Positions 1 to 64,000 of a DNA stretch of 64,000 bases are shown here, in pieces. This stretch comes from Oculina patagonica. Taxonomy: Eukaryota. Position 1 is the first letter of the stretch. Each line of letters starts with the position of its first letter. A program made the translations under genes and the position numbers. Location of the stretch: contig NC_135760.1 of NCBI RefSeq assembly GCF_052425735.1, positions 29,884,001 to 29,948,000 of the forward strand, read 5' to 3'. The notes beneath the pieces were generated by a model. The model did no database searches and was not told the origin of the DNA. It saw only the letters and a program-made list of their open reading frames with translations.

Positions 1-1743
1 TTTTTCTGCAAAGACTGTGCTGTTGCCATTTGCCATTCTTGTGTTGCAACAGTTCACGATGGTCACGCCAAGATACTTTTGGAACTGAGAAGCTGCAAAT
101 GAGCGCAAGACACAAGCCAAGTCTGTGATTGAATACCACAAGCAAAAAGCTCAGGAGAAGAGAAATGAGATTGCTCGACTTGATCTGAACTGTGCTGAAA
201 TTCAAGCGCAAGTCGCTAACGTGAAAAGAAGCGCTCAGCAGTTTGCTGAAAACATGATCGCCGCTATCGAAGCTCAGAAGCAGGAGATCTTTAATGACGT
301 GGAGGTTCGAGCGAGAGAATCAATCCAGCAACTGGAAACACAAAAGAGCGAAATTGAACAAAAAATGAAAACGACTGAGGCACAAATCGAGCAAACTGAA
401 GCTATTTTGAAACGAAACGTAAGCGCCGAAATCATGCAGCCAAACAAATTTCTAGACAAAACACCTCAGGAGGAAGTTGGAGAAGATGATCAAGCTCAGC
501 CTCCTTGTGTCAATGAAAGTATCCCCGAATTTAAATTCATAAAAAATGAAAAGTTGTTTAATAATGTAATGGCTGAGAAAATTGGCTTTTTCAAACAGTT
601 TCCAACCAAGACAAGACCACACCAGTCGAGTGTCGAAGGAAAAGGAATCAGTGACGTGACTGTTGGACTTGAAGCTCGGTTCGTTTTGACAACAAGAAAT
701 GCTGAAGGAGAACAATGTTACGACGACCGTGACCGCGTAGCAGTTGAAATCAAAAATCATCAAGGCCATGACTGTGCGACGAAAGCTCAAATCCAAGACA
801 GCAAAGATGGCACCTACAAGGTGAGATATTTTGCCAAAGAAAAAAAGGGGAAAAGGTAAATGAGGAGCATGTACATGGCAGTCCATTTGCTGTTAAAGTC
901 AAAGCCAAAACGTTCAGACCCGTGCTGTCTTTTGGAGAAAAGGGTTCAGCTGTTGGAATGCTTAGCGAGCCTTTTGGAGTCGCAGTTAACAATAATGATG
1001 AAATTGCAGTAACTGACTCTAAAAACAACAGAGTGCAGGTATTTAGTAGTGACGGGATTTTCTTAAGAACTTTTGGTACAAAGGGTGACAAGCAGGGGGA
1101 ATTTGATTATCCTGTGGGGATAGCTTTTGATAAGAACTCCGGAAATATCATAGTTCCGGACGCAAAAAACGGTCGAGTTCAACAGTTCAGTGGGCAGGGC
1201 GAGTACTTGAACCAGTTTGGTAGGGAGGGAAGTCTTGATCAACAGCTTAGGACTCCTTTTGGTTTATCTGTGCACAGTAATGGGAATTTTCTCGTTGCTG
1301 ATGCAGAAACCAAGCAAATTAAAATCTTTTCTCATACGGGTGAGTTTTTAGAAAAAATTGGCAAAGAGGGATCTTTCACCCTTCCCGATCACTGTATTGA
1401 GCATGATGAATATCTTATAGTGTCGGATAATGAAGAATATTGTATCAAATTTTTTGATGGGGAAGGAAATTTTCTTTACAAGTTTGGAAATAAGGGGGAA
1501 GGGAACGGGGATTTTGATTAACCTGGTTTTTTGTCGATTAACAAGGCAGGACACCTAATGGTCTGTGATACAGATAATCACAGAGTTCAAGTGTTTGAAC
1601 AAAATGGAAAGTTTATAAAAAAGTTTGGAACAAAGGGGAGCGAGTTAGGAGAGTTTGATGCCCCAGCCTCCTCGGCAGTTCTTAGTGATGGTAGGATAGT
1701 TGTATCGGACTGTGGTAATAACTGCATTAAGATATTTGAATAG
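1..1743 (+). pseudogene. TRIM-NHL (TRIM2/3/71-like) pseudogene, 5' part outside the window; B-box2, coiled coil, filamin and NHL remnants
   Basis: Collinear with 5687-7444 at an offset of about 5.7 kb. Lesions relative to the intact copy: a 4-nt insertion (ctga, ~85-88), a frameshifting deletion at ~841-855, and an in-frame TAA at 1519-1521 where the paralog has GGA. ORFs 125-859, 922-1521 and 1531-1743 are its fragments. Confidence 0.88.
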
Positions 1744-3035
1744 AATGTAACTGCACTTTAATATGAACTTGATATGATGTGAATCACTCATGCTGATGGT
1801 TTTTAAATTACGATATTGAAAACAGAAAGCAGGTTGTAAGCTGTAATGCAACCTTTGCCAAGCAAAGGAAACGCATCTAACCCAGGTCACTATTGGAATT
1901 TGGTCACACTCCGGATTGGTTGAAAAATCATTTTTTCCCTTGATTTTGTAGTCTATCGTTACACGATTTTCTTTTACCAATAATTAAGAGAACTTAGCAA
2001 ATACAAGACCAAAACTATCCAGTCATGATTGTTTACATCATTTAATTGAAAACCACCTTGAGACAGTTAAGTTCAAAGTGTTAAATTTGTACAACGGAAT
2101 TACTCAACACAATGTAGTCAATGTATAAACTGATCGATTTTGATGACGATGATTTCCGCTTTTTCTATTTGTTTGGTAGTTTTGTATTAAAGAAAAAACG
2201 TTTTGTGGAAGAGTAATGTTGGCCAAGAAGGTCTGGTCTCATAGTTAAACTTTCAGACTGCTATTATACGTGACTCTAATGTTGTATACATTAGGTACTC
2301 TTAAAGCTAGTTTATCAGGTTTATATAGAGTTCATATAGAAAAGTGCTACTTCAAATTGAATGCTTTAGTTTTAACCTGAAGGGTACATGGGGTAAAACT
2401 TCTACTTACAGCATTGTTGATCTCGGTAGACATTCCAAAATAATGTGTGTTATTATAACCCCACTTTTTAAACACGCCACTGCTGTTTGTGGTATGAACA
2501 CTGTAATTACACCAGAGAATATTTCCCTTGCTGTATTAACACAAGTAATTATTGCTTGAAAATCTATTCATAAATTTTGCAATTTTCCCAATGTGATTAT
2601 TGTATAACCTCTGCATTTGGCACTAATTTGCAAGCAAAGATTTAATCGAACGTTATTTCTTGTGATTGGACTGAAAATGGGAGGATAACGAATTGTTTGT
2701 GTGATTATTCTCAACTTTTGTCAGAAATGCGATAAATACGATTACGCTGGGAGTTTTTTGTACTCCCAAATTGCAATGTTTATATGTTTGATTGGTAACA
2801 GGAATTTGCAAGCATACTCGTGATTAACAGCAAACCACACTTTGTAGCACTTTCACTCTTATATATGATCATTACAAACCGATTTAAACTTCTATTTCCT
2901 TACCTCATTATATTTGAATTGTTATAACATACTATGTACTGAAATAAAGTAAAGTAGGTCTGGAGTGTGCTAACCTGAGATCATGCCCTCCCTCCCCACT
3001 TAAGAACGCCATTCAATCTAACGTGTAGATTGAAG

Positions 3036-3196
3036 AGGGTAGCAAAGGGTTTATACGTGACACGTGAAAAGGGCAAAAATTTGTCCGTGACGCGTGAAAA
3101 TAGGGTAAAAATTATACCGTGACGCGTGAAAATAGCTAGAAAAAATACGGGATTCGTGAATTCTGCTGTTTCAAGAAAGCGTGACGCGTGAATTTG

Positions 3197-3227
<31 letters not shown>

Positions 3228-3245
3228 CACCCCCTTTGCTACCCT
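3036..3245. mobile_element. MITE with AGGGTAGCAAAGGG terminal inverted repeats and internal (A)CGCGTGA repeats
   Basis: Inverted termini agggtagcaaaggg / ccctttgctaccct; flanks gattgaag / gattgaat resemble a TSD. Confidence 0.6.
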
Positions 3246-3404
3246 GATTGAATGGACGTTCTTTTAAGAAATAATTTTTTCCGTATTACATGTAATTTGA
3301 CTTTTTAAGTGAACATTGTAAAGTTATATGAAATGGTTGCTAATAAAAAGAAGAGAAGATACTTCACTTCTTGAATTGTTTTGTTTTAATGTTAGGAAAT
3401 TTAA

Positions 3405-3729
3405 GGTAGCTCTGAAACCGCTCCAGAATTTTTTTAACTTTGCAAAAAGTTGCAAGTATCTTATCATGCTGATCATTACTCAATAGTAAAAATGGGGGCT
3501 ACCGGGCTCGTTTTTGAGTTATAAGAACTTAAAGGGAAAATTAAAGGTGTTTTAAACAGGTTATACTGTTGCTACGGTAACCAGTGAGGTCATGAAAATG
3601 CCCACAACTTATTCAGCAATGATTGGAAATTTGTTTGATATCATTATTGTAGAAGCAACTTATAAAGATATAGCACTGACCCATCAAAGTATAAGAGCTG
3701 GGAAGTGCTGGAAACCGTTGTGAGCCTCC
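3405..3729. mobile_element. Non-autonomous DNA transposon with TTAA TSD and GG..CC termini (Kolobok-like)
   Basis: ttaa|ggtagctc...gagcctcc|ttaa with imperfect terminal inverted repeats. Confidence 0.65.
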
Positions 3730-4439
3730 TTAAAGAAAACTATTTGACATCAGATTCTGACATAAACACTACATTTCGCGCCCTTTTCAAAATAATGAAA
3801 CCACTGGTCTGTGAACTCAGTTATTAAAGCGACTTCTGTAGCTCTAGTTCGGACCGCCTTCAAGAAACCTAGTTTACATTATCAGTTAAATTTCCAATAA
3901 AAAGCTCACCTAGGCGACTATTTCCGTACGTAAGCGAGCGCAATTACCCTTGAGTTTTACGACTAGATTGGACTTTTCTCTGTTTTTAGCTCTTGTAAGC
4001 GACCATCCTTGAGAGACTGACTTGGCTGAGCAGGGGCGGATCCAGGGATTTTTTCATTGGGGGGTCCAAATTTTGATTCCGAAAACACTGTTGACACGTT
4101 TTTGCGGCAAATTACTTCTCCCCCACACCTCCTCATAATTCCTTGGCCCCCTATCTTGTACATGAATTTTACTCGCCAATATATTTATTGGCAAAGTCGT
4201 AACAGAAATTTTTAGCCAAAGCGCATTCAAACGGGTACACGTTTCATCGAGGTTTTATTGCATTGGTTGTTCATTTTCAGTAATTATCAGATTAATCAAC
4301 TTATCCATCAATAACACAGGCTGTATGGTTCAAATGCAGTCATACACTACTATTGTCTTCTCCAGTCCACACAGACACTTGCCCGGAACACTGAACCGTG
4401 GTTCTCACAAGAAATGGCTTCATGCTGCCTGCTACCAAT

Positions 4440-4830
4440 CCCAAGGGGGGTACTCCGGCTTGTTAATGACGGGGATGATCGAAGGATTTTTTTGGGTTTG
4501 AAATTTTCTTTTCCGGCATTTTTTTGGGTTGTAAAATTTGGCAAGTATTTTTTTGGGTATCTTGATTTAGATAGGAGATTTTTTTGGGTATTAAACACGA
4601 ACTAAAGTGCCTTGACGCATTTATGGTATGATGAATAAACAAAACGAGCGTTCTTTGTGTTATGTTATTGCACCTCCTGGCAATTTAGGGGTAAGAAGGG
4701 ATTTTTGGGGGTTATTTTTGGTTCAGGGATTTTTGGGTAATGTCGGAAGACTTAGGGATTTTTGGGTCCTGAGTTGCCTCCATTCGATCATCCCCGTCAT
4801 TTACAAGCCGGAGTACCCCCCCCCCCTGGG
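4440..4830. mobile_element. MITE with 8-bp TSD (hAT-like), ~350 bp upstream of the TRIM start codon
   Basis: Perfect TSD CTACCAAT at 4432-4439 and 4831-4838; TIRs cccaaggggggtactccgg / ccggagtaccccc..ctggg. A related copy lies at ~36241-36609. Confidence 0.8.
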
Positions 4831-5176
4831 CTACCAATACACTCTTTTCAACCTTAATATTTATCATATTTATGTGCATGACAGTAGCGCAGAGCGGCTT
4901 CTTTGTCTTTTTACAGTTACGCGGTCAATTCGTTTCGGGTGGCGTGATATGATGATTTTGAAAGAGACAAGGTCAAGTTGTTTTCACCCCATTTCTTAGA
5001 ATTAAGAATGCTGTCTATAACTATTATAAGCTAATAAGAAGTCAGAAATATGTCAAAACATGTCTAAAAACGTTTTCTTATTGGTCAATTTTAATGAAAA
5101 AGATATTTAATATTCCTTCGAGGCGTTTTCATCTTAAAACTCCTTGTCGGCTCTCTCCCAGTTGGGTTCTCTTGCC

Positions 5177-7444
5177 ATGGATGTAAAAACCTTGCTAAAC
5201 AATCTTCACGAAGAAGTATCCTGTTCTGTGTGCATGAACACATTCACTGACCCGAAACAGCTCCCGTGTTTGCACAGTTTTTGCCTTCACTGCTTGCAAG
5301 GTATTCTACGAACGAGTGGCCGCCACGATATCATTCTATGTCCTGAATGCAGAAGAGAGTGCAAAGTCCCTGGAAGCGGTAATCTTAACGAGCTGCCGAC
5401 CAACTTTCGAATCAACAGTTTGCTGGATGTACTGGCCATCAAGGAGTGCGATACCACTGCAGTTAGATGTGGAAACTGCGACAAGAAAAGCTCCCAGAGT
5501 TTCTACTGCTTCCAGTGTAGTTCTTTCTGGTGTGAATCCGATTGCATAAGCCTTCATAATGGAATCAAAGCAAATAAAGGGCACCATGTGTTGGCGCTCA
5601 AAGACTTTCAAGATGAAGACTTTGAGAAAGTTTTGAAGCGACCTGTATTTTGTGGCAATCGTGGCCATGAAAATAAAGAATTGGAGTTTTTCTGCAAAGG
5701 CTGTGCTGTTGCCATTTGCCATTCTTGTGTTGCAACTGTTCACGACGGTCACGCCAAGATACTTTTGGAAGAAGCTGCAAATGAGCGCAAGACACAAGCC
5801 AAGTCTGTGATTGAATACCACAAGCAAAAAGCTCAGGAGAAGATAAATGAGATTGCTCGACTTGATTTGAGCTGTGCTGAAATTCAAGCGCAAGTCGCTA
5901 ACGTGAAAAGAAGCGCTCAGCAGTTTGCTGAAAACATGATCGCCACTATCGAAGCTCAGAAGCAGGAGATCTTTAATGAAGTTGAAAATCGAGCGAGAGA
6001 ATCAATCCAACAACTGGGAACACAAAAGAGCGGGATTGAACACCAATTGAAAATGACTGAAGCAGAAATCGAACAAACTGAAGCTGTTTTGAAACGAAAC
6101 GTAAGCGCCGAAATCATGCAGCCAAACAAATTTCTAGACAAAACATTTCAGCCGGAGGAAGCCGTTGGACAAGATGATCAAGCTTACCTTCCTTGTGTCA
6201 ATGAAAGTATCCCCGAATTTAAATTCATCAAAAATGAGAAGTTGTTTAATAATGTAATGGCTGAGAAAATTGGCTTTGTCAAGCAGTTTCCAACCAAGAC
6301 CAGACCCAGCCAGTCCAGAGCCGAAGGAAAAGGAATCATTGATGTGACTGTTGGACTTGAAGCTCGGTTCGTTTTGACAACAGGAAATGCTGAAGGAGAA
6401 CAATGTTACGACGAGCGTGACCGCGTAGCAGTTGAAATCAAAAATCAACAAGGCCATGACTGTGCGACGAAAGCGCGAGTCGAAGACAGCAAGGATGGCA
6501 CCTACAACATCAGCTATTTTGCCAAAGAAAAAGGAAAATGTAGTGTATCAGTGAAGGTAAATGAAGAACACGTCCCTGGCAGTCCATTTGCAGTTAAAGT
6601 CAAAGCCAGACAGTTCAGACCCGTGTTGTCTTTTGGAGAAGAAGGTTCGGCTGTTGGAATGCTTAGCGAGCCTTTTGGAGTCGCAGTTAACAATAATAAT
6701 GACATTGCAGTGGCTGACTCTAATAACAACAGAGTACAGGTATTCAGTAGTGAAGGGATTTTCTTAAGAACTTTTGGTACAAAGGGGGACAAACAAGGAG
6801 AATTTGATTATCCTTTGGGGATAGCTTTTGATAACGATTCCGGAAACATTATAGTTGCGGACAAAGCTAACGGTCGAGTTCAACTGTTCAGTGGGCAGGG
6901 CGAGTACTTGAACCAGTTTGGTAGTGAGGGAAGTCTTGATCAACAGCTTACGGGTCCTGTTGGTTTAACTTTACACAGTAATGGGAATTTTCTCGTTGTC
7001 GATCCAGGTAACAAGCAAATTAAAGCCTTTTCTCACACTGGTCAGTTTTTAGATAAAATTGGCAAAAAGGAATCTTTCACCTTTCCCGTTCACTGTATCG
7101 AGCATGATGAATATCTTATAGTGTCGGATGCTGAAGAACATTGTATCAAATTTTTTGATGGGGAAGGAAATTTTCTTTACAAGTTTGGCAATAAGGGGGA
7201 CGGGAACGGGGAATTTAATGGACCTGGTTTCTTGTCAGTTAACAAAGCAGGACACCTGATGGTCTGTGATTCAGGGAATAACAGAGTGCAGGTGTTCGAA
7301 TTAAGTGGAAAGTTTATAACAAAGTTTGGGACAGAAGGAAGCGAGTTAGGAGAGTTTAGTTGCCCAATCTCCTCGGCAGTTCTTGGTGATGGTAGAATAG
7401 TTGTATCGGACTCTGGTAATAACTGCATTAAGATATTTGAATAG
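5177..7444 (+). CDS. Intronless TRIM-NHL E3 ubiquitin ligase (RING, B-box1, B-box2, coiled coil, filamin, 6 NHL repeats), TRIM71/TRIM2/3-like, 755 aa
   Basis: ATG in gccATGG context at 5177. C3HC4 RING (CSVC..CLHSFCLHC..CPEC), two B-boxes, coiled coil, filamin repeat (DGTYNISY..VPGSPF), NHL blades (FxxPxG..VxDxxNNRVQVF). A pyrimidine-rich acceptor ends at 5161, suggesting a 5'UTR intron. Confidence 0.95.
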   Translation: MDVKTLLNNLHEEVSCSVCMNTFTDPKQLPCLHSFCLHCLQGILRTSGRHDIILCPECRRECKVPGSGNLNELPTNFRINSLLDVLAIKECDTTAVRCGNCDKKSSQSFYCFQCSSFWCESDCISLHNGIKANKGHHVLALKDFQDEDFEKVLKRPVFCGNRGHENKELEFFCKGCAVAICHSCVATVHDGHAKILLEEAANERKTQAKSVIEYHKQKAQEKINEIARLDLSCAEIQAQVANVKRSAQQFAENMIATIEAQKQEIFNEVENRARESIQQLGTQKSGIEHQLKMTEAEIEQTEAVLKRNVSAEIMQPNKFLDKTFQPEEAVGQDDQAYLPCVNESIPEFKFIKNEKLFNNVMAEKIGFVKQFPTKTRPSQSRAEGKGIIDVTVGLEARFVLTTGNAEGEQCYDERDRVAVEIKNQQGHDCATKARVEDSKDGTYNISYFAKEKGKCSVSVKVNEEHVPGSPFAVKVKARQFRPVLSFGEEGSAVGMLSEPFGVAVNNNNDIAVADSNNNRVQVFSSEGIFLRTFGTKGDKQGEFDYPLGIAFDNDSGNIIVADKANGRVQLFSGQGEYLNQFGSEGSLDQQLTGPVGLTLHSNGNFLVVDPGNKQIKAFSHTGQFLDKIGKKESFTFPVHCIEHDEYLIVSDAEEHCIKFFDGEGNFLYKFGNKGDGNGEFNGPGFLSVNKAGHLMVCDSGNNRVQVFELSGKFITKFGTEGSELGEFSCPISSAVLGDGRIVVSDSGNNCIKIFE

Positions 7445-8121
7445 AATGAAACTGCACTTCAATATGAACGTGATATAATGTGAATACATGCTGGTAATTT
7501 CTAAATTACGAAATTGAAAAAAGAAAGCAGGTTTTTTGCAGGTTTTTTGCAGGTTTTTTAAAAGCTGTAATGCAACCTTTGCCAAGCACAGGAAACGCAT
7601 CTAGCCCGGTTATACTCCGGATTTGGTTGAAAAATCATATTTTCTATGATTTTGTAGTCTATTGTTACACGATTTCCTTTTAAAAATAAGAGAACTAAGC
7701 AAATACAAGACCAAAGCTATCCAGGCATGATTGTTTACATCATTTAATTTAAAACAACTTTAAGACAGATAAGTTCAAAGTGTTACATTTGTACAACGGA
7801 ATTACTCAACACAATGTATAAACCGATCGATTTTGATGACGAAGATTTCCCTATTTTTCTATTTGTTTGTTAGTTTTGTATAAAAGAAAAACGTTTTGTG
7901 GAAGAGTAATGCTGGCCAAGTAAGTTTGGTCTCATACAGCTGTGTTAAACTTTGACACTGCTATGTTTTTTTTAGGCGCTTCAAGTTTAGAGAGTTATAT
8001 AAAATTGTGAGTTTTATTATAACAACACTTTTAAAACACACCACAGCTGTTTGTGGAATGAATACTGTAAATACGCCAGAAAATATTTCGCATGCCGTGT
8101 TAAACTGTACAATCTGTATTA

Positions 8122-8463
8122 GGCCAAGTAAAAAAACAAACAAATGTTTCTCGTCCCCGCCCGCTTCATTTTTTGGGGCCGCTTCTCTTTTTTTAATATT
8201 TGTAGCTGGGAAAGTTGGAACGAACAAAAAACCAAGAAAAGCCTGTAAGACATGGCTTTTGTCTGCGTTTTAATACGAACTCAGGCCAACATTTTAAACC
8301 CTCGGCACGCTAGGTCCGTAGTGGAGAGGTCAGGATTTATTTTGCAAGTTCGCTTCTGGAGAATTTGACGATGGAGGAAATAACCAATCACAAACAATGC
8401 GCCCGCCCGCTCTCTTTTTTACAGAAATCCGGACGAGAAGCATTTGTTTTTCTTTACTTGGCC
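8122..8463. mobile_element. PIF/Harbinger-like MITE
   Basis: TIRs ggccaagtaaa..tgtttctcgtcc / ggacgagaagca..tttacttggcc; preceded by TTA; absent from the homologous flank of the first TRIM copy (~2535). Confidence 0.65.
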
Positions 8464-9439
8464 TTTAGACAAGTTATTGCTTGGAAACCTACTCATAAAT
8501 TTTGCAATTTCCCCGAATGCGATTAGTGTATCTGAACCTCTTTATTTGGCATTAATTTGTCTGCAACGATGTTATCGGAAATTTTGTTGTTGGACTGAAA
8601 TCGGACGGATTAATATCAACTTGTTCCTGTGTTCATTTTCTTCTCCAATTTCTCAACTTTTGTCAGAAATGTGATAAATAGGATTTCTCTGGGAAATTCT
8701 TGTTTTCGTTTTCTCGGAAATTGCAATGTTCATGTTGGATGGTAACTCAGGACTTCATGCCGTTCAATTTTGTATGCAATCATACTCTTGATTAACAGCA
8801 AATCAGAATTTGTTATCGCTCCTATGATTTCAAATACTTTCTATATCGATTATACTTAGATTCTGCCAGTTATAGGTTATAGTTCAGCTATGTATTGCAG
8901 TAAAGACTTAGTAAGTGTACAGGCGTATTGCACAATGTACTCTGAATTGATTTGAAATTACATTTACCTTTATCTAGAAATAATTTTCTCGTGTTGGACA
9001 TTGTAAAGTTAAAGTTTTACACGAATTAGTTATCAATAAACTGAGAATGTAGCTGATATCTTGATTTGCTTTGTCCAAGTTACACTGCGAATACTGCCGC
9101 CGGAAGTGATGAAGATTTTTTAATACTGGCGGCGCCCAGCCTCGAATAAGCGCCCACCCCCACCCCCTTAAAAAAATGAAGTGCACGAGAAGGGTAAAAT
9201 GAGAGGAGTGAAATTGACTAAGTACTACGAAAAGACTACCCCGAAGACCACTGAAGCTTTCTTAGTAATTTACAGAAACTTTCAATGGACAATTAAAATT
9301 TAGCTTTGGTACATCTTCTCGTTTTGTCAATATTTACTGTTTTCTTGCAAAATAAGAGTACTACTTGCTAAAAATGGTGAAAATTTAATAAGCGCCCACC
9401 TCAAATAAGCGCCCACTCCAAAGGTCCAAAAATTTAATA

Positions 9440-9928
9440 CAGTCGAAGCTCTCTTAACGGACACTCTCGTAAGCGGACAGCTCTACTTACGGCCGTCTTG
9501 TTGGAAAACCCGTTTTAACTCCCATACAAACACTGTATTTTTACATTCTCGTAAGCGGACATTCCCGTAAGCGGCCGCGGACACTTTCAGAGATTACGAC
9601 TTAGACTTTTTCTTTGTTTTTACGCTCCCGTAAGCGGACAACCCAAGGAAAATCCTATTTACAACCTCTTCATCTTATTTTTATCAATCAACTTCACATC
9701 ATCGTTCGTCGCAATGTTTTTACAGTAATTACAGTACCATATTTCAGTGCTTGTTTTGTCGTCAACCACGTCCGTCCGGTTATTGTTAGCTGGGCAAGCT
9801 CCCGCAAGCGGCCATCTATCCCCCACACTCTGCGGCCGCTTGCGAGAACCATTCTCGTAAGCGGCCAGCTCCAGTTACGGACACTTTTTTCGCGTCCCGA
9901 GGGTGTCCGCTTACGTGAGCTTTGACTG
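9440..9928. mobile_element. Tc1/mariner-like MITE (TA TSD) nested in an AAGCGCC-repeat element (~9127-9955)
   Basis: ta|cagtcgaagctc..cggacac / gtgtccg..gagctttgactg|ta. The host element ends ttaatcgaataaatacggta and belongs to the same family as 47110-47532. Confidence 0.75.
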
Positions 9929-11730
9929 TAGTCGCTTAATCGAATAAATACGGTAATTAACACTGAAGAGCCCCGTGCAGGGAAATTGGTATTGTATGGG
10001 AGGCGCCTCAGTGTATTCGTAGGCTATATCCAAGTCCAAAAGCCCAAATACACCATCAGAAACATCCTTAAGACCGAAAACTGAAAATGAGACTACATCC
10101 CAGCTGCTTTCCAGCAAATCAACATCTTCTAAATCTTCATTTGATTTATTTGGCTATATTGCGTTTATAAGCTATCAAGTTTACACCCTTATTTTTAACG
10201 GGCGGGAAAATGAATACAGGTCTTTTTTTATGAGGAATATTTCTGAAAACTTCAACAAGTTTATCCGTAAGAATCATTTAGAAGTCGCATATACAAAGTT
10301 GATACCGCGAAAACAGACGCAGCTGAAAGCATATCAGTTCATTGCAGTACTGTCTTGGGTTAGTCATTTGAAACACGGTCGAGCCTTGAGTCAATCGCCA
10401 TTAAATACATATATAGCTTGCTAAACAATCGCCAAAGCTGTACTGGCACAATAATACGGTCTCTAGGTCTTTCATTAGCCATACCGATTACTGTGTTCTG
10501 TTTGTTATGTTTTTTGTTCAATAAATGTATTTAAAAAAAAGAAATATCGATCGAGTATGGTACAGACTGACCGAGGGCCGAGATTCGAAGAGAACAGTCC
10601 GCCTGAGCAAACTTGTAAATAAGAAATTTACCGCACGACTTTATGATTGAAAAAGAGCTGTAGGAAAATAAGAAAATATTGGACCTATAATAAGTCATTC
10701 TGAATGGCCGATTTTAGTAATTGGCCCTCTCAGCTGCCTAAGTCGTCTAATAAATGTACTTATCGACCTGTAATAATGTAATTATTACAGGTTATTGCAA
10801 AAGACTCGTCCCATATCACTTATCTGCACTTAAGGTGAGTGGCACGTTTTCAATTTGTTTGCTTCCGCTAGCAGGGTTGATAATGAATTTTAGCCTTCAG
10901 CCAAATTCATCCAAAGACGCTTAATTCAATTGAACCAGAAAGAATCGTCAGCAGAAATTGCGATCTCGTTCTCTTAAAATCACGTTATATCAGTTTTTTC
11001 CTTTTTTCTGCTCAAAATACGCTTATGCTTTTTTTTGAAGGCAAAACTTGCAGATGTGATGCTTTAATTTATTCTTCGAACAAATATCGCTTCCAATTTC
11101 AAGTTTGATTAAATATAGTTGAAGAGACCTTATTAAAGTTCGAAATGTCCAAAGTATTGACAGCTCAAGTGCCCCTGAGGTATTCTATTGGTACTTGACG
11201 ACAACTGCTGGTAAAAAGGTTAATCGGCATCATAACAGGTCGGAGAAAATATGGAAAACATCTGCCCCATGAACATTTTACATTCTCTGAAAATTAAATT
11301 AATTTTAAGTTTCATGCAATGGTGGATACAAAACAGTGATTCTTTTTCTCAGTTTTGGAGGCCGACTTCGACGCTCATGTAGAGAGTGACTTGAAGTTTT
11401 GTGTAAGGTCTTAACCTGAATTCCATTTCATTTTAATACTTGTAATCTACCAACTGAATTTAATTCTAGTCATTAGGGTTTTCAGGTGAAAGGAAAGTCG
11501 TGGCTGTGCCCAGGGTTTACTCAGTTAAGATTACAAATATTCACCTTATGAACCTGAATTTGTTTTACTCCACAGTGACACCCGGGATCGTGGAACAATC
11601 AGTGCCGAGACCTGAGTTTTATTTCAAGAGAATTAGTGAACTGAGTTGGTTTTTCTAATCAGCTCAGACTGGCTTGGGTAGTGATCTGTTACTGTGGAAT
11701 CATTTTATTGATCGATGTCTAAACCACAAT

Positions 11731-12588
11731 ATGTGGTTTTTAATACTCGGTTGGTTGTTCACTGTCATAGGCATTCTAGGAAATGCAATTGTAATGTACT
11801 TGATCATCACAAGACGACGACTTCATGTTACAGCAAACTGGTTTGTCCTTTCGCTCGCACTTGCTGATCTGAGCGTGGAATTAAGCTACTTTCCACTACT
11901 TTTTATCTCAACCTTTTTCCATAACTTGTCTACCGATCACGCAGGCTTATGGTTCAAAATAAGCCATACCTTTCTTTATTCTTCGTCAGCAAATTTATGT
12001 GCCTTAACAGTAGATAGACTTCTTGCAATTGAGATGCATTTAAAGTACACCCTCCTTATCACACGGAGACGATTGTTTTTGTTCCTCGCTATGGCATGGA
12101 TCACGCCGATAATTGTTTTCACGTTGCCTTCAATTTTCACCTACTCCAGCGGGAACGACTCGTTTACTTTTATCTTCGAAACTTTCAGGGTACTAATTTT
12201 TCAGCTCATCCCAAGCATACTCTTTGTGGTTGTTATTGGACGTCTTTTCTTCATAGCTAAAAGAATTTCAAGAAAGGAATTGCTTCTTTTGGCCCAGATA
12301 AGGTTTAATCTCGGGAAGGAAGAAAAAGTTGAAGGACACAATAAGCACACGGAGAAGAAGGCTTCTGTGAAAATAATCATCTTGATCATTTTGTTCTTCG
12401 TCTTGTGCCACATTGCGGGAAATTATCGCTGTTTTTGTTTCGTCTTCAAACTTTGTGTCGTGCCGGAACCTTTGAAGGAAGTTATTCACATCTTTTTTGT
12501 TCTAAACTCAGCAATGAATCCCTTTGTTTACGCTGTTTTAAAGAAAGACATAAAAAGAGAACTGAAGCGAATGGGCTGTCATTATTAG
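11731..12588 (+). CDS. Intronless rhodopsin-class (class A) GPCR, amine/adenosine receptor-like orphan, ~285 aa
   Basis: Seven hydrophobic segments; GN in TM1, LALAD in TM2, DRL (DRY-like) in TM3, W..P in TM4, NSAMNPFVY in TM7 plus helix 8. First ATG at 11731. Confidence 0.9.
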   Translation: MWFLILGWLFTVIGILGNAIVMYLIITRRRLHVTANWFVLSLALADLSVELSYFPLLFISTFFHNLSTDHAGLWFKISHTFLYSSSANLCALTVDRLLAIEMHLKYTLLITRRRLFLFLAMAWITPIIVFTLPSIFTYSSGNDSFTFIFETFRVLIFQLIPSILFVVVIGRLFFIAKRISRKELLLLAQIRFNLGKEEKVEGHNKHTEKKASVKIIILIILFFVLCHIAGNYRCFCFVFKLCVVPEPLKEVIHIFFVLNSAMNPFVYAVLKKDIKRELKRMGCHY

Positions 12589-12909
12589 GTGAACAGCGAA
12601 GTTTCCGTGAAAAAACATCCTTTTTAATTGCTAAAACTTGCAAGTTACGCGAGGTCTGTACTTGTATTTGCTGTGCTTTTTTCCCCTGTTTCAGACCAGA
12701 CCCTGTCCAGGAACTACAATGGTTTGTGTAAACATGGGGTACAAATTACCCAAGGTTTTAAATCGAACCTCTCAAGGGATGAATAATAAAAATCATAAAG
12801 AAAGTTTCTTCCAAAAAAAAAATAACCTAATCGCTGACCAGAGTGCATGGACCATTCCCTATTTCAGACCATTCAAAATGGCCAAAACCTATACCGCATT
12901 TCACCAAAA

Positions 12910-13835
12910 CACAGGCGGCTCAAGCTCTCTATCAGATTACCTTTGGACGTGACTCTTGCTTACGAGCGGTGTTGTGTTACAAAGATTCGATTTATAAGGG
13001 TTTGTATGGGAAACAACGGTTTTGCTTTTAAAGTAAAAAAAATGTATATTTTGTGAATAAAGTTGACTTACCCTGATTCGTTGTTTCATTCTTTGTTGTA
13101 TTCCAGCTTCTCAGGTCGATACAACGCGTTTTCGGCGAGTTATCGTTATTTTGGTGTCCACTGCTAAAATATTAGGCCATCCCAATAAAATGTTTCGTTT
13201 CCCATCGCCCCGTCTTTTGTGAAGATGGGTCGGTCGGTCGGGCAAAAAAAAAAAAAAAAAAAAAACACTTGGGTTCCAGAGAAGGCCGGGCTGCTAAGTT
13301 AGAAAGCCTGATTACAAAGTCAACTCGAAAACGTGGTCTTTTTGTTTGTTATTCCTTATAAAATGTCTAAACAGTCTTTAAATAACGTAGTATCGATGTT
13401 TATTAAAGACAAAGACATCATATACCAATCGTTGTTAATAAAACAAGATCGTGTGCTTGTAAATTGAAGTACTTGCTTCTTTAACTAGTGAATCTGGATT
13501 TTTTTTTTTTTTTTTACTTTTCGAAAAAAATGGGTCGGTCGGGCGATGAGAAACGAAACATTTTATTGGGATGGCCTTAGCAGTGGACACCAAAATAACG
13601 ATAACTCGCCGAAAACGCGTTGTATCGACCTGAGAAGCTGGAATACAACAAAGAATGAAACAACGAATCAGGGTAAGTCAACTTTATTCACAAAATATAC
13701 ATTTTTTTTTACTTTAAAAGCAAAACCGTTGTTTCCCATACAAACCCTTATAAATCGAATCTTTGTAACACAACACCGCTCGTAAGCAAGAGTCACGTCC
13801 AAAGGTAATCTGATAGAGAGCTTGGGCCGCCTGTG
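12910..13835. mobile_element. Foldback element with ~255-bp near-perfect inverted arms, CA..TG termini and a 7-bp TSD; carries a nested MITE
   Basis: Arms 12910-13165 and ~13578-13835 are reverse complements; ACCAAAA flanks both ends (12903-12909, 13836-13842). Confidence 0.8.
13175..13576. mobile_element. PIF/Harbinger-like MITE (TTA TSD) nested at the centre of the foldback element
   Basis: tta|ggccatcccaataaaatgtttcgtttc ... gaaacgaaacattttattgggatggcc|tta. Confidence 0.8.
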
Positions 13836-14819
13836 ACCAAAACGGCTTGAAAACCATACCCCTTGGCGTCGCGCATATACATAGCTTATGTAAGGGAACA
13901 CCCTTCCCCCGAGGGGGCTAATTAAGCTAATCAGGTGATGATTCAGCCTATTTACCCAATATTTACCGAGTTCTGAAGTAGACAACTCAAAGATATAAAG
14001 GTGAAGAAGCAAATAAATTTGCAGAAAACAAGTTTTCCACTGTCCGATGTTTAATCCAGAATACTTTTACTACAACGTTATTACGATGATATTTTTAACT
14101 ACGGCTTTCAGAGATCTCTACACATCAGTACATATTTTCCAACCCCACCCTCTGTCCTTCCCTAAAGTTTCCGTGGGGAACTAGTTCTACGGTCTCAGGA
14201 ACAATAAAAAAGAAACCTCGCCTTCTTTGATGCTCGCTTCACGCCAACCGACATAATAAAAACTTTCTCTTTCAGTACTTTTCTGGTACTTTTCATGAGA
14301 GGTCCGCTACTCTGGAATACTGTCTAAAAACCCCGACAGCTACTGTTACCGTTATATAACTGTGATCTTGCTAGAAACATTAGGAATCCTTTGCGAGTCT
14401 AGCGACACCGCCCCATATAAAATTCCAGAAAGGGAGGAAGTGCGTTGCTAAGCGCGCGAGCCCTCGAGGTAGGGGTCTTGTTCTTGCTTCGCGCGTGTTT
14501 TACAGCTCAAGGTGGGATTGTTTTGCAAAATGCATTTTTTAAGCGTTGATATAATTGAATTTCCTGGAAAAACAATATTCTGTTGGTTTCAAATATTTTC
14601 ACTGTAATACAGCCTGATTCATTTTGGAGTATCCCGAGAGGCGTGACAACACCTGTCACGCAAAGCACCTGCAATGCATCCAGTTGATCCACGTCGATTG
14701 GTCAGCGGGTGTACTCCAAAAACAAATATGGCCACCGCGGTTGTACCAGGGAAGTTTATTTTTGTACGGCAAAAAAAACAGTGTAAGACAACTTGCTGCT
14801 CATTGTAAAGTAGAAGAAC

Positions 14820-16011
14820 ATGAAGAACACCGAGGAAGAGTCGGTACAAAGGTTGACCGTGAAAAGACTTTTTCTCACGCGCGGAAAGCTAAAAGCATCC
14901 AGTCGTACTTCGGCTCTGATGTCAGGGTTTGCTATGGTGAGTGTTGTTCGACTTCTTTTTTTTTTGCTTCGATTTATCTTTAGAAGACCCAGGGCAACAT
15001 TCTGTAGCTTGGCTGAAGTAGACCAGAGTAAGCTTACTTGCATGTACTTACTGTAGTGACTCTGCTAATTTGATTATTGAAGAACTGCTCTTTGTTTACC
15101 ATGGTGTGAAGCATATCTATGTATCTATGTACTTAATTAATTACATGTATCATCTTTTCCGAAGTTCCCATAAAAGCGTTGTGTCTTTATTTACAAGGTG
15201 GCAATGTTGAAATACATAACGTTGGTTGCCTAATTACTTGGAATATAGTGAAAAGGCTCTATTTTTAACAGCTTATTTTACAATGGAAGTAACTTAACAA
15301 ATTATATGGATGTCTGCTGGTTGTGGCATCTGATTGGAAGAAGATTATTAGGGGCTTTAAGAGCTTAATCCACCATATGATCCAAATATTCAGATTCCCG
15401 GTGGTAGAAGGGGGATATTTAATTGGTCCATTATTCCTGTGTTTTTTTATATAATGAAATGTGAACTTTCACCATTTCATTTGCAGATAGCAATGGTAGA
15501 AATTCAACTAGAACCTGGTATCCCAGAAGGGCTGTTGATAGCCTTCAGTGTGATGACTACCATCCTTATCTCAATACACGTCTTTGCACTCATGATATCT
15601 GTCTGCATTCTGCCAAATATTGAGGGAGTGGCAAATATGCAACAACAGGGAACACAAATGGTACGAGATTCACCACACGAAAAACTACACATACACATTG
15701 AGATTGCATGGATTTTCTCAACAGGTCTTGGGACGCTTCTGTTCTTAGCAGAGATTGCAATACTTTGTTGGGTGAAGTTCTACAATTACAGCAAACCTGC
15801 AGCTGTAGCAGCATCTGTTGTGCTAGTGCCTGTTTGTATTGTGTTTGTTTGGTTTGCTATCCATTTCTACAGGTCTCTTGTTCAACACAAGTATGAAAGA
15901 TCTTTTCAGGGAATTGAGGAACTTCAACAGATTGCTAACCAGCTTCACACAGACACAGGAACATCACCAAGCACACCTAATCCCAGTCCATGTCCTAATC
16001 ACAGAGTTTAG
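14820..16011 (+). CDS. ORAI1: Orai calcium release-activated calcium channel, 213 aa; exons 14820-14936 and 15487-16011
   Basis: [17 protein letters not shown]|IAMVE (TM1 with the E106 equivalent), [16 protein letters not shown] (TM2), [23 protein letters not shown] (TM3), [17 protein letters not shown] (TM4/nexus). Phase-0 GT..AG intron 14937-15486. Confidence 0.96.
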
Positions 16012-16386
16012 CAAACCTTATACTTCACAACCCATACTTAATGAACTCTAATGTTACAAGCAAGTGGATGTACATATTTATAGGGGAATGAATCTCTTGG
16101 ACCCAGACATTAGACCAGTTAAAAGACTGACTAAACTGTCATGAAAACAAAAAGCACACACATAATGAACCAACTTTTTGGTATCATACTCCTTTTTGTT
16201 GTTACTTTTTGGAACAAAACATTCATTACACTGGAGTGCACTGTAATTTTAGGTAGTAGCCCAAGGCTAGAAATATCCAAATGAGGCTTGCAAAAGTTCA
16301 GGGCTTGGTGGTTTGGTGATCACATGCAGTACGAAAGTTTAAAACATCCATGACTTACTTTGTTCTGATATCACCATGGAAATTAA

Positions 16387-17357
16387 GTGGCAGTTTCTCT
16401 TAAAGCGGTCCATCGCATTTCGGGTCGGAAAAAAGTTTTCCCTCAAACTTTGCCCAGTGAACTATCTTAGGTTGTAAGTAAATGCAACGACTTTAGTTTT
16501 TGGAAATACGTTAAAATATGTTAATTTTGATACATTTTGATTTACAGGTCCGTGAAAATTTAAATACCAGCAACCGTTAGATCGCTTTTTGTAAACATGC
16601 AAAAGTATGGTGTCTTCGCCGGCCATTATTTCACGAGTCCAGACCAGACCATTCTAAATTCCAACTGAATCCTACTAAACAGATGTTAGGAAGCATAGAA
16701 ATATAAAAATACCTTGCACTTTTTATCTTCCTTTGCCACAGCGACTTCGAAAATTTCGTGCTTATGCGAGTAAGTAAGCTCATTTGCATAATATGTATGA
16801 AATTCTCGCATAAGCACGAAATGTTCGAAGTCGCTGTGGCAAAGGAATATAAAAAGTGCAAGGTATTTTTATATTTCTATGCTTCCTAACATCTGTTTAG
16901 TAGGATTCAGTTGGAATTTAGAATGGTCTGGTCTGGACTCGTGAAATAAATGCCGGCGAAGACACCATACTTTTGCATGTTTACAAAAAGCGATCTAACG
17001 GTTGCTGATATTTAAATTTTCACGGACCTGTAAATCAAAATGTATCAAAATTAACATGCGTTTCCAACCTTTGAAGGACCACTTAACTTAGGAATAATAA
17101 TAATAATTTGGTGCGTTTGGTTGTTTTTGAGCGGCGAGCTCGTCAACTTATGAAATTTCTCGTTCTGGCCAAGCTCAAAATTAGGCCTTTTGCAGCCTTC
17201 ACTGTTGAGAGCTCTAAAAATATATATTTTAACGTATTTCCAAAAACTAAAGTCGTTGCATTTACTTACAACCTAAGATAGTTCACTGGGCAAAGTTTGA
17301 GGGAAAACTTTTTTCTGAACCCGAAATGCAATGGACCGCTTTAAGAGAAAATGCCAC
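16387..17357. mobile_element. ~1-kb foldback (palindromic) non-autonomous transposon with TTAA TSD between the Orai and MORN3 3' ends
   Basis: Outer arms ~16383-16520 / 17224-17361 and inner arms ~16519-16775 / 16820-17057 are near-perfect reverse complements; ttaa on both sides. Confidence 0.85.
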
Positions 17358-18292
17358 TTAAATATGGCTAGAAGATTTAGCTTCCAGTGGTTTTTGATGC
17401 AGGCTAAAAATTCTCTCTCTCTTTGAGTTTACAATAGCTGTAGCTATTTTTTTTATTATTATTATCAATAACAGATTTCGTTATAACATTGGTAAATCGA
17501 CCTGTGGATCCACTTCAGAATAAAATCCACAAATTACTTTGGCAATGTTTAAAGTGAATTTAATAGGGAACAGGGAATAATTGAGGTTCAGTTTTATGTC
17601 CTTGTTACTAGATGAAGTTTTTCTTGGTTTTATTTAAACTTTTTCAAAGGAGTAGTTCAATTTGGTGTATATTGTTAAGTATATCCTAAGTAAAAGGGAA
17701 TTAAACAAGGCAATATTAATTTGTTTTATTGATAGCAAGTACAATGCTATATAATTGCTCTTTTGTAATAACTGTCCAGAGCATAGTACTAGAAGTTTCT
17801 GTACAAAAATATTAAGTTATAAACATGGTAAAAGATTTACAACAATCATCACACTGAAAAGTAAAGCAAACATTTACATGTAGTCTGTTTTGAACAGTAC
17901 TTGATTCAAGTAACCATGTTTTACACATTCATTGACCTAACTGGCCAATCTTTCATGATCCATACCACCATTCTTTGAGTCTTCCTAGGAGTCATCTGTT
18001 GACTTTTTCCCATCAGGAATATGTATAAATTACTTGTAAAATTATATACAAAAGCCTGCTTCTTGGTGATTAATAGTTAACAAGTTACAACATTGATCAA
18101 GTTTTTTTTTCTTTGTTTCTCAACTACTGTTTGCTGATTTTCATCATACCATCATGTGTTCAGAGAAGCAGGTTTCTCCTGTATTTATTTGTACTTGATT
18201 TTGCGTATGCCTTTGGCTTTTGTTGTTATGTACATCATTAAAAATAAAGGGAGCTTAATAAATATCAAGGTACATAAAATTATAAAAAATCA

Positions 18293-18372
18293 TCACTGCT
18301 GTTCATCCAGAAATGTGTCCTCTGCATCTTTCACTACTCCTTTTGTATCTTGAAGTTTACACTACATTTATG

Positions 18373-18405
<33 letters not shown>

Positions 18406-21400
18406 ATCACTGGTAAACTTCTAGTAAAAAATAATTGAAAAAAGGAACCTAACACAATTCTCAGTCTTTTTAATTGCAATAACCAGAAATATTTGGGTCT
18501 GTATGGGACAATTTGACTACTGGTAAGTTATGCGAACAGATCTGCACTGAGTTCAGGGAGGTGTGTTCTTAGAGAAAATTGGAAACAGTTCTTGAAAAGA
18601 AAATACTTGACTTGAGTAAAATCAGAAATGATTGTGTCTTTTTAACTCAGCATTCTCACATATAGGGTCAATTTCTGCTGCTCTCCTGACCAGCTAAGTA
18701 ACTTTCCCAAACATTGGCTGTAACTAGCCTACACATTATACTGTATATGTATGGCATGTACATTGTAGTTTGTCAGGATCATTCTTACAACTAACATTTT
18801 GAGACAATTCTCGGCTTGCGGTGTATTATGAGGGAGCAGTGTTAAGTATTTTAAACGAGTATAGAATGGCTAGAGGAGTTTGCGCTAGGAGAACACCCCA
18901 AATAAAAGAAAATAGCTGCAAGAATTATGATTAAGCCAAGCCCAAGGCTTTGTTGGCTGCGGTGAAATCTACCATACACATGTTTTGAATGATGTAGGAT
19001 AAACACTAACCTCAGGTAAAGAGTATGTTGTTGGGTTTGGAGCTTCATGTCGACCAAAATCTTCAACAGTGCCACATTTTGGTATGTCATCGCACCACAC
19101 TCCAGTGTACAACTGCCCTCGGTCAAGATAGAAAAATTTGCCCTTCCCATGTTTTTTGCCATCTTTCCATTGACCTTCATATCGATTGTCATTTGCTGTC
19201 AAAAAGAACACCAATTATAGCTAAAATGTTAAGAGTAACTGAAGGTTGAGGTAGCAGTGTTAGCAACTCATCTAAAGTATTTTATCAAAAAAAAGGGTGA
19301 GGTGACTATTTAACTTGCTCAAATTGCATGTACAGCAGAATCCTGATTTCTCAAACCAGGGAAATGAAAACTGGTCCACGAAATCATGAGCATTACTTCT
19401 AAGACAGAAAATGGGTGAATATGGAATTTGGTGCTCAACAAGAACACCCAATCAAAACCTCAGTCAACACTGAGTACAAGATTTAAATGAAATTCAGGCA
19501 AGGCCCAAGAAGAAAACAGAGTTGACATCAAGTCAAGAACCATTGTGCTGCTTTGCTAACTGGGTTAAGCAGTTATAATAGTTGCATTTACTGGGAGGTG
19601 GCATGGCTTAGTGGTAGGGCGCTGGACTTGTAATCTGGAGGCCCAGGGTTCAAATCCACCTCCCTGCCACTAGATGGATTTGTCTTCGGTCGTCCCGAAT
19701 ACAACTCCTCCACGCTTTGTAAATAGCCAACTGGTTAGTCTCCTGCCAGTTGGGGCTTTTAACAAGTTTATGTTCAATTTGCAATATTTGTTTATTTATT
19801 TGCAGTGTCCACAATTAGCAAAACAGTGCTAAATACATTGACACTTAAATTACATGATTTTTTTTTTAATTTTTTTATCTTACCTAGCCTAAGCATTCCT
19901 TCTCCATTTCTCATGTTATTGTACCATTCTCCCTCATAAACTGCACCATCAGCGTAATACATTCTTCCCCAGCCGCTCCGCTTGTCTGCATACCACTCCC
20001 CTTCATAGTATTCATTATGTGAGTAAAAATTTGTTCCATAACCCTGGGGATGAAACATTGTACAATACTCAGTTACATGTAAGTTAGGGTTCACAATTAA
20101 TGTAGAGGGGGGCTTTCTTTATATTTTTTCCCTTTTTTTGGCCCCCCCCCCCCCTCTATTATTTGGTGTTTTTCCCTGCCCACAACTGTAGGTAAAATAC
20201 CATAGCCCTCATCCACCATCACTCAAAAAACCCTAATGATTAAAACAAGACATTTTTAGTCTAAAAATTAACCTCATTATGACAGTTGTTTTAATAGCAA
20301 AACTACTAATAATTATTACCAGTAGTTTATGCACCGGGCGTAGGCAGGGGATTCCAACTTAGCTGAGTCTTTGTGGATGTTCAAAAGAGTCACTAAACTT
20401 CAATAAAATGTTGTCAGAAAGTCCATTAAAATGGTCAAAAGTCCCCACTTTGGGCAAAGAATTGCTGTCAAATCCCCTGCCTATGCCTGGCCTCCCTCCA
20501 GCGGCTTAACATTGATAGGTGCATTATTGAGAATGAAAAACTTAAATTTATCAAACTGAATGTAATGAATACATACATGTCTTTTGTCATTTTTCCATCC
20601 ACCAGAATAAACCTTTCTGTAACCTCCTCCCTCAGGTAAACTGTATGTACCAAAGCCACAGCGATGGTCATCTTTCCAGTCTCCATCATAAATAGCTCCA
20701 GACTTCTTCCATGTCATGGTACCCTTTCCTAATAAAGTCATTTAAGCCTTGTTACGTGTTAAACAGATACCAAAGAGGTAGGACCAAGAGAATACTGGGA
20801 TCTAACAAGGGAAAGAAGATTCTGCCTCACACTCAGTTTCAATGTTGTTATATTACATGCTGGCTTCTTTTACTTTTTGCTCAATGAGAAATAAGGAAAT
20901 GCATACTGTTAAGGTGTCTGGACATCAATAACATATTGAGGACTTGTTTGTAAAGTAATGTTTAGACTGAATGTTATGTCTGAATGTGAAACCTGGGGAA
21001 GGGGAAGAAGGAGAGTAGATGTCCTATAGACAAATCCCTGCACTCGCTCCCACCACCCCCTGATTCTTCAACCTTCCCCTCCTTCCATTACATTATCTTC
21101 GGAGATTGAGAAAATGCTGGATAAGGATCCTTGATAATTGTAAACAGTCTAAGTAAGATTTCCCTGCAATATAGTCGAGAAGAATAAGTAAGTTGGTTTA
21201 GAGAATTCACCAATAAAATATTTCGGACCTGCAGAACATCTTGCAGCTTTACTCTGCTATTAATGAGAGGTTATTCTAGTGTGTTCTCACTGTTACCAAC
21301 GGATAAATGCACTTCAAAATTCAGGAGGTTGTTTTATTGGTAAACCTGATTTGTAGCGGGATTATTTGAATGGAATCAAATAAAACTGTAAGCTTGCAGA

Positions 21401-21604
21401 GACTTACAAATAACCCCAAATCGAACGTGCAAACAGGCAAGCGCGCGCGAGCTACTAACCATTCTTCAGATTTTTATCCCATTCACCAGTATACTGATCG
21501 CCATTCACCGAATAAACTGTGTGATGAACGCCTTTCTTTTGTGCTTTGTAATCCCATTCTTTCCATAAAGGCTCGCTTTTCTTGGGTTGTTTAGTAATCG
21601 GCAT
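18293..21604 (-). CDS. MORN3: MORN repeat-containing protein 3, 236 aa; exons 21604-21460, 20728-20577, 20043-19884, 19195-19011, 18361-18293
   Basis: N-terminus MPITKQPKKSEPLWKEWDYKAQKKG resembles vertebrate MORN3; serial YxGxW MORN repeats; C-terminal KCGTVEDFGRHEAPNPT. All introns GT-AG; 711 nt in frame. Confidence 0.95.
19593..19820 (+). mobile_element. tRNA-derived SINE in MORN3 intron 3
   Basis: A box TGGCTTAGTGG and B box GGTTCAAATCC, followed by a non-tRNA body (gtaaatagccaactggtt..) and an AT-rich tail. Confidence 0.75.
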
Positions 21605-21779
21605 TTTGTCGAAGATTCCACAAACTGAAGCTACAAATTAGATAATTATTTACTTCTGTAACTAAGGGAAGGCCAGGTTACTCAGTAGAAACATACCCAT
21701 GATGCCTTTCTACACTTGCACATAAAATGGCGGCTACCTACGAATTTTGAACGTATTTTGGTGTCAAAATTTTCAGGCA
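21605..21779. promoter_or_regulatory. Compact bidirectional promoter region shared by MORN3 and GPATCH3
   Basis: Start codons only 175 bp apart, head to head. YY1-like AAAATGGCGGC at ~21724-21734; RFX X-box-like GTAACTAAGGGAAG (21658-21671) and GTTACTCAGTAGAAAC (21677-21692). Confidence 0.65.
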
Positions 21780-24700
21780 ATGGAAAACTTAAACGACCAA
21801 ACTACAGCTAAAGAAGAAGAAGAAGTGTGTTATGAAATTGTTAGTAATATTCCGAAGGAATTTCGTTCCGCTGATTTGCGAGCAATGTTCTCAAACTTCA
21901 TCAATAATGGAACTGGGGGATTCAAGTGCTTCCATTTTCGACATCGGCCTGAGTTTAGACTTGAGACAGTCTCGAATGGCCAGGATAAACAGTCGTCCAC
22001 TACTACATGTTGTGTTATAATGATCTTCAAGAAAAAACTACAAGAGTTGATCAAGTGTTATCACGGCAAAAACTGGCTTGACCGCAGTGGAAAGTATTAC
22101 CCATCCAAAGCAGTCATATCAAAAATCAGAATTAAAGAAGGAAAAGGTTGTAACAGGGGGGGGGAGAAGGGGGGGGTGGGGTTCGTAATAAATAGCTTTT
22201 TCCTAACTTAATTAACTCACTCACTCATCCTCTTCGCCTTCGGAGAGGCAAAAGGGCTGCATTATCTGAGCAATTTGCGACTGAGTATCGTAAAAGACAA
22301 AATACAGTAGAAACCCGGTAACTCGAACTCGGATAACTCGAACTAATTTCCATTTCCCTTGGACCCACTTCAGGTCATTGGTACTCAGCTAACTCAAAAA
22401 CCCGCTAACTCAAACTGTTTTTTCGGTTCCCTTCAGAGTTCGAGTTACCAGGGTTCAACTGTAGTTAATTATAACTCTGGCCAATCTCAAAGGGCATGTA
22501 CTAAAACGACTGAAATGAAACCGCTGAAACGAACAAAATCACTGAAACAAGCAAAATCCATCACCATTATTGCGAGATAACCATAAACAGGCTAACCCAA
22601 GTGTCATTCATGCTAACCGGAGTGCATGGTGCACTCCGGTTAGCATGAATAGTACTCTCGTCAGCCTATTTAACATTAGCTCTCAATAACTGTAATGGGT
22701 TTTTTTTGTTTCGGTAATTTTGTTTCGTTTTGCTCTTATCAGCTGTTTTGATTGTTTTGTTTCTTTGTTTGGGTTCTAGTACATGCCATCACAAAGGACA
22801 CAGACATTCTAATGAACATATCAAAACTCAAACAAAATACATGCATTCAGTGTGAAGTGCAGGAAAACATATGTGAGCGAGTCGCGATTGGTTTTAGTTT
22901 ACATCCGATTGGATATGAAAAAACCAACAACAGAACTTTGATGTTTTAGTCAATCACATAGCATAAGTGAAGCAAAACCAGAGCTGGTTCCGGTTCAAGT
23001 TTACTTTTACACTCAATATTGAAAATAGTAAACAACTAGCCCAAGTGCACTGTTGAGTTGCCAAAAGCATGTGGGAATTTTCAGAACACAGGAGAAGTGC
23101 ATACTGCAGAGCAGGAGTCAAAGCAAATGGTTTTCATACTTCTTAAGTGTTCTTACAAATTCGTAAGTTCACTATGTCCCAGTTAAAAAATGCTAAACAA
23201 ATTGCCTGCAGTCAAACTTGTGATGTAGGCCACTTGTACTATATCTTGACAATGCAAAAGCATGATGTGGGCCACATGATTTATCAAGCTATAATGAACT
23301 AAAACTAACCAAACATGGCACTTGCAATTCCTTGAACATGCATTTTATCATGCATGGATATGTTACAGTAGATCCAAGGTTTGTGGGGCAGGATATACAG
23401 ATGACCTGATGCTTTGGTTTTGCTCCAGTACACACTGTCTACAACATTGGTCTACAGCCAATCTCACAATTAATTAGACACAGAATCAGAATCAATCACA
23501 CTTTCCCACACTTGGTGCTGGTTATGTGTTTTTGTTTCAATTTCTTGTGTTTCTTGTGATTGGCCACTTTAATTACCACAATAAAGTGAAAACCACTATA
23601 TGTCATTATCATTGACTACTTATTTCATGATCTGGTCATGCTGGGTATTATAGTTATAAGACATCTTCTTTGAAATTAGTTTGTAGTAACTGTAACATTT
23701 CCTCTCCTTCTTATAGACCTTCCCTACAGAACAAGGCAAGAAAAAAGTCAGCAGTCTTCCACAAGAACAAACTTAGAGTTCTCACAGCAAGACCTTAATG
23801 AACTGATTGAGCTCCGTCCTCCTCCGCTGATGCCAAATGGTAATGTTGGAACACCTCTGTCTGTATTCATGGAGTTGATAAGAACTTGCAAGCTCCCTCC
23901 ACATGTAATCAAAAAACTTGACTTGGATTTTTCTGTGGGAAAGTCCAAAAAGAAATATAGTAATGTTCCACTTGATTACAAGTCATTGGAAAAAAGAGTT
24001 TCTGCTGCCGCTACAAAAAGAAATAAAAGAAAACTAGTTTCTCAATCAGTGAAAGACTTAAAGCAAGGTGTGTCAGAAACAAGTGACTCTTCGTCATCTA
24101 CATGTGGTTTGGAAACTGAAGAGCCCCAAAGGACCGAGCAGTATGGCAGTGAAAATAGTTCGGACGGTGAAGAAATCAACAAGATTGAAGTTGATGGTGA
24201 TGATGATAGTGAAGCTGAGGAATGGGACAGACATGAATCATTGCACAATGATGTTACAAGTCAAGAACGAACAAAAGAAAGACTATTTGAAGAGGACATT
24301 GAACTGAAGTGGGAGAAAGGAGGTAGTGGTCTTGTGTTTTATACTGATGCAGCATTCTGGAAAGAACAGGAAGAACCAAATTTTGATGAAGAGACTGCTG
24401 ATGATTGGGATGTCGACATGGAAATATATGAAAATCCAGGTATGGCAGAAACATCAAGTTTTGATATTTAATATCGAATCAGTAACACAATGCTGTTGGT
24501 TGTGATGACAAGTGGGGGGTTTATTTTAATAGATTTTGAAAAGAGTCAATGGGAGGTTCCACATATTGCAGAGTTTTCAGAAAGTGCTTGTTAGTAGACA
24601 TTCCAGAAATTTAATGTGTCAAACATGAGAGACCTGTGTTTGATCACATTTCCAAACACTGAGAAAAGAGTTGAAAATGTGACACATAGCATGGTATCTT

Positions 24701-25286
24701 TGACGAAATTTGAGTTGTTTGGAAATGCGATAAAACACAGCTTTAAGAGTTTGATGCATCTTCTCAACTGGGACAAAAATTACGGAGTTAGTGTAAAATG
24801 AAATTCTGAAAATCTATGCTAATTATGATTTATCTTTCACATTCAGATGGAGGGGACAAAGATTCTCGAGATCTTCTTCAGATGCGAGTAGAAAAGCAGT
24901 GGAGAAAAGGAAATGATATTGACCTGAATAAAATTGGAGGCTTTGAAAAACATACAAGAGCATTTGGAGGCCAACTGATGAGGAAGCAAGGTTGGAAGGA
25001 AGGGGGGAGCCTTGGCTCAACACAGGAGGGAATAACAGAACCTGTGGTTGCCGAAGGACAATTGCCCAAATGTAAGAGAGGTTTAGGTTACTATGGTGAC
25101 AAGTTACAACGACATGTGAAACGACCCAAGGCTGAAAGAAATGTTATTATATCAACGGTTTATGATGAACCAGACAACAATGAAGAAAATGTGTTTGAAT
25201 CATGGGGACCTGATAAACTTAAGTATGTAAACAATGTTGATTTTGTACGTGGAAAATCTCACCCTGAACAAAGCAGAAAAATATGA
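21780..25286 (+). CDS. GPATCH3: G-patch domain-containing protein 3, 509 aa; exons 21780-22146, 23717-24439, 24847-25286
   Basis: Family motifs VSNIP..RSADLR..F.CFHFRHRPE, LMPNGNVGTP, EEWDRHESLH, IELKWEKGGSGLVFYTDA, DDWDVDM and a G-patch (FEKHTRAFGGQLMRKQGWKEGGSLG..RGLGY). Phase-1 GT-AG introns; 1530 nt in frame. Confidence 0.95.
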
Positions 25287-25792
25287 TTGCCAAAGATCAA
25301 ACCAACAATGTACCGTGTCAAGAAATGAAACATGAGGATGAATTTGTTTATACAGTGTAGGTGGGATATAGACTGTTGTTTTTTTGTCTGGGTGTACAAA
25401 TTAAGAAACAACACAAGACTACTTTGTTGAAATGGTACATTATTTTATTGATCACTTGTTGAACAAGGTTTTCAATAAGAGCCAAAGGCTGGCAAATGCC
25501 AAAGTCCAAGTAATGTCAACTGAGTTTGCCACTGCGGTGCATTAAATGTCTTAACGCTGAGTTAAGCATTAAAGAAAACAACTTGCTCTCTATAACCTGT
25601 CGTTTACTTTTGTACAATATTTACAAACATGTACATCTATTAAATCAAATAATCTGTACAGACAGTTAGGCAAAGGTCAATCGTAAATAAAGACCTATCT
25701 TACCCCGTCATCAACTGTATACACTGCAAAGTATTAACATTTTTACATGTACTACATTAATAAATTATGTACATTTTTTGGCAATAGCCCAA

Positions 25793-25943
25793 TTTCGATA
25801 TATTAAAATTCAGCCTAAAACAATAGACCTCGGGACGAGGCTCCGGGGACCAAACTATAGAGTTTGTGGGGTTTATTCCCCGGAGCCTCGTAGTGATGTC
25901 TATTGTTTTAGGCTGAATTTTAAAATATCGAAATTGGGCTATT
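25793..25943. mobile_element. Short palindromic MITE; related copy at ~27350-27516
   Basis: aatagcccaatttcgatat..cagcctaaaacaatagac is mirrored by gtctattgttttaggctg..atatcgaaattgggctatt. Confidence 0.7.
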
Positions 25944-26811
25944 CCAGGGCAGTAATAAAATAGAGTCATCTGGGTGGGAATGAGGCAGCAAAAGTCATGT
26001 AAAAATTAAAATAAGCATTTAAATTTTACACTTGTACATAGCGATTCATAGAAGAGAAGAACTATCAACAACAATTTCTAAATTCTTGAAGTTTTCACAA
26101 TTAACAAGCTAAAGGAAAACTTAGGTAAATATATGTTGTAGACATTGCTAACAGTACAGTGCCTTTCAGTAACTTATGGTTTCTTTTTGTGCTGCCATGG
26201 GTCTTGTTTGTTGTCCTATTGAATTAGGATTTTCAGTTAAGTTTTGAATTTCATTGTTAACTTTGCACATTGTTAAAAGGCTCTGTGATTAAAATGTTTG
26301 AGTCTGGAAGGAAACTCTCAAAAGTACTTGTACGTTTTGAAAACTGTCTTGCAAGTATTGAATAATATTGTTACACATTGTACAATGTATTGTACTGCAC
26401 ACATGAAAAAGTTTCAAAGAATATTTTAAAGATAACGACGAATTTAAACAAATAATTACATTTTCACACCAATTACCGTTTTCCTTGTCACAGTCAATGA
26501 CCATTGTCAAAAACTCAAATCCTAAAATCATAATGATTTTAGTGGTTATTCTGAATCAAATGCCTACTTTTTATCCTGAAAGCTTTGCAGGCATTCATCT
26601 GCTTACACCCTAGTATTTTCAAATTACTCGAGAGAGAGCTTCATTTTATGTAAATTGTATACTAGTTACCCTGCGAATCTCAGCTACAATGTGAGTCATT
26701 TCATTCTAGATCTGCTAGAGTCATTCAAAAACAATAAATTAAATTAATGCTATACCCAGTTTATTATTAGTCCACATTGTCAAAGAAAATGAAGATTGAT
26801 TAGTCGGAAAA

Positions 26812-29800
26812 TTATTGCTTTGCTTCCCACACAGTGCAGGGAAAACCTTCAGCTCGCTTTAAATCTCTTGAATACCTCTGACTCAATCTATCAAAGCCAT
26901 CTGCAATGTCATTTGCAAGTTGTCTTGTCTGGTGTCGTTGTTGCCGTCCACTGTCATCCGTTCTTTCTGCGTCATTCCATAACATAAATGTCTCCAGATC
27001 AGAAGCCAGTTTAAACAGTGCTTCACGGTTAGCTCTGACTTGCTTAACTCTTTCTTGTTGTCTGTGCTGTAAGTGGGGGAAATAAAATTATTGGTTAAAA
27101 AAGAAGAACGTTTAGAGCTGGATTTGATTGGATGATAAAGTAAAGAATTTGTATAAAACTTTAGGATTTGCCTTTACTAAATTCAGCTATTCCAATTAAC
27201 AGCTACATCAACTGAAAATACTTGTTTCTGTCATTATTTATGTATGTCTTGAAACCTAATGACAGAAACAAGTATTTTCAGTTGATGTAGCTGTTAATTG
27301 GAATTGCTGAATTTAGCTCTGTATAGTGATACAAGTGTAACATAATACCAATAGGCCAATTCCGATATATTAAAATTCTAATTTGGCTCCGAGGCTTGGG
27401 GGAATAAAACAAAAGAAATTATTTATTCATCCCTGAACCTCAATGTGATATCTTTTGTTTTATTCCCCCAAGCCTGGAATCCAAGTTAGAATTTTAATAT
27501 ATCGAAAATGGCCTATTAACATTGATTATTATGTTACACTTGTATACAGAGCAAAATGCTACGGGTGGTAACTTCATTGTAACAGACCCTTAAAAACTCA
27601 ATGATAGCCCTGGCTTAGTTATCCAATTTTACTACACCACAGGAGCAATTTCGTACTACACAGTTATTTTATTTTAATACATTATACTCACAGCTTGGTG
27701 ACTCAAGACTTACATTTCTTCTTTCTGCAGCCTTTCTTAGTTTCTCATCTAATTCTTCAGCTGTTAGTTTACTTTTCTCTTTTTTTTTGTATGGCACTTG
27801 TAATGCTTTGGGAATGGGAGATACAGGCTGTTTGTCGTCATCAAAGCCAACAGTAAATGCAACACTCCTGTTGTTGTCGTTCTTAATGAGAGATTTTGCC
27901 GAGCTACATGTAGTGTGGTTTTCCTTCTGGCATGTAGGCTTGACTTGCCTTTGGCACCCTTTTGACGAGTTGTTGTTTTTGTCATCCACAGCAAAATCTT
28001 TTGTCATTTGAGATGTCAAGGTTCTAAAATCTTTTGCAACATGACGAGCTGTAGTCAGTAGTTCAGAAGATGTCATTTTAGGTGTGTTGTGATTCTCTCC
28101 TCTGCCAACATCCATAAGGGATTTCTGCTGTAGGAGGAGTTCAACGTTGTGTGCAAGCTTTCTAGCAGCTTCTTGTCGATCATGGATTCTTTTCAGTCTC
28201 TGCTCCACATGTTGCTGTGTAAGCAAGTTACATTCATTTGATAAATAATATTACATGTACACCTACTCACATTTCCTTATAGGCTTATGTGGCTCACATG
28301 GCTTGGCATGCATGGCAGTAGTGTTTTATTTCAAACTAGTTTGACTATGTTACAGAATTACTTATTAATAAGTGTCTTGACAGGACTTTTTTTGAGCTAA
28401 AAATGCCTTTTCAAAAGGCGACATTTCAAAGAGTTTAACCATTCTTCTTCAGATTGTCATTAGCAAGATGGCAGACTGATAGCCTGAAGAAGAGTAAATT
28501 CAAAATGTCGCCTTTTAAAAAGACATTTTTTAACCTCAAAAAAGTTACGTCAAGATGCAAAATAATTTTAAATTTTGTTTGCATCAGGGCCATGGTTGAC
28601 ACCAACCAAAGGAGACCTACTACTTTTCAGACAAACTATTAAATTATTGAATTTTTTATTAATGTCTAGCTAGCCTGCGTCAAGGACAGTCTACACTACC
28701 AGTAAAGGACCTTATTGATCATTAATTTGCTGCACCGCAGGTTATAACATTTCTAACATGTACACTACATGCATGTCATCTTGCAGTAACTCACTTTCTT
28801 TCTTCTTTCAGCCATTTTTTGTTTCTCTGTGAGCCTCTCAATGCTGATGTTTTCTCTTTCTGACTTGACCTGGTCACAGAACCGTTTTGGAGGTGGCCTG
28901 CAGACTGGTTGTTCAATGGGAATGTGGAAGGCCACAGCATTGGTAGCCTTACTTGTCATTAATGCATTTTTACAGCCATTTGAATCTGTGGTTGAATTAG
29001 TGGTCTCTGTTGTATATTCACTGGGATCTGGTTCTTTTCGTTTTGCTTTGTCCTTTTCATCACTGGTTTGTCTGTTAATCTGGCAAGTGTCCTGCCCAGT
29101 CGTCTCTTTTTTTCTTTCATTCCCATTCTGAAAATGCATTATCACAGATGTTCATGCTAGAACTCGTTCACCTTTCATAGTATCCCTGATTGAATTAACT
29201 CATTCAATCTTTTGTATAAGAGATTCCTAATCAGATTCCAGCTAAGAGGGGAAAAATAGACTGTACGGGCAGTTATGTGAGTTTCATGCATGAAGCGATC
29301 ATTAGACAGTGCTGTTAAAGGTCCACAGTCGGAATATGATCGGAATATGCGTAGAATTAGTTTTCGTGCCTGCACTTGGTAACAAGCTCAGATCTTTTGT
29401 TGAGGAGAGTAGATCTGTCAGCTGATAGTATGCAGAACTTCTCTGTCAGACACAGTGCTATATCTAGCTATGTAATTTTATTGTAGTGTCTCTGGTCATT
29501 GCCCTGTTTTGCATTGCACATCCTTACTGCGCAGAATTTTACACGTAATTAGCGCGCGCACATAAACAAGATGGCAGCTTTTTTCTATGCGGCTTAGTCA
29601 GCGAGAGAAGCAAATAAATATCGTTGCTTTTTCGTAAATGAGTATGGTGACCTATCATTGTTTTCTCATATTTTGGGTCTAGCGATCAAATTCTTTCTGT
29701 AAAATGAAAACAGATCAATTCCTATATTTGAATATAAAATAATCGCTAAAAACATGTACTTTGCCAGTGCTCTCAGAGGAATTATAGAGGAATTATATGG

Positions 29801-30724
29801 AATATACAAGGTCTTCCTGCTCCTAAACGAATATGGTGACCCCCTTTTTTATTTCAAAATTTAAGTTTCCTTATGGTATTGCACACAACATCATCCTTAT
29901 ATTATTTTTCTGCTTAAATAATATTTCAGATGTCATTTGCAAGGGATGTTAACATAGTAAAACAAAAGAAACCTGTTTACTTGAGTTATCATTAACCTGG
30001 GCGTATCACATTGAACGTCTGATTTCGATTTTGTTTGATTTGAGACCCCAGGCATTAAAGCAGCTTTAGGTTTGGTTAGAAATAAGGAATTGCAAGAAAA
30101 AGTAACAAAAAAAATCTTTAATAATAGGCATTAATTCCTAAACGGAAGTCATTACTGAAAAAATGAGGCATTGTGCACTCTAGCTGACAATGTATTTTTG
30201 TATTTTCTGGTGAAGTTGTATGATTCTATACCTCTGAGTCTTTAAGCTGGTCTTTACAAGCCACATTTATTTAATACCGAAAACATGAACGGTATGACCT
30301 AATTTATAATTCATAAGTCATTTCTAAAAATAAGTCATAGTTTCTCTGAAGTTGCTGAAGTATGCAGAAACTCCAATTAGTTATACCTTGACCCTTGGAA
30401 AATAATATTAAAAAGAGCTTTTTTACATGCCGAAACTGAAAAAGAAACATCAATTTAAGAATTCTTAGATGTAATCTTATGCTTGATCATGATTTAGGAC
30501 TGAGGGAAAACCTATTGCAATTATCCTGCAACCAATTTGAAAGAGAGCTAACCCACTATAAAAGGTTTCTTCACATTCTGCACCTTTTTTTGAAAATTCC
30601 TACCTCCTCTCCTTCCAAAGTAAAACCTTGGATCTCTCGCAACCCTTCTCTTCTGAGCACAGGAGAAGTTTTAGGAGCAAGATCCGTTAAGCTATTATCG
30701 AAAGGAACCACCTTCACTTACCAT
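26812..30724 (-). CDS. Uncharacterised protein with two tandem stathmin-like modules, ~363 aa; exons 30724-30722 (ATG only, tentative), 29127-28795, 28214-27714, 27066-26812
   Basis: Three large phase-0 exons with canonical GT/AG join into one ORF. Repeat 1: AVAFHIPI..RPPPKR..ISIERLTEKQKMAERRKK|QHVEQRLKRI. Repeat 2: SVAFTVGF..SPIPKAL..LTAEELDEKLRKAAERRN|HRQQERVKQV. The first exon is inferred from ATG|GTAAGT. Confidence 0.75.
27177..27316. repeat. ~60-bp-arm near-perfect hairpin in the last intron of the stathmin-like gene
   Basis: ctaaattcagc..ttgtttctgtcatta and taatgacagaaacaag..gctgaatttag are reverse complements separated by ~17 nt. Confidence 0.8.
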
Positions 30725-31091
30725 CTTCGTTGATCCTTCGCGTTGTCGAAAAAGCGATTCGACAAAGCAGTAGCTAAAGGATTTTTCAATTTAAGCCTGG
30801 GAACTTTATGCAACGTTAAAATACCGAATGCCGCCTTAAATTACGAGCTTTGAGTAATGGAAAACTATGCTGAATTCTGCAAAAATATTCGCTGTGTCCA
30901 AAACAAATTCTGGTTGTGATGTTTACATATGGAATACTGTCATCTGATTGGCTGGTTGGAATGCCGACGGATAACCTCGTTCCTAATCTCGTTCCCAGAT
31001 CTCGCGCGAGATCTGGTGGGAATGAGGCAACCTCATGAACATGGAAACGAGGCTATTGTAAGACAATGGCAAGCAAGATGGCGGACGAACA
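30725..31091. promoter_or_regulatory. Bidirectional promoter region between the stathmin-like gene and MTFP1
   Basis: Head-to-head starts ~370 bp apart; reverse CCAAT (gattgg ~30946), 22-bp palindrome CCAGATCTCGCGCGAGATCTGG (30995-31016), YY1-like CAAGATGGCGG (31074-31084). Confidence 0.55.
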
Positions 31092-34000
31092 ATGGTAGAA
31101 CGGGTTGAACAACAAGATTTTTCCGATAATATCAAGGGATCTGACGTCGATGTTTTCAGGGATACAGCGTTAAGATACCTAGGTGAGCACTGAATTTATT
31201 GCAAGATCATCATGTTAATTGTGAGACCAGCAGTTGATCCCTTCTTCAAAATACATGTCCAATATGCGTTTGCTCAGATGTTTATACTTTCACAGATGTG
31301 AAATGCTGTCAGAGTGTTCATTACTTTGGCCCTAAAGTATCTTTTCTTGCAGCCTGCTATACTTTTCTAATCAGTTTGCTTAAAACTTAAACCTCACTCA
31401 GAGAGATCAGAGTAGAAAGAGATTCTTTTGAGGAAAATTAAAGGTGGCACCTCTACATTGTACATTTTTATTGTGTGGACACTTTGCTGAAAATGTTATC
31501 TTGTGAAATATATTGTGGACTTAAAAGCAAGCGCAATCAAAAGAAGTAATAAGGTTTATTTTTGACAGCTGTTGCCATTGCCATGGCAACCATTTCCGCA
31601 AACAATTTGAGTGCATATTTTCGATAATTCCCTAGGTGCCACCCCCTAGCTGCTGTGATGCTACCCATGTGGTATTCTTGTATGCACAAGCCCCGCTCCC
31701 AAAATAAGCCCACTTTAAAGTGTTGTTGTGCAAATATAAGTCAAGGCTTAATTTCAGAATTTTATGGTTTCTATTTGTGTTATAATTGCTATGTTGACAC
31801 AAGAAATCAGAAGGCAATTTCCATGACTGGATGGCAATGCCTGCCTGCATCTGGCAAACTAAATACCCATAATTTTACAATAAATTATTCTACTCTTTCC
31901 AGTAGACTGTGACACTCAAGAGTATTGGGCTATCTTTAGAGCAGTGTCCATAAAACTGTTTCAAAACTACTCAGCTGCTAAATTTTAAACTGAAAACATT
32001 GGGAAAAAGGGACAGATGAGGACATCTAAGAGAGTCCAATCCTTTAGAATGTGACATCTCCACAATTTGTATCTTAAACTTGCCCAGATGACTAATCTAG
32101 ACATATATGGTTCACAAAAATCTGGTGCTCTGCATCTTTCTAAGCCCGTCATGGACTGTGAAACTAAGTATTACTGACAGTCATTCCCTGTTAGCATTTT
32201 GGCTAAATAAAGTGCTTTAGAATGCCAATGTTGATGGCCTGATGGGAATTGTTGAATATAAGACATTGTTTAAAAAGATTAAAGAAAGGCACCTGTTAGG
32301 AACACAAGAGCGCTGAACACTTCTGACTTTATCCATTTGAAAAAGTTATTTTCTGTTTCCACTTTTTGCCTATTTTAAAGTTGTTCCTTTGAAGAACTTC
32401 AAGTATTTCACATTTTTTTAAAGACAGAGACTGGTATAATTAAATTTACACTAAAAAGTTTCACCTGTTTTACTGGATTAACACATATATGACCCTCATT
32501 GACCCTTGTTGACCCTTGTCAAGAGCAAAGCAGGAACTTCTTTTAAATTAAATTGGACCAAGATCTGGATGGTGTGTCAGGTTGTGTTTGTGTAGCAGAG
32601 CGTTCTAAGTGATCTTGATGCTTTGACTCTTTCTCTTAAGCAGTCATGGATGACGACTTTTTCTACTTAGGAGCAGTGAAGGATGGAATCCTCCGTGTAA
32701 ATAAAGTCAACCAACTGTATATGAACAGGGTGTTTAATACGTTGCGACACTTGAGCAAATAGGAGTAAAAAGTTCACTTACCTTCATGTTAACAGGTGCC
32801 TGCCATTTTTGTAGCAGCCTTTGAACAAGCTATTTCCACTGAATATTCATTTAAATTTAGTGTTTCTTCGCAGTAGCCAACTCTAGCAGCTCCCCATCCA
32901 GCGCTAAAAGTTTGTTATCATTCCTGTGTTATCAAGTAAGACTGGTTTACTCTGTTGTTCGCTGGTTTCCTGTGTCTGTGATCATTAACCACAGCAAGAA
33001 CAGGCATTTTGTAAAAACAATTTGCTCATGCATAGCAGCAAGGGGTTGGCACCCAAAACAAGTCAAGTGTTTGACATGGTCTTGTAACAGGTGTTTGTTT
33101 TTAACTATCACACAACAACCACTCATTTAGATAATGACAGTGTTAAGTGCTACCCATTGCCACAAGAAAGGAAAACCTGGGTTATGACACATAAATACTT
33201 AATAGTTTACTTGTATTAAAAATACATAGTTTGTAAACAATTAAGTCTTTTTTATATTTTAAACTTCCCTGACTGTTAGAAACTTTGACGTTAATCAAAG
33301 GACTGTTTTATAAATGTATTAGTGCTGTAAGGGTTATTTTGTGCTTTTGTGAAGCTTTAAATCATTGTCAATGATGTTTTTCCTACTTAACACTTATTAA
33401 GCTGTCTTGGCTGATAGCTTTATTTAGCAGACCTTTTGATGTAGACACCTGCTAAATCAGTGAACCATTAACCATTTTCTTTTTCTGTCACTGGTTAACT
33501 TATTGGAGCATGAAATGACAAAACTTTTAATTTTTACCTTTTGAGTAAATAAGTAGATTTAATTTAGACAGGAAGACAAGCTTTTTGACCTGGTACTGAT
33601 GCGATGCGACCTTTAAAAAAAAGCACAGGAGCAGTCCTTTAAGTGTAAAAAACACAACCCTTTTTTCAGCCTTAAGAAGTGTGACAAATTAAAATACTTA
33701 TTGGGTGGTAATTCAATAGCCGTGACCATGACCTGAAAATCAGAAATAAGGAGACATTGATTCCAGTTTACATCATGTAGGTTTTTGCAAAGATACTTTG
33801 ATGCAAATTAAAAAAATCTTTTGGACATTTTTTTCCACTGATTTTCTTTCTTAGATTTAAAATTATAGATATGTGCTAAATGCCAGATAATTTTTTAAGG
33901 ACTCTTTTAGCTCCCACTCCATGAAATAATACTAGATAGGACATTTTCTCTACTCTCCCCTGCCTGCTTACTGTATTCTCTTTCTTTGGCTTGATCCATA

Positions 34001-35672
34001 AACTTGCCAAAATTTCAATTTTTCCTTAATGAATACAGACCTTCCACTTGCCCAGCTGCATTCAACTACAACATTTCAACAGGGATTAGTCAAAGAAAGT
34101 CTGGGGAAATTTGTGGAGAATGAAATTTTTTGTTTACTCCACAGTTTTCCATCAAAATGTTCCCGACAACAAAGCCTGTAGGATTAATTTGGCCTATAGT
34201 GCCTAAATTAGAAGATAATAATTTTCCCAGTTTAGCTATAAGGAGGCAGGAAAGTAAACAATGTTTTTGAAATACCTGAAAACCAGAAACAAGATTTGGT
34301 TCAGGAGTTTTTTTAATGCAGCTTAAATGAGAAAAATTTTCCTTCCACAGTTTCTTTCTTCAATTGTTCAACTTGTATTTCCATTGGCAAATAAATGTTT
34401 CATTCATATAACATGCAATGTGATGAATAGTGAAATTAATATAGTTTCACCAAGTGACATTTCTTTTCATTTCTGATTTCTTCATAATCATTGCCTCAAA
34501 ATTATCTCACCAATCCTGATTCAATTAAATTTAATGAAGGTGTGTTTATTTCCAACAGGGTATGCTAATGAATTTGGTGAGGCATTTCGTACCCACATCC
34601 CTCGGTTGATGTACTTAGGTAGTTATGGGGTTGCCTCAACATACTGCCTGGCAGACTCCATCGACAAAGGGAAGCGCTGCTACCAGGAAAGTAGCCATTT
34701 GTCAAGTTATCTTCAGAAACGGAAAGCTGTTGAAACCATGGTAGAGGCAGCTGTCTGGCAGGGGCTGGCGTCAGTGATTATCCCAGGCTTCACAATCAAC
34801 AGGATTTGTGCTGCATCCAGGTTCACGCTCAAGAGATGTGCAAGAACAATGCCTCCTCATGCTCAGATGTGGGTGACAACACTTGTGGGATTGAGTGCAA
34901 TACCTGTTATTATCAAACCCATTGATAGGTATGTGACATCAAATAAGTGAATTTTATTATGGTGACAATAGAAAATATGTTACTCAGTCTCTTAGTACTA
35001 AAATTGGGCTCAAACCCAGACCTCTTAATCATTATCCACTGCAAATAAGATACTGGTACTCAATGTGACAGTCACATGATAAATACATGTAAATAAAATA
35101 ATAAATAAATGCAGTAGCATATCCACTGAGTGGCTCTTAATACAATGTTTTCAAATCCAAATTGGAAATTACAAGTGTTGGTTTTTGTGGTGGTAGGAAA
35201 ACCATAGAACCAGGAGGAAAAACCCACGGAGCAAGGACAAGAACTAACAACAAGCTCAAAAATTAATGATGATGTCTGGGTTTTGACCCGAGCCCAGGCC
35301 ACATTGGTGGGGGTGATCGCTTTCACCACTGCTCCATCCCAGCACCAACATAACACTACTGATTTATTATTACAAGTTTTCAAAAAGAATTATTTTCAGT
35401 TTTCTTGACAGTATGTTGTACCAATGTATGGAGCAGTATGTCGTATGCTGTTGAGTCTGTGTAGGGTAACTGGAATAATGTGGGGTTGACATACTGTAAG
35501 TCACTTTTTATTTTTTTGTTTTAAAAATAAGCAAGAACTACGTTATTATTTTTTCTCACAAATTTTCTTTTTTTCTTTTCTTAGATTGGTTGATAACATG
35601 ATGGATGGGATGATTCACATTTCAAGGCATCTTGGCATCTCTCATCAACTTGATCACAGCCACAAGAAATAG
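31092..35672 (+). CDS. MTFP1: Mitochondrial fission process protein 1 (MTP18), 182 aa; exons 31092-31182, 34559-34928, 35585-35672
   Basis: DVFRDTALRYLG|YANEFGEAFR, SYGVASTYCLADSIDKG, WQGLASVIIPGFTINR, GLSAIPVIIKPIDR|LVD. GT-AG introns; 549 nt in frame. Confidence 0.95.
35150..35344 (-). mobile_element. Degenerate tRNA-derived SINE in MTFP1 intron 2
   Basis: Minus strand begins gctgggatggagcagtggtgaaagcg (A-box-like), with a body containing tcttgtccttgctccgtgggtttttc. Confidence 0.55.
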
Positions 35673-36077
35673 AAATTAAAACAAACTTGATAAAACTAAC
35701 ACATTGGACAGAACAATATTTCATGTACAATCTGTAGCTTGTGTTGTTTCCTTCGTCTGGCCTTGCCGTGTTTTCTGTTTTAAACCTGCGGGGCAGGTTT
35801 TCCTAGATAAGTTGATGAAACCACATTGTATAATAGTACACAGATGTACAGTGATTGTAAAATAGTTATACATTTGTACAGACGATGTTTTATCAAAGTA
35901 AATAAAAAGTCAATTTGGTTTTCCAAGGTTTCTGTGATGAGTATGGTATAGTAGCACAAAGTTTTGTTTTCAAACTGTCATAATTGAGAAGCAGCTTTTT
36001 GTGCCTGTGGTTTGTGTAAAAAATTAGGGGAAAAAAGCTTCCTTTGTCTGCCACCATAGTTTAATGCATGCAAGATT

Positions 36078-36747
36078 AATTGCAGTTTTCAGTGATATGT
36101 GAACTCTGAAATTCAAAACCAACTAACGAATTTATTACGTTTTTTTGCTGCTGTCCATCATAATTATGGCGACAGCCAACGAACCATGAAAAACAGAAAC
36201 AAACAAGATGGATCAAGTTACCAATCACAACTGACAGAGGCCCGGGGGAGGGGGGGGGTGTTCGGGATTTCAAGTGATGGGGATGATCAAATGGGGGCAA
36301 AAATCAAGACCCTAAAAAATCCCTAGGACTTCCCAACAGAACCCCAAAAATCCCTTACCAAAAATAATAAACCCCATATAAATCAACAGCGAAACACGCT
36401 TGTTTGTACTTTATTCGTAGAACTATGCAGCCAAGGCACTACCACAAATCTTTAGATTGTTTGTAATGCCCCAAAAAATTCCTACTTAAATAAAAAATAC
36501 TGACTTGCCAAATTTTCCTACCCAAAAAAATCCCAGAGACGAAAATTTCAAACCAAAAAAAAATCCTGCGACCATCCCCGTCACTTGAAATCCCGAGTAC
36601 CCCCCTGGGGCAGAGGTGCCTTTTGACCTGATTGAAATAAACTTCTGTATCTTGAGAGGTCTGCTAAGATGATTGACGGCAGCAAAAAGCGCAAATTGTT
36701 GGTTGAAGATTGAATATCAGAGTTCGCATATCACTGAAAATCGCAAT
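36078..36747. mobile_element. Old MITE with a nested younger CCC..GGG MITE (~36241-36609)
   Basis: Diverged inverted ends 36078-36155 / 36675-36747; the inner element matches the 4440-4830 family and has cagagg on both sides. Confidence 0.55.
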
Positions 36748-37323
36748 GAGGAAAAAAAAACACTTTTCATATTTACACAAGTGATATTTGAAAGAAAAGG
36801 AAATGCCATGGAAATAGTCACGTGTTTTATTAACTATGGAAACAAGAAAACAAATCAGATGTTTTTGTTCATGAAATAGATGCGCAAAATAATTTGTTTC
36901 CCCAGCTAGTTACACAAAGGTAAATGGCTGTTGACTGATCATTGCATACATTATTATCATATTTTCCTTGTTATCCATTGGCTTGACAATGGATGGTATT
37001 CATATTATAGCAGGTATAGATTTATAACAATACTTGCTGGTGGTCTATTATAGGTCAGTTAGTAGCTAGAGAGAGCACTAGCAACAGCATGGCAAGGGAC
37101 CCTTACCGAACCCTCAGATCTTTTTCTGGGTTAAGGTGCTTCACAACTTTACAATAACTTTACAATGTCAAAGATCATTCTAAACCATTTATGAGTTACC
37201 GGTAAACATCACTATGTCCAGTGGCAAACACACATGGTAATAGAACCTACAAGGGGAGCCTGGGGAAGGGTGAAGGTGCAGCCCTATCTTGCTCAAAAGG
37301 GAGGGAAGGAGAGGGGGGAAAAA

Positions 37324-37354
<31 letters not shown>

Positions 37355-39190
37355 AGGTGGCGGAGGGAGCGGAAGAAAAAATTTTTTCTTCTTTTTTTTC
37401 GTGTCAAGTTCTCTCTCTGTTTCCACCCGCCCTCTATGGGGAGAAAAAAAAAAAAAAAAGGAAGGGAAAAGACAGTCACTGCCCTAGATCTGTCACTGCA
37501 TTATTTTGTACCTAGAGCTGCCTGTCCCTGTTTGCTCGCATTCCCTAAATTTCATGAGTAAATGGTGGTTCTGGGGACACATGATTTGAATGGCTAGATG
37601 TTAACAAGGATAATTTAAAATCTAGCCAAGCAAAATCGACCATGTGATAAGGGAATTTAAAACTGAATTGTTTTAGTACGATTCTCAGTTTCAAGATGAA
37701 TGCAATCCATCACAAATAAAACTGATATAGGCTGGGCAAAACAAAAAATGACAATTATAAAATTCTCCTTTATTTCTGCTTTATTTCTCCTTCAGAATGA
37801 TTGACACAAATGTAGAGTTACAAATCAATGACAAGGAATTGCTTGCTATCTTTATAAACGTAATCATCTTATAGAGAATACCTTGTACTAGACTCGATAG
37901 GTTTAATTTGCAAATTCTCAAAATATAAATATTAAGTAGAATTGGGAAGGCACGGTTAAAATATTTTGCTTGGTATCTATACAGGGTTACTCAGATTCGA
38001 CATAATAAATGTTTTTTATTGTCAGGGCCATCAAGTAATTTACATAACACCCCCTCCCTCCCTCCCTCCCCTTATAATAATTATTTAGTTTTATAACATA
38101 ATGTATGACTGGACTTTACCTGTTACCTAATCTCTATTTCAGATGACTTCAGATCTTTTGGGAATTTGAAAGCATTAAAAGCAGAATAGATCTGAGACAT
38201 TGATATATCTGCCAACTTCTCTCAAGTCAAAGGCATCCTGGGAATGCCAGGATTTTCAAGCATGGCCCGTCGATATCCAAAGACGTTCAAAGATTTCAAA
38301 GGACATTTCGAAAGATTTCTGAGCACACCCTGCTTAGAACCTAAATTTCCAGATCCCAAAATTATCCCAGAATGGATTTTTTCAAACACAACTGTCAAAT
38401 TTTCTTTGTCAATAAAGCGCCTAGAGCAGGCCTGGATAAGCCCTATCTAAATATTTTTATTATAATTAACATCATCCTGAGTACTTTTTCCGTTCTAAAA
38501 TTGGGGATTTTGCAGAAAGTACCATCATTTACATGTACTTTTTCTTTCTTGCATTGTTTGGAGTTAATATATCTTTAGAAAATGTCACTGCTATGGCTTT
38601 AATATTTTATTTTTTCAGCTAGCATGAGAAATTCACCCTTTGCATGACCTGGCACAAGATCAAAGTTTTCAACACCACAGGCATGAGAGTTGGCAGGTAT
38701 ACACTGTCATGACATAAGTTTCTTTGTCAAGTTACAAATTACATGATAATAATTCAAATCCACCAATTTGGTCTTCTATACTGTCTAGAATCAGAATGTT
38801 TTCTTGATCAATGAGAAGAATCTGACAATAAATAATACTTAAATCAGTGATATAGCCCTTTCAAATTTTCCAAGATATTTTACTTCGGTAGACTCAAACC
38901 TCTTCAAGAAAAAAAAATGGTACCACAAAATAATCACAACAGACCACTTAAAAAGAGGCTATAGTTGTGTCATGCTGCAGATGGCAAATATTCCTGCCTA
39001 CGTTTAACAACGAAGTCTATATACCCCTACAAACTCAAAATGACAATCAAACACTGATTCACATGAACCCATGAAAGTTGAGATACATCTGCTTCATACA
39101 AATATGTTGGCTTTACAGCAATCAAGTATAAAATAGTAAACACTCTGTTTTTCAAGCAATTCAGATGTTTCATTCACTTCAAGGAACAGC

Positions 39191-39255
39191 TAGCCTCCCA
39201 CGCAGTCGTTCTTTTGAAACACGATCTCCCCTAAGAACGACTGCGTGGGAGGCTA
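39191..39255. mobile_element. 65-bp hairpin mini-element with a 9-bp TSD, ~240 nt downstream of the TMEM120 stop
   Basis: AGGAACAGC|tagcctcccacgcagtcgttctt..aagaacgactgcgtgggaggcta|AGGAACAGC. Confidence 0.8.
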
Positions 39256-39494
39256 AGGAACAGCTGAATGTGATTTAAAATATTTCCAGTCCCCGGTTGT
39301 TCAAAGGATGGATAATGCTATCCACCAGATAGCGCACTACCCAACTGATAGTATAGTTTGTTTTAGCCACACTTATCTACTGGATAGTGATTAATAGAAA
39401 GTGTTATCTACCCTATGAACAACTGAGCCCAGAAATTTTGAACAGGATCATAAACTTGTTCCACCTCTCTCAGTTCAGAAATTAGAAAAGTTGC

Positions 39495-42400
39495 CTAACC
39501 ACAAGGCATTTGTGGAACTGCCACTGTCTTGCTAACTTTCTGCCTCAAGACCAACAACAGTGTAGTCATGTTCCCAGCAAACAGTGTAAAAAACACAACA
39601 CTCAGAGCCAGCACCTGCAGATTAAGCAAATCGAAATACAAATTAGAGCGAGAAATGCAAAGTATTAAGCTCGATATCCTGCAATAAAGCCATAATATTA
39701 TTTATAAAAAAAATCATTGCAGGTGCCACTTCTTCAACAACTTAAGCAATGTCCAGCAATCTCAATGGCTAATTATTTGCCCAATTTTTTTATACATCCC
39801 ACATAAATGTTCAGTCTACATATGTACACCTTCCACATCAAGCGTGCATGTACACTGCAGTTGTACTGCAAGTTATGATTTTGTGTAACTCTCATTGTAA
39901 AAATACACTCTGATGATTAAAGACACTGGGTACTTTCCATTTTCAAAGTGCGACCAGTCGGACCAGCAGGAACTGACCATTGCAAAATGGTGCAACATTT
40001 AATGCTTAATTTGGGCCAACCGGGTGGAATGGTCCTTTCCATTTTGCATTCCTTTCCCCAGTTCCCCGCATCTGTGAGAAGCTACTGAATTAAAGTAAGA
40101 CAACTGAACAGTTTGTCAAAATAGAATGGTAAATTTCAGTTTGACAAGTTTGACAGGTCAAAGTGGAATATTCCAGTCGGACCAAAACCAAAACAGACCT
40201 TTTGATTATTTTGATTTCCGTCCAAAATTTCAAAAAATATTTGGCTTTATGGAAAGTATCCACAATTTTAAAGATTTTCCATATAATTTTACAGTAATTT
40301 ATGGCAGTTTAATTATTCTCATCAAATGCAGAATGATTCATAAAAATAAATATTCCAAAAAGAAAACAAATCAATATGGTACAAATATAAGAAAACTTTA
40401 CAAAACTATAACAAGGATGGTTAGTACTGGAGAAGATTAAAAAGGATTATCCTGAACACAACAAATCTTTTGGCTTTTAATAATGTAACATCATATTATC
40501 CTTATTCAGCCACAATGTAAAATTAATTACCTGCCACTCAATGCATTCAGGGTGGAGGGACAGTCGGTATAATGTGTAAGCATTGTACAACTGGAACAGC
40601 TGTGGAAGAAATAAACATAGCAAACTCAATAGCTGCTGGGTAGTTCTCCACATGTGATGCAAAAAACAAACAAAACAAACTTCCCTCCCTAGAAAGCAAA
40701 TTATGCTCCACTTCAAAACGTCCTCTTGGGGTACCCCAAAGATATACTTAGTGGTATAGGTATTGCAATTGGAATTAAGGCAAAAGGCAGACTGCAAATT
40801 ACTTGCATGTCAGCTGCCGTGATGGTGCAAGCTCTGACAACATTAAATAAGCTACGTGTTATACAATGTACTTAGAATACTTACATATCCCACAATGAGA
40901 AATGGAATGATAAACCCTAGTCCTCTCCACATCCATGAGTGAAAACCCTCTGCAAGCAATTACATATTAACTGACTGACATTTTGTGACAACCAAAACCT
41001 TACTTATACATTACAAGTATTCAATTATAGAAATTATTGCAAGGAAAGCATTTTTCAATTTTGTGTTAGGTAATTTTTTTTAAACCAAGTCACTAATATA
41101 AATTCAATGTTCACAATTTCATTATTGAAATCTGATTCATTATTAAAATGCAGTCAAAAAAGTTTAACAAGTTACGAGTACATTGATCAGTAAATGCATG
41201 CAAGCACATTCAGCTATAGGTACTGGATACAGAGGCTTGAGGCCTCACTGTTAATCTCCATTTTTTACAAAGTTTGGATACGCCTTGGCATAGATATTCC
41301 AAATTTCCAACTTTGGTAAACAGTAATTACTTTATGGGCTGACTTAACTGATCAATACATTTTAATATCAGTAAAAAGTTTGAGCCCAGGAGTATCTATT
41401 AAGGTTTGTATAGCGTGATTGTCCAGTTGAGGAAGTTCTCAAAAGAACTGTTGTTTATGATTTCAGCCATTAATTTTGACAACATTAAAGGGGCTCTGTC
41501 ACGCACTTTTAAGCAATTTTGGCACTGACCAACTGGTCATAGAATTAACTGAAATATCACAATAACGGCTTTAAAAACTGTAGAAAAACTCAAAAGAAAC
41601 ACAGAAAGGCCAAAAAGGGGCATCGATGGGCAAATTTAGAGAAGATTAAAACAGATTGCGTTTGGGGAAAACTTGGGGAAAACCTTTTTCGAGATAATCT
41701 CAATTTGTATGAAAGTGTCACGTACAATGCCAAAAAATCATCCTTGTTTGTTATGTAGCTGTGATTTAGCCAATAAAAGACTTTTGCTCTGCCAATTTGA
41801 AGTTTAGAGCTCTTAATTAATGAAAATAAACAGACTGAATTACCTAAAATACCGTGACATAGCCCCTTTAACATGAGTGGAAGTCATTTTCAGTGTCAAG
41901 TGAAACTACCGGTAGGTTGTTGTTGGTTGATGATGTTGTAAGTCTGGTTCTTTAAAACTGATTGGTCAGTTTGCAAGACCCACAGCAGATGAACTACTAA
42001 CACATTAATGCATTAACAACATAGTACTGACCTCGAGTGACATCCATGCTAGTACTGATACCAAGTGCTCTCAAACGATAAAGAGCTCCAGTCTGGTATC
42101 TAAACTGTAGCAGATGAACAAAACCTGAATACAACAAAATGGTACAAAGTATGTTCCTGTCAGTGATGGCCTTTATATTGTGGAATGATGAACAATCTGT
42201 ATTTAACTACAGTCAAAGCTTTTCAATTTGCAGCTGCAGGCACAAGATACAGAGGCTTGAGGCTTCAGTGGCAATCTCCAATTTTCTAAAATGGTACAAA
42301 GTATGTACCTGTGGTTTTTATCATAATAGTCACTTTTTGTATTTGTTTTATTTTTACAAGTTTCAGTTTTTGTGTTTTTTTGAGGCATTTTTTTAGGCTT

Positions 42401-42555
42401 TGTAATATTTTATATATATTTAGATAGAGCTATCATATTTTTACTATTTTTTTTATTAGCACATACATATTTTGAATGAGCTTTCAGCTCATTAGACATT
42501 ACGTGGATGAATATTTATTATATTGATTGATGAATATTTATTCATCAATCAATCA

Positions 42556-42610
<55 letters not shown>

Positions 42611-45600
42611 AATATAGACAAAAAGAAAGAGATCCATGATAAGTGGAAACCCACTTAATGCAGTGAATTTGGTTGGGTTTCTTTGTCTGCAGGCCTGCTT
42701 GTTTGCAAAAAAATTCATGGGCGGGCACTATCTATCCGGGCATTTTTTCTCAAACAGGCATTTTGGGCTGATAGTGCCCTCTGCAGATGAACACTATCGC
42801 ATCATGTGATCAATTTAAACCAATCAGAGTCGGAGAAAATTTAGTTGTGAACTATTAGGGCTCATAGTGCCCCCTGCGGATGAACACTATCGCATCACAT
42901 GATCGTTGTAAACCAATCAGAATCTGAGAAAATTTAGTGGTGAGTTAAAACAATAAATAGTTAAGCATTCCATGCATATCCCATCATAGACTCAAATTAG
43001 TTGTCTTCTGGTAAGCAAATAAATAAACAGTTCCTGCTTTAAACAGGGTCAAGGTTTGACACCCTGACAGTCCTATTGGTGTCACTCGTCTCAGGTTTCT
43101 GTTTATTACCAGCATGCAAAGAAAGTAACCTGGGGCTAGTGAATTATATCCATCAGTTGTTCGATGGGCATGTAAGGTGTTTGGACTTTTTTGTTGGTAG
43201 CTGAAGGAGGCTATTAAGAAATGCCTTCAGGCTAGCACGTGCTTCCAACTTGTCTGAAGGCAACCTGGAAAATTATTTTCTTTACACACTGAGGACCCCC
43301 TCAGCTACATTAAGTACTTACTTAGATATAGAGAAAAATAAAAGAACTGTCCTCTAAATATCTGATACACTCTTCCTTCTGGCCTGAAAAGAAATAAAAA
43401 TACCGTTAGGCAGGACTGTTCAAAAAATAAGACAAAGTTTCAGCAGCATAAAGTGACTAAGAGTATAGTCCATAGCAGGTTATCCCCCTTCAAGTAAATT
43501 TCCCTAAAAAAAATCAGTCCCAACTTAATACACTAATGCATGCAGACACTGGTATTGTGAGTTCACAACACAACCTGTGTCCAGGTTCAAACTTGAACTG
43601 CTCAACCATGAGTCAAATGACAACCTGTAGTTCCTAATCGTTCATGTTAAGATCTGTCCATCCCAGCTACCTTGTAACTGACTGTTGATTTGTTTTTCAA
43701 ATTTTGAGATTAAAAAAACCTCAAACCTCCAAGAGAAACAACATTTAGCTAGAGAAATTGCAGTATTCAACTTGGTAAAGCAAATCCAAGGCAAAGACTT
43801 TTGAGTTATTGGCAGGCTAAAGAAATGAAGGGTTCCAGGAATTAGAATTCCACTGTCTTGGTTTAAAACTAGCCACATTAGTTTGAATGTGGCTAAATGT
43901 TATTTTGGCTAAGCAAAAATCAAGCCAATGCTAGTCAGCAGTGATTTGGAACAATGAGTGGCAAAGTGACATACAGGGTTTCTGCAGTTTGCTCCCTTGC
44001 CCTCCCTCCCTCAGGTGGATATGGTAAGTATAGCAGTTGGTAAGCATCTCCACTGAACTTTTCAGTGTGATGGTGCCTGGTGGTGGTTGCCACTCTCAGG
44101 GTTGCCATGGATACCTGTGTGCCATTGCTCAAGGCTCGTAGTTCACCTGGAACCACCACCCACTTGCATAGGAACCTTCTCAAAGTGCATCTATTGGCGA
44201 TGACTTAAAAACATTGTGCCATACTAGATGGTATTTATTCATTTGACAATCAACTCTTTCGAGCATAATATAATTGTCATAATTCAGGATTTAAGAATTA
44301 TTTGGGAAGTATGAAAGAAATTCAGAAAGAGAGAAAACTTACCAAATTAGAAGCAATCCTGATAAAAGGATGGACAGATAGTGATGAGTCACCCACCAGC
44401 CCTTAATCCTATGTTAAAAAATAAATTAAAATAATTTGGTAAAATACTTAAAACATTTTTTTTTTGGCTTCTATTTTTTCTAACTAAAGAAAGTTCCCAA
44501 AACGGCAACCTGACACTAGTGTATAAAGAACATAATACATGTGCAAAATGATCTGATTCATACCGTGAGCCATTGGCAATCAAAATATGTTCCTGAAGGG
44601 TTAGCGTACTGTAGTACCACAATAACATGGCATGAAACAGGGCATCGGCTATCCTGGAAACAAAAATAACTTTAGCCATCATTATCCAACCTCACTCTTT
44701 TATAACCCTTTAGGCCTTAATAACTACATACAAATTCTCCTGACTGATCTCTATACAATTTCTTATGGTATTAGTTGGGAGAATTTGTTAAAAGATCAAG
44801 CAATTTCACTTTGGTGATCATTTTATTAATTCTCATAACCTTTTCTCTCATTGAAATATTGATACTGTGGGGAAAAATTTAATGTTGGTCACTTTAAGGA
44901 GTTAAAGGGTTAAGGTGGCCTGATCCTATTTATTTACGTGATGGTTGCATTTTTGAATCGCGCTTTTTGGCAGAAAAGATTTCACCGATTTCTTCGAATT
45001 TTTGCGTCCTGAATGAAAAGTGTTCGAATTTACAGAATATGGCATTCGTTTTTCAGTCGGAATAAAGTCTTTTGAGATTTGAACATATTTTCAAAATCTA
45101 GTTTTTACCAAAAATGTCCATAATTTTAAAACCCGATGACAGATTTCTCCCAAACTTTAGCAAATAAGCCTCAGAGCTCTCTAGTTTTGTATCAGGAAGT
45201 TTCATGACAATCCTGACCATGCAACTCGCTGCACAAAATGCTTGTCAAATTGTATTTAAAAATGCTTCGCTTATGCATTCATGTCAACTGACGCACAAAT
45301 AGCGGAACAGTGTAGCCAAACTATCGGTCATCTGAAGGTATTATGCTACCCAAAACCTTATCAAAATGAAAGTGAGTAATCAGAAACCTACAGCAAATAC
45401 TGACAGCGCAACAAGACGGACAATTTTATGACTTGTGCAAGGTAAAATTAAATATTTTATATTCATCTCACCTATCACGTATTCGTTCACTTATTTTCGA
45501 AAAAAATCTTAGGATAGCAAAAATGAACATTTAAGAAAAACCCTTACCAGTTCTCGTCACAGTAGGTTACCATTCTGAGGAGAAATAAAACCGCCAAGTT

Positions 45601-48600
45601 GAGTACTTCCCACCATCCGCTTTTCGACTGCAATGAAAACCCTGTGCCTGATAATATATTCAAGATGACTGACTTTGTTTTCGCATTCCTTACGGCCAGT
45701 TTGCCACTTGGAGATAACAAGTCTTGTGAAACATTAAAACATCATTATTAATAAGAAAACCAATTTTTATATTTGAACACTTGCTATACTCAAGTGGCTA
45801 ACTGCCCGTGAGGAATTCGAAAACAAAGTCAGCTATCTTGAATATATTACTGAGGCTTCTCGATGCAGTCGAAAAGCGGATAGTTGGAGGTACTGAACTT
45901 GGCGGCTTTATTTCTCCTCAGAATGGGAACCCACTGTGATGAAAACTGGTAAGGGGTTTTCGTAGACGTTCTTTTTTGCCATGCTGAGATTTTTTCCGAA
46001 AATAAACGAACAAATACGTGATAGGTAAGATAAATGTAAAATATTTTATTTTACCTTGCATGGGTCATAAAATTGTGCTTCTTGTTGCGCTGCTTATGTT
46101 TGCTGTAGGTTTCTGATTCCTCGCTTTCTTTTTGATAAGGTTTTGGGGATCATAATCCTTGCAGATGACAGATAGTCAGGCTGCACTGTCCCGCTGTTTG
46201 TGCATCAGTTGACATAATGCATTGGCCAAGCATTTTTAGATAAAATTTGACAAGCATTTTGTGCAGCGAGTTGCATGGTCAAGATTGTCATGAAACTCCC
46301 TGATACAAAACTAGAGAGCTCTGAGGCATATTTGCTAAAGTTTGGGAGGAATCTGTCGTCGGGTTTTAAAATTATGGACATTTTTGGTAAAAACTAGGTT
46401 TTGAAAATATGTTCAAATCTCAAAAGATTTTATTCTGACTGAAAAACGAATGCCATATTCTGTAAATTCGAACATTTTTCATTCAGGACGCAAAAATTCG
46501 AAGAAATCGGTGAAATCCTTCCTGCCAAAAAGCGCGAATTCAAAAATGCAACCATCACGTAAATAAATAGGTTCGAGCCACCTTAAGCTAGATTGTAAAA
46601 ACCCATCCAGCGGAGAACCCGTAGTCTATTCACACTACTGAAACCAGTCTTAGAGTAAAGTGCTGCACTAAAGAGTCAACTGAAAAATGAAACCAAAAAA
46701 TTATGGAAGACAAATGAACCATGTCCAGAACAAAATATCCTTGAAGCATTTTGCTAGAATTCACAGGACATCCATGAGATCACAGGCACCCCACCAGATT
46801 TGAAACATTTTCCCTTATCAAATGCACTAAATAAATATTATTCATATAATAATAAAACTGTTATAATAAAAAAAGTATTGCTTGGAGATCACAGGCTAGC
46901 TGTTTACCTGTAGTTGAAGATGTACAAGTTTAAGATGGTAAAAACCATGCTAAGCACTTGCATCTTGAACTTAAACTTCTCATAATCATTTTTATATTCC
47001 ATCCTGAAAATTAATTACAACTGTCACTAATGATTTACAAGAGATTAATATCAAACCCAAAACAAATGTTTTACTATTATTTTAATAATAAATTATAATT
47101 TTTAGATTACCATATTTATTCGATTAAGCGCCCTGGGCGCTTATTAAATTTTTGGAGTTAGGGAGTGGGCGCTTATTCAAGGCTGGGCGCTTATAAATAT
47201 AATTTTCAACCATTCTCAGCACGTAGCAACTTAATTTTGCAACAAAACAACAAATAATAACAACCTTGATTACGAACTAAAGCAGAATTTTAACTATTCA
47301 CTGAAGCTTTCTGTAAAATACTAACAAAACTCGGTCTTCGGGGAAGTCTGTTGGTAATACTAAGTCTATTTCAATCTCATTGATACTCCTCTTGTGGACT
47401 TAAGTTTCTTGGGGGAGGTGGGTGGGCGCTTATTCAAGGCTGGGTGCTTATTAACTTTTTCTACCTTCGGGGTGGGCGCTTATTTGAGGTGGGCGCTTAT
47501 TCAAGGTTGGGCGCTTAATCGAATAAATATGGTACTCTAGACAAATACATGTACAGTATATACAGCAAGCCACACAAGTCTCTTAGTAGGCACTGACTTG
47601 GTATAATGTAATCTTGTATGAGTAATGTTGCTAGTACATGTAGCTCAATACTGCTAGTAGCTCAATATTAAATAGGGGAGGGGAGGGGGAAGAACAAAAC
47701 TTTGGTCTGTGGTTGTGAATAATGACAAACAGGTTTAAAGAGATACTGTATTTTTTCGATTAAATGCCCCGGCATTTATTTCAAACTTAGCCTGGTGGAC
47801 CCGGCATTTATTTGACTCCTGCAGTTTATTCGAGACCGGTTTGCATTAACCAATGGTTTTTATTCATTATTTTTGGCAAACATCTGTCTTGCTAATATAC
47901 CTCCAGCTTATTATACCGGTACCTCACATAAGTAGCTGAGGGGACTACTTTCAACTTCACCTTCAGTTGGAGACCCGGTGTTTAGGTACCCGGCGTTTAA
48001 TCAAGAAAATACAGTAGAAAGAAAGTGAGAGTCATGTTGTGTATATTAATTCATACTGATCAATCATGTTACTTTCAATGCCATAAGTCACAATAGAATT
48101 CTACAGAATCACTTACTTTGAATTATACAGTGAGACATTAATATTCCCTAAGCACAACTTGAGAAATAACCTGTAAAGACAAAATGAAGGAAAGGCTATT
48201 TACTTTTTCAAAGAATATTACTTTGTTGTTAATTCTGATTGGTCACAGCCTTCAATAAAGTGGCTTTCTAATGATTGTCATAAAACCAAATCCAAAGTAA
48301 ATACACCTGGCCAATCATAGCAGAAACAAATAACACAATAAAGAAATCATGACTTGAAGCAAAAACATGCAAATGCACATAAGCCTAGTAAGGATTAGTT
48401 TCCAATACAGTAAAAACACGTGAGTAAGAACTTAATTTTTCCAGGTTAGCCTAAACAGGTTCTAACATAAATGGTAGTTAACACAAACTAAGGTTGTTAA
48501 TAGGTTCTTATTTTCTGAAGAAAAATTCACATTGTTGCTAATAGAACTTTTAGTGGTATTCGCCCTATTCCTTGTATAAAATTTGCACACCACATACATG

Positions 48601-51600
48601 TTTATGTAAAAATGAAGCACTGATCATTCATAACATAACATTATATACATGTACAGTAATGCCTTGTCCAAACTTATCCTGAAAGTAAACATTCTTAATC
48701 AATTTTAGAAAATAAGAGCCTGTTTCCAAATTTTAGGCTTAATAGGTTCATGTAAAAGGGGATCTAATATGTAAATTTTAGCCTAACAGGTTTTTAAATG
48801 TTAGGTTCTTACTCGCGGGTTCTTACTGTTACAGTAGCTTTTCTGTTCTGTACTCCTGATAATATGTCATATTTGAAAAACAAATCAAAAACATGTTTGT
48901 TCTGATTGGTTAGAGCTCTTCTCTAAGGTGCAGAATTGCAGAAATTTAATTACTATCACCAATACCTACATTCCTATTTTATTAAAAAACTATCCAGAGC
49001 CCATTGAATCGCTGTTAGCAATTCCAAAGCTTTAATACCTGAGTTCTTAAGATCAATCAGAGATCAGCAAACACAATTGTGTTGTTCCAGCAAATATCCA
49101 CCCCTCCCATGCAGGGTTCTCCCACACCCCTATTGATAAATTCCAGTTTTGGTTCATACTTTCCTTTAAAAATGTTGGCTTTTGAGACACCCCTCCCCCT
49201 TAAAATTTTCAGTGATCCTCCTTGGAGTGGGTGTATATATTTTTGGGGTTCTGCACATTCAATCACAGCAATCATACACCACTCTTGAAAATTCAAAAAT
49301 AAATTGAGGAAAATAAACACAAGCCACATTCTGGGTGAATAAAAGCTTACCCTGCTCTTGAAGGAAAACTCGTTTCAAAATCCTTTATTTTTCTTTCCAG
49401 TTCAGAGATCTTCAACTGAAGTTTATGAGTCTTATCTTTCTGTTCATCAGTTAATGGTCCATTCTGAAATCTATGCGTGAAAAAGTGACATCAATTTAAG
49501 TAACATTATTTGAGAGGAAAGAAGAGAACTGTAAAAAGTAGGTAAAAGGTAGACTCTGTGGTCCGTCAGGCTGGAGCTTATCCCGGTTTTAGTAGCTACT
49601 CCCCCCTGGATGGGATGCTAGTCCATTGCAGGGTTACCCCGCAGCATTCAAGTTGCCGGTACCCATTTATACACGTGGGTGGAGAGAGGCACTGTGAGAG
49701 TAAAGTGTCTTGCCCAAGAACACAACACAATGACCCAGGCCAGGGCTCAAACTCGGACCTCCTGATCCGGAGTCCAACACACTACATAGACCACCATGCC
49801 TCCCTGTAAAAAGTACAGCATCATAAATATGAGACGTTTAACATACCGTCGCAGTGACTCCTGGAAATCCCTGAGTTTTCTTTTCTGCTGGTTTACTGCA
49901 GAGACACAGGATTTTTGACTTGAATGAAACTCGTCCATTTTCTGCTGATAGTCTTGCAACTTGGTTTGCTAAAATCATGAAGAAAAGTGAATGACTGAAA
50001 AATTGAATAATAAAATTAAGGTGCCAGCCAAATGCAAACCTTTGTTTTAAAGACAACAGGACGGTCAGTAACATATTAAAAATGGCCAGAGAAGACCTGA
50101 TCATGAGTAAAAAACATACAAGCTCTTAAGATTCCAATAATTGGAATCTCTATTGAGTTGTGTATATACTAGTTATGCAACGCTTTCGAGTGGCATACTA
50201 TGGAATATCCCACGAGTCACTTGTATTTTCTCGGTATACACACGAGCCTTTAGGCGAGTGTGTATACGAAGAAAATACAAGTGACAAGTGGGATATTCCA
50301 TAGTATACCACGAGAAAGTGTTGTGTAACTATTTTATACCATGCCATAGAAAATACGCTCACTAAATTTCATCGAGAATAAGATCGCAGCGCACGATGGG
50401 AAGGTTGGGTTGAATACCGTCGAATATACAACGGCTTTCCTGTATTCTGATTGGCTGTATTTTCTATGGCATGGTATAAAGAGCTGTATTGAACACCCAC
50501 CTAGAATACTACTAGCTACATGTATGAGTGAAAATAAGGTCTCTATAAATTTAATATTTGTTATCAAAAGGTCATGGATAGTAATGTAATACATTTAATT
50601 ACATTTTCCAAGTAAAGGGAATGTACTTTTAGGAGCATTGGCTGGTTTGGTATTTTGGAATTTACAAATTTCTCTTACTAACATTTTTTGCAGTCACCAT
50701 GTTCCAACAAGTTTTTTAAAGAGGAGAGGGGAGCCTAAGGGAGAAAAGATGCCAAATTCTAAGTTCTGCTCTTCTATAAATCACCAGTCAAATTTCTACT
50801 ACCTACAGTTAAATAATGAGTTACATTGTTTTAAGGTCGCAGGGGATACCTACAGCATGAATAAATCCATGAAGCGAAATTTTGCTTGACCTGTATCTTT
50901 TAAAACGCTTATTTCTCGGCTGTTATGGGTGCGATTAAGCTCAAATTTTACAGAGACATAAAGAAATGATAAAAGATTATGTATGTCTTCTTTTGTGTGG
51001 TAGATTGTACTTAGCGGCGATGTAATAGCCACGTTTGTGCCAAATTGGGAAGAACATCATTTTGTGGCAGAGTTTGCGGAACGAATACGAGACAGCACAC
51101 TGTGAGCTTGTCAAAAAATGATCAGTCAATATCTCTAGAGTGTCATAACAGAAGCGGATTTTTTAATTTAAAATTTGCCAGCAAGTTATGGCGGTTTAAA
51201 TGTGCAAATTTTTATTTAATGCCTTCTACCTCTTTCTAAAAGCGCTCATTTAAAATTCCGCCTCTGTTATGACACTCTACAATATCCATAGTTTACCTAT
51301 CTGCAGTGGCAAGTCATGAAGGTCTGTATCCGCGCTGTATTCTCTGCCACAAAATTGTCGGAAAAGTCCAAACTTTGAGATTTCCGAAGGTGTCCCGACC
51401 AAAACACGATCAGTTTCCAAAGGAGAGATGTAATTATGGTAATTATATTCCACGCTTTTATGGTGAGAACAATGCGTTTTTTATGAAGGACACGATTGTT
51501 TATGCCGAATATTATTGTGATTACTCTGAGTTGCAGAAACATTCAAATTTGAATAAAAATCAGCTCATAGACTTCCTACAATCTATATAAACGTATAACG

Positions 51601-52589
51601 CCAAGTGTTGTTTTAAATTGGTTAAAATATCAAAGAAAAAGGATTTTTTTTTAAAAAAAAATCACGCGCACGCACCCATATTTTTATCCAGTCATGAATA
51701 TCTCGTAAAGTTGACGATGTCCGTCGTTGCACTTCGTGCATACGCTTTAAATAAATGCATAATGATGAGCCTAAGGTGTCCCCCGCGACCTTAAAGGTAA
51801 CAAAAATCAGATGAGAAGAATAACCACTCTTTTTGGTTGTGTGTGGAAATTACACACCTGGAACCTTTGTGTGATACCATGAATGACCATAATTTTTATA
51901 AGTTAGCTTTTCTCATAAAGAAAGTACGCTTCTCACAACGAAAGTAAGCTTATAATCACTGCCAATCCATGAAAAGGTGAATTGTAGGCAAGACTTATCT
52001 CTGCTTTTCATTCCTGGACAAAAGGTCAAATTCATCCCGATCTCCAGACTTGAATTGCAAAGATAAAATGATGTTCAATACCAAAAAATATATTCACTGA
52101 CTTATCTAAAAGCGTCGTCTATAATGAAAAGGAAAAGTAAAAAGCGTATATAAATCGACGGTCAAATGGTCAGTTTTAATACATTGTATTTGGTGAAGCA
52201 GGTTTATATTTTTACAATGCATGGTTTCATAAATTATTTAGGATGCCCCTTTGCGTTAACACGCGGCGTCAAATCTTTGTAGCAAATTTAAAATAACTCA
52301 CAGTTAAAACCGTTCTTAATTACGTTATCTGAAACAAGACGAAGCAATTTTTCAATTAAAAAAAAAATTGTTTATGCATGCAGGAACTTATCTTGTCCGC
52401 GCGGGTACCGCTAAATGGACACCGCGTTCACCACAATGTCAAATGAGGTCTTTTTTAGCCACTGATCATAACTACTGTTAAACAACGACATAAAAATCTT
52501 AAAACCTTGAACTTCTGGGTCTCCTGTTCTAAGGCATTCCATTCTTCTTCCCATTCTTGAAGACTTGAAATCTCGGCAATGGCCGCCAT
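39495..52589 (-). CDS. TMEM120: TMEM120 (TACAN family) membrane protein, 346 aa; 12 exons: 52589-52506, 49968-49847, 49470-49351, 48170-48117, 47003-46908, 44653-44564, 44408-44343, 43383-43322, 42124-42032, 40949-40885, 40599-40531, 39614-39495
   Basis: N-terminal coiled coil; [93 protein letters not shown]..FAGN. All introns GT-AG; 1041 nt in frame. Confidence 0.95.
41489..41867. mobile_element. Kolobok-like MITE (TTAA TSD)
   Basis: ttaa|aggggctctgtcacg ... cgtgacatagcccct|ttaa; same TIR family as 53202-53580 and 54562-54770. Confidence 0.75.
42558..42610. repeat. (TTGA)n microsatellite
   Basis: About 13 tandem ttga units; similar arrays at ~53114-53135 and ~60141-60213. Confidence 0.9.
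44914..46582. mobile_element. ~1.67-kb foldback transposon (almost wholly palindromic, TTAA TSD) in TMEM120 intron 5
   Basis: ttaa|ggtggc..cctatttatttacgtgatggttgc ... gcaaccatcacgtaaataaatagg..gccacc|ttaa; arms of about 800 bp pair almost to the centre (~45720-45785). Confidence 0.88.
47110..47532. mobile_element. TA-flanked MITE with GGGCGCTTATT subrepeats
   Basis: ta|ccatatttattcgattaagcgccc ... gggcgcttaatcgaataaatatgg|ta. Confidence 0.8.
49541..49805 (-). mobile_element. tRNA-derived SINE; further copies at ~54343-54530 (truncated) and ~60898-61205
   Basis: Minus strand has A/B-box-like motifs followed by cttgggcaagacactttactctcacagtgcctctctcc and a tttacc tail; the three copies align. 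Confidence 0.75.
50835..51790. mobile_element. Kolobok-like non-autonomous element (TTAA TSD) with an internal hairpin MITE (~51137-51278)
   Basis: ttaa|ggtcgcaggggatacct ... aggtgtcccccgcgacc|ttaa. Confidence 0.7.
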
Positions 52590-52608
52590 ATTGGCGAGAC
52601 GTGAAAAG

Positions 52609-53108
52609 NNNNNNNNNNNNNNNNNNNNNNNNNNNNNNNNNNNNNNNNNNNNNNNNNNNNNNNNNNNNNNNNNNNNNNNNNNNNNNNNNNNNNNNNNNNN
52701 NNNNNNNNNNNNNNNNNNNNNNNNNNNNNNNNNNNNNNNNNNNNNNNNNNNNNNNNNNNNNNNNNNNNNNNNNNNNNNNNNNNNNNNNNNNNNNNNNNNN
52801 NNNNNNNNNNNNNNNNNNNNNNNNNNNNNNNNNNNNNNNNNNNNNNNNNNNNNNNNNNNNNNNNNNNNNNNNNNNNNNNNNNNNNNNNNNNNNNNNNNNN
52901 NNNNNNNNNNNNNNNNNNNNNNNNNNNNNNNNNNNNNNNNNNNNNNNNNNNNNNNNNNNNNNNNNNNNNNNNNNNNNNNNNNNNNNNNNNNNNNNNNNNN
53001 NNNNNNNNNNNNNNNNNNNNNNNNNNNNNNNNNNNNNNNNNNNNNNNNNNNNNNNNNNNNNNNNNNNNNNNNNNNNNNNNNNNNNNNNNNNNNNNNNNNN
53101 NNNNNNNN
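52609..53108. other. Assembly gap (500 N)
   Basis: Run of N; begins 19 nt upstream of the TMEM120 ATG. Confidence 1.
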
Positions 53109-53201
53109 TTTAGTGATTGATTGACTGATTGTTTGAATGATAAATCGATTGATCGGATTACACCTGCCTACTATATGGTTTTACATTCTTTAAAGACTTA
53201 A

Positions 53202-53580
53202 GGGACTATGTCACGGGAATTTCGCTGATTTTTGGTCTAAACTGTTCTGATATAAGTGGCAGGCAACTTTACCCATGAAAACCATTATCTTTGAACATTA
53301 ACTGAAGGTATAACCTTTATTTGGGGATAGAATTGAATTCAAAATTCCGCTATCGATATTTTTGAAGACGTGAGGAAACAATTTGAATGGTTAAGCGTTA
53401 ATTTTTCGAACTGCAATCCACTTTCATCCGAGCCATCCGCAGCCATAGACGCTTGTTAACAGTTTCATTGCTCTAATCTAGCAATTTTTAACAAAAATGG
53501 ACCATTATTTTTATGTTTCCTACGACACAAATATAAATTTTGGCTGTTCAAAAAGCTGTTAAAATCCGTGACATAGTCCC
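53202..53580. mobile_element. Kolobok-like MITE in the intron of CTHRC1-like copy 1
   Basis: TIRs gggactatgtcacgg / ccgtgacatagtccc with TTAA flanks; absent from the homologous intron of copy 2 (~60280). Confidence 0.8.
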
Positions 53581-53660
53581 TTTAAAACTTCTTCTTGCGC
53601 GTAATTCTTTTGTAAGTTGAACCAGTATTTCTGAATAATATTCACTTTTTTCTGCTTCAG

Positions 53661-54011
53661 GAATGTTATTTTAACAAGTTACGCAGCAATACGGCGCTTA
53701 GAGTCTCCTACCAGGGAAACGCTCAAGTCATAACTAATGGTGCTTGCAACAGATGGTATTTCAAGTTTGACGGCAATGAATGCAGTGGTCCTACGACAAT
53801 TGATTCAGTCATTTACAATCGCTGGGATGGTGGGTTTTCTGATATTAACCGTAATCATTTCTTTGAAGGTTACTGCGAGAACCTTGCACGGGGCACGGTT
53901 AGAGTTGAACTCTGGGTAGGCAAGTGCTCTGGTCAACCACTGGGTAACGCTTACACAGGGTGGAATTCAGTGTCCCGGATAATGATTGAAGAAGTACCGC
54001 CATCCCAGTAG
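53661..54011 (+). CDS. CTHRC1 C-terminal-domain protein, copy 1: last exon only (upstream exon probably in the gap)
   Basis: Acceptor cag|gaatgt; open 116 codons plus stop: ECYFNKLRSNTALRVSYQG..CNRWYFKFDGNECSGP..EGYCE..WVGKC..YTGWNSVSRIMIEEVPPSQ*. Confidence 0.85.
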   Translation, partial: ECYFNKLRSNTALRVSYQGNAQVITNGACNRWYFKFDGNECSGPTTIDSVIYNRWDGGFSDINRNHFFEGYCENLARGTVRVELWVGKCSGQPLGNAYTGWNSVSRIMIEEVPPSQ

Positions 54012-54561
54012 TGCTGTTTATAATCAGAACTGAGATAACAATGAGTTCAAGTAGTAAATGTTTTAAAACTGAGTGATAATATCACAGTCAATTTTTGCAA
54101 GAATATTCCTGATATATTCTTTTCATAACATGACATTTGCATGCAGGTTTCCGTTAAGCTTGTTTCTCTTGATGTTTTGTGATGGTATTATTCATATTCT
54201 TAAGATTTACATCTTTCTATAATTTAAAGTTAATGATCGAGTACTATGAAAGAAAAATGTAATATCAGACTGAAGCTGTGGGTACAATAAAACCTACTTA
54301 ATGTTTACCTTTGTTTTGTAGTCCCAGTCCCTTTGCTTATCAAAGTAAAAGGTAAAGCCGCATTCGAGCCGAACTGGCCTCCTCTTTCGGAGCTTATCTC
54401 AGTTTCTGTAGCACAAAGCAACTAGGAGTATTGTTACCCCCACCCCCTCAATACTAGGAGTATTGTTACCCCACCCCCACCCCCATATTTTCCATTTACA
54501 CGGAGGAACCATCAGTGTATAGTGTCATGCCCAACCTAGTTGTGTTTCCTGGCGTATTTAA

Positions 54562-54770
54562 AGGAGCTATGTCACGGCATTTTAAGTCATTTTTCTGATA
54601 ACGCTCAAATTGAAAAATACCTCAAAATAATAGATAATCGACAACAGAGAAATAAAACCCAAAAATAAACAAGTGTTGTTTCAACTGACGAAGATTAACA
54701 CAGATTACGAATGAAAAACTTGAAAAAAAATGTAATTTTTCCAAGATGCATTGTCCGTGACGTAGCTCCT
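54562..54770. mobile_element. Kolobok-like MITE (TTAA TSD)
   Basis: ttaa|aggagctatgtcacgg ... ccgtgacgtagctcct|ttaa. Confidence 0.75.
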
Positions 54771-56151
54771 TTAAAGTATCAGTACCTTTGGTACCGATAA
54801 AAATGGAACAATTAACTTATGATATCAATATCATGTGATCCAACGTGGTCTGTATTTTGCAAACAATGTCAGCAATGCATTTTATAAAACAAATGAATAC
54901 CAAGAAACCTATATAAGAAGAATGAATTGATTCCGCCTTGAGATTGGTAAGATACGTACAGTTAAATAGTCGATAGCAGAAAATTCCGTGGACGAATCGT
55001 TTAGCGTGACCCTTTTAACATAAGGGAAAAAGATAAATCACCATGCTTTTTCACGGGAAAAAAAATAACTTGATCTCTCTGACAAGCCTACAGTGATTGA
55101 CAAGAATTTTAAGACACTTTGGCAACGAAGTTTTAATTCATCGCAGTTCGCCAAGTCGCCAGCGAACAGATCAAGCAGATCAAGCGGGTGAAGTTTAGAT
55201 TTCATCAAAACAAAACACGATGTGCTGTTACCGGTGTTTGTCGAGCATCCTGAATCAAACTCAAACTCTTCTGATGTGGTCTCTTTTAGCAGAGAAGTTG
55301 TGGTACCGTAATGATTCGATTTAGCGCCTCGGGTGCTTATTTACTTTTGGCACCTCAAGGGAGGGTTAATTCCCGCTACGCGGTAAAGAGGTGTGTGTAT
55401 TTTGAGAATCAAACAGCTCTGGGGGTCATTTTCCCTCCCTCGAGGCTTTAGTCACTTGTGAATGTTCAATAAACTAAACTGATATCTGCTTTCTTTTCTA
55501 TACGCGCAAGTATACGGTGGAGTGCAAACAAAGTCAACAATTATATGAAGCTTACACACTTAATTAACACGTAAATAAGAATTTTTTTCAGCTTACCTGA
55601 ACAGCAGCATAAAGCAGTTAATACATGTTGTTCCTTCCAAACAGTGCAGACAGCTCAATCGATGTATGAATACACGCTCAGTCGAGTTCCCTGCCAGGTT
55701 GATTCGACATCAAGGAACAATTTCTACTTCTAAGCGATCACCAGATTACAGAAGACGTTTTTTCTAGAAACTGACTGGCACAACGAAAAGATATCTGTAC
55801 TTCGAAAATTCAGATTTTAACGCTTCAAGATGTTTAACGAACTCTTCGTCTTCACACCTTTCAAATAAACGGCGGGAGTCGGTGAATCAAAAGATTCAGC
55901 TTGAAGCAATTTGTTACTTCATGTACGAGTTAAGTCTTTTTAGACGCAAACCGCTGGTATTTTAGTATTGCGAGCCAAAATAAGTTTCTGCTTTCCCGTC
56001 GAGTTTCCGCCACTATATATATGCTTTAGACGATTTATGCCATTTATGGGGACCAACATTTCGTGGCTTGGAAAAATAGATCTTTTCACGGTTTCTGACG
56101 CCATCTTGGTTGGGGGGCAAACACGACAAAATTCACACTGCTTACGCATTG

Positions 56152-56476
56152 TGTAAAGAATCGTAAAGGGGCGTAAACAAGCGCGTAAAGAATCGTATAG
56201 GTACGTAAAGAAGCGGGTAAAGAATCGTAAAGGTGTGTAAAGAAAGGCGTAAAGAATCGTAAAGGTGCGTAAAGAATCATAAAGGTGCGTAAACAAGCGC
56301 GTAAAGAATCGTAAAGGTGCGAAAAGAAGCGCGTAAAGAATCGATAAGTGCGTAAACAAGCGCGTAAAGAATCGTAAAGGTGCGTAAAGAAGCGCGCAAA
56401 GAATCGTAAAAGTGCGTAAACAAGCGCGTAAAGAATCGTAAAGGTGCGTAAAGAAGCGAGTAAAGGTGCGTAAACA
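56152..56476. repeat. Minisatellite, ~32-bp unit GCGTAAAGAATCGTAAAGGTGCGTAAACAAGC
   Basis: About 10 imperfect tandem units built from CGTAAA cores; accounts for the spurious ORFs at 55940-56554. Confidence 0.9.
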
Positions 56477-59461
56477 GCAACTAGACAGCAACTGCAGTTG
56501 CTGTCTAGTCAGCAACCAATAGAAAAGTGCAACAACAGTTTTAGCATATCCCACGTCGTCAAATGGGTTTTAAAATAACCGTCCTTATTTTAGTCGGTTC
56601 AGACTGTGTGTTTCCAAGAGAAAGTCAGGTAGGGTAAGATTAAGACTAAGCACTTTTTCAAATTTGTTCATGTTCTTTCTACGTATAACACTGCAACTTA
56701 ATCTGCGACCGTCCGGTTATGTTCTGCAGGTCAGACGATCATTTGCTTCATCTGAGGTAAACATTGATAAAAATCATTCAGCAAATACCCAAGGTAGGTA
56801 AGATCTCAGTAGTCCCGACAAAAACTACATAGATCGACGTGGTAAATGGTCCTTCAAACACTACATAGAACGACGTGGTAAATGGTCCTTCTAAAAAAGC
56901 GTATCGTAGAGTTTTGGCCAAATTTCAGGAGTATCGTCATTTCGAATTTTCCCCAACGCATTTTCGGAGCGTCGGGCTCGCAGAAAAGATATCAGTCTCG
57001 CCGGCTCAGAAAGTCTTGAACTTACAACTTACATACAACAATGTTGTTATGAAAAGATTATAAAAATATACTCTTGTTTTGTAATGTGCAGGGAATGGAA
57101 GGCGCGGTCAAATTGCGAGTGGCGGTCAAATTGCGAGTGAGCACATCTTGGAAACAATTCTCACCTCACTAATGTATCCTATGTATACAACAACTGCATA
57201 TTGGACTTCGAGAAAACAAGGGGCTGTAAAACTCATCGAATTTCGTACGCTAGATACAGGAGCATGACGCTAAAAAATAATAATAACCACTAGTGTATCA
57301 ACAACTATTTGGAACATTCTCTTTTGAAATACGCGCACAGAAGCACGCTTAAACACTTATCACGAAAGCACCGGTGAACAAAAGACGAGTGCGCGCAGTT
57401 GCATTAATAAAGGCACGCTGTATAAAGCGTAACAAGTTCAGCTGAAATCGCGGTTGAAGTGATCATTATGAGCAAAAATAGGTTCTGTTAGCTCTTTTTG
57501 TTTAACGTTGTTCATGCAAATGCCCTTCATAGTTTTTGGACCAGCGCGCTTAATTTCCACCGGCCAAACTAACTTTTTAGATATGACAAACCATTAGCAT
57601 AACTCGTTCTTTGGAACGTTTTATTTGTATAGATATATGTATACTAGAAGAGTTATGATCTTCTGAAGTCAGTTAAAATTTCGAGTCAAAATTCAATCGC
57701 GATAGCTGTATTTTTCAAACGGCTAAAAATTGGAAAAAAAAAACCTACGTCATCGACGTCGAATAGATAAACTCATGAACATTCACCGCACCCTACATGT
57801 ATATAATTACTGCAATTTGTTACTGTTAAAGTTTCTGTTATTGTTAGTTATTTTAATATTTATTAAAGTTTTGTTTTGAACATTTCGTTGTTTCTCAAAA
57901 GATTAAATAAGCTCCCTGTCTCGAATAAGCGCCCTCCCTTGAGGTTATATTTCGATCCAACTAACGAGTACGGGTTTATATAAACCCCAACCAAAATGCT
58001 ACCCACAGAATGTCTAACATGTGTATGTACGAGTTGCACTAGCGACTTAAAATACAAAAAACAAACTACCGGCAATTTTGCAACTGATGAGATCCATTTG
58101 GAGGATCGAAACCATGGTCTTGCCTGAGAAAAAAATTAATAGTGGCAATATACAACGCGTAAAACAGTCAATTGACTTTAATAATAGGCGTTAAATCTGT
58201 ACATTCAATTTGTGTGGTACCAAATCGTCACACAACGACCAAAGGAGGATTACAAGCATCTATTTAACTAAAAGCTCGTTTTAACTGATGCAAGAAACAA
58301 ATACTTCGCTTCAGGCGAACAGCTAAACACATTTTGGAGCTATATGCAAGCTACCGTAGTAGCCTCTGGACTTGGACAAACATAACATCCGTTATTTCAA
58401 GCGACACATAAGCTTACAACGGCTTTCACACAGTAATCAAAGAGCCGGGACCGGCTTTACACGCAATAAATGCAAGAAAGCTATGTTCTATACGGAATAT
58501 TTTTATATCCACTTCTTCCAGAGAGCACAATAGAGAACCAAAAACATGTCTTGAGACATAAACGGGCTAAACAAACTAACATAAATATCGCAAATTTACG
58601 AAGGTGTTTTTAAGCTCCACAGGGTGTAAACCCGACAGGAAATCAAATATTACCTCTGTAAATTTGCTAGAGTCTTACATAGTCAAAAGCTCTCTTCTGC
58701 TTCTGTAAGCCTCCTCACATTATAACATATATACTCGTTAGAGCAAAAATACAAAAGGTTTTCAAACGTTTCATAAGGGTAGAAGTTGTGCGGCCTGTCA
58801 ACCCTTGCTACTTCCTACCCAAAAGTAAATAAATCGAATCATTACGGTATTTACTTCGAGATGATATTTAGCTCGACAGCATGACCACAGGACAAATAAC
58901 AAACAGTGTAAAAATGAAACGAAGGCAAGCTTTCTTCTCTCTGAACTGGCGTGTTGAAAGCGCTCTATTTTGCGTAAATTCCATCCGCCATTTTTGGCTC
59001 CTCTGGGGTATTTCAAACTTTCCTGGATTTCACCAAAAATTCAACTCGCTGGAACTTTTTAACAATATTTTTGAAAATAGTTCACCAAATGGGTCTTTTG
59101 GATGAAATAAAAGAAAATCCTGTCGCGGGATTCTCGATAATTAGAGACAGTGACTCTTAAGAGCACGATATTGTTTTTATTCACTCGTAAATAAAACCGA
59201 TATCAAGCTCTTACATGTAGTAATCTATATATATCAGCTCTCATGCAGTCTACGTGCTTCTCAAAACGTTATTCTTGCCATGTAGCTTCATATGTCAATC
59301 ATAGGGACAGCGACCAATCAAAGCAGGGTAAATTCCCGATACGCGGAAAAGAGGTGTGTGTATCTTGAGAACCATAAAAAAACTTCTTAATTTTCAATTC
59401 CGAAGGTCTTGCCAGTTGTAGACGAGTTGGCCAGTTCTCAACACTGTAAAGTGAGCAAATC

Positions 59462-60177
59462 ATGTTTGTTGTCTTCTTTTCCTCCGTTTTCGCCGTTTTT
59501 CTGCTGTGTCCAAGGACCCCCGTCAGTGGACAACTGGCGAACTGGAAACAATGTGCATGGGAAGAAGGAACGGACACGGACTTCGGGAAAATAAAGGTTA
59601 GTAACAGTTTTGGTTTTATTGACTTCCTCAGCTCAAGTGCGGTTTCCAATATAATAATGAAAGTTCCAGTGATCCTATTATTAAAGGTCAGATAAGGTAA
59701 AGGCTAGCGACCGCGGACAATTGCAGCTGAAAATAAAATATGTCCTATCTACTAATTGTCATGCAGAACTCCCAGAAAAGAGATAACAAATTTGTACGGC
59801 ATCAATTGGAAACCAAACTGGGGTAAATTTGGCGATGGTCTACTAAAGAAAAATGGAGTTTCGTTGAGCGTGCATGATAAAAGTTACGTGACTAAGATGT
59901 TACTGTTTTATCTATACGATAATTGTGTGAAATGAAAGTATAAGTCAAATAAGAATACAGTGTTTCTTTCCTTGAGCACGCCCTAGTTAGCAGGTGGCTG
60001 TTTCTACAAACTGAGCAAATTAAAAACAAGCGACAGGGGGGACGAACTAGCAACGAGTTAGTCTTATAACGTTTTTCTGCCGGGTTCTACTAAAAACTGA
60101 CGTGTCTATTTCCCTGGACTCGTTGAATGACTCGTTTTGTGATTGATTGACTGATTGATTGATTGATTGATTGACTG

Positions 60178-60216
<39 letters not shown>

Positions 60217-60711
60217 GAATGACGAATCGATTGACAGGATTACACCTGCTTAATATATGGTTTTACATTTTTTAAAACCTTTAAAACTTCTTCTTGCGAC
60301 TGAATTCTTTTGTAAAATGAACCAGTATTTCTTAATATAGTTCACATTTCTCTGTTTCAGGAATGTTCTTTCAACAAGCTTCTCAACAATACGGCGCTTA
60401 AAGTCTCCTACCAGGGAAATATTCGAGTCTATACTAATGGTGCTTGCGACAGATGGTATTTTAAGTTTAACGGCAATGAATGCAGTGGTCCTATGACGAT
60501 CGATTCAGTCCTTTACAATGGCTGGCCTGTTGGGGTTGCTAATATCCTCCACCCTCATTTCTTTGAAGGTTATTGTGAGAACCTCGCACAGGGCACGGTT
60601 ACAGTTGAATTCTGGGTAGGCAAGTGCTCTGGTCAACCACTGGGTAACGCTTACACAGGATATAAATCAGTGTCCCGGATAATGATTGAAGAAGTACCGC
60701 CATCCCAGTAG
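59462..60711 (+). CDS. Secreted CTHRC1 C-terminal-domain protein without a collagen helix, copy 2, 161 aa; exons 59462-59596 and 60361-60711
   Basis: Signal-peptide-like MFVVFFSSVFAVFLLCPRTPVSG, then QLANWKQCAWEEGTDTDFGKIK|ECSFNKLLNNTALKVSYQG..CDRWYFKFNGNECSGP..SVSRIMIEEVPPSQ*. Phase-0 GT-AG intron. Confidence 0.88.
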
Positions 60712-61980
60712 TGCTGTTCATAATCAGAACTGAGATAACAATGAGTTCAAGTGGTAAACATACTCAAACTTAGTGAGAACATTACATTAATTGTCACTAA
60801 AATACCTTTGCCTACAGACTATAATACCAGTTTAAAGCTGCGGAGTACATTAAAACTTACTTTCCTTTACTTCGTAGTACCAGTCCTCAGCGTAGTTAAG
60901 TAAAAGGTAAACTCACATTCGTGCCGTAATATCCCACTCTGCCGGAGCTTTTCCCACTTTCCGTTTCATGAACCAACCAGGAGTGTTGCTATTCCTCCTG
61001 CATGGGATTTTAGTCGTCCTGTACCCTTTTACTCTAGCAGTTTAAAGAAAAACTGATTCAGCACAATGAAACATATACTCTTGGGAGAGAGGCACTGTGT
61101 GAGTAAAGTGTCTTGTTCAAGAACACAACACAGTGACCCCGGCCAAGGCTCAAACCCAGATCGCTCGATCTGGAGTCCAGCGTACTAACCATTAGGCCAC
61201 CGCGTGTCGTATGCGGCTCAGCGCGTCTTTAAGGACGGCGCTCATGTACTACGTACAGTACAATATATTGCACAGAAGGTGAACGAGTCTTTTGTAAATT
61301 TATTTTGTTTACTTATATGAGTGGTTTCAACTCACAACAAACGTAAACAACGCTAGCCTATTAACAAATGAGAACTTCACGGCCAAGTCGCGATTGGCCG
61401 CAGTTTTGCATGGTGCGAGTTTAAAATCAATCAGTGAGCGTAGTAACCTAAATCCGGATAATTTTTTTGGAAATTGAGAACTGCTCTATCTCGATTTGTC
61501 TTACCAAGCTAAATTGAGTTCAATTTTCGTAAATGGGCAAAAATGGAAGCTTTGTAACTGTCTTGATAAGTGAGCGTTTTCGATATCCGCCTTCTACGTT
61601 TGGATTGACTGTCCTTAATTTCATTCAGTAAGATTGATTTATCAAAAACTAATTGTTGTTGGGTCTCGTCCTTGCTTCGAATGGCTTCTCCGGGTTTCCA
61701 TCCGCCTCAAAAACCATCACTTTAAATTCCCATTCTATCAACCCCTCCCCCCCCCCCGCCCCCTCCCCTCCCCACTTGGAAAGCCTCTTATACTGATGTA
61801 TGTACGGATATACTCAAAACTGCAACCAATTCCTCAATTATTGAAATAGCTCCTTACGTGTTTATGCAGAAGCAGTTTTATGATTCAATTTTAGTAGGCT
61901 ACCAATAGCTGACCACGAAGTCCGTAGATTCTGGGTACAAGTTCACCGCGGTCGGAAATGTGCAAGACATTATAAACCAG

Positions 61981-62768
61981 GCATAACTAATCGATGACAT
62001 CAATGACATCAATGAAATCAATGAGTAATCAATAGGTAATCAATAGGTAATCAGTTGATTAGTCATTGATTATTCCCGATGATCAATGACTAATCGATGA
62101 CTAATCGATAGGCCACAAAATTTTTGGTTATCGATTAGTCATCGATTGCATTGATTAGTCATTGATTGCATTGATTAGTCATTGATTTCATTCATTACTC
62201 ATCGATATCATCTCATTCCGGTGCGTATTGTAACTGCTTATGACGGCTGTTTCCCTAAGCCGAAGCTGTTTTACTTTGCTGACAAACATCCACCGAACAA
62301 AATCTATAACCACGTAGTCGATTCTTGTCAGCATACTTGTTAGTTTCATTTTCAGACTGGTTGGTTCCTGTTCAGTTGTGTTGTTATTAAATAAAGAGTT
62401 GGGTAAAGTAAAATGTTGCACAATTAAGAATCATCTGTATGGGATTTTGCACTTCACGTCTCGACATGCCGGAAGGTTATTTGACCTTTTGTGAAGGCGT
62501 AATTTCGTCAACAGGAACGCCAGTTATAAAGAAAACTACACAGATAAAAAAATCACAAACGAAAAAAAAGGTGCAAGAAATGTGTCTTTTGTGCTCAGTA
62601 TAATAGTCGATGAGTAATCGATGGGTCATCGATTAGTAATCATTAACACCAATAGGGAATCAATTACATCAATGAGTAATCGATAGGCCACAAAATTTTT
62701 GGGTTTCGATTACTCATCGATTACTCATTGATCATCGCTAATAATCAATGACTAATCAACTGATTACA
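61981..62768. repeat. Repeat element with ATCGATGA/ATCAATGA-rich ends (probable non-autonomous transposon)
   Basis: Both ends (~61985-62205, ~62605-62765) carry direct and inverted tcgatga(c/g)taatc units and share aatcgataggccacaaaattttt. Confidence 0.6.
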
Positions 62769-63224
62769 TGATTTGGGTTTTAATTATTTTAGTATGATCT
62801 GTTACTTAAATTATTTAGTTATGTAGAAGCAAGAAGACGTCAAGATGATAAAAATGTACCCACAGCATACATCTGTCAACCTTAATGTCAAACCAAAATA
62901 GAATAACTGATTTCCTGGTATGCAAAACAGATCTGTAGGTCATTATTAACAGGAGTTATTCATCTTCTTGAAAAGGTTTGGATGCAGACTTTTTACTGCT
63001 ACGAGGTGTAATTATAGACTGTTTCATTGTTTCAGGAATACTCGACGCTAGCTGGCCAGATTAAAATCTTGCCTTGACAAGAAATTTCCTTTTTCCAATC
63101 CCCACCCTTAACTCAGTGCGAAGGAAACTCAGTAGGTTCTAATTGATGACTATACTTGTCATCACGTCTTTTATATCGAATTCAGTTGATTGTGGAAACA
63201 GAAGATGCGAGATAATTGAAATTG

Positions 63225-64000
63225 AAACGAAACGTATGTCAGCTTGGTGGCTCAAATGCCACGCTGACTCCTGATTCTGTGCTGAATTCCAGTTGTCAAA
63301 TTTACTCGGCCAGAGTGACTAATCGCCATGTTTTGAACAGGAAACTGAAGCATTAGAATAGAGTTGAGTTTATTTTAATTATTTTCAAATTTACTTTTAT
63401 ACATGACCCTACAAGCTTGAAGTTTACTGTTGTGTCTAATTAAAGGTTATCCTATCCTACGTGTGTCAGCTGAGCGGTCATTGAAAACTATGCTGATTCT
63501 GTGCTGAAAGCACTGCATCTGATCTCTCAAGTTTACTCCAAAGTAACCAATCGTTTCGTCTTTAATTTTAAAGTGGCTGCCGTAACAGAGGATTCGGGTT
63601 GAAACGTGTGCCAGCCTGGCGCGCCGCTTTCATAGGACGCTGATTCTGTGCTGAATGCACTACATCTGATCTGTCAAGTTTACTCCAAAGCAACCAATCA
63701 TCAAGTGTTTAACAACAAACTGAAACACAAGACTTGAGTTAAATTTATTTCTTTTCAAATCCACTTTTATACACGACCCTAAAAGATTGAAGATTACTGT
63801 GGGGTCTAAATAAACGTTATTCTATCCTATGCCAGACGTGTGTGACTGTGCTGAAAGCTCTGTATCATGATCTGCTGCGCTTAGCCCAAAGTAAAAAAAT
63901 CGTTTCGTCTTTAATGAAATGACTGTGAAAACAAAGGATCGGGTTGAAACGTGTCCCAACTTGGCGCGCCGCTTTCATACCACGCTGATTCTGTGCTGAA
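63225..64000. repeat. Diverged tandem array with a two-subunit ~350-370-bp period, running off the window end
   Basis: CTGATTCTGTGCTGAA recurs at 63271, 63493, 63640, ~63843 (variant) and 63985; alternate spacers align with each other. Confidence 0.8.

What the first reader, a model, noticed from the sequence alone, without database searches (positions are those of the whole stretch)
14820..52589. Orai-MORN3-TMEM120 linkage mirrors the human ORAI1-MORN3-TMEM120B neighbourhood: candidate ancient microsyntenic block
Seen: Orai(+) and MORN3(-) are immediate tail-to-tail neighbours, and TMEM120 lies ~18 kb further on in gap-free sequence. Known: human 12q24.31 carries ORAI1, MORN3 and TMEM120B consecutively, with ORAI1 and MORN3 convergent. 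Inference: if the host is a cnidarian, this adjacency predates the cnidarian-bilaterian split. That would suggest a constraint such as shared regulation or interlocked 3' ends linking a store-operated Ca2+ channel, a MORN-repeat protein and a membrane/lipid protein. TMEM120 orientation differs from human and three genes intervene, so only the Orai-MORN3 pair is strictly preserved.
Basis: partly seen in the sequence, partly recalled or inferred. Interest (0 to 1): 0.8.

Follow-up and report, generated by a model that had tools for sequence, protein, structure and literature searches.

The report
Ancient KDM2-Orai-MORN3-TMEM120 gene neighbourhood
In this stony coral the calcium-channel gene Orai, the cilia gene MORN3 and the membrane gene TMEM120 lie together as they do in humans. 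The same neighbourhood also turns up in a soft coral, a sea anemone, Trichoplax, an acorn worm and amphioxus, so it is a real but unexceptional relic of very old gene order.

Summary
- **Orai (+):** 14820-16011, 2 exons.
- **MORN3 (-):** 21604-18293, 5 exons. It is convergent with Orai, and the stop codons are 2.3 kb apart.
- **TMEM120 (-):** 52589-40322, 12 exons, 18.7 kb beyond MORN3.
- **Between MORN3 and TMEM120:** a G-patch gene, a stathmin-like gene and MTFP1.

Orthology is firm. Orai has one locus in this genome. TMEM120 has one locus plus a small extra contig. The MORN gene is the reciprocal best hit of vertebrate MORN3, with 60-67% identity across four exons.

- **Octocoral:** the same six genes in the same order and orientation.
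- **Amphioxus:** KDM2(-), Orai(+), MORN3(-), TMEM120(+) within 22 kb, matching the human order KDM2B-ORAI1-MORN3-TMEM120B.
- **Nematostella and Trichoplax:** Orai and MORN3 with one gene between them.
- **Saccoglossus:** the two genes are adjacent.
- **Three spiralians and one sponge:** no partner within 10 kb.

Every junction is broken in some lineage, and I found no conserved non-coding DNA. Slow decay of an ancestral block therefore fits better than strict co-regulation. I found no paper that names this block. It is a new example of a well-known phenomenon.

The parts
14820..16011 (+). Orai (CRAC channel subunit) gene. Exons 14820-14936 and 15487-16011, 213 aa.
   Evidence: Pfam PF07856 scores 166.9 bits. 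GT-AG model. Identity is 81-94% to coral Orai proteins. This is the only Orai locus in the genome.
16383..17361 (.). TTAA-flanked palindromic element (MITE-like) in the Orai-MORN3 spacer.
   Evidence: Nested inverted repeats, 85-98% complementary. A contig of run X2 skips 16382 to 17358, so the element is absent in a related coral.
17770..18292 (-). MORN3 3' UTR (minimum extent).
   Evidence: The spliced 1,095-nt contig of run X1 (record 3) covers 17770-18361 and continues through exons 4, 3 and 2 to the joint with exon 1.
18293..21604 (-). MORN3 ortholog. Exons 21604-21460, 20728-20577, 20043-19884, 19195-19011 and 18361-18293, 237 aa.
   Evidence: GT-AG model. Contigs show the three joints among exons 1-4 and cover exon 5. 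Identity is 60-67% and colinear with mammalian MORN3 P0271. Reciprocal best hit. Groups with MORN3 in a tree.
21780..25286 (+). G-patch domain gene, head to head with MORN3. The two start codons are about 175 bp apart.
   Evidence: Pfam G-patch, E = 2.2e-11. Same position and strand in the Acropora-like L001 and in Dendronephthya L008.
27669..29145 (-). Stathmin-like gene (two large exons seen; the full extent may be larger).
Evidence: tblastn match to the Dendronephthya gene annotated PF00836 Stathmin (weak), at the same position and strand.
34534..34950 (+). MTFP1/MTP18, main coding exon.
   Evidence: Pfam PF10558, E = 1.7e-14. Same position and strand in Dendronephthya.
40322..52589 (-). 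TMEM120 gene, 12 exons, 335 aa. Exons: 52589-52506, 49968-49847, 49470-49351, 48170-48117, 47003-46908, 44653-44564, 44408-44343, 43383-43322, 42124-42032, 40949-40885, 40599-40531, 40405-40322.
   Evidence: All introns are GT-AG and the frame is open. Exons 6, 7, 9 and 11 score above the PF07851 cut-off.
52609..53108 (.). Assembly gap (500 N), 20 bases upstream of the TMEM120 start codon.
11674..12588 (+). Intronless rhodopsin-like GPCR ORF. It lies between Orai and the displaced KDM2 and is not part of the conserved block.
   Evidence: 304-aa ORF ending in an NPxxY-type motif. Named by reading, not tested against Pfam.
5144..7444 (+). TRIM-NHL gene, with a second partial copy at 125-1743. 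Lineage-specific filler between KDM2 and Orai.
Evidence: 766-aa ORF.

Best explanation
The span is a surviving piece of a very old animal gene neighbourhood with the ancestral order KDM2 - Orai - MORN3 - TMEM120. It existed at least in the common ancestor of placozoans, cnidarians and bilaterians for the Orai-MORN3 pair. It existed at least in the cnidarian-bilaterian ancestor for the four-gene block.

In anthozoans a G-patch gene, a stathmin-like gene and MTFP1 came to lie between MORN3 and an inverted TMEM120. That derived six-gene arrangement has since been kept in both stony and soft corals. In this coral KDM2 was additionally inverted and pushed about 38 kb away by TRIM-NHL and GPCR genes.

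Shown here: the gene models, the orthology of the three genes and the gene orders in eleven other taxa.

Inferred: the block persists mainly through slow rearrangement in these conservative genomes. Tight head-to-head and tail-to-tail packing, which leaves few harmless breakpoints, probably helps. An indispensable shared regulation or a functional partnership of the three proteins is the less likely cause.
For: Orthology:
- Orai has a single locus in the genome.
- TMEM120 has this locus plus a small extra contig.
- Mammalian MORN3 finds the window's four exons as its best hits at 60-66% identity, while other MORN loci reach at most 46%.
- The best short hits of MORN3 exon 4 are named MORN3.
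- In the tree the window protein sits among MORN3 proteins, 72% identical to the amphioxus one and away from five other MORN genes of its own genome.

Gene order:
- Dendronephthya: KDM2(-), Orai(+), MORN3(-), SPC12, G-patch(+), stathmin(-), MTP18(+), TMEM120(-).
- Branchiostoma floridae, two assemblies: KDM2(-), Orai(+), MORN3(-), TMEM120(+) within 22 kb, with about 650-bp head-to-head spacers.
- Nematostella: KDM2(-), Orai(+), an arginase-fold gene, MORN3(-).
- Trichoplax: MORN3, a BCKDK-like gene, Orai within 10 kb.
- Saccoglossus: Orai then MORN3, adjacent.
- Acropora-like contig: Orai, MORN3, G-patch.
- Human order: KDM2B, ORAI1, MORN3, TMEM120B (PMC11867633).
- This coral: KDM2 on the same scaffold with its 5' exons about 38 kb upstream of Orai, on the + strand.

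Contrast with scrambled genes: SETD1 lies 2.65 Mb away and the BCKDK-like gene 6.4 Mb away on the same scaffold. That is what linkage looks like when only the chromosome is conserved.

Rough null: with about 1,500 genes on the 30-Mb scaffold, a given gene would be the immediate neighbour of another about 0.1% of the time. The chance that the same pairing arose independently in three deep lineages is about 1e-6.
Against: - No partner lies within 10 kb in Owenia, Lottia, Capitella or the sponge Oscarella. In Lottia the two genes are on different scaffolds. The block is therefore not universal, and its presence before the placozoan branch is not shown.
- Only 10-kb flanks could be read, so looser linkage in those taxa is not excluded.
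- No formal genome-wide permutation test was run.
- Contig coverage in two RNA-containing assemblies runs across the whole Orai-MORN3 spacer. This leaves room for overlapping 3' ends, that is, for a local constraint in corals.
Confidence: 0.8

Rival explanations
1. The neighbourhood is actively maintained by function. The candidate mechanisms are bidirectional promoters (KDM2/Orai and MORN3/TMEM120, or MORN3/G-patch in corals), overlapping convergent 3' UTRs of Orai and MORN3 acting as natural antisense partners, or enhancers of one gene lying inside its neighbours.
For: - In amphioxus both head-to-head spacers are only about 650 bp.
- In the coral the MORN3 and G-patch start codons are about 175 bp apart. 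That spacer aligns with the Acropora-like contig together with the flanking exons.
- In run X2 contigs tile the whole Orai-MORN3 spacer at a depth of 15-20, against about 4 in a MORN3 intron. The contig leaving the Orai side overlaps the MORN3 3' UTR contig at 17797-17825.
- A few poly(A) reads lie on the + strand inside the MORN3 3' UTR.
Against: - Every junction is broken somewhere. Orai and MORN3 are in tandem in Saccoglossus and Trichoplax, with a gene between them in Nematostella and Trichoplax.
- TMEM120 is inverted and separated by three or four genes in anthozoans.
- KDM2 is inverted and 38 kb away in this coral.
- Three spiralians have no partner within 10 kb.
- No non-coding similarity outside exons was found to Nematostella, the octocoral or amphioxus.
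- In run X1 the spacer depth (8.4) equals the intron background (8.6), and the stranded reads number only 12 and 24.
- MORN3 is described as an axonemal radial-spoke protein.
Confidence: 0.17
2. The match with human is chance. All these genes merely stay on one conserved ancestral chromosome and happen to lie close in this coral.
For: SETD1 and the BCKDK-like gene, whose relatives are linked to ORAI genes in human (from memory), are on the same coral scaffold but megabases away. Chromosome-level linkage is therefore present regardless.
Against: The same adjacency recurs in a placozoan, three anthozoan orders, a hemichordate, a cephalochordate and human. Amphioxus and human share the same four genes in the same order. 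The expected chance rate per lineage is about 0.1%.
Confidence: 0.02
3. The MORN gene is a different member of the large MORN-repeat family, so the resemblance to the human locus is only apparent.
For: MORN repeats are generic. The exon 4 search is dominated by long multi-repeat proteins.
Against: - Colinear 60-67% identity with mammalian MORN3 over residues 1-219, including the non-repeat C-terminal part.
- Reciprocal best hit.
- Placement in the tree.
- The short last exon is shared with the Nematostella neighbour of Orai.
Confidence: 0.01

Closest known systems
Human 12q24.31 segment KDM2B-ORAI1-MORN3-TMEM120B
   Same: The same four orthologous genes are present. Order and relative orientation of Orai and MORN3 match. 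Amphioxus provides an intermediate with the full four-gene order in 22 kb.
   Different: In the coral TMEM120 is inverted and three genes lie between it and MORN3. KDM2 is inverted and separated from Orai by TRIM-NHL and GPCR genes. Human strand orientations were recalled, not tested.
Ancient metazoan microsyntenic blocks (Irimia et al. 2012; Simakov et al. 2013, PMC4085046; Robert et al. 2022, PMC8851819; Zimmermann et al. 2023, PMC10719294)
   Same: At least three unrelated orthologous genes are kept within a few genes of each other across phyla, with local inversions and insertions. Retention is best in cnidarians, amphioxus and vertebrates.
   Different: This particular block is not mentioned in the main texts or in the supplementary text that the library holds. 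The held part of the Robert et al. tables lists MORN3 only once, in a different Saccoglossus block. Those files are truncated or absent, so prior listing cannot be excluded.
Genomic regulatory blocks (a developmental regulator plus bystander genes, held together by conserved non-coding elements)
   Same: A chromatin regulator (KDM2) sits next to unrelated bystander genes over long evolutionary time.
   Different: No conserved non-coding elements were detected between the coral and Nematostella, the octocoral or amphioxus. KDM2 itself has been inverted away in this coral.

Membership tests
Orai / CRAC channel (Pfam PF07856) | Match to the family profile above the curated cut-off | tested here: met
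   166.9 bits against a cut-off of 25 for exon 2. Both exons are found by the profile in the genome scan.
Orai / CRAC channel (Pfam PF07856) | Glutamate of the selectivity filter in the first transmembrane helix (motif M-V-E-x-Q-L; role recalled from the literature) | tested here: met
   The spliced protein reads ...AMVEIQLE... across the exon 1/2 junction. Channel function itself was not tested.
MORN3 orthogroup | Full-length colinear similarity to vertebrate MORN3, including the non-repeat C-terminal region | tested here: met
   Exons 1-4 map to residues 1-49, 46-100, 102-154 and 156-219 of P0271 at 60-67% identity.
MORN3 orthogroup | Reciprocal best hit | tested here: met
   Window exon 4 finds proteins named MORN3. 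P0271 searched against the whole genome finds the window exons as its best hits.
MORN3 orthogroup | Groups with MORN3 and not with other MORN-repeat genes in a phylogeny | tested here: met
   It falls within a 25-row MORN3 group, separated by a long branch from five other MORN genes of the same genome. Support is 84/86, which is moderate.
TMEM120 (Pfam PF07851) | Match to the family profile and an intact full-length reading frame | tested here: met
   Four exons score above the cut-off. The 12-exon GT-AG model gives 335 aa without a stop. The assembled protein could not be submitted whole to a profile search.
Conserved metazoan microsyntenic block | At least three different orthologous genes within a few intervening genes of each other, in species of at least two phyla | tested here: met
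   Cnidaria (window, L001, L004, L008), Chordata (L005, L006, human) and, for the Orai-MORN3 pair, Hemichordata (L011) and Placozoa (L009).
Conserved metazoan microsyntenic block | More frequent than in gene orders shuffled within chromosomes | not tested
   Only a back-of-envelope estimate was made. No genome-wide annotation was available for a permutation test.
Genomic regulatory block | Conserved non-coding elements spanning the block | tested here: not met
   blastn (word size 9) of the window against L004, L005 and L008 aligns coding exons only. More sensitive methods were not run.
Convergent overlapping gene pair (cis-natural antisense) | Mature transcripts of the two genes overlap at their 3' ends | tested here: inconclusive
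   Contigs tile the spacer and abut at 17797-17825 in run X2, but depth in run X1 equals intron background. Only 12 and 24 stranded reads were laid.

The most novel reading that the evidence does not exclude
The Orai-MORN3 pairing, kept from placozoans to humans, may reflect a real functional or regulatory coupling. One possibility is coordinated or antisense-linked expression of a calcium-entry channel and a radial-spoke protein in ciliated cells, with KDM2 and TMEM120 held in place by shared bidirectional promoters. The neighbourhood would then be a selected unit rather than a relic.
Probability: 0.12. Interest if true: 0.6.

Novelty: new member of a known kind. Interest (0 to 1): 0.35.

Why it matters
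This is a clean, easily checked example of gene order surviving since before cnidarians and bilaterians split. For the Orai-MORN3 pair it survives since before placozoans branched.

It also extends the block. The unit includes KDM2, and anthozoans share a derived six-gene version.

It is useful in three ways:
- as a landmark for orthology assignment of ORAI, TMEM120 and KDM2 paralogs;
- as a marker for reconstructing ancestral linkage groups;
- as a compact test case for asking whether old neighbourhoods are selected or merely slow to decay.

It does not by itself reveal a new mechanism or a link between calcium entry, cilia and TMEM120.

Tried and rejected
- **Conserved non-coding elements.** blastn of the whole window against the anemone, octocoral, amphioxus and annelid loci found only exons.
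- **Literature.** No paper pairs these genes with synteny. The supplementary text held for three microsynteny papers lacks the block or is absent.
- **Failed look-ups.** Two look-ups were not on record, because the Xenia and Lingula proteins are isoform X2.
- **ESM Atlas search of the G-patch gene's middle exon.** Uninformative, best score 0.76. The gene is therefore called only a G-patch gene; GPATCH3 identity was not tested.
- **Poly(A) raw reads.** Too few (12 and 24) to place the 3' ends or prove overlap.
- **Wider block including BCKDK and SETD1.** Rejected for the coral, where they lie 6.4 and 2.65 Mb away on the same scaffold.
- **Not attempted.** Full-length TMEM120 and MORN3 proteins could not be passed to the sequence-search tools. 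They are spliced, and typing them was avoided. TMEM120 in other species was therefore seen only as a neighbour.
Full report
**What is in the window.**
The window is eukaryotic, with about 37% G+C and a single 500-N gap at 52609-53108. Translating the second Orai exon finds coral proteins at 81-94% identity, including Montipora and Acropora. The host is therefore a scleractinian coral. The window is G000:C3:29884001-29948000. It lies 32 kb from the end of a 29.98-Mb scaffold in a 529-Mb assembly.

**Gene models.**
- Orai (+) has two exons, 14820-14936 and 15487-16011, and encodes 213 aa. Its Pfam Orai-1 score is 166.9 bits.
- The MORN gene (-) has five exons: 21604-21460, 20728-20577, 20043-19884, 19195-19011 and 18361-18293. 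It encodes 237 aa.
- A 1,095-nt contig from public run X1, and a second contig from run X2, carry the joints among exons 1-4 (CT..AC on the + strand). The X1 contig also covers exon 5 and a 3' UTR reaching at least 17770. The gene is therefore expressed, and the model holds for exons 1-4; the exon 4/5 joint was not listed.
- TMEM120 (-) runs from the ATG at 52589 to the stop at 40322. It has twelve GT-AG exons and encodes 335 aa. Four exons pass the Pfam TMEM120A-B cut-off in the genome scan.
- Between MORN3 and TMEM120 lie a G-patch gene (+), a stathmin-like gene (-) and MTFP1 (+). The G-patch start codon is about 175 bp from the MORN3 start codon.
- Upstream of Orai are a GPCR and two TRIM-NHL genes.

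**Orthology.**
- Orai has one locus in the genome. TMEM120 has this locus plus a small unplaced contig with the same exons, probably an alternative haplotype.
- A search of 1.8 billion representatives with MORN3 exon 4 returns many long multi-repeat proteins. The short full-length hits, however, are named MORN3 in mammals, fishes, a shark and Schistosoma. Close relatives also occur in choanoflagellates and chytrids.
- All four large exons align colinearly with squirrel MORN3 (P0271) at 60-67% identity.
- Searching the whole coral genome with P0271 returns the window's exons as the best hits at 60-66%. Other MORN loci reach at most 46%.
- In a maximum-likelihood tree the window protein falls among 24 MORN3 proteins. 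Its best identity is 72%, to amphioxus. It is separated from five other MORN genes of its own genome, with support 84/86.

The refutation condition "not the MORN3 ortholog" is not met.

**Gene order elsewhere.**

| Taxon (locus) | Arrangement |
|---|---|
| Acropora-like 555-kb contig (L001) | Orai(+), MORN3(-), G-patch(+) |
| Dendronephthya, octocoral (L008) | KDM2(-), Orai(+), MORN3(-), SPC12(-), G-patch(+), stathmin(-), MTP18(+), TMEM120(-), about 11 kb from Orai to TMEM120 |
| Nematostella (L004) | KDM2(-), Orai(+), arginase-fold gene(-), MORN3(-) |
| Branchiostoma floridae, two assemblies (L005, L006) | KDM2(-), Orai(+), MORN3(-), TMEM120(+) within 22 kb |
| Saccoglossus (L011) | Orai(+) directly followed by MORN3(+) |
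| Trichoplax (L009) | MORN3(+), BCKDK-like kinase(-), Orai(+) within 10 kb |
| Oscarella, sponge (L010) | MORN3 beside a BCKDK-like gene, no Orai within 10 kb |
| Owenia, Lottia, Capitella | no partner within 10 kb |

- The octocoral arrangement is the window's arrangement, in the same order and on the same strands.
- The Nematostella MORN gene is recognised as MORN3 by its short last exon, which it shares with the window.
- In amphioxus the head-to-head spacers are about 650 bp and the Orai-MORN3 tail-to-tail spacer is 1.9 kb. This is the gene order printed for human 12q24.31: KDM2B, ORAI1, MORN3, TMEM120B, RHOF, SETD1B (PMC11867633).
- In Lottia the two genes are on scaffolds of different length.
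- In several frogs and in the horseshoe crab, ORAI1-like and MORN3 proteins sit on contigs of identical length, which points to the same chromosome.
- In this coral the 5' exons of KDM2 lie at C3:29860476-29871224 on the + strand. That is about 38 kb upstream of Orai and inverted relative to the other species.

**Is it more than chance?**
SETD1 and the BCKDK-like gene are on the same coral scaffold, but 2.65 and 6.4 Mb away. This shows what linkage looks like when only the chromosome is conserved. With about 1,500 genes on a 30-Mb scaffold (an estimate), immediate adjacency of two given genes has a chance of about 0.1% per lineage. Recurrence in a placozoan, three anthozoan orders, a hemichordate, a cephalochordate and human cannot reasonably be convergent. 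The adjacency is ancestral. I ran no formal permutation test.

**Why is it kept?**
Evidence against a strict constraint:
- Each junction is broken in at least one lineage.
- Orientation of the Orai-MORN3 pair differs. It is convergent in cnidarians and chordates, and in tandem in Saccoglossus and Trichoplax.
- Other genes have been inserted between the pair.
- In three spiralians the pair is not within 10 kb.
- blastn finds no similarity outside coding exons between the coral and the anemone, octocoral or amphioxus loci. Against the Acropora-like contig only exons and the short MORN3/G-patch promoter spacer align.
- MORN3 is reported as a radial-spoke component of motile cilia and sperm (PMC11755891; PMC4720480). 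This matches its presence in flagellated protists and gives no obvious tie to store-operated calcium entry.

Evidence for a local constraint:
- The packing is very tight in amphioxus and in the octocoral.
- In run X2, contigs tile the entire Orai-MORN3 spacer at a depth of 15-20, against about 4 in a MORN3 intron. They abut the MORN3 3' UTR contig at 17797-17825, so the two 3' UTRs may touch or overlap.
- In run X1, however, spacer depth equals intron background, and the stranded poly(A) reads are too few to decide.

My reading is an ancestral block decaying slowly in conservative genomes. Compact packing probably helps, and selection for co-regulation remains a minority possibility.

**Comparison with what is known.**
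Hundreds of such blocks have been reported across animals (PMC4085046, PMC8851819, PMC10719294). I found no text naming this one. The relevant supplementary lists are truncated or not held, so prior listing cannot be excluded. This is a new, or at least undescribed, member of a known kind.

**Statements from memory, not tested here.**
- The human strand orientations.
- The human positions of ORAI2 and TMEM120A on chromosome 7, and of ORAI3, SETD1A and BCKDK at 16p11.2. These would fit a block duplicated in the vertebrate genome duplications.

Noticed in passing
window 16383-17361: A roughly 980-bp, almost perfectly palindromic, TTAA-flanked element sits in the Orai-MORN3 spacer. A contig of a related coral (run X2) skips exactly 16382 to 17358, so this is a recent MITE-like insertion or polymorphism inside what is probably 3' UTR.
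   Followed up: partly
L009:12903-15723 and L010:12467-14131: In both Trichoplax and the sponge Oscarella the gene next to MORN3 is a BCKDK/PDK-family kinase. In Trichoplax it lies between MORN3 and Orai. In the coral the best match is on the same scaffold but 6.4 Mb away (C3:23484689). Human BCKDK lies near ORAI3 at 16p11.2 (from memory). An even older MORN3-BCKDK-Orai linkage is possible.
   Followed up: partly
G000:C3:29860476-29871224 (upstream of the window): The KDM2 ortholog is on the same scaffold, with its 5' exons about 38 kb upstream of Orai. It is on the + strand, inverted relative to Nematostella, Dendronephthya and amphioxus, where it is head to head with Orai. Two TRIM-NHL genes and a GPCR fill the gap.
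   Followed up: yes
window 21604-21780: MORN3 and the G-patch gene are head to head with only about 175 bp between their start codons. The same arrangement is seen in the Acropora-like contig, and this is the only non-coding stretch that aligns between the two corals.
   Followed up: partly
G000:C1276:6488-8121: A small unplaced contig carries a second copy of the last TMEM120 exons with the same structure. It is probably an uncollapsed haplotype rather than a paralog.
   Followed up: no
window 52609-53108: The 500-N gap begins 20 bases upstream of the TMEM120 start codon, so its promoter and 5' UTR are not in the assembly. The window also lies within 96 kb of the end of scaffold C3.
   Followed up: no
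MORN3 orthologs of about 230-270 aa occur in choanoflagellates, chytrid fungi and a slime mould, so the gene is older than animals and tracks flagellated cells. Whether Orai is its neighbour in choanoflagellates was not checked.
   Followed up: no
L008:13282-14047: The octocoral has a signal-peptidase subunit gene (SPC12) between MORN3 and the G-patch gene. It is absent at that place in the stony coral window.
   Followed up: no

What the first reader, a model, noticed from the sequence alone, without database searches (positions are those of the whole stretch)
26812..30724. Hidden four-exon gene encoding a tandem double stathmin-like protein
Seen: ORF-track fragments splice into one ~363-aa ORF with two homologous modules. 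Each has a VAF(H/T)(I/V) strand, a Pro/Lys-rich linker, a (I/L)(S/T)xExLxEK..AERR helix and a second helix (TARHVAKDFRTLT..KDF / LANDIADGFDRLS..RDL). Each module is split by a phase-0 intron right after ERRKK / ERRN. Known: stathmin reads [33 protein letters not shown]|S, with a phase-0 intron after that Lys as I recall it. Inference: an exon-level internal duplication made a two-headed tubulin-sequestering or microtubule-regulating protein, unlike canonical single-domain stathmins or STMND1.
Basis: partly seen in the sequence, partly recalled or inferred. Interest (0 to 1): 0.75.

Follow-up and report, generated by a model that had tools for sequence, protein, structure and literature searches.

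The report
Two-module stathmin-like coral gene
This is a real, spliced and transcribed gene of the stony coral Oculina patagonica. Its 363-residue protein carries two copies of the front half of a stathmin (tubulin-binding) domain, an arrangement shared with other stony corals and a sea anemone but never studied; tubulin binding is not shown.

Summary
The spliced 363-aa product is identical to NCBI's [quoted passage not shown], so the gene is annotated, not hidden.

The two halves are homologous (z = 13 against shuffles). The whole protein passes Pfam Stathmin (27.6 bits, cut-off 24.7) with one match per module. The likeness covers only the first coding exon of each module: cap strand, Pro/basic linker and helix start up to ERRK. 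The part after each intron is family-specific, a continued helix, a loop and a second helix.

The phase-0 intron after ERRK is also found in:
- both modules of this gene and of its Nematostella orthologue;
- this genome's canonical stathmin and a second stathmin-like locus;
- single-module homologues of a hemichordate and a snail.

Two-module orthologues occur in Porites, Acropora, Montipora and, in conserved synteny, Nematostella. A module tree dates the duplication before the coral/anemone split.

Tubulin binding is inferred and untested. Verdict: a new variant of the stathmin family, of moderate interest. The scan holds no earlier stathmin finding in this genome.

The parts
30722..30884 (-). 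Exon 1: 5'UTR ending in the start codon ATG (30724-30722). The 5' limit is the furthest contig coverage, not a mapped transcription start.
   Evidence: Contig X4 record 12 covers 30722-30884 and the joint 29127|30722 is present. It is the only ATG in the exon. The donor reads ATG|GTAAGT.
29128..30721 (-). Intron 1 (1594 nt, GT..AG). It holds a high-copy repeat at about 29496-29863.
   Evidence: The joint skips 1594 nt in X1 and X4. Depth is 346-4446 in the bins covering 29496-29863.
28795..29127 (-). Exon 2: residues 2-112. It encodes the disordered N-terminus and the first half of module 1.
   Evidence: Model pLDDT is below 50 for residues 1-62.
28795..28953 (-). Module 1, stathmin-like half (residues 60-112): cap motif NAVAFHIPI, linker RPPPKRF, and helix start ISIERLTEKQKMAERRKK.
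   Evidence: Pfam Stathmin scores 16.1 bits on residues 66-133, profile positions 15-80. hhalign to the first SLD exons of the paralogues gives 94% probability.
28215..28794 (-). Intron 2 (580 nt, phase 0), directly after ERRKK.
   Evidence: Joint 28214|28795 in X1, X4 and X9.
27714..28214 (-). Exon 3: residues 113-279. It encodes the second half of module 1, a spacer, and the first half of module 2.
27975..28214 (-). Module 1, family-specific half (residues 113-192): continuation of helix 1 (signature RLKRIHDRQEAARKLA), a loop, and helix 2 (SSELLTTARHVAKDFRTLT).
   Evidence: These are invariant columns across corals and Nematostella. Helices are predicted at residues 97-147 and 161-191. The module model has pLDDT 80. 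There is no likeness to the canonical stathmin helix exon.
27714..27878 (-). Module 2, stathmin-like half (residues 225-279): cap RSVAFTVGF, linker SPIPKAL..KKKEKSK, and helix start LTAEELDEKLRKAAERRN.
   Evidence: Pfam Stathmin scores 24.1 bits alone, on residues 231-295, profile positions 16-75. Smith-Waterman against the L006 exon gives z = 7.5.
27067..27713 (-). Intron 3 (647 nt, phase 0), directly after ERRN. It holds two hairpin (MITE-like) inverted repeats.
   Evidence: Joint 27066|27714 in X1, X4 and X9. Inverted repeats lie at 27177-27316 and 27350-27517.
26812..27066 (-). Exon 4, coding part: residues 280-363 plus the stop codon. It encodes the family-specific half of module 2: helix continuation, loop, and helix 2 (QLANDIADGFDRLSQRY).
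   Evidence: Helices are predicted at residues 264-312 and 319-351.
25903..26811 (-). 3'UTR of at least about 900 nt. The limit is where the contigs end, not a mapped poly-A site.
   Evidence: Contigs run unbroken from 27066 to 26000 and up to 97 nt further. AATAAA occurs at 26765 and 25877.

Best explanation
Shown: LOC144647475 of Oculina patagonica is an expressed four-exon gene for a 363-aa protein. After a disordered N-terminus it has two homologous modules of about 135 residues. Each module starts with the conserved front of a stathmin-like domain: a cap strand, a Pro/basic linker and the start of the helix up to ERRK, all encoded before a phase-0 intron. Each then continues with a family-specific second exon part: more helix, a loop and a second helix. 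The ancestral unit is a two-exon, single-module gene of about 145 aa, still found in hemichordates, a brachiopod and a snail. It was duplicated head to tail and fused before sea anemones and stony corals split. Inferred: each module's cap, linker and first helix binds one alpha/beta-tubulin dimer, as the same part of stathmin/RB3 and of STMND1 does. The protein would then hold two capped tubulin dimers at once and act as a soluble-tubulin binder or sensor, not as a classical head-to-tail T2S sequesterer. The post-intron helices would form helical hairpins, which may pack the two modules together.
For: Gene and splicing: exact joints in contigs of three studies, and identity to NCBI protein P0028. 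Duplication: E 2e-12 and z = 13. The 20-module alignment is collinear. Stathmin homology: P0028 scores 27.6 bits against PF00836, above the 24.7 cut-off, with one stretch per module. The single-module homologues score 25-39 bits. Ten of 20 modules hit Stathmin at E <= 0.01 and no other family recurs. The family profile finds RB3/Stathmin-4 chains in the PDB at E 0.012. hhalign to the first SLD exons of this genome's canonical stathmin and of its second stathmin-like locus gives 94% probability, E about 1e-7. Shared phase-0 intron after (E)RRK: both modules here; both paralogues in this genome; Ptychodera and Batillaria single-module genes; and, within about 2 residues, both modules of Nematostella. 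Age and orthology: module-1 and module-2 clades each have 100/98 support and each contains the Nematostella module. The MTP18 and G-patch neighbours are the same in Nematostella and in the window. Selection: long invariant runs in both helices between corals and Nematostella. Plausibility of tubulin binding: STMND1's short SLD binds tubulin with a KD of 0.4-0.6 uM (PMC11238091). An engineered 'Stathmin-like domain R1' chain of 87 residues stands in the PDB as entry 4F6R; that it is a cap plus one repeat crystallised with one tubulin is my recollection, not a tool result.
Against: The stathmin likeness is remote: module 1 alone scores only 16 bits, and the PDB profile hit at E 0.012 ranks behind designed coiled coils. 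It stops about 15-20 residues after ERRK. The rest of each module has no likeness to the stathmin helix and is predicted to break into two helices, unlike stathmin's single helix. The most conserved residues (RIHxRQEAARKLA and helix 2) lie outside the stathmin-like part, so the main selected interface may serve another partner. Structure searches gave no significant match.
Confidence: 0.55

Rival explanations
1. The family descends from stathmin but has been repurposed. The cap and linker are a relic, or bind weakly. The strongly conserved post-intron helices form helical hairpins that bind another partner, or build a four-helix bundle that acts as a scaffold. On this reading tubulin is not the main ligand.
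For: The longest invariant runs lie after the intron, outside the stathmin-like part. Each module is predicted as helix-loop-helix. The nearest, non-significant fold matches are two-helix hairpins that form bundles: Med11/22, histidine-kinase DHp and uL29. A co-fold of the helical parts of module 1 and module 2 gave weak support. The median score was 0.37 against a best control of 0.05. The runs agree in at least 62% of contacts and the partner's pLDDT is at least 64. That mark was reached by 51 of 78 solved complexes and 2 of 108 mismatched pairs. At 0.60 or under, it was reached by only 5 of the 78 solved complexes and by all 4 mismatches that passed.
Against: The cap motif, the proline in the linker and the EK..A..R core are also invariant or nearly so across 20 modules, from corals to hemichordates and molluscs. 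That argues the stathmin-like front is still under selection. The co-fold support is weak by the tool's own calibration.
Confidence: 0.3
2. The stathmin likeness is a chance product of a charged, Lys/Glu/Arg-rich helix, and the family is unrelated to stathmin.
For: Single exons gave no Pfam Stathmin hit and no PDB hit. In the PDB, designed coiled coils outrank stathmin for the family profile.
Against: The match is collinear over three different elements: strand motif, proline linker and helix start. It ends at an identical phase-0 intron in three paralogous genes of one genome and in bilaterian homologues. Pfam's own cut-off is passed by the window protein, two coral orthologues and four single-module homologues.
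Confidence: 0.04
3. The model is an artefact, either a pseudogene or a chimeric prediction, and no such protein is made.
For: The three contig runs are only guessed to be RNA. No proteomic evidence was available.
Against: Intron-less joined contigs occur in three studies at depths of 55-178, and reads occur in a declared RNA run. The frame is open and conserved, with orthologues in synteny as far as Nematostella.
Confidence: 0.02

Closest known systems
Canonical stathmins (STMN1-4; RB3 stathmin-like domain in tubulin T2R crystal structures, e.g. PDB 1SA0, 4I4T)
   Same: They share the cap strand motif, the Pro/basic linker and the helix start ..EE(L/I)xEKLxAAEERRK. They share a phase-0 intron directly after that Lys. 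The window protein passes the Pfam PF00836 cut-off.
   Different: Only profile positions about 15-80 of 136 are matched. There is no second tubulin-binding repeat and no continuous helix of about 95 residues. Two complete cap-plus-helix units sit in one chain. The Ser after ERRK is absent here (ERRKKQ and ERRNH); that it is a stathmin phosphorylation site (Ser63) is from my memory. This genome has its own canonical stathmin elsewhere, at C3:13.12 Mb.
STMND1 (stathmin domain containing 1; Deng et al. 2024, PMC11238091)
   Same: Both are ancient, non-neuronal-type stathmin relatives with a short SLD. Both have a PPxRL-type basic linker. Module 2 is most like this genome's second stathmin-like exon, which has a basic, NLS-like linker as STMND1 has (z = 7.5; hhalign 94%). 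Whether that locus is the STMND1 orthologue was not established.
   Different: There is no N-terminal MGCGPSQ lipidation motif; the protein starts MNGNE. It has two modules instead of one. It has a family-specific second helix. It is a separate locus from the second stathmin-like gene at C3:18.11 Mb.
Engineered single-repeat SLD 'R1' (PDB 4F6R)
   Same: As I recall the design, R1 is a cap, a linker and a helix of about 40-50 residues, which is what the front of each module looks like. The family profile aligns to the R1 chain at positions 38-77.
   Different: R1 is an artificial construct. Here the unit is natural, is followed by a loop and a second helix, and occurs twice in tandem. The 1:1 tubulin stoichiometry of R1 is from my memory of the literature, not from a tool result.
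Single-module homologues of about 145 aa: Ptychodera XP_070542868, Saccoglossus XP_002739069, Lingula XP_013379648, Batillaria BaRGS_00002792
   Same: They have the same module from end to end, including helix 2 and the intron after ERRK. They pass Pfam Stathmin at 25-39 bits.
   Different: They have one module, not two. They are uncharacterised or misnamed in databases, for example 'eIF3 subunit A-like'.

Membership tests
Stathmin family (Pfam PF00836, stathmin-like domain) | Whole-protein score above Pfam's gathering cut-off | tested here: met
   P0028, identical to the window product, scores 27.6 bits and E 3.3e-6 against a cut-off of 24.7, in two stretches. Module 2 alone scores 24.1 bits and module 1 alone 16.1 bits.
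Stathmin family (Pfam PF00836, stathmin-like domain) | N-terminal cap strand motif, Pro/basic linker, and helix start ending in AEERRK, in that order | tested here: met
   Present in both modules. F9, P22, K44, A48 and R51 are invariant over 20 modules. hhalign to two bona fide first SLD exons of this genome gives 94% probability, E about 1e-7.
Stathmin family (Pfam PF00836, stathmin-like domain) | Phase-0 intron directly after the ERRK lysine | tested here: met
   RNA joints lie after ERRKK and ERRN. The same position holds in this genome's canonical stathmin and second stathmin-like exon. It also holds in Ptychodera and Batillaria and, to within about 2 residues, in Nematostella.
Stathmin family (Pfam PF00836, stathmin-like domain) | One continuous long helix carrying a second tubulin-binding repeat (profile positions about 85-136) | tested here: not met
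   Pfam matches stop at profile position 75-84. hhalign against the canonical second exon gives 2% probability. The models show helix-loop-helix.
Stathmin family (Pfam PF00836, stathmin-like domain) | Binds alpha/beta-tubulin heterodimers | not testable with these tools
No co-fold was run.
STMND1 subfamily | N-terminal dual lipidation motif MGCGPSQ (PMC11238091) | tested here: not met
   The product starts MNGNERKK. Orthologues start MKNGN or carry other extensions. The motif is as given.
STMND1 subfamily | Basic nuclear localisation signal inside the SLD linker (consensus PLRKPPARLKKLKIKKEV) | tested here: inconclusive
   The module 2 linker has PKALQVPYKKKEKSK and the module 1 linker has PPPKRF without a basic run. 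No NLS predictor was run.
STMND1 subfamily | Single SLD in a protein of about 280 aa | tested here: not met
   The protein has two modules in 363 aa.

The most novel reading that the evidence does not exclude
This would be a third ancient branch of the stathmin superfamily, beside STMN1-4 and STMND1: a half stathmin-like domain followed by a helical hairpin. Single-module members would pair through the hairpin. In hexacorals the two protomers were fused into one chain, a pseudo-dimer. It would present two independently capped tubulin-binding heads and so carry or sense two tubulin dimers in a geometry unlike the head-to-tail T2S complex.
Probability: 0.2. Interest if true: 0.65.

Novelty: new variant of a known kind. 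Interest (0 to 1): 0.45.

Why it matters
Stathmins are the textbook soluble-tubulin binders, and the recently described STMND1 tied the oldest branch to cilia and tubulin sensing. This gene reveals a further unstudied lineage that keeps only the cap and first-helix half of the domain. That half is joined to a strongly conserved helix-loop-helix. The whole unit has stayed doubled since before sea anemones and stony corals diverged. If both heads bind tubulin, this is a natural bivalent version of the engineered one-tubulin stathmin scaffolds, and a handle on how early animals buffered or sensed tubulin. If they do not, it is a clear case of a stathmin front end recruited to another job. Nematostella carries the orthologue in conserved synteny, so the question can be tested in a laboratory model.

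Tried and rejected
- **Single exons:** Pfam on the three coding exons one by one gave no Stathmin hit. phmmer of exons 2 and 3 against PDB sequences found nothing at E <= 10. The intron splits the domain, so only the spliced protein or whole modules score.
- **Structure searches:** Foldseek of the full model against the PDB, and of the module model against the PDB and Swiss-Prot AFDB, gave no match at E <= 0.001. The rows were generic helical hairpins. Mouse STMND1 appeared at rank 3 with a non-significant E of 0.71.
- **Wider homologue search:** A profile search with the module alignment in the 5.8-billion-protein set returned mostly coral exon fragments and no new taxa. A search with the snail protein returned only itself.
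- **Tubulin co-fold:** not run. PF00091 hits in this genome are exon fragments, the only long open frame is a divergent non-alpha/beta tubulin, and the best alpha and beta exons lack about 125 and at least 56 N-terminal residues. Spliced tubulins have no reference, so I did not type them in.
- **Nematostella isoform X2:** it has no gene on record in the contig index, so isoform X1 was used instead.
- **Literature:** the supplement of the STMND1 paper is not held. No paper mentions the accessions of the orthologues. No paper describes tandem stathmin-like domains in invertebrates.
- **Spurious Pfam hits:** weak hits to GSG1-like, Med22 and DUF4527 are below their cut-offs, not shared among orthologues, and were discarded.
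- **N-terminal extension:** the Porites-type extension aligns weakly to read-through of intron 1 here, but that frame is closed by TAA and has no ATG, so it was not added to the model.
Full report
**1. The gene.**

- Laying public runs on 26000-31500 showed contigs from three studies (X1, X4, X9) that skip exactly 27067-27713 and 28215-28794.
- X1 and X4 also skip 29128-30721. All skipped stretches end CT..AC on the + strand.
- Depth over the exons is 55-178 and near zero over the introns, apart from two repeat islands.
- These runs are only guessed to be RNA, but intron-less joined contigs are what RNA gives. A declared poly-A RNA run (X23) also has reads in exons 2-3.
- Exon 1 reaches at least 30884, and its only ATG is the one that ends it.
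- The 3'UTR runs at least about 900 nt beyond the stop.
- The product is letter for letter P0028, NCBI's [quoted passage not shown]. The window is therefore from that stony coral, and the gene is annotated but unnamed.

**2. The duplication.**
- Residues 1-200 against 201-363 align collinearly over 152 positions at 49 bits, E 2e-12.
- The local alignment score is 120 against 38 +/- 6.3 for 2000 shuffles, z = 13.
- Both copies carry, in order: a VAF strand motif, a proline/basic linker, a helix starting (S/T)xExLxEK..AERR, a phase-0 intron, more helix, a loop and a second helix.
- AlphaFold2 predicts helices at 97-147 and 161-191 (module 1) and at 264-312 and 319-351 (module 2). The N-terminus, the caps and the spacer are disordered.
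- A module-only model reaches pLDDT 80 and pTM 0.55.

**3. Relation to stathmin.**
Single exons score nothing because the intron cuts the domain. Whole proteins and whole modules do score:

- The spliced protein passes Pfam Stathmin at 27.6 bits against a cut-off of 24.7, with one stretch in each module. The matches cover profile positions about 15-80 of 136.
- Single-module homologues of about 145 aa pass at 25-39 bits.
- Ten of 20 modules hit Stathmin at E <= 0.01, and no other family recurs.
- The family profile finds RB3/Stathmin-4 chains in the PDB at E 0.012, behind designed coiled coils.

The sharper test came from this genome's own stathmin genes. One is a canonical stathmin at C3:13.12 Mb. 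The other is a second stathmin-like locus at C3:18.11 Mb whose linker has a basic, NLS-like run, as STMND1 has.

- hhalign of the module family against their first SLD exons gives 94% probability, E 8e-8 and 1e-7. Both alignments end at the same profile column, the last residue before the intron.
- Those exons are followed by GT (..EKRRK|GTAGGT and ..DDRRK|GTAATA). The canonical gene resumes after cag with SIEGELL.
- By contrast, the post-intron half of the module shows no likeness to the canonical helix exon (2% probability).

Each module is therefore a stathmin first exon joined to a family-specific second exon.

**4. Relatives and age.**
- An exhaustive HMMER search with exon 3 found only 25 relatives among 1.84 billion representatives.
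- Full-length two-module orthologues exist in Porites, Acropora and Montipora. They also exist in Nematostella vectensis, where the protein is misnamed "leucine-rich repeat and IQ domain-containing protein 1".
- Single-module proteins occur in Ptychodera, Saccoglossus, Lingula and Batillaria.
- In a maximum-likelihood tree of 20 modules, the module-1 and module-2 groups are each one branch with 100/98 support, and each includes the Nematostella module. The duplication therefore predates the Actiniaria/Scleractinia split.
- The Nematostella gene lies between an MTP18 gene and a G-patch gene. The window has the same neighbours: MTP18/MTFP1-type exons at 31079-31183 and 34534-34950, and a G-patch-like gene at 23830-25286.
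- The Nematostella exon borders fall, within about 2 residues, after ERRKK and ERRD.
- The Ptychodera and Batillaria genes have two coding exons split exactly after ERRK, phase 0.
- The simplest history is a tandem duplication of a two-exon gene, followed by fusion of the last exon of copy 1 with the first exon of copy 2. That fused exon is today's exon 3.

**5. Mechanism.**
What is shown is the architecture, its expression and its conservation. What is inferred is tubulin binding.

- The conserved front (cap, linker and about 50 residues of helix) corresponds to the part of RB3/stathmin that caps alpha-tubulin and runs along the first tubulin dimer. That correspondence is from my knowledge of the T2R structures.
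- An engineered construct of this kind, "Stathmin-like domain R1", is in the PDB as 4F6R.
- STMND1's short SLD binds tubulin at a KD of 0.4-0.6 uM (PMC11238091).
- On that analogy each module could hold one capped dimer. Two capped heads cannot form stathmin's head-to-tail T2S complex, so the protein would be a bivalent binder or sensor.
- Against this, the most invariant residues (RIHxRQEAARKLA and helix 2) lie outside the stathmin-like part. The main selected surface may therefore serve another partner or self-association.

I tested self-association once, with a co-fold of the helical parts of module 1 and module 2.

- It gave weak support: a median score of 0.37 (three runs: 0.71, 0.37, 0.04) against a best control of 0.05.
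- The runs agree in at least 62% of contacts, and the partner's pLDDT is at least 64.
- The mark was reached by 51 of 78 solved complexes and 2 of 108 mismatched pairs.
- At 0.60 or under, it was reached by only 5 of the 78 solved complexes and by all 4 mismatches that passed.
- This is a lead, not a finding.

A co-fold with tubulin could not be run, because no whole alpha- or beta-tubulin is available by reference.

**6. Comparison and novelty.**
- The protein meets the Pfam criterion, the motif order and the intron mark of the stathmin family.
- It fails the long-helix, second-repeat feature.
- It lacks STMND1's lipidation motif and is a separate locus from both other stathmin-type genes of this genome.
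- I found no paper on it or on tandem stathmin-like domains.
- It is best filed as a new variant of a known kind: an unstudied stathmin-related lineage, doubled in hexacorals.
- Interest is moderate. The finding is solid and the architecture unusual, but the gene is already annotated, a Pfam Stathmin hit for it is already precomputed in the protein collection searched, and its function remains inference.

Noticed in passing
G000:C3:13124035-13126587 (loci L003, L001): This coral's canonical stathmin has its helix in one exon of 238 residues that matches the Pfam Stathmin helix region (positions about 60-135) four times over (five overlapping stretches listed). That is about twice the repeat number of vertebrate stathmin, so it may bind more than two tubulin dimers.
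   Followed up: partly
G000:C3:18110743-18110925 (locus L006): This is a second stathmin-type exon, ..GGMAFDVML..RRPQHLRKLERRKKK..EEKLRNADDRRK|GT. Its basic, NLS-like linker resembles that of STMND1. The rest of the gene, including any N-terminal lipidation exon, was not found in 23 kb around it.
   Followed up: partly
window 30722-31183: The stathmin-like gene (minus strand, exon 1 up to at least 30884) and an MTP18/MTFP1-type gene (plus strand, first exon about 31079-31183, spliced to 34534-34950) start head to head about 200 bp apart. This is probably a bidirectional promoter. The same gene order, MTP18 / this gene / G-patch gene, holds in Nematostella (locus L020).
   Followed up: partly
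window 27177-27316 and 27350-27517 (intron 3); 29496-29863 (intron 1): Intron 3 holds two near-perfect hairpin inverted repeats, with arms of 60 nt (98% complementary) and 70 nt (90%). The bins over the second hairpin and over 29496-29863 in intron 1 show contig depths of 200-4400, against 55-180 on the exons. They are high-copy, MITE-like elements transcribed elsewhere in the genome.
   Followed up: partly
window 27780 (exon 3, lysine run in the module 2 linker): Contigs of runs X1 and X4 lack 3 bases here, an in-frame loss of one Lys in PYKKKEKSK. Run X9 agrees with the window. Other single-base differences are listed. This is probably allelic or between-population variation.
   Followed up: no
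locus L020:4991-5155 (Nematostella isoform X1, protein P0039 residues 1-55): The longer Nematostella isoform adds an N-terminal exon with a third cap-like motif, GGIEFEMNLDD..KRNPFKSRRF, but no helix. No counterpart was found in the Oculina window by tblastn.
   Followed up: partly
database names of homologues: Automatic names are misleading. The Nematostella orthologue is called 'leucine-rich repeat and IQ domain-containing protein 1'. The Saccoglossus single-module protein is called 'eukaryotic translation initiation factor 3 subunit A-like'.
   Followed up: no
window 30183-30751: Low-depth contigs (3-11, against 55-134 on the exons) cover part of intron 1 next to exon 1. They are either unspliced precursor or an alternative longer first exon, possibly NCBI's isoform X1. 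The frame that resembles the Porites N-terminal extension is closed by TAA here.
   Followed up: partly
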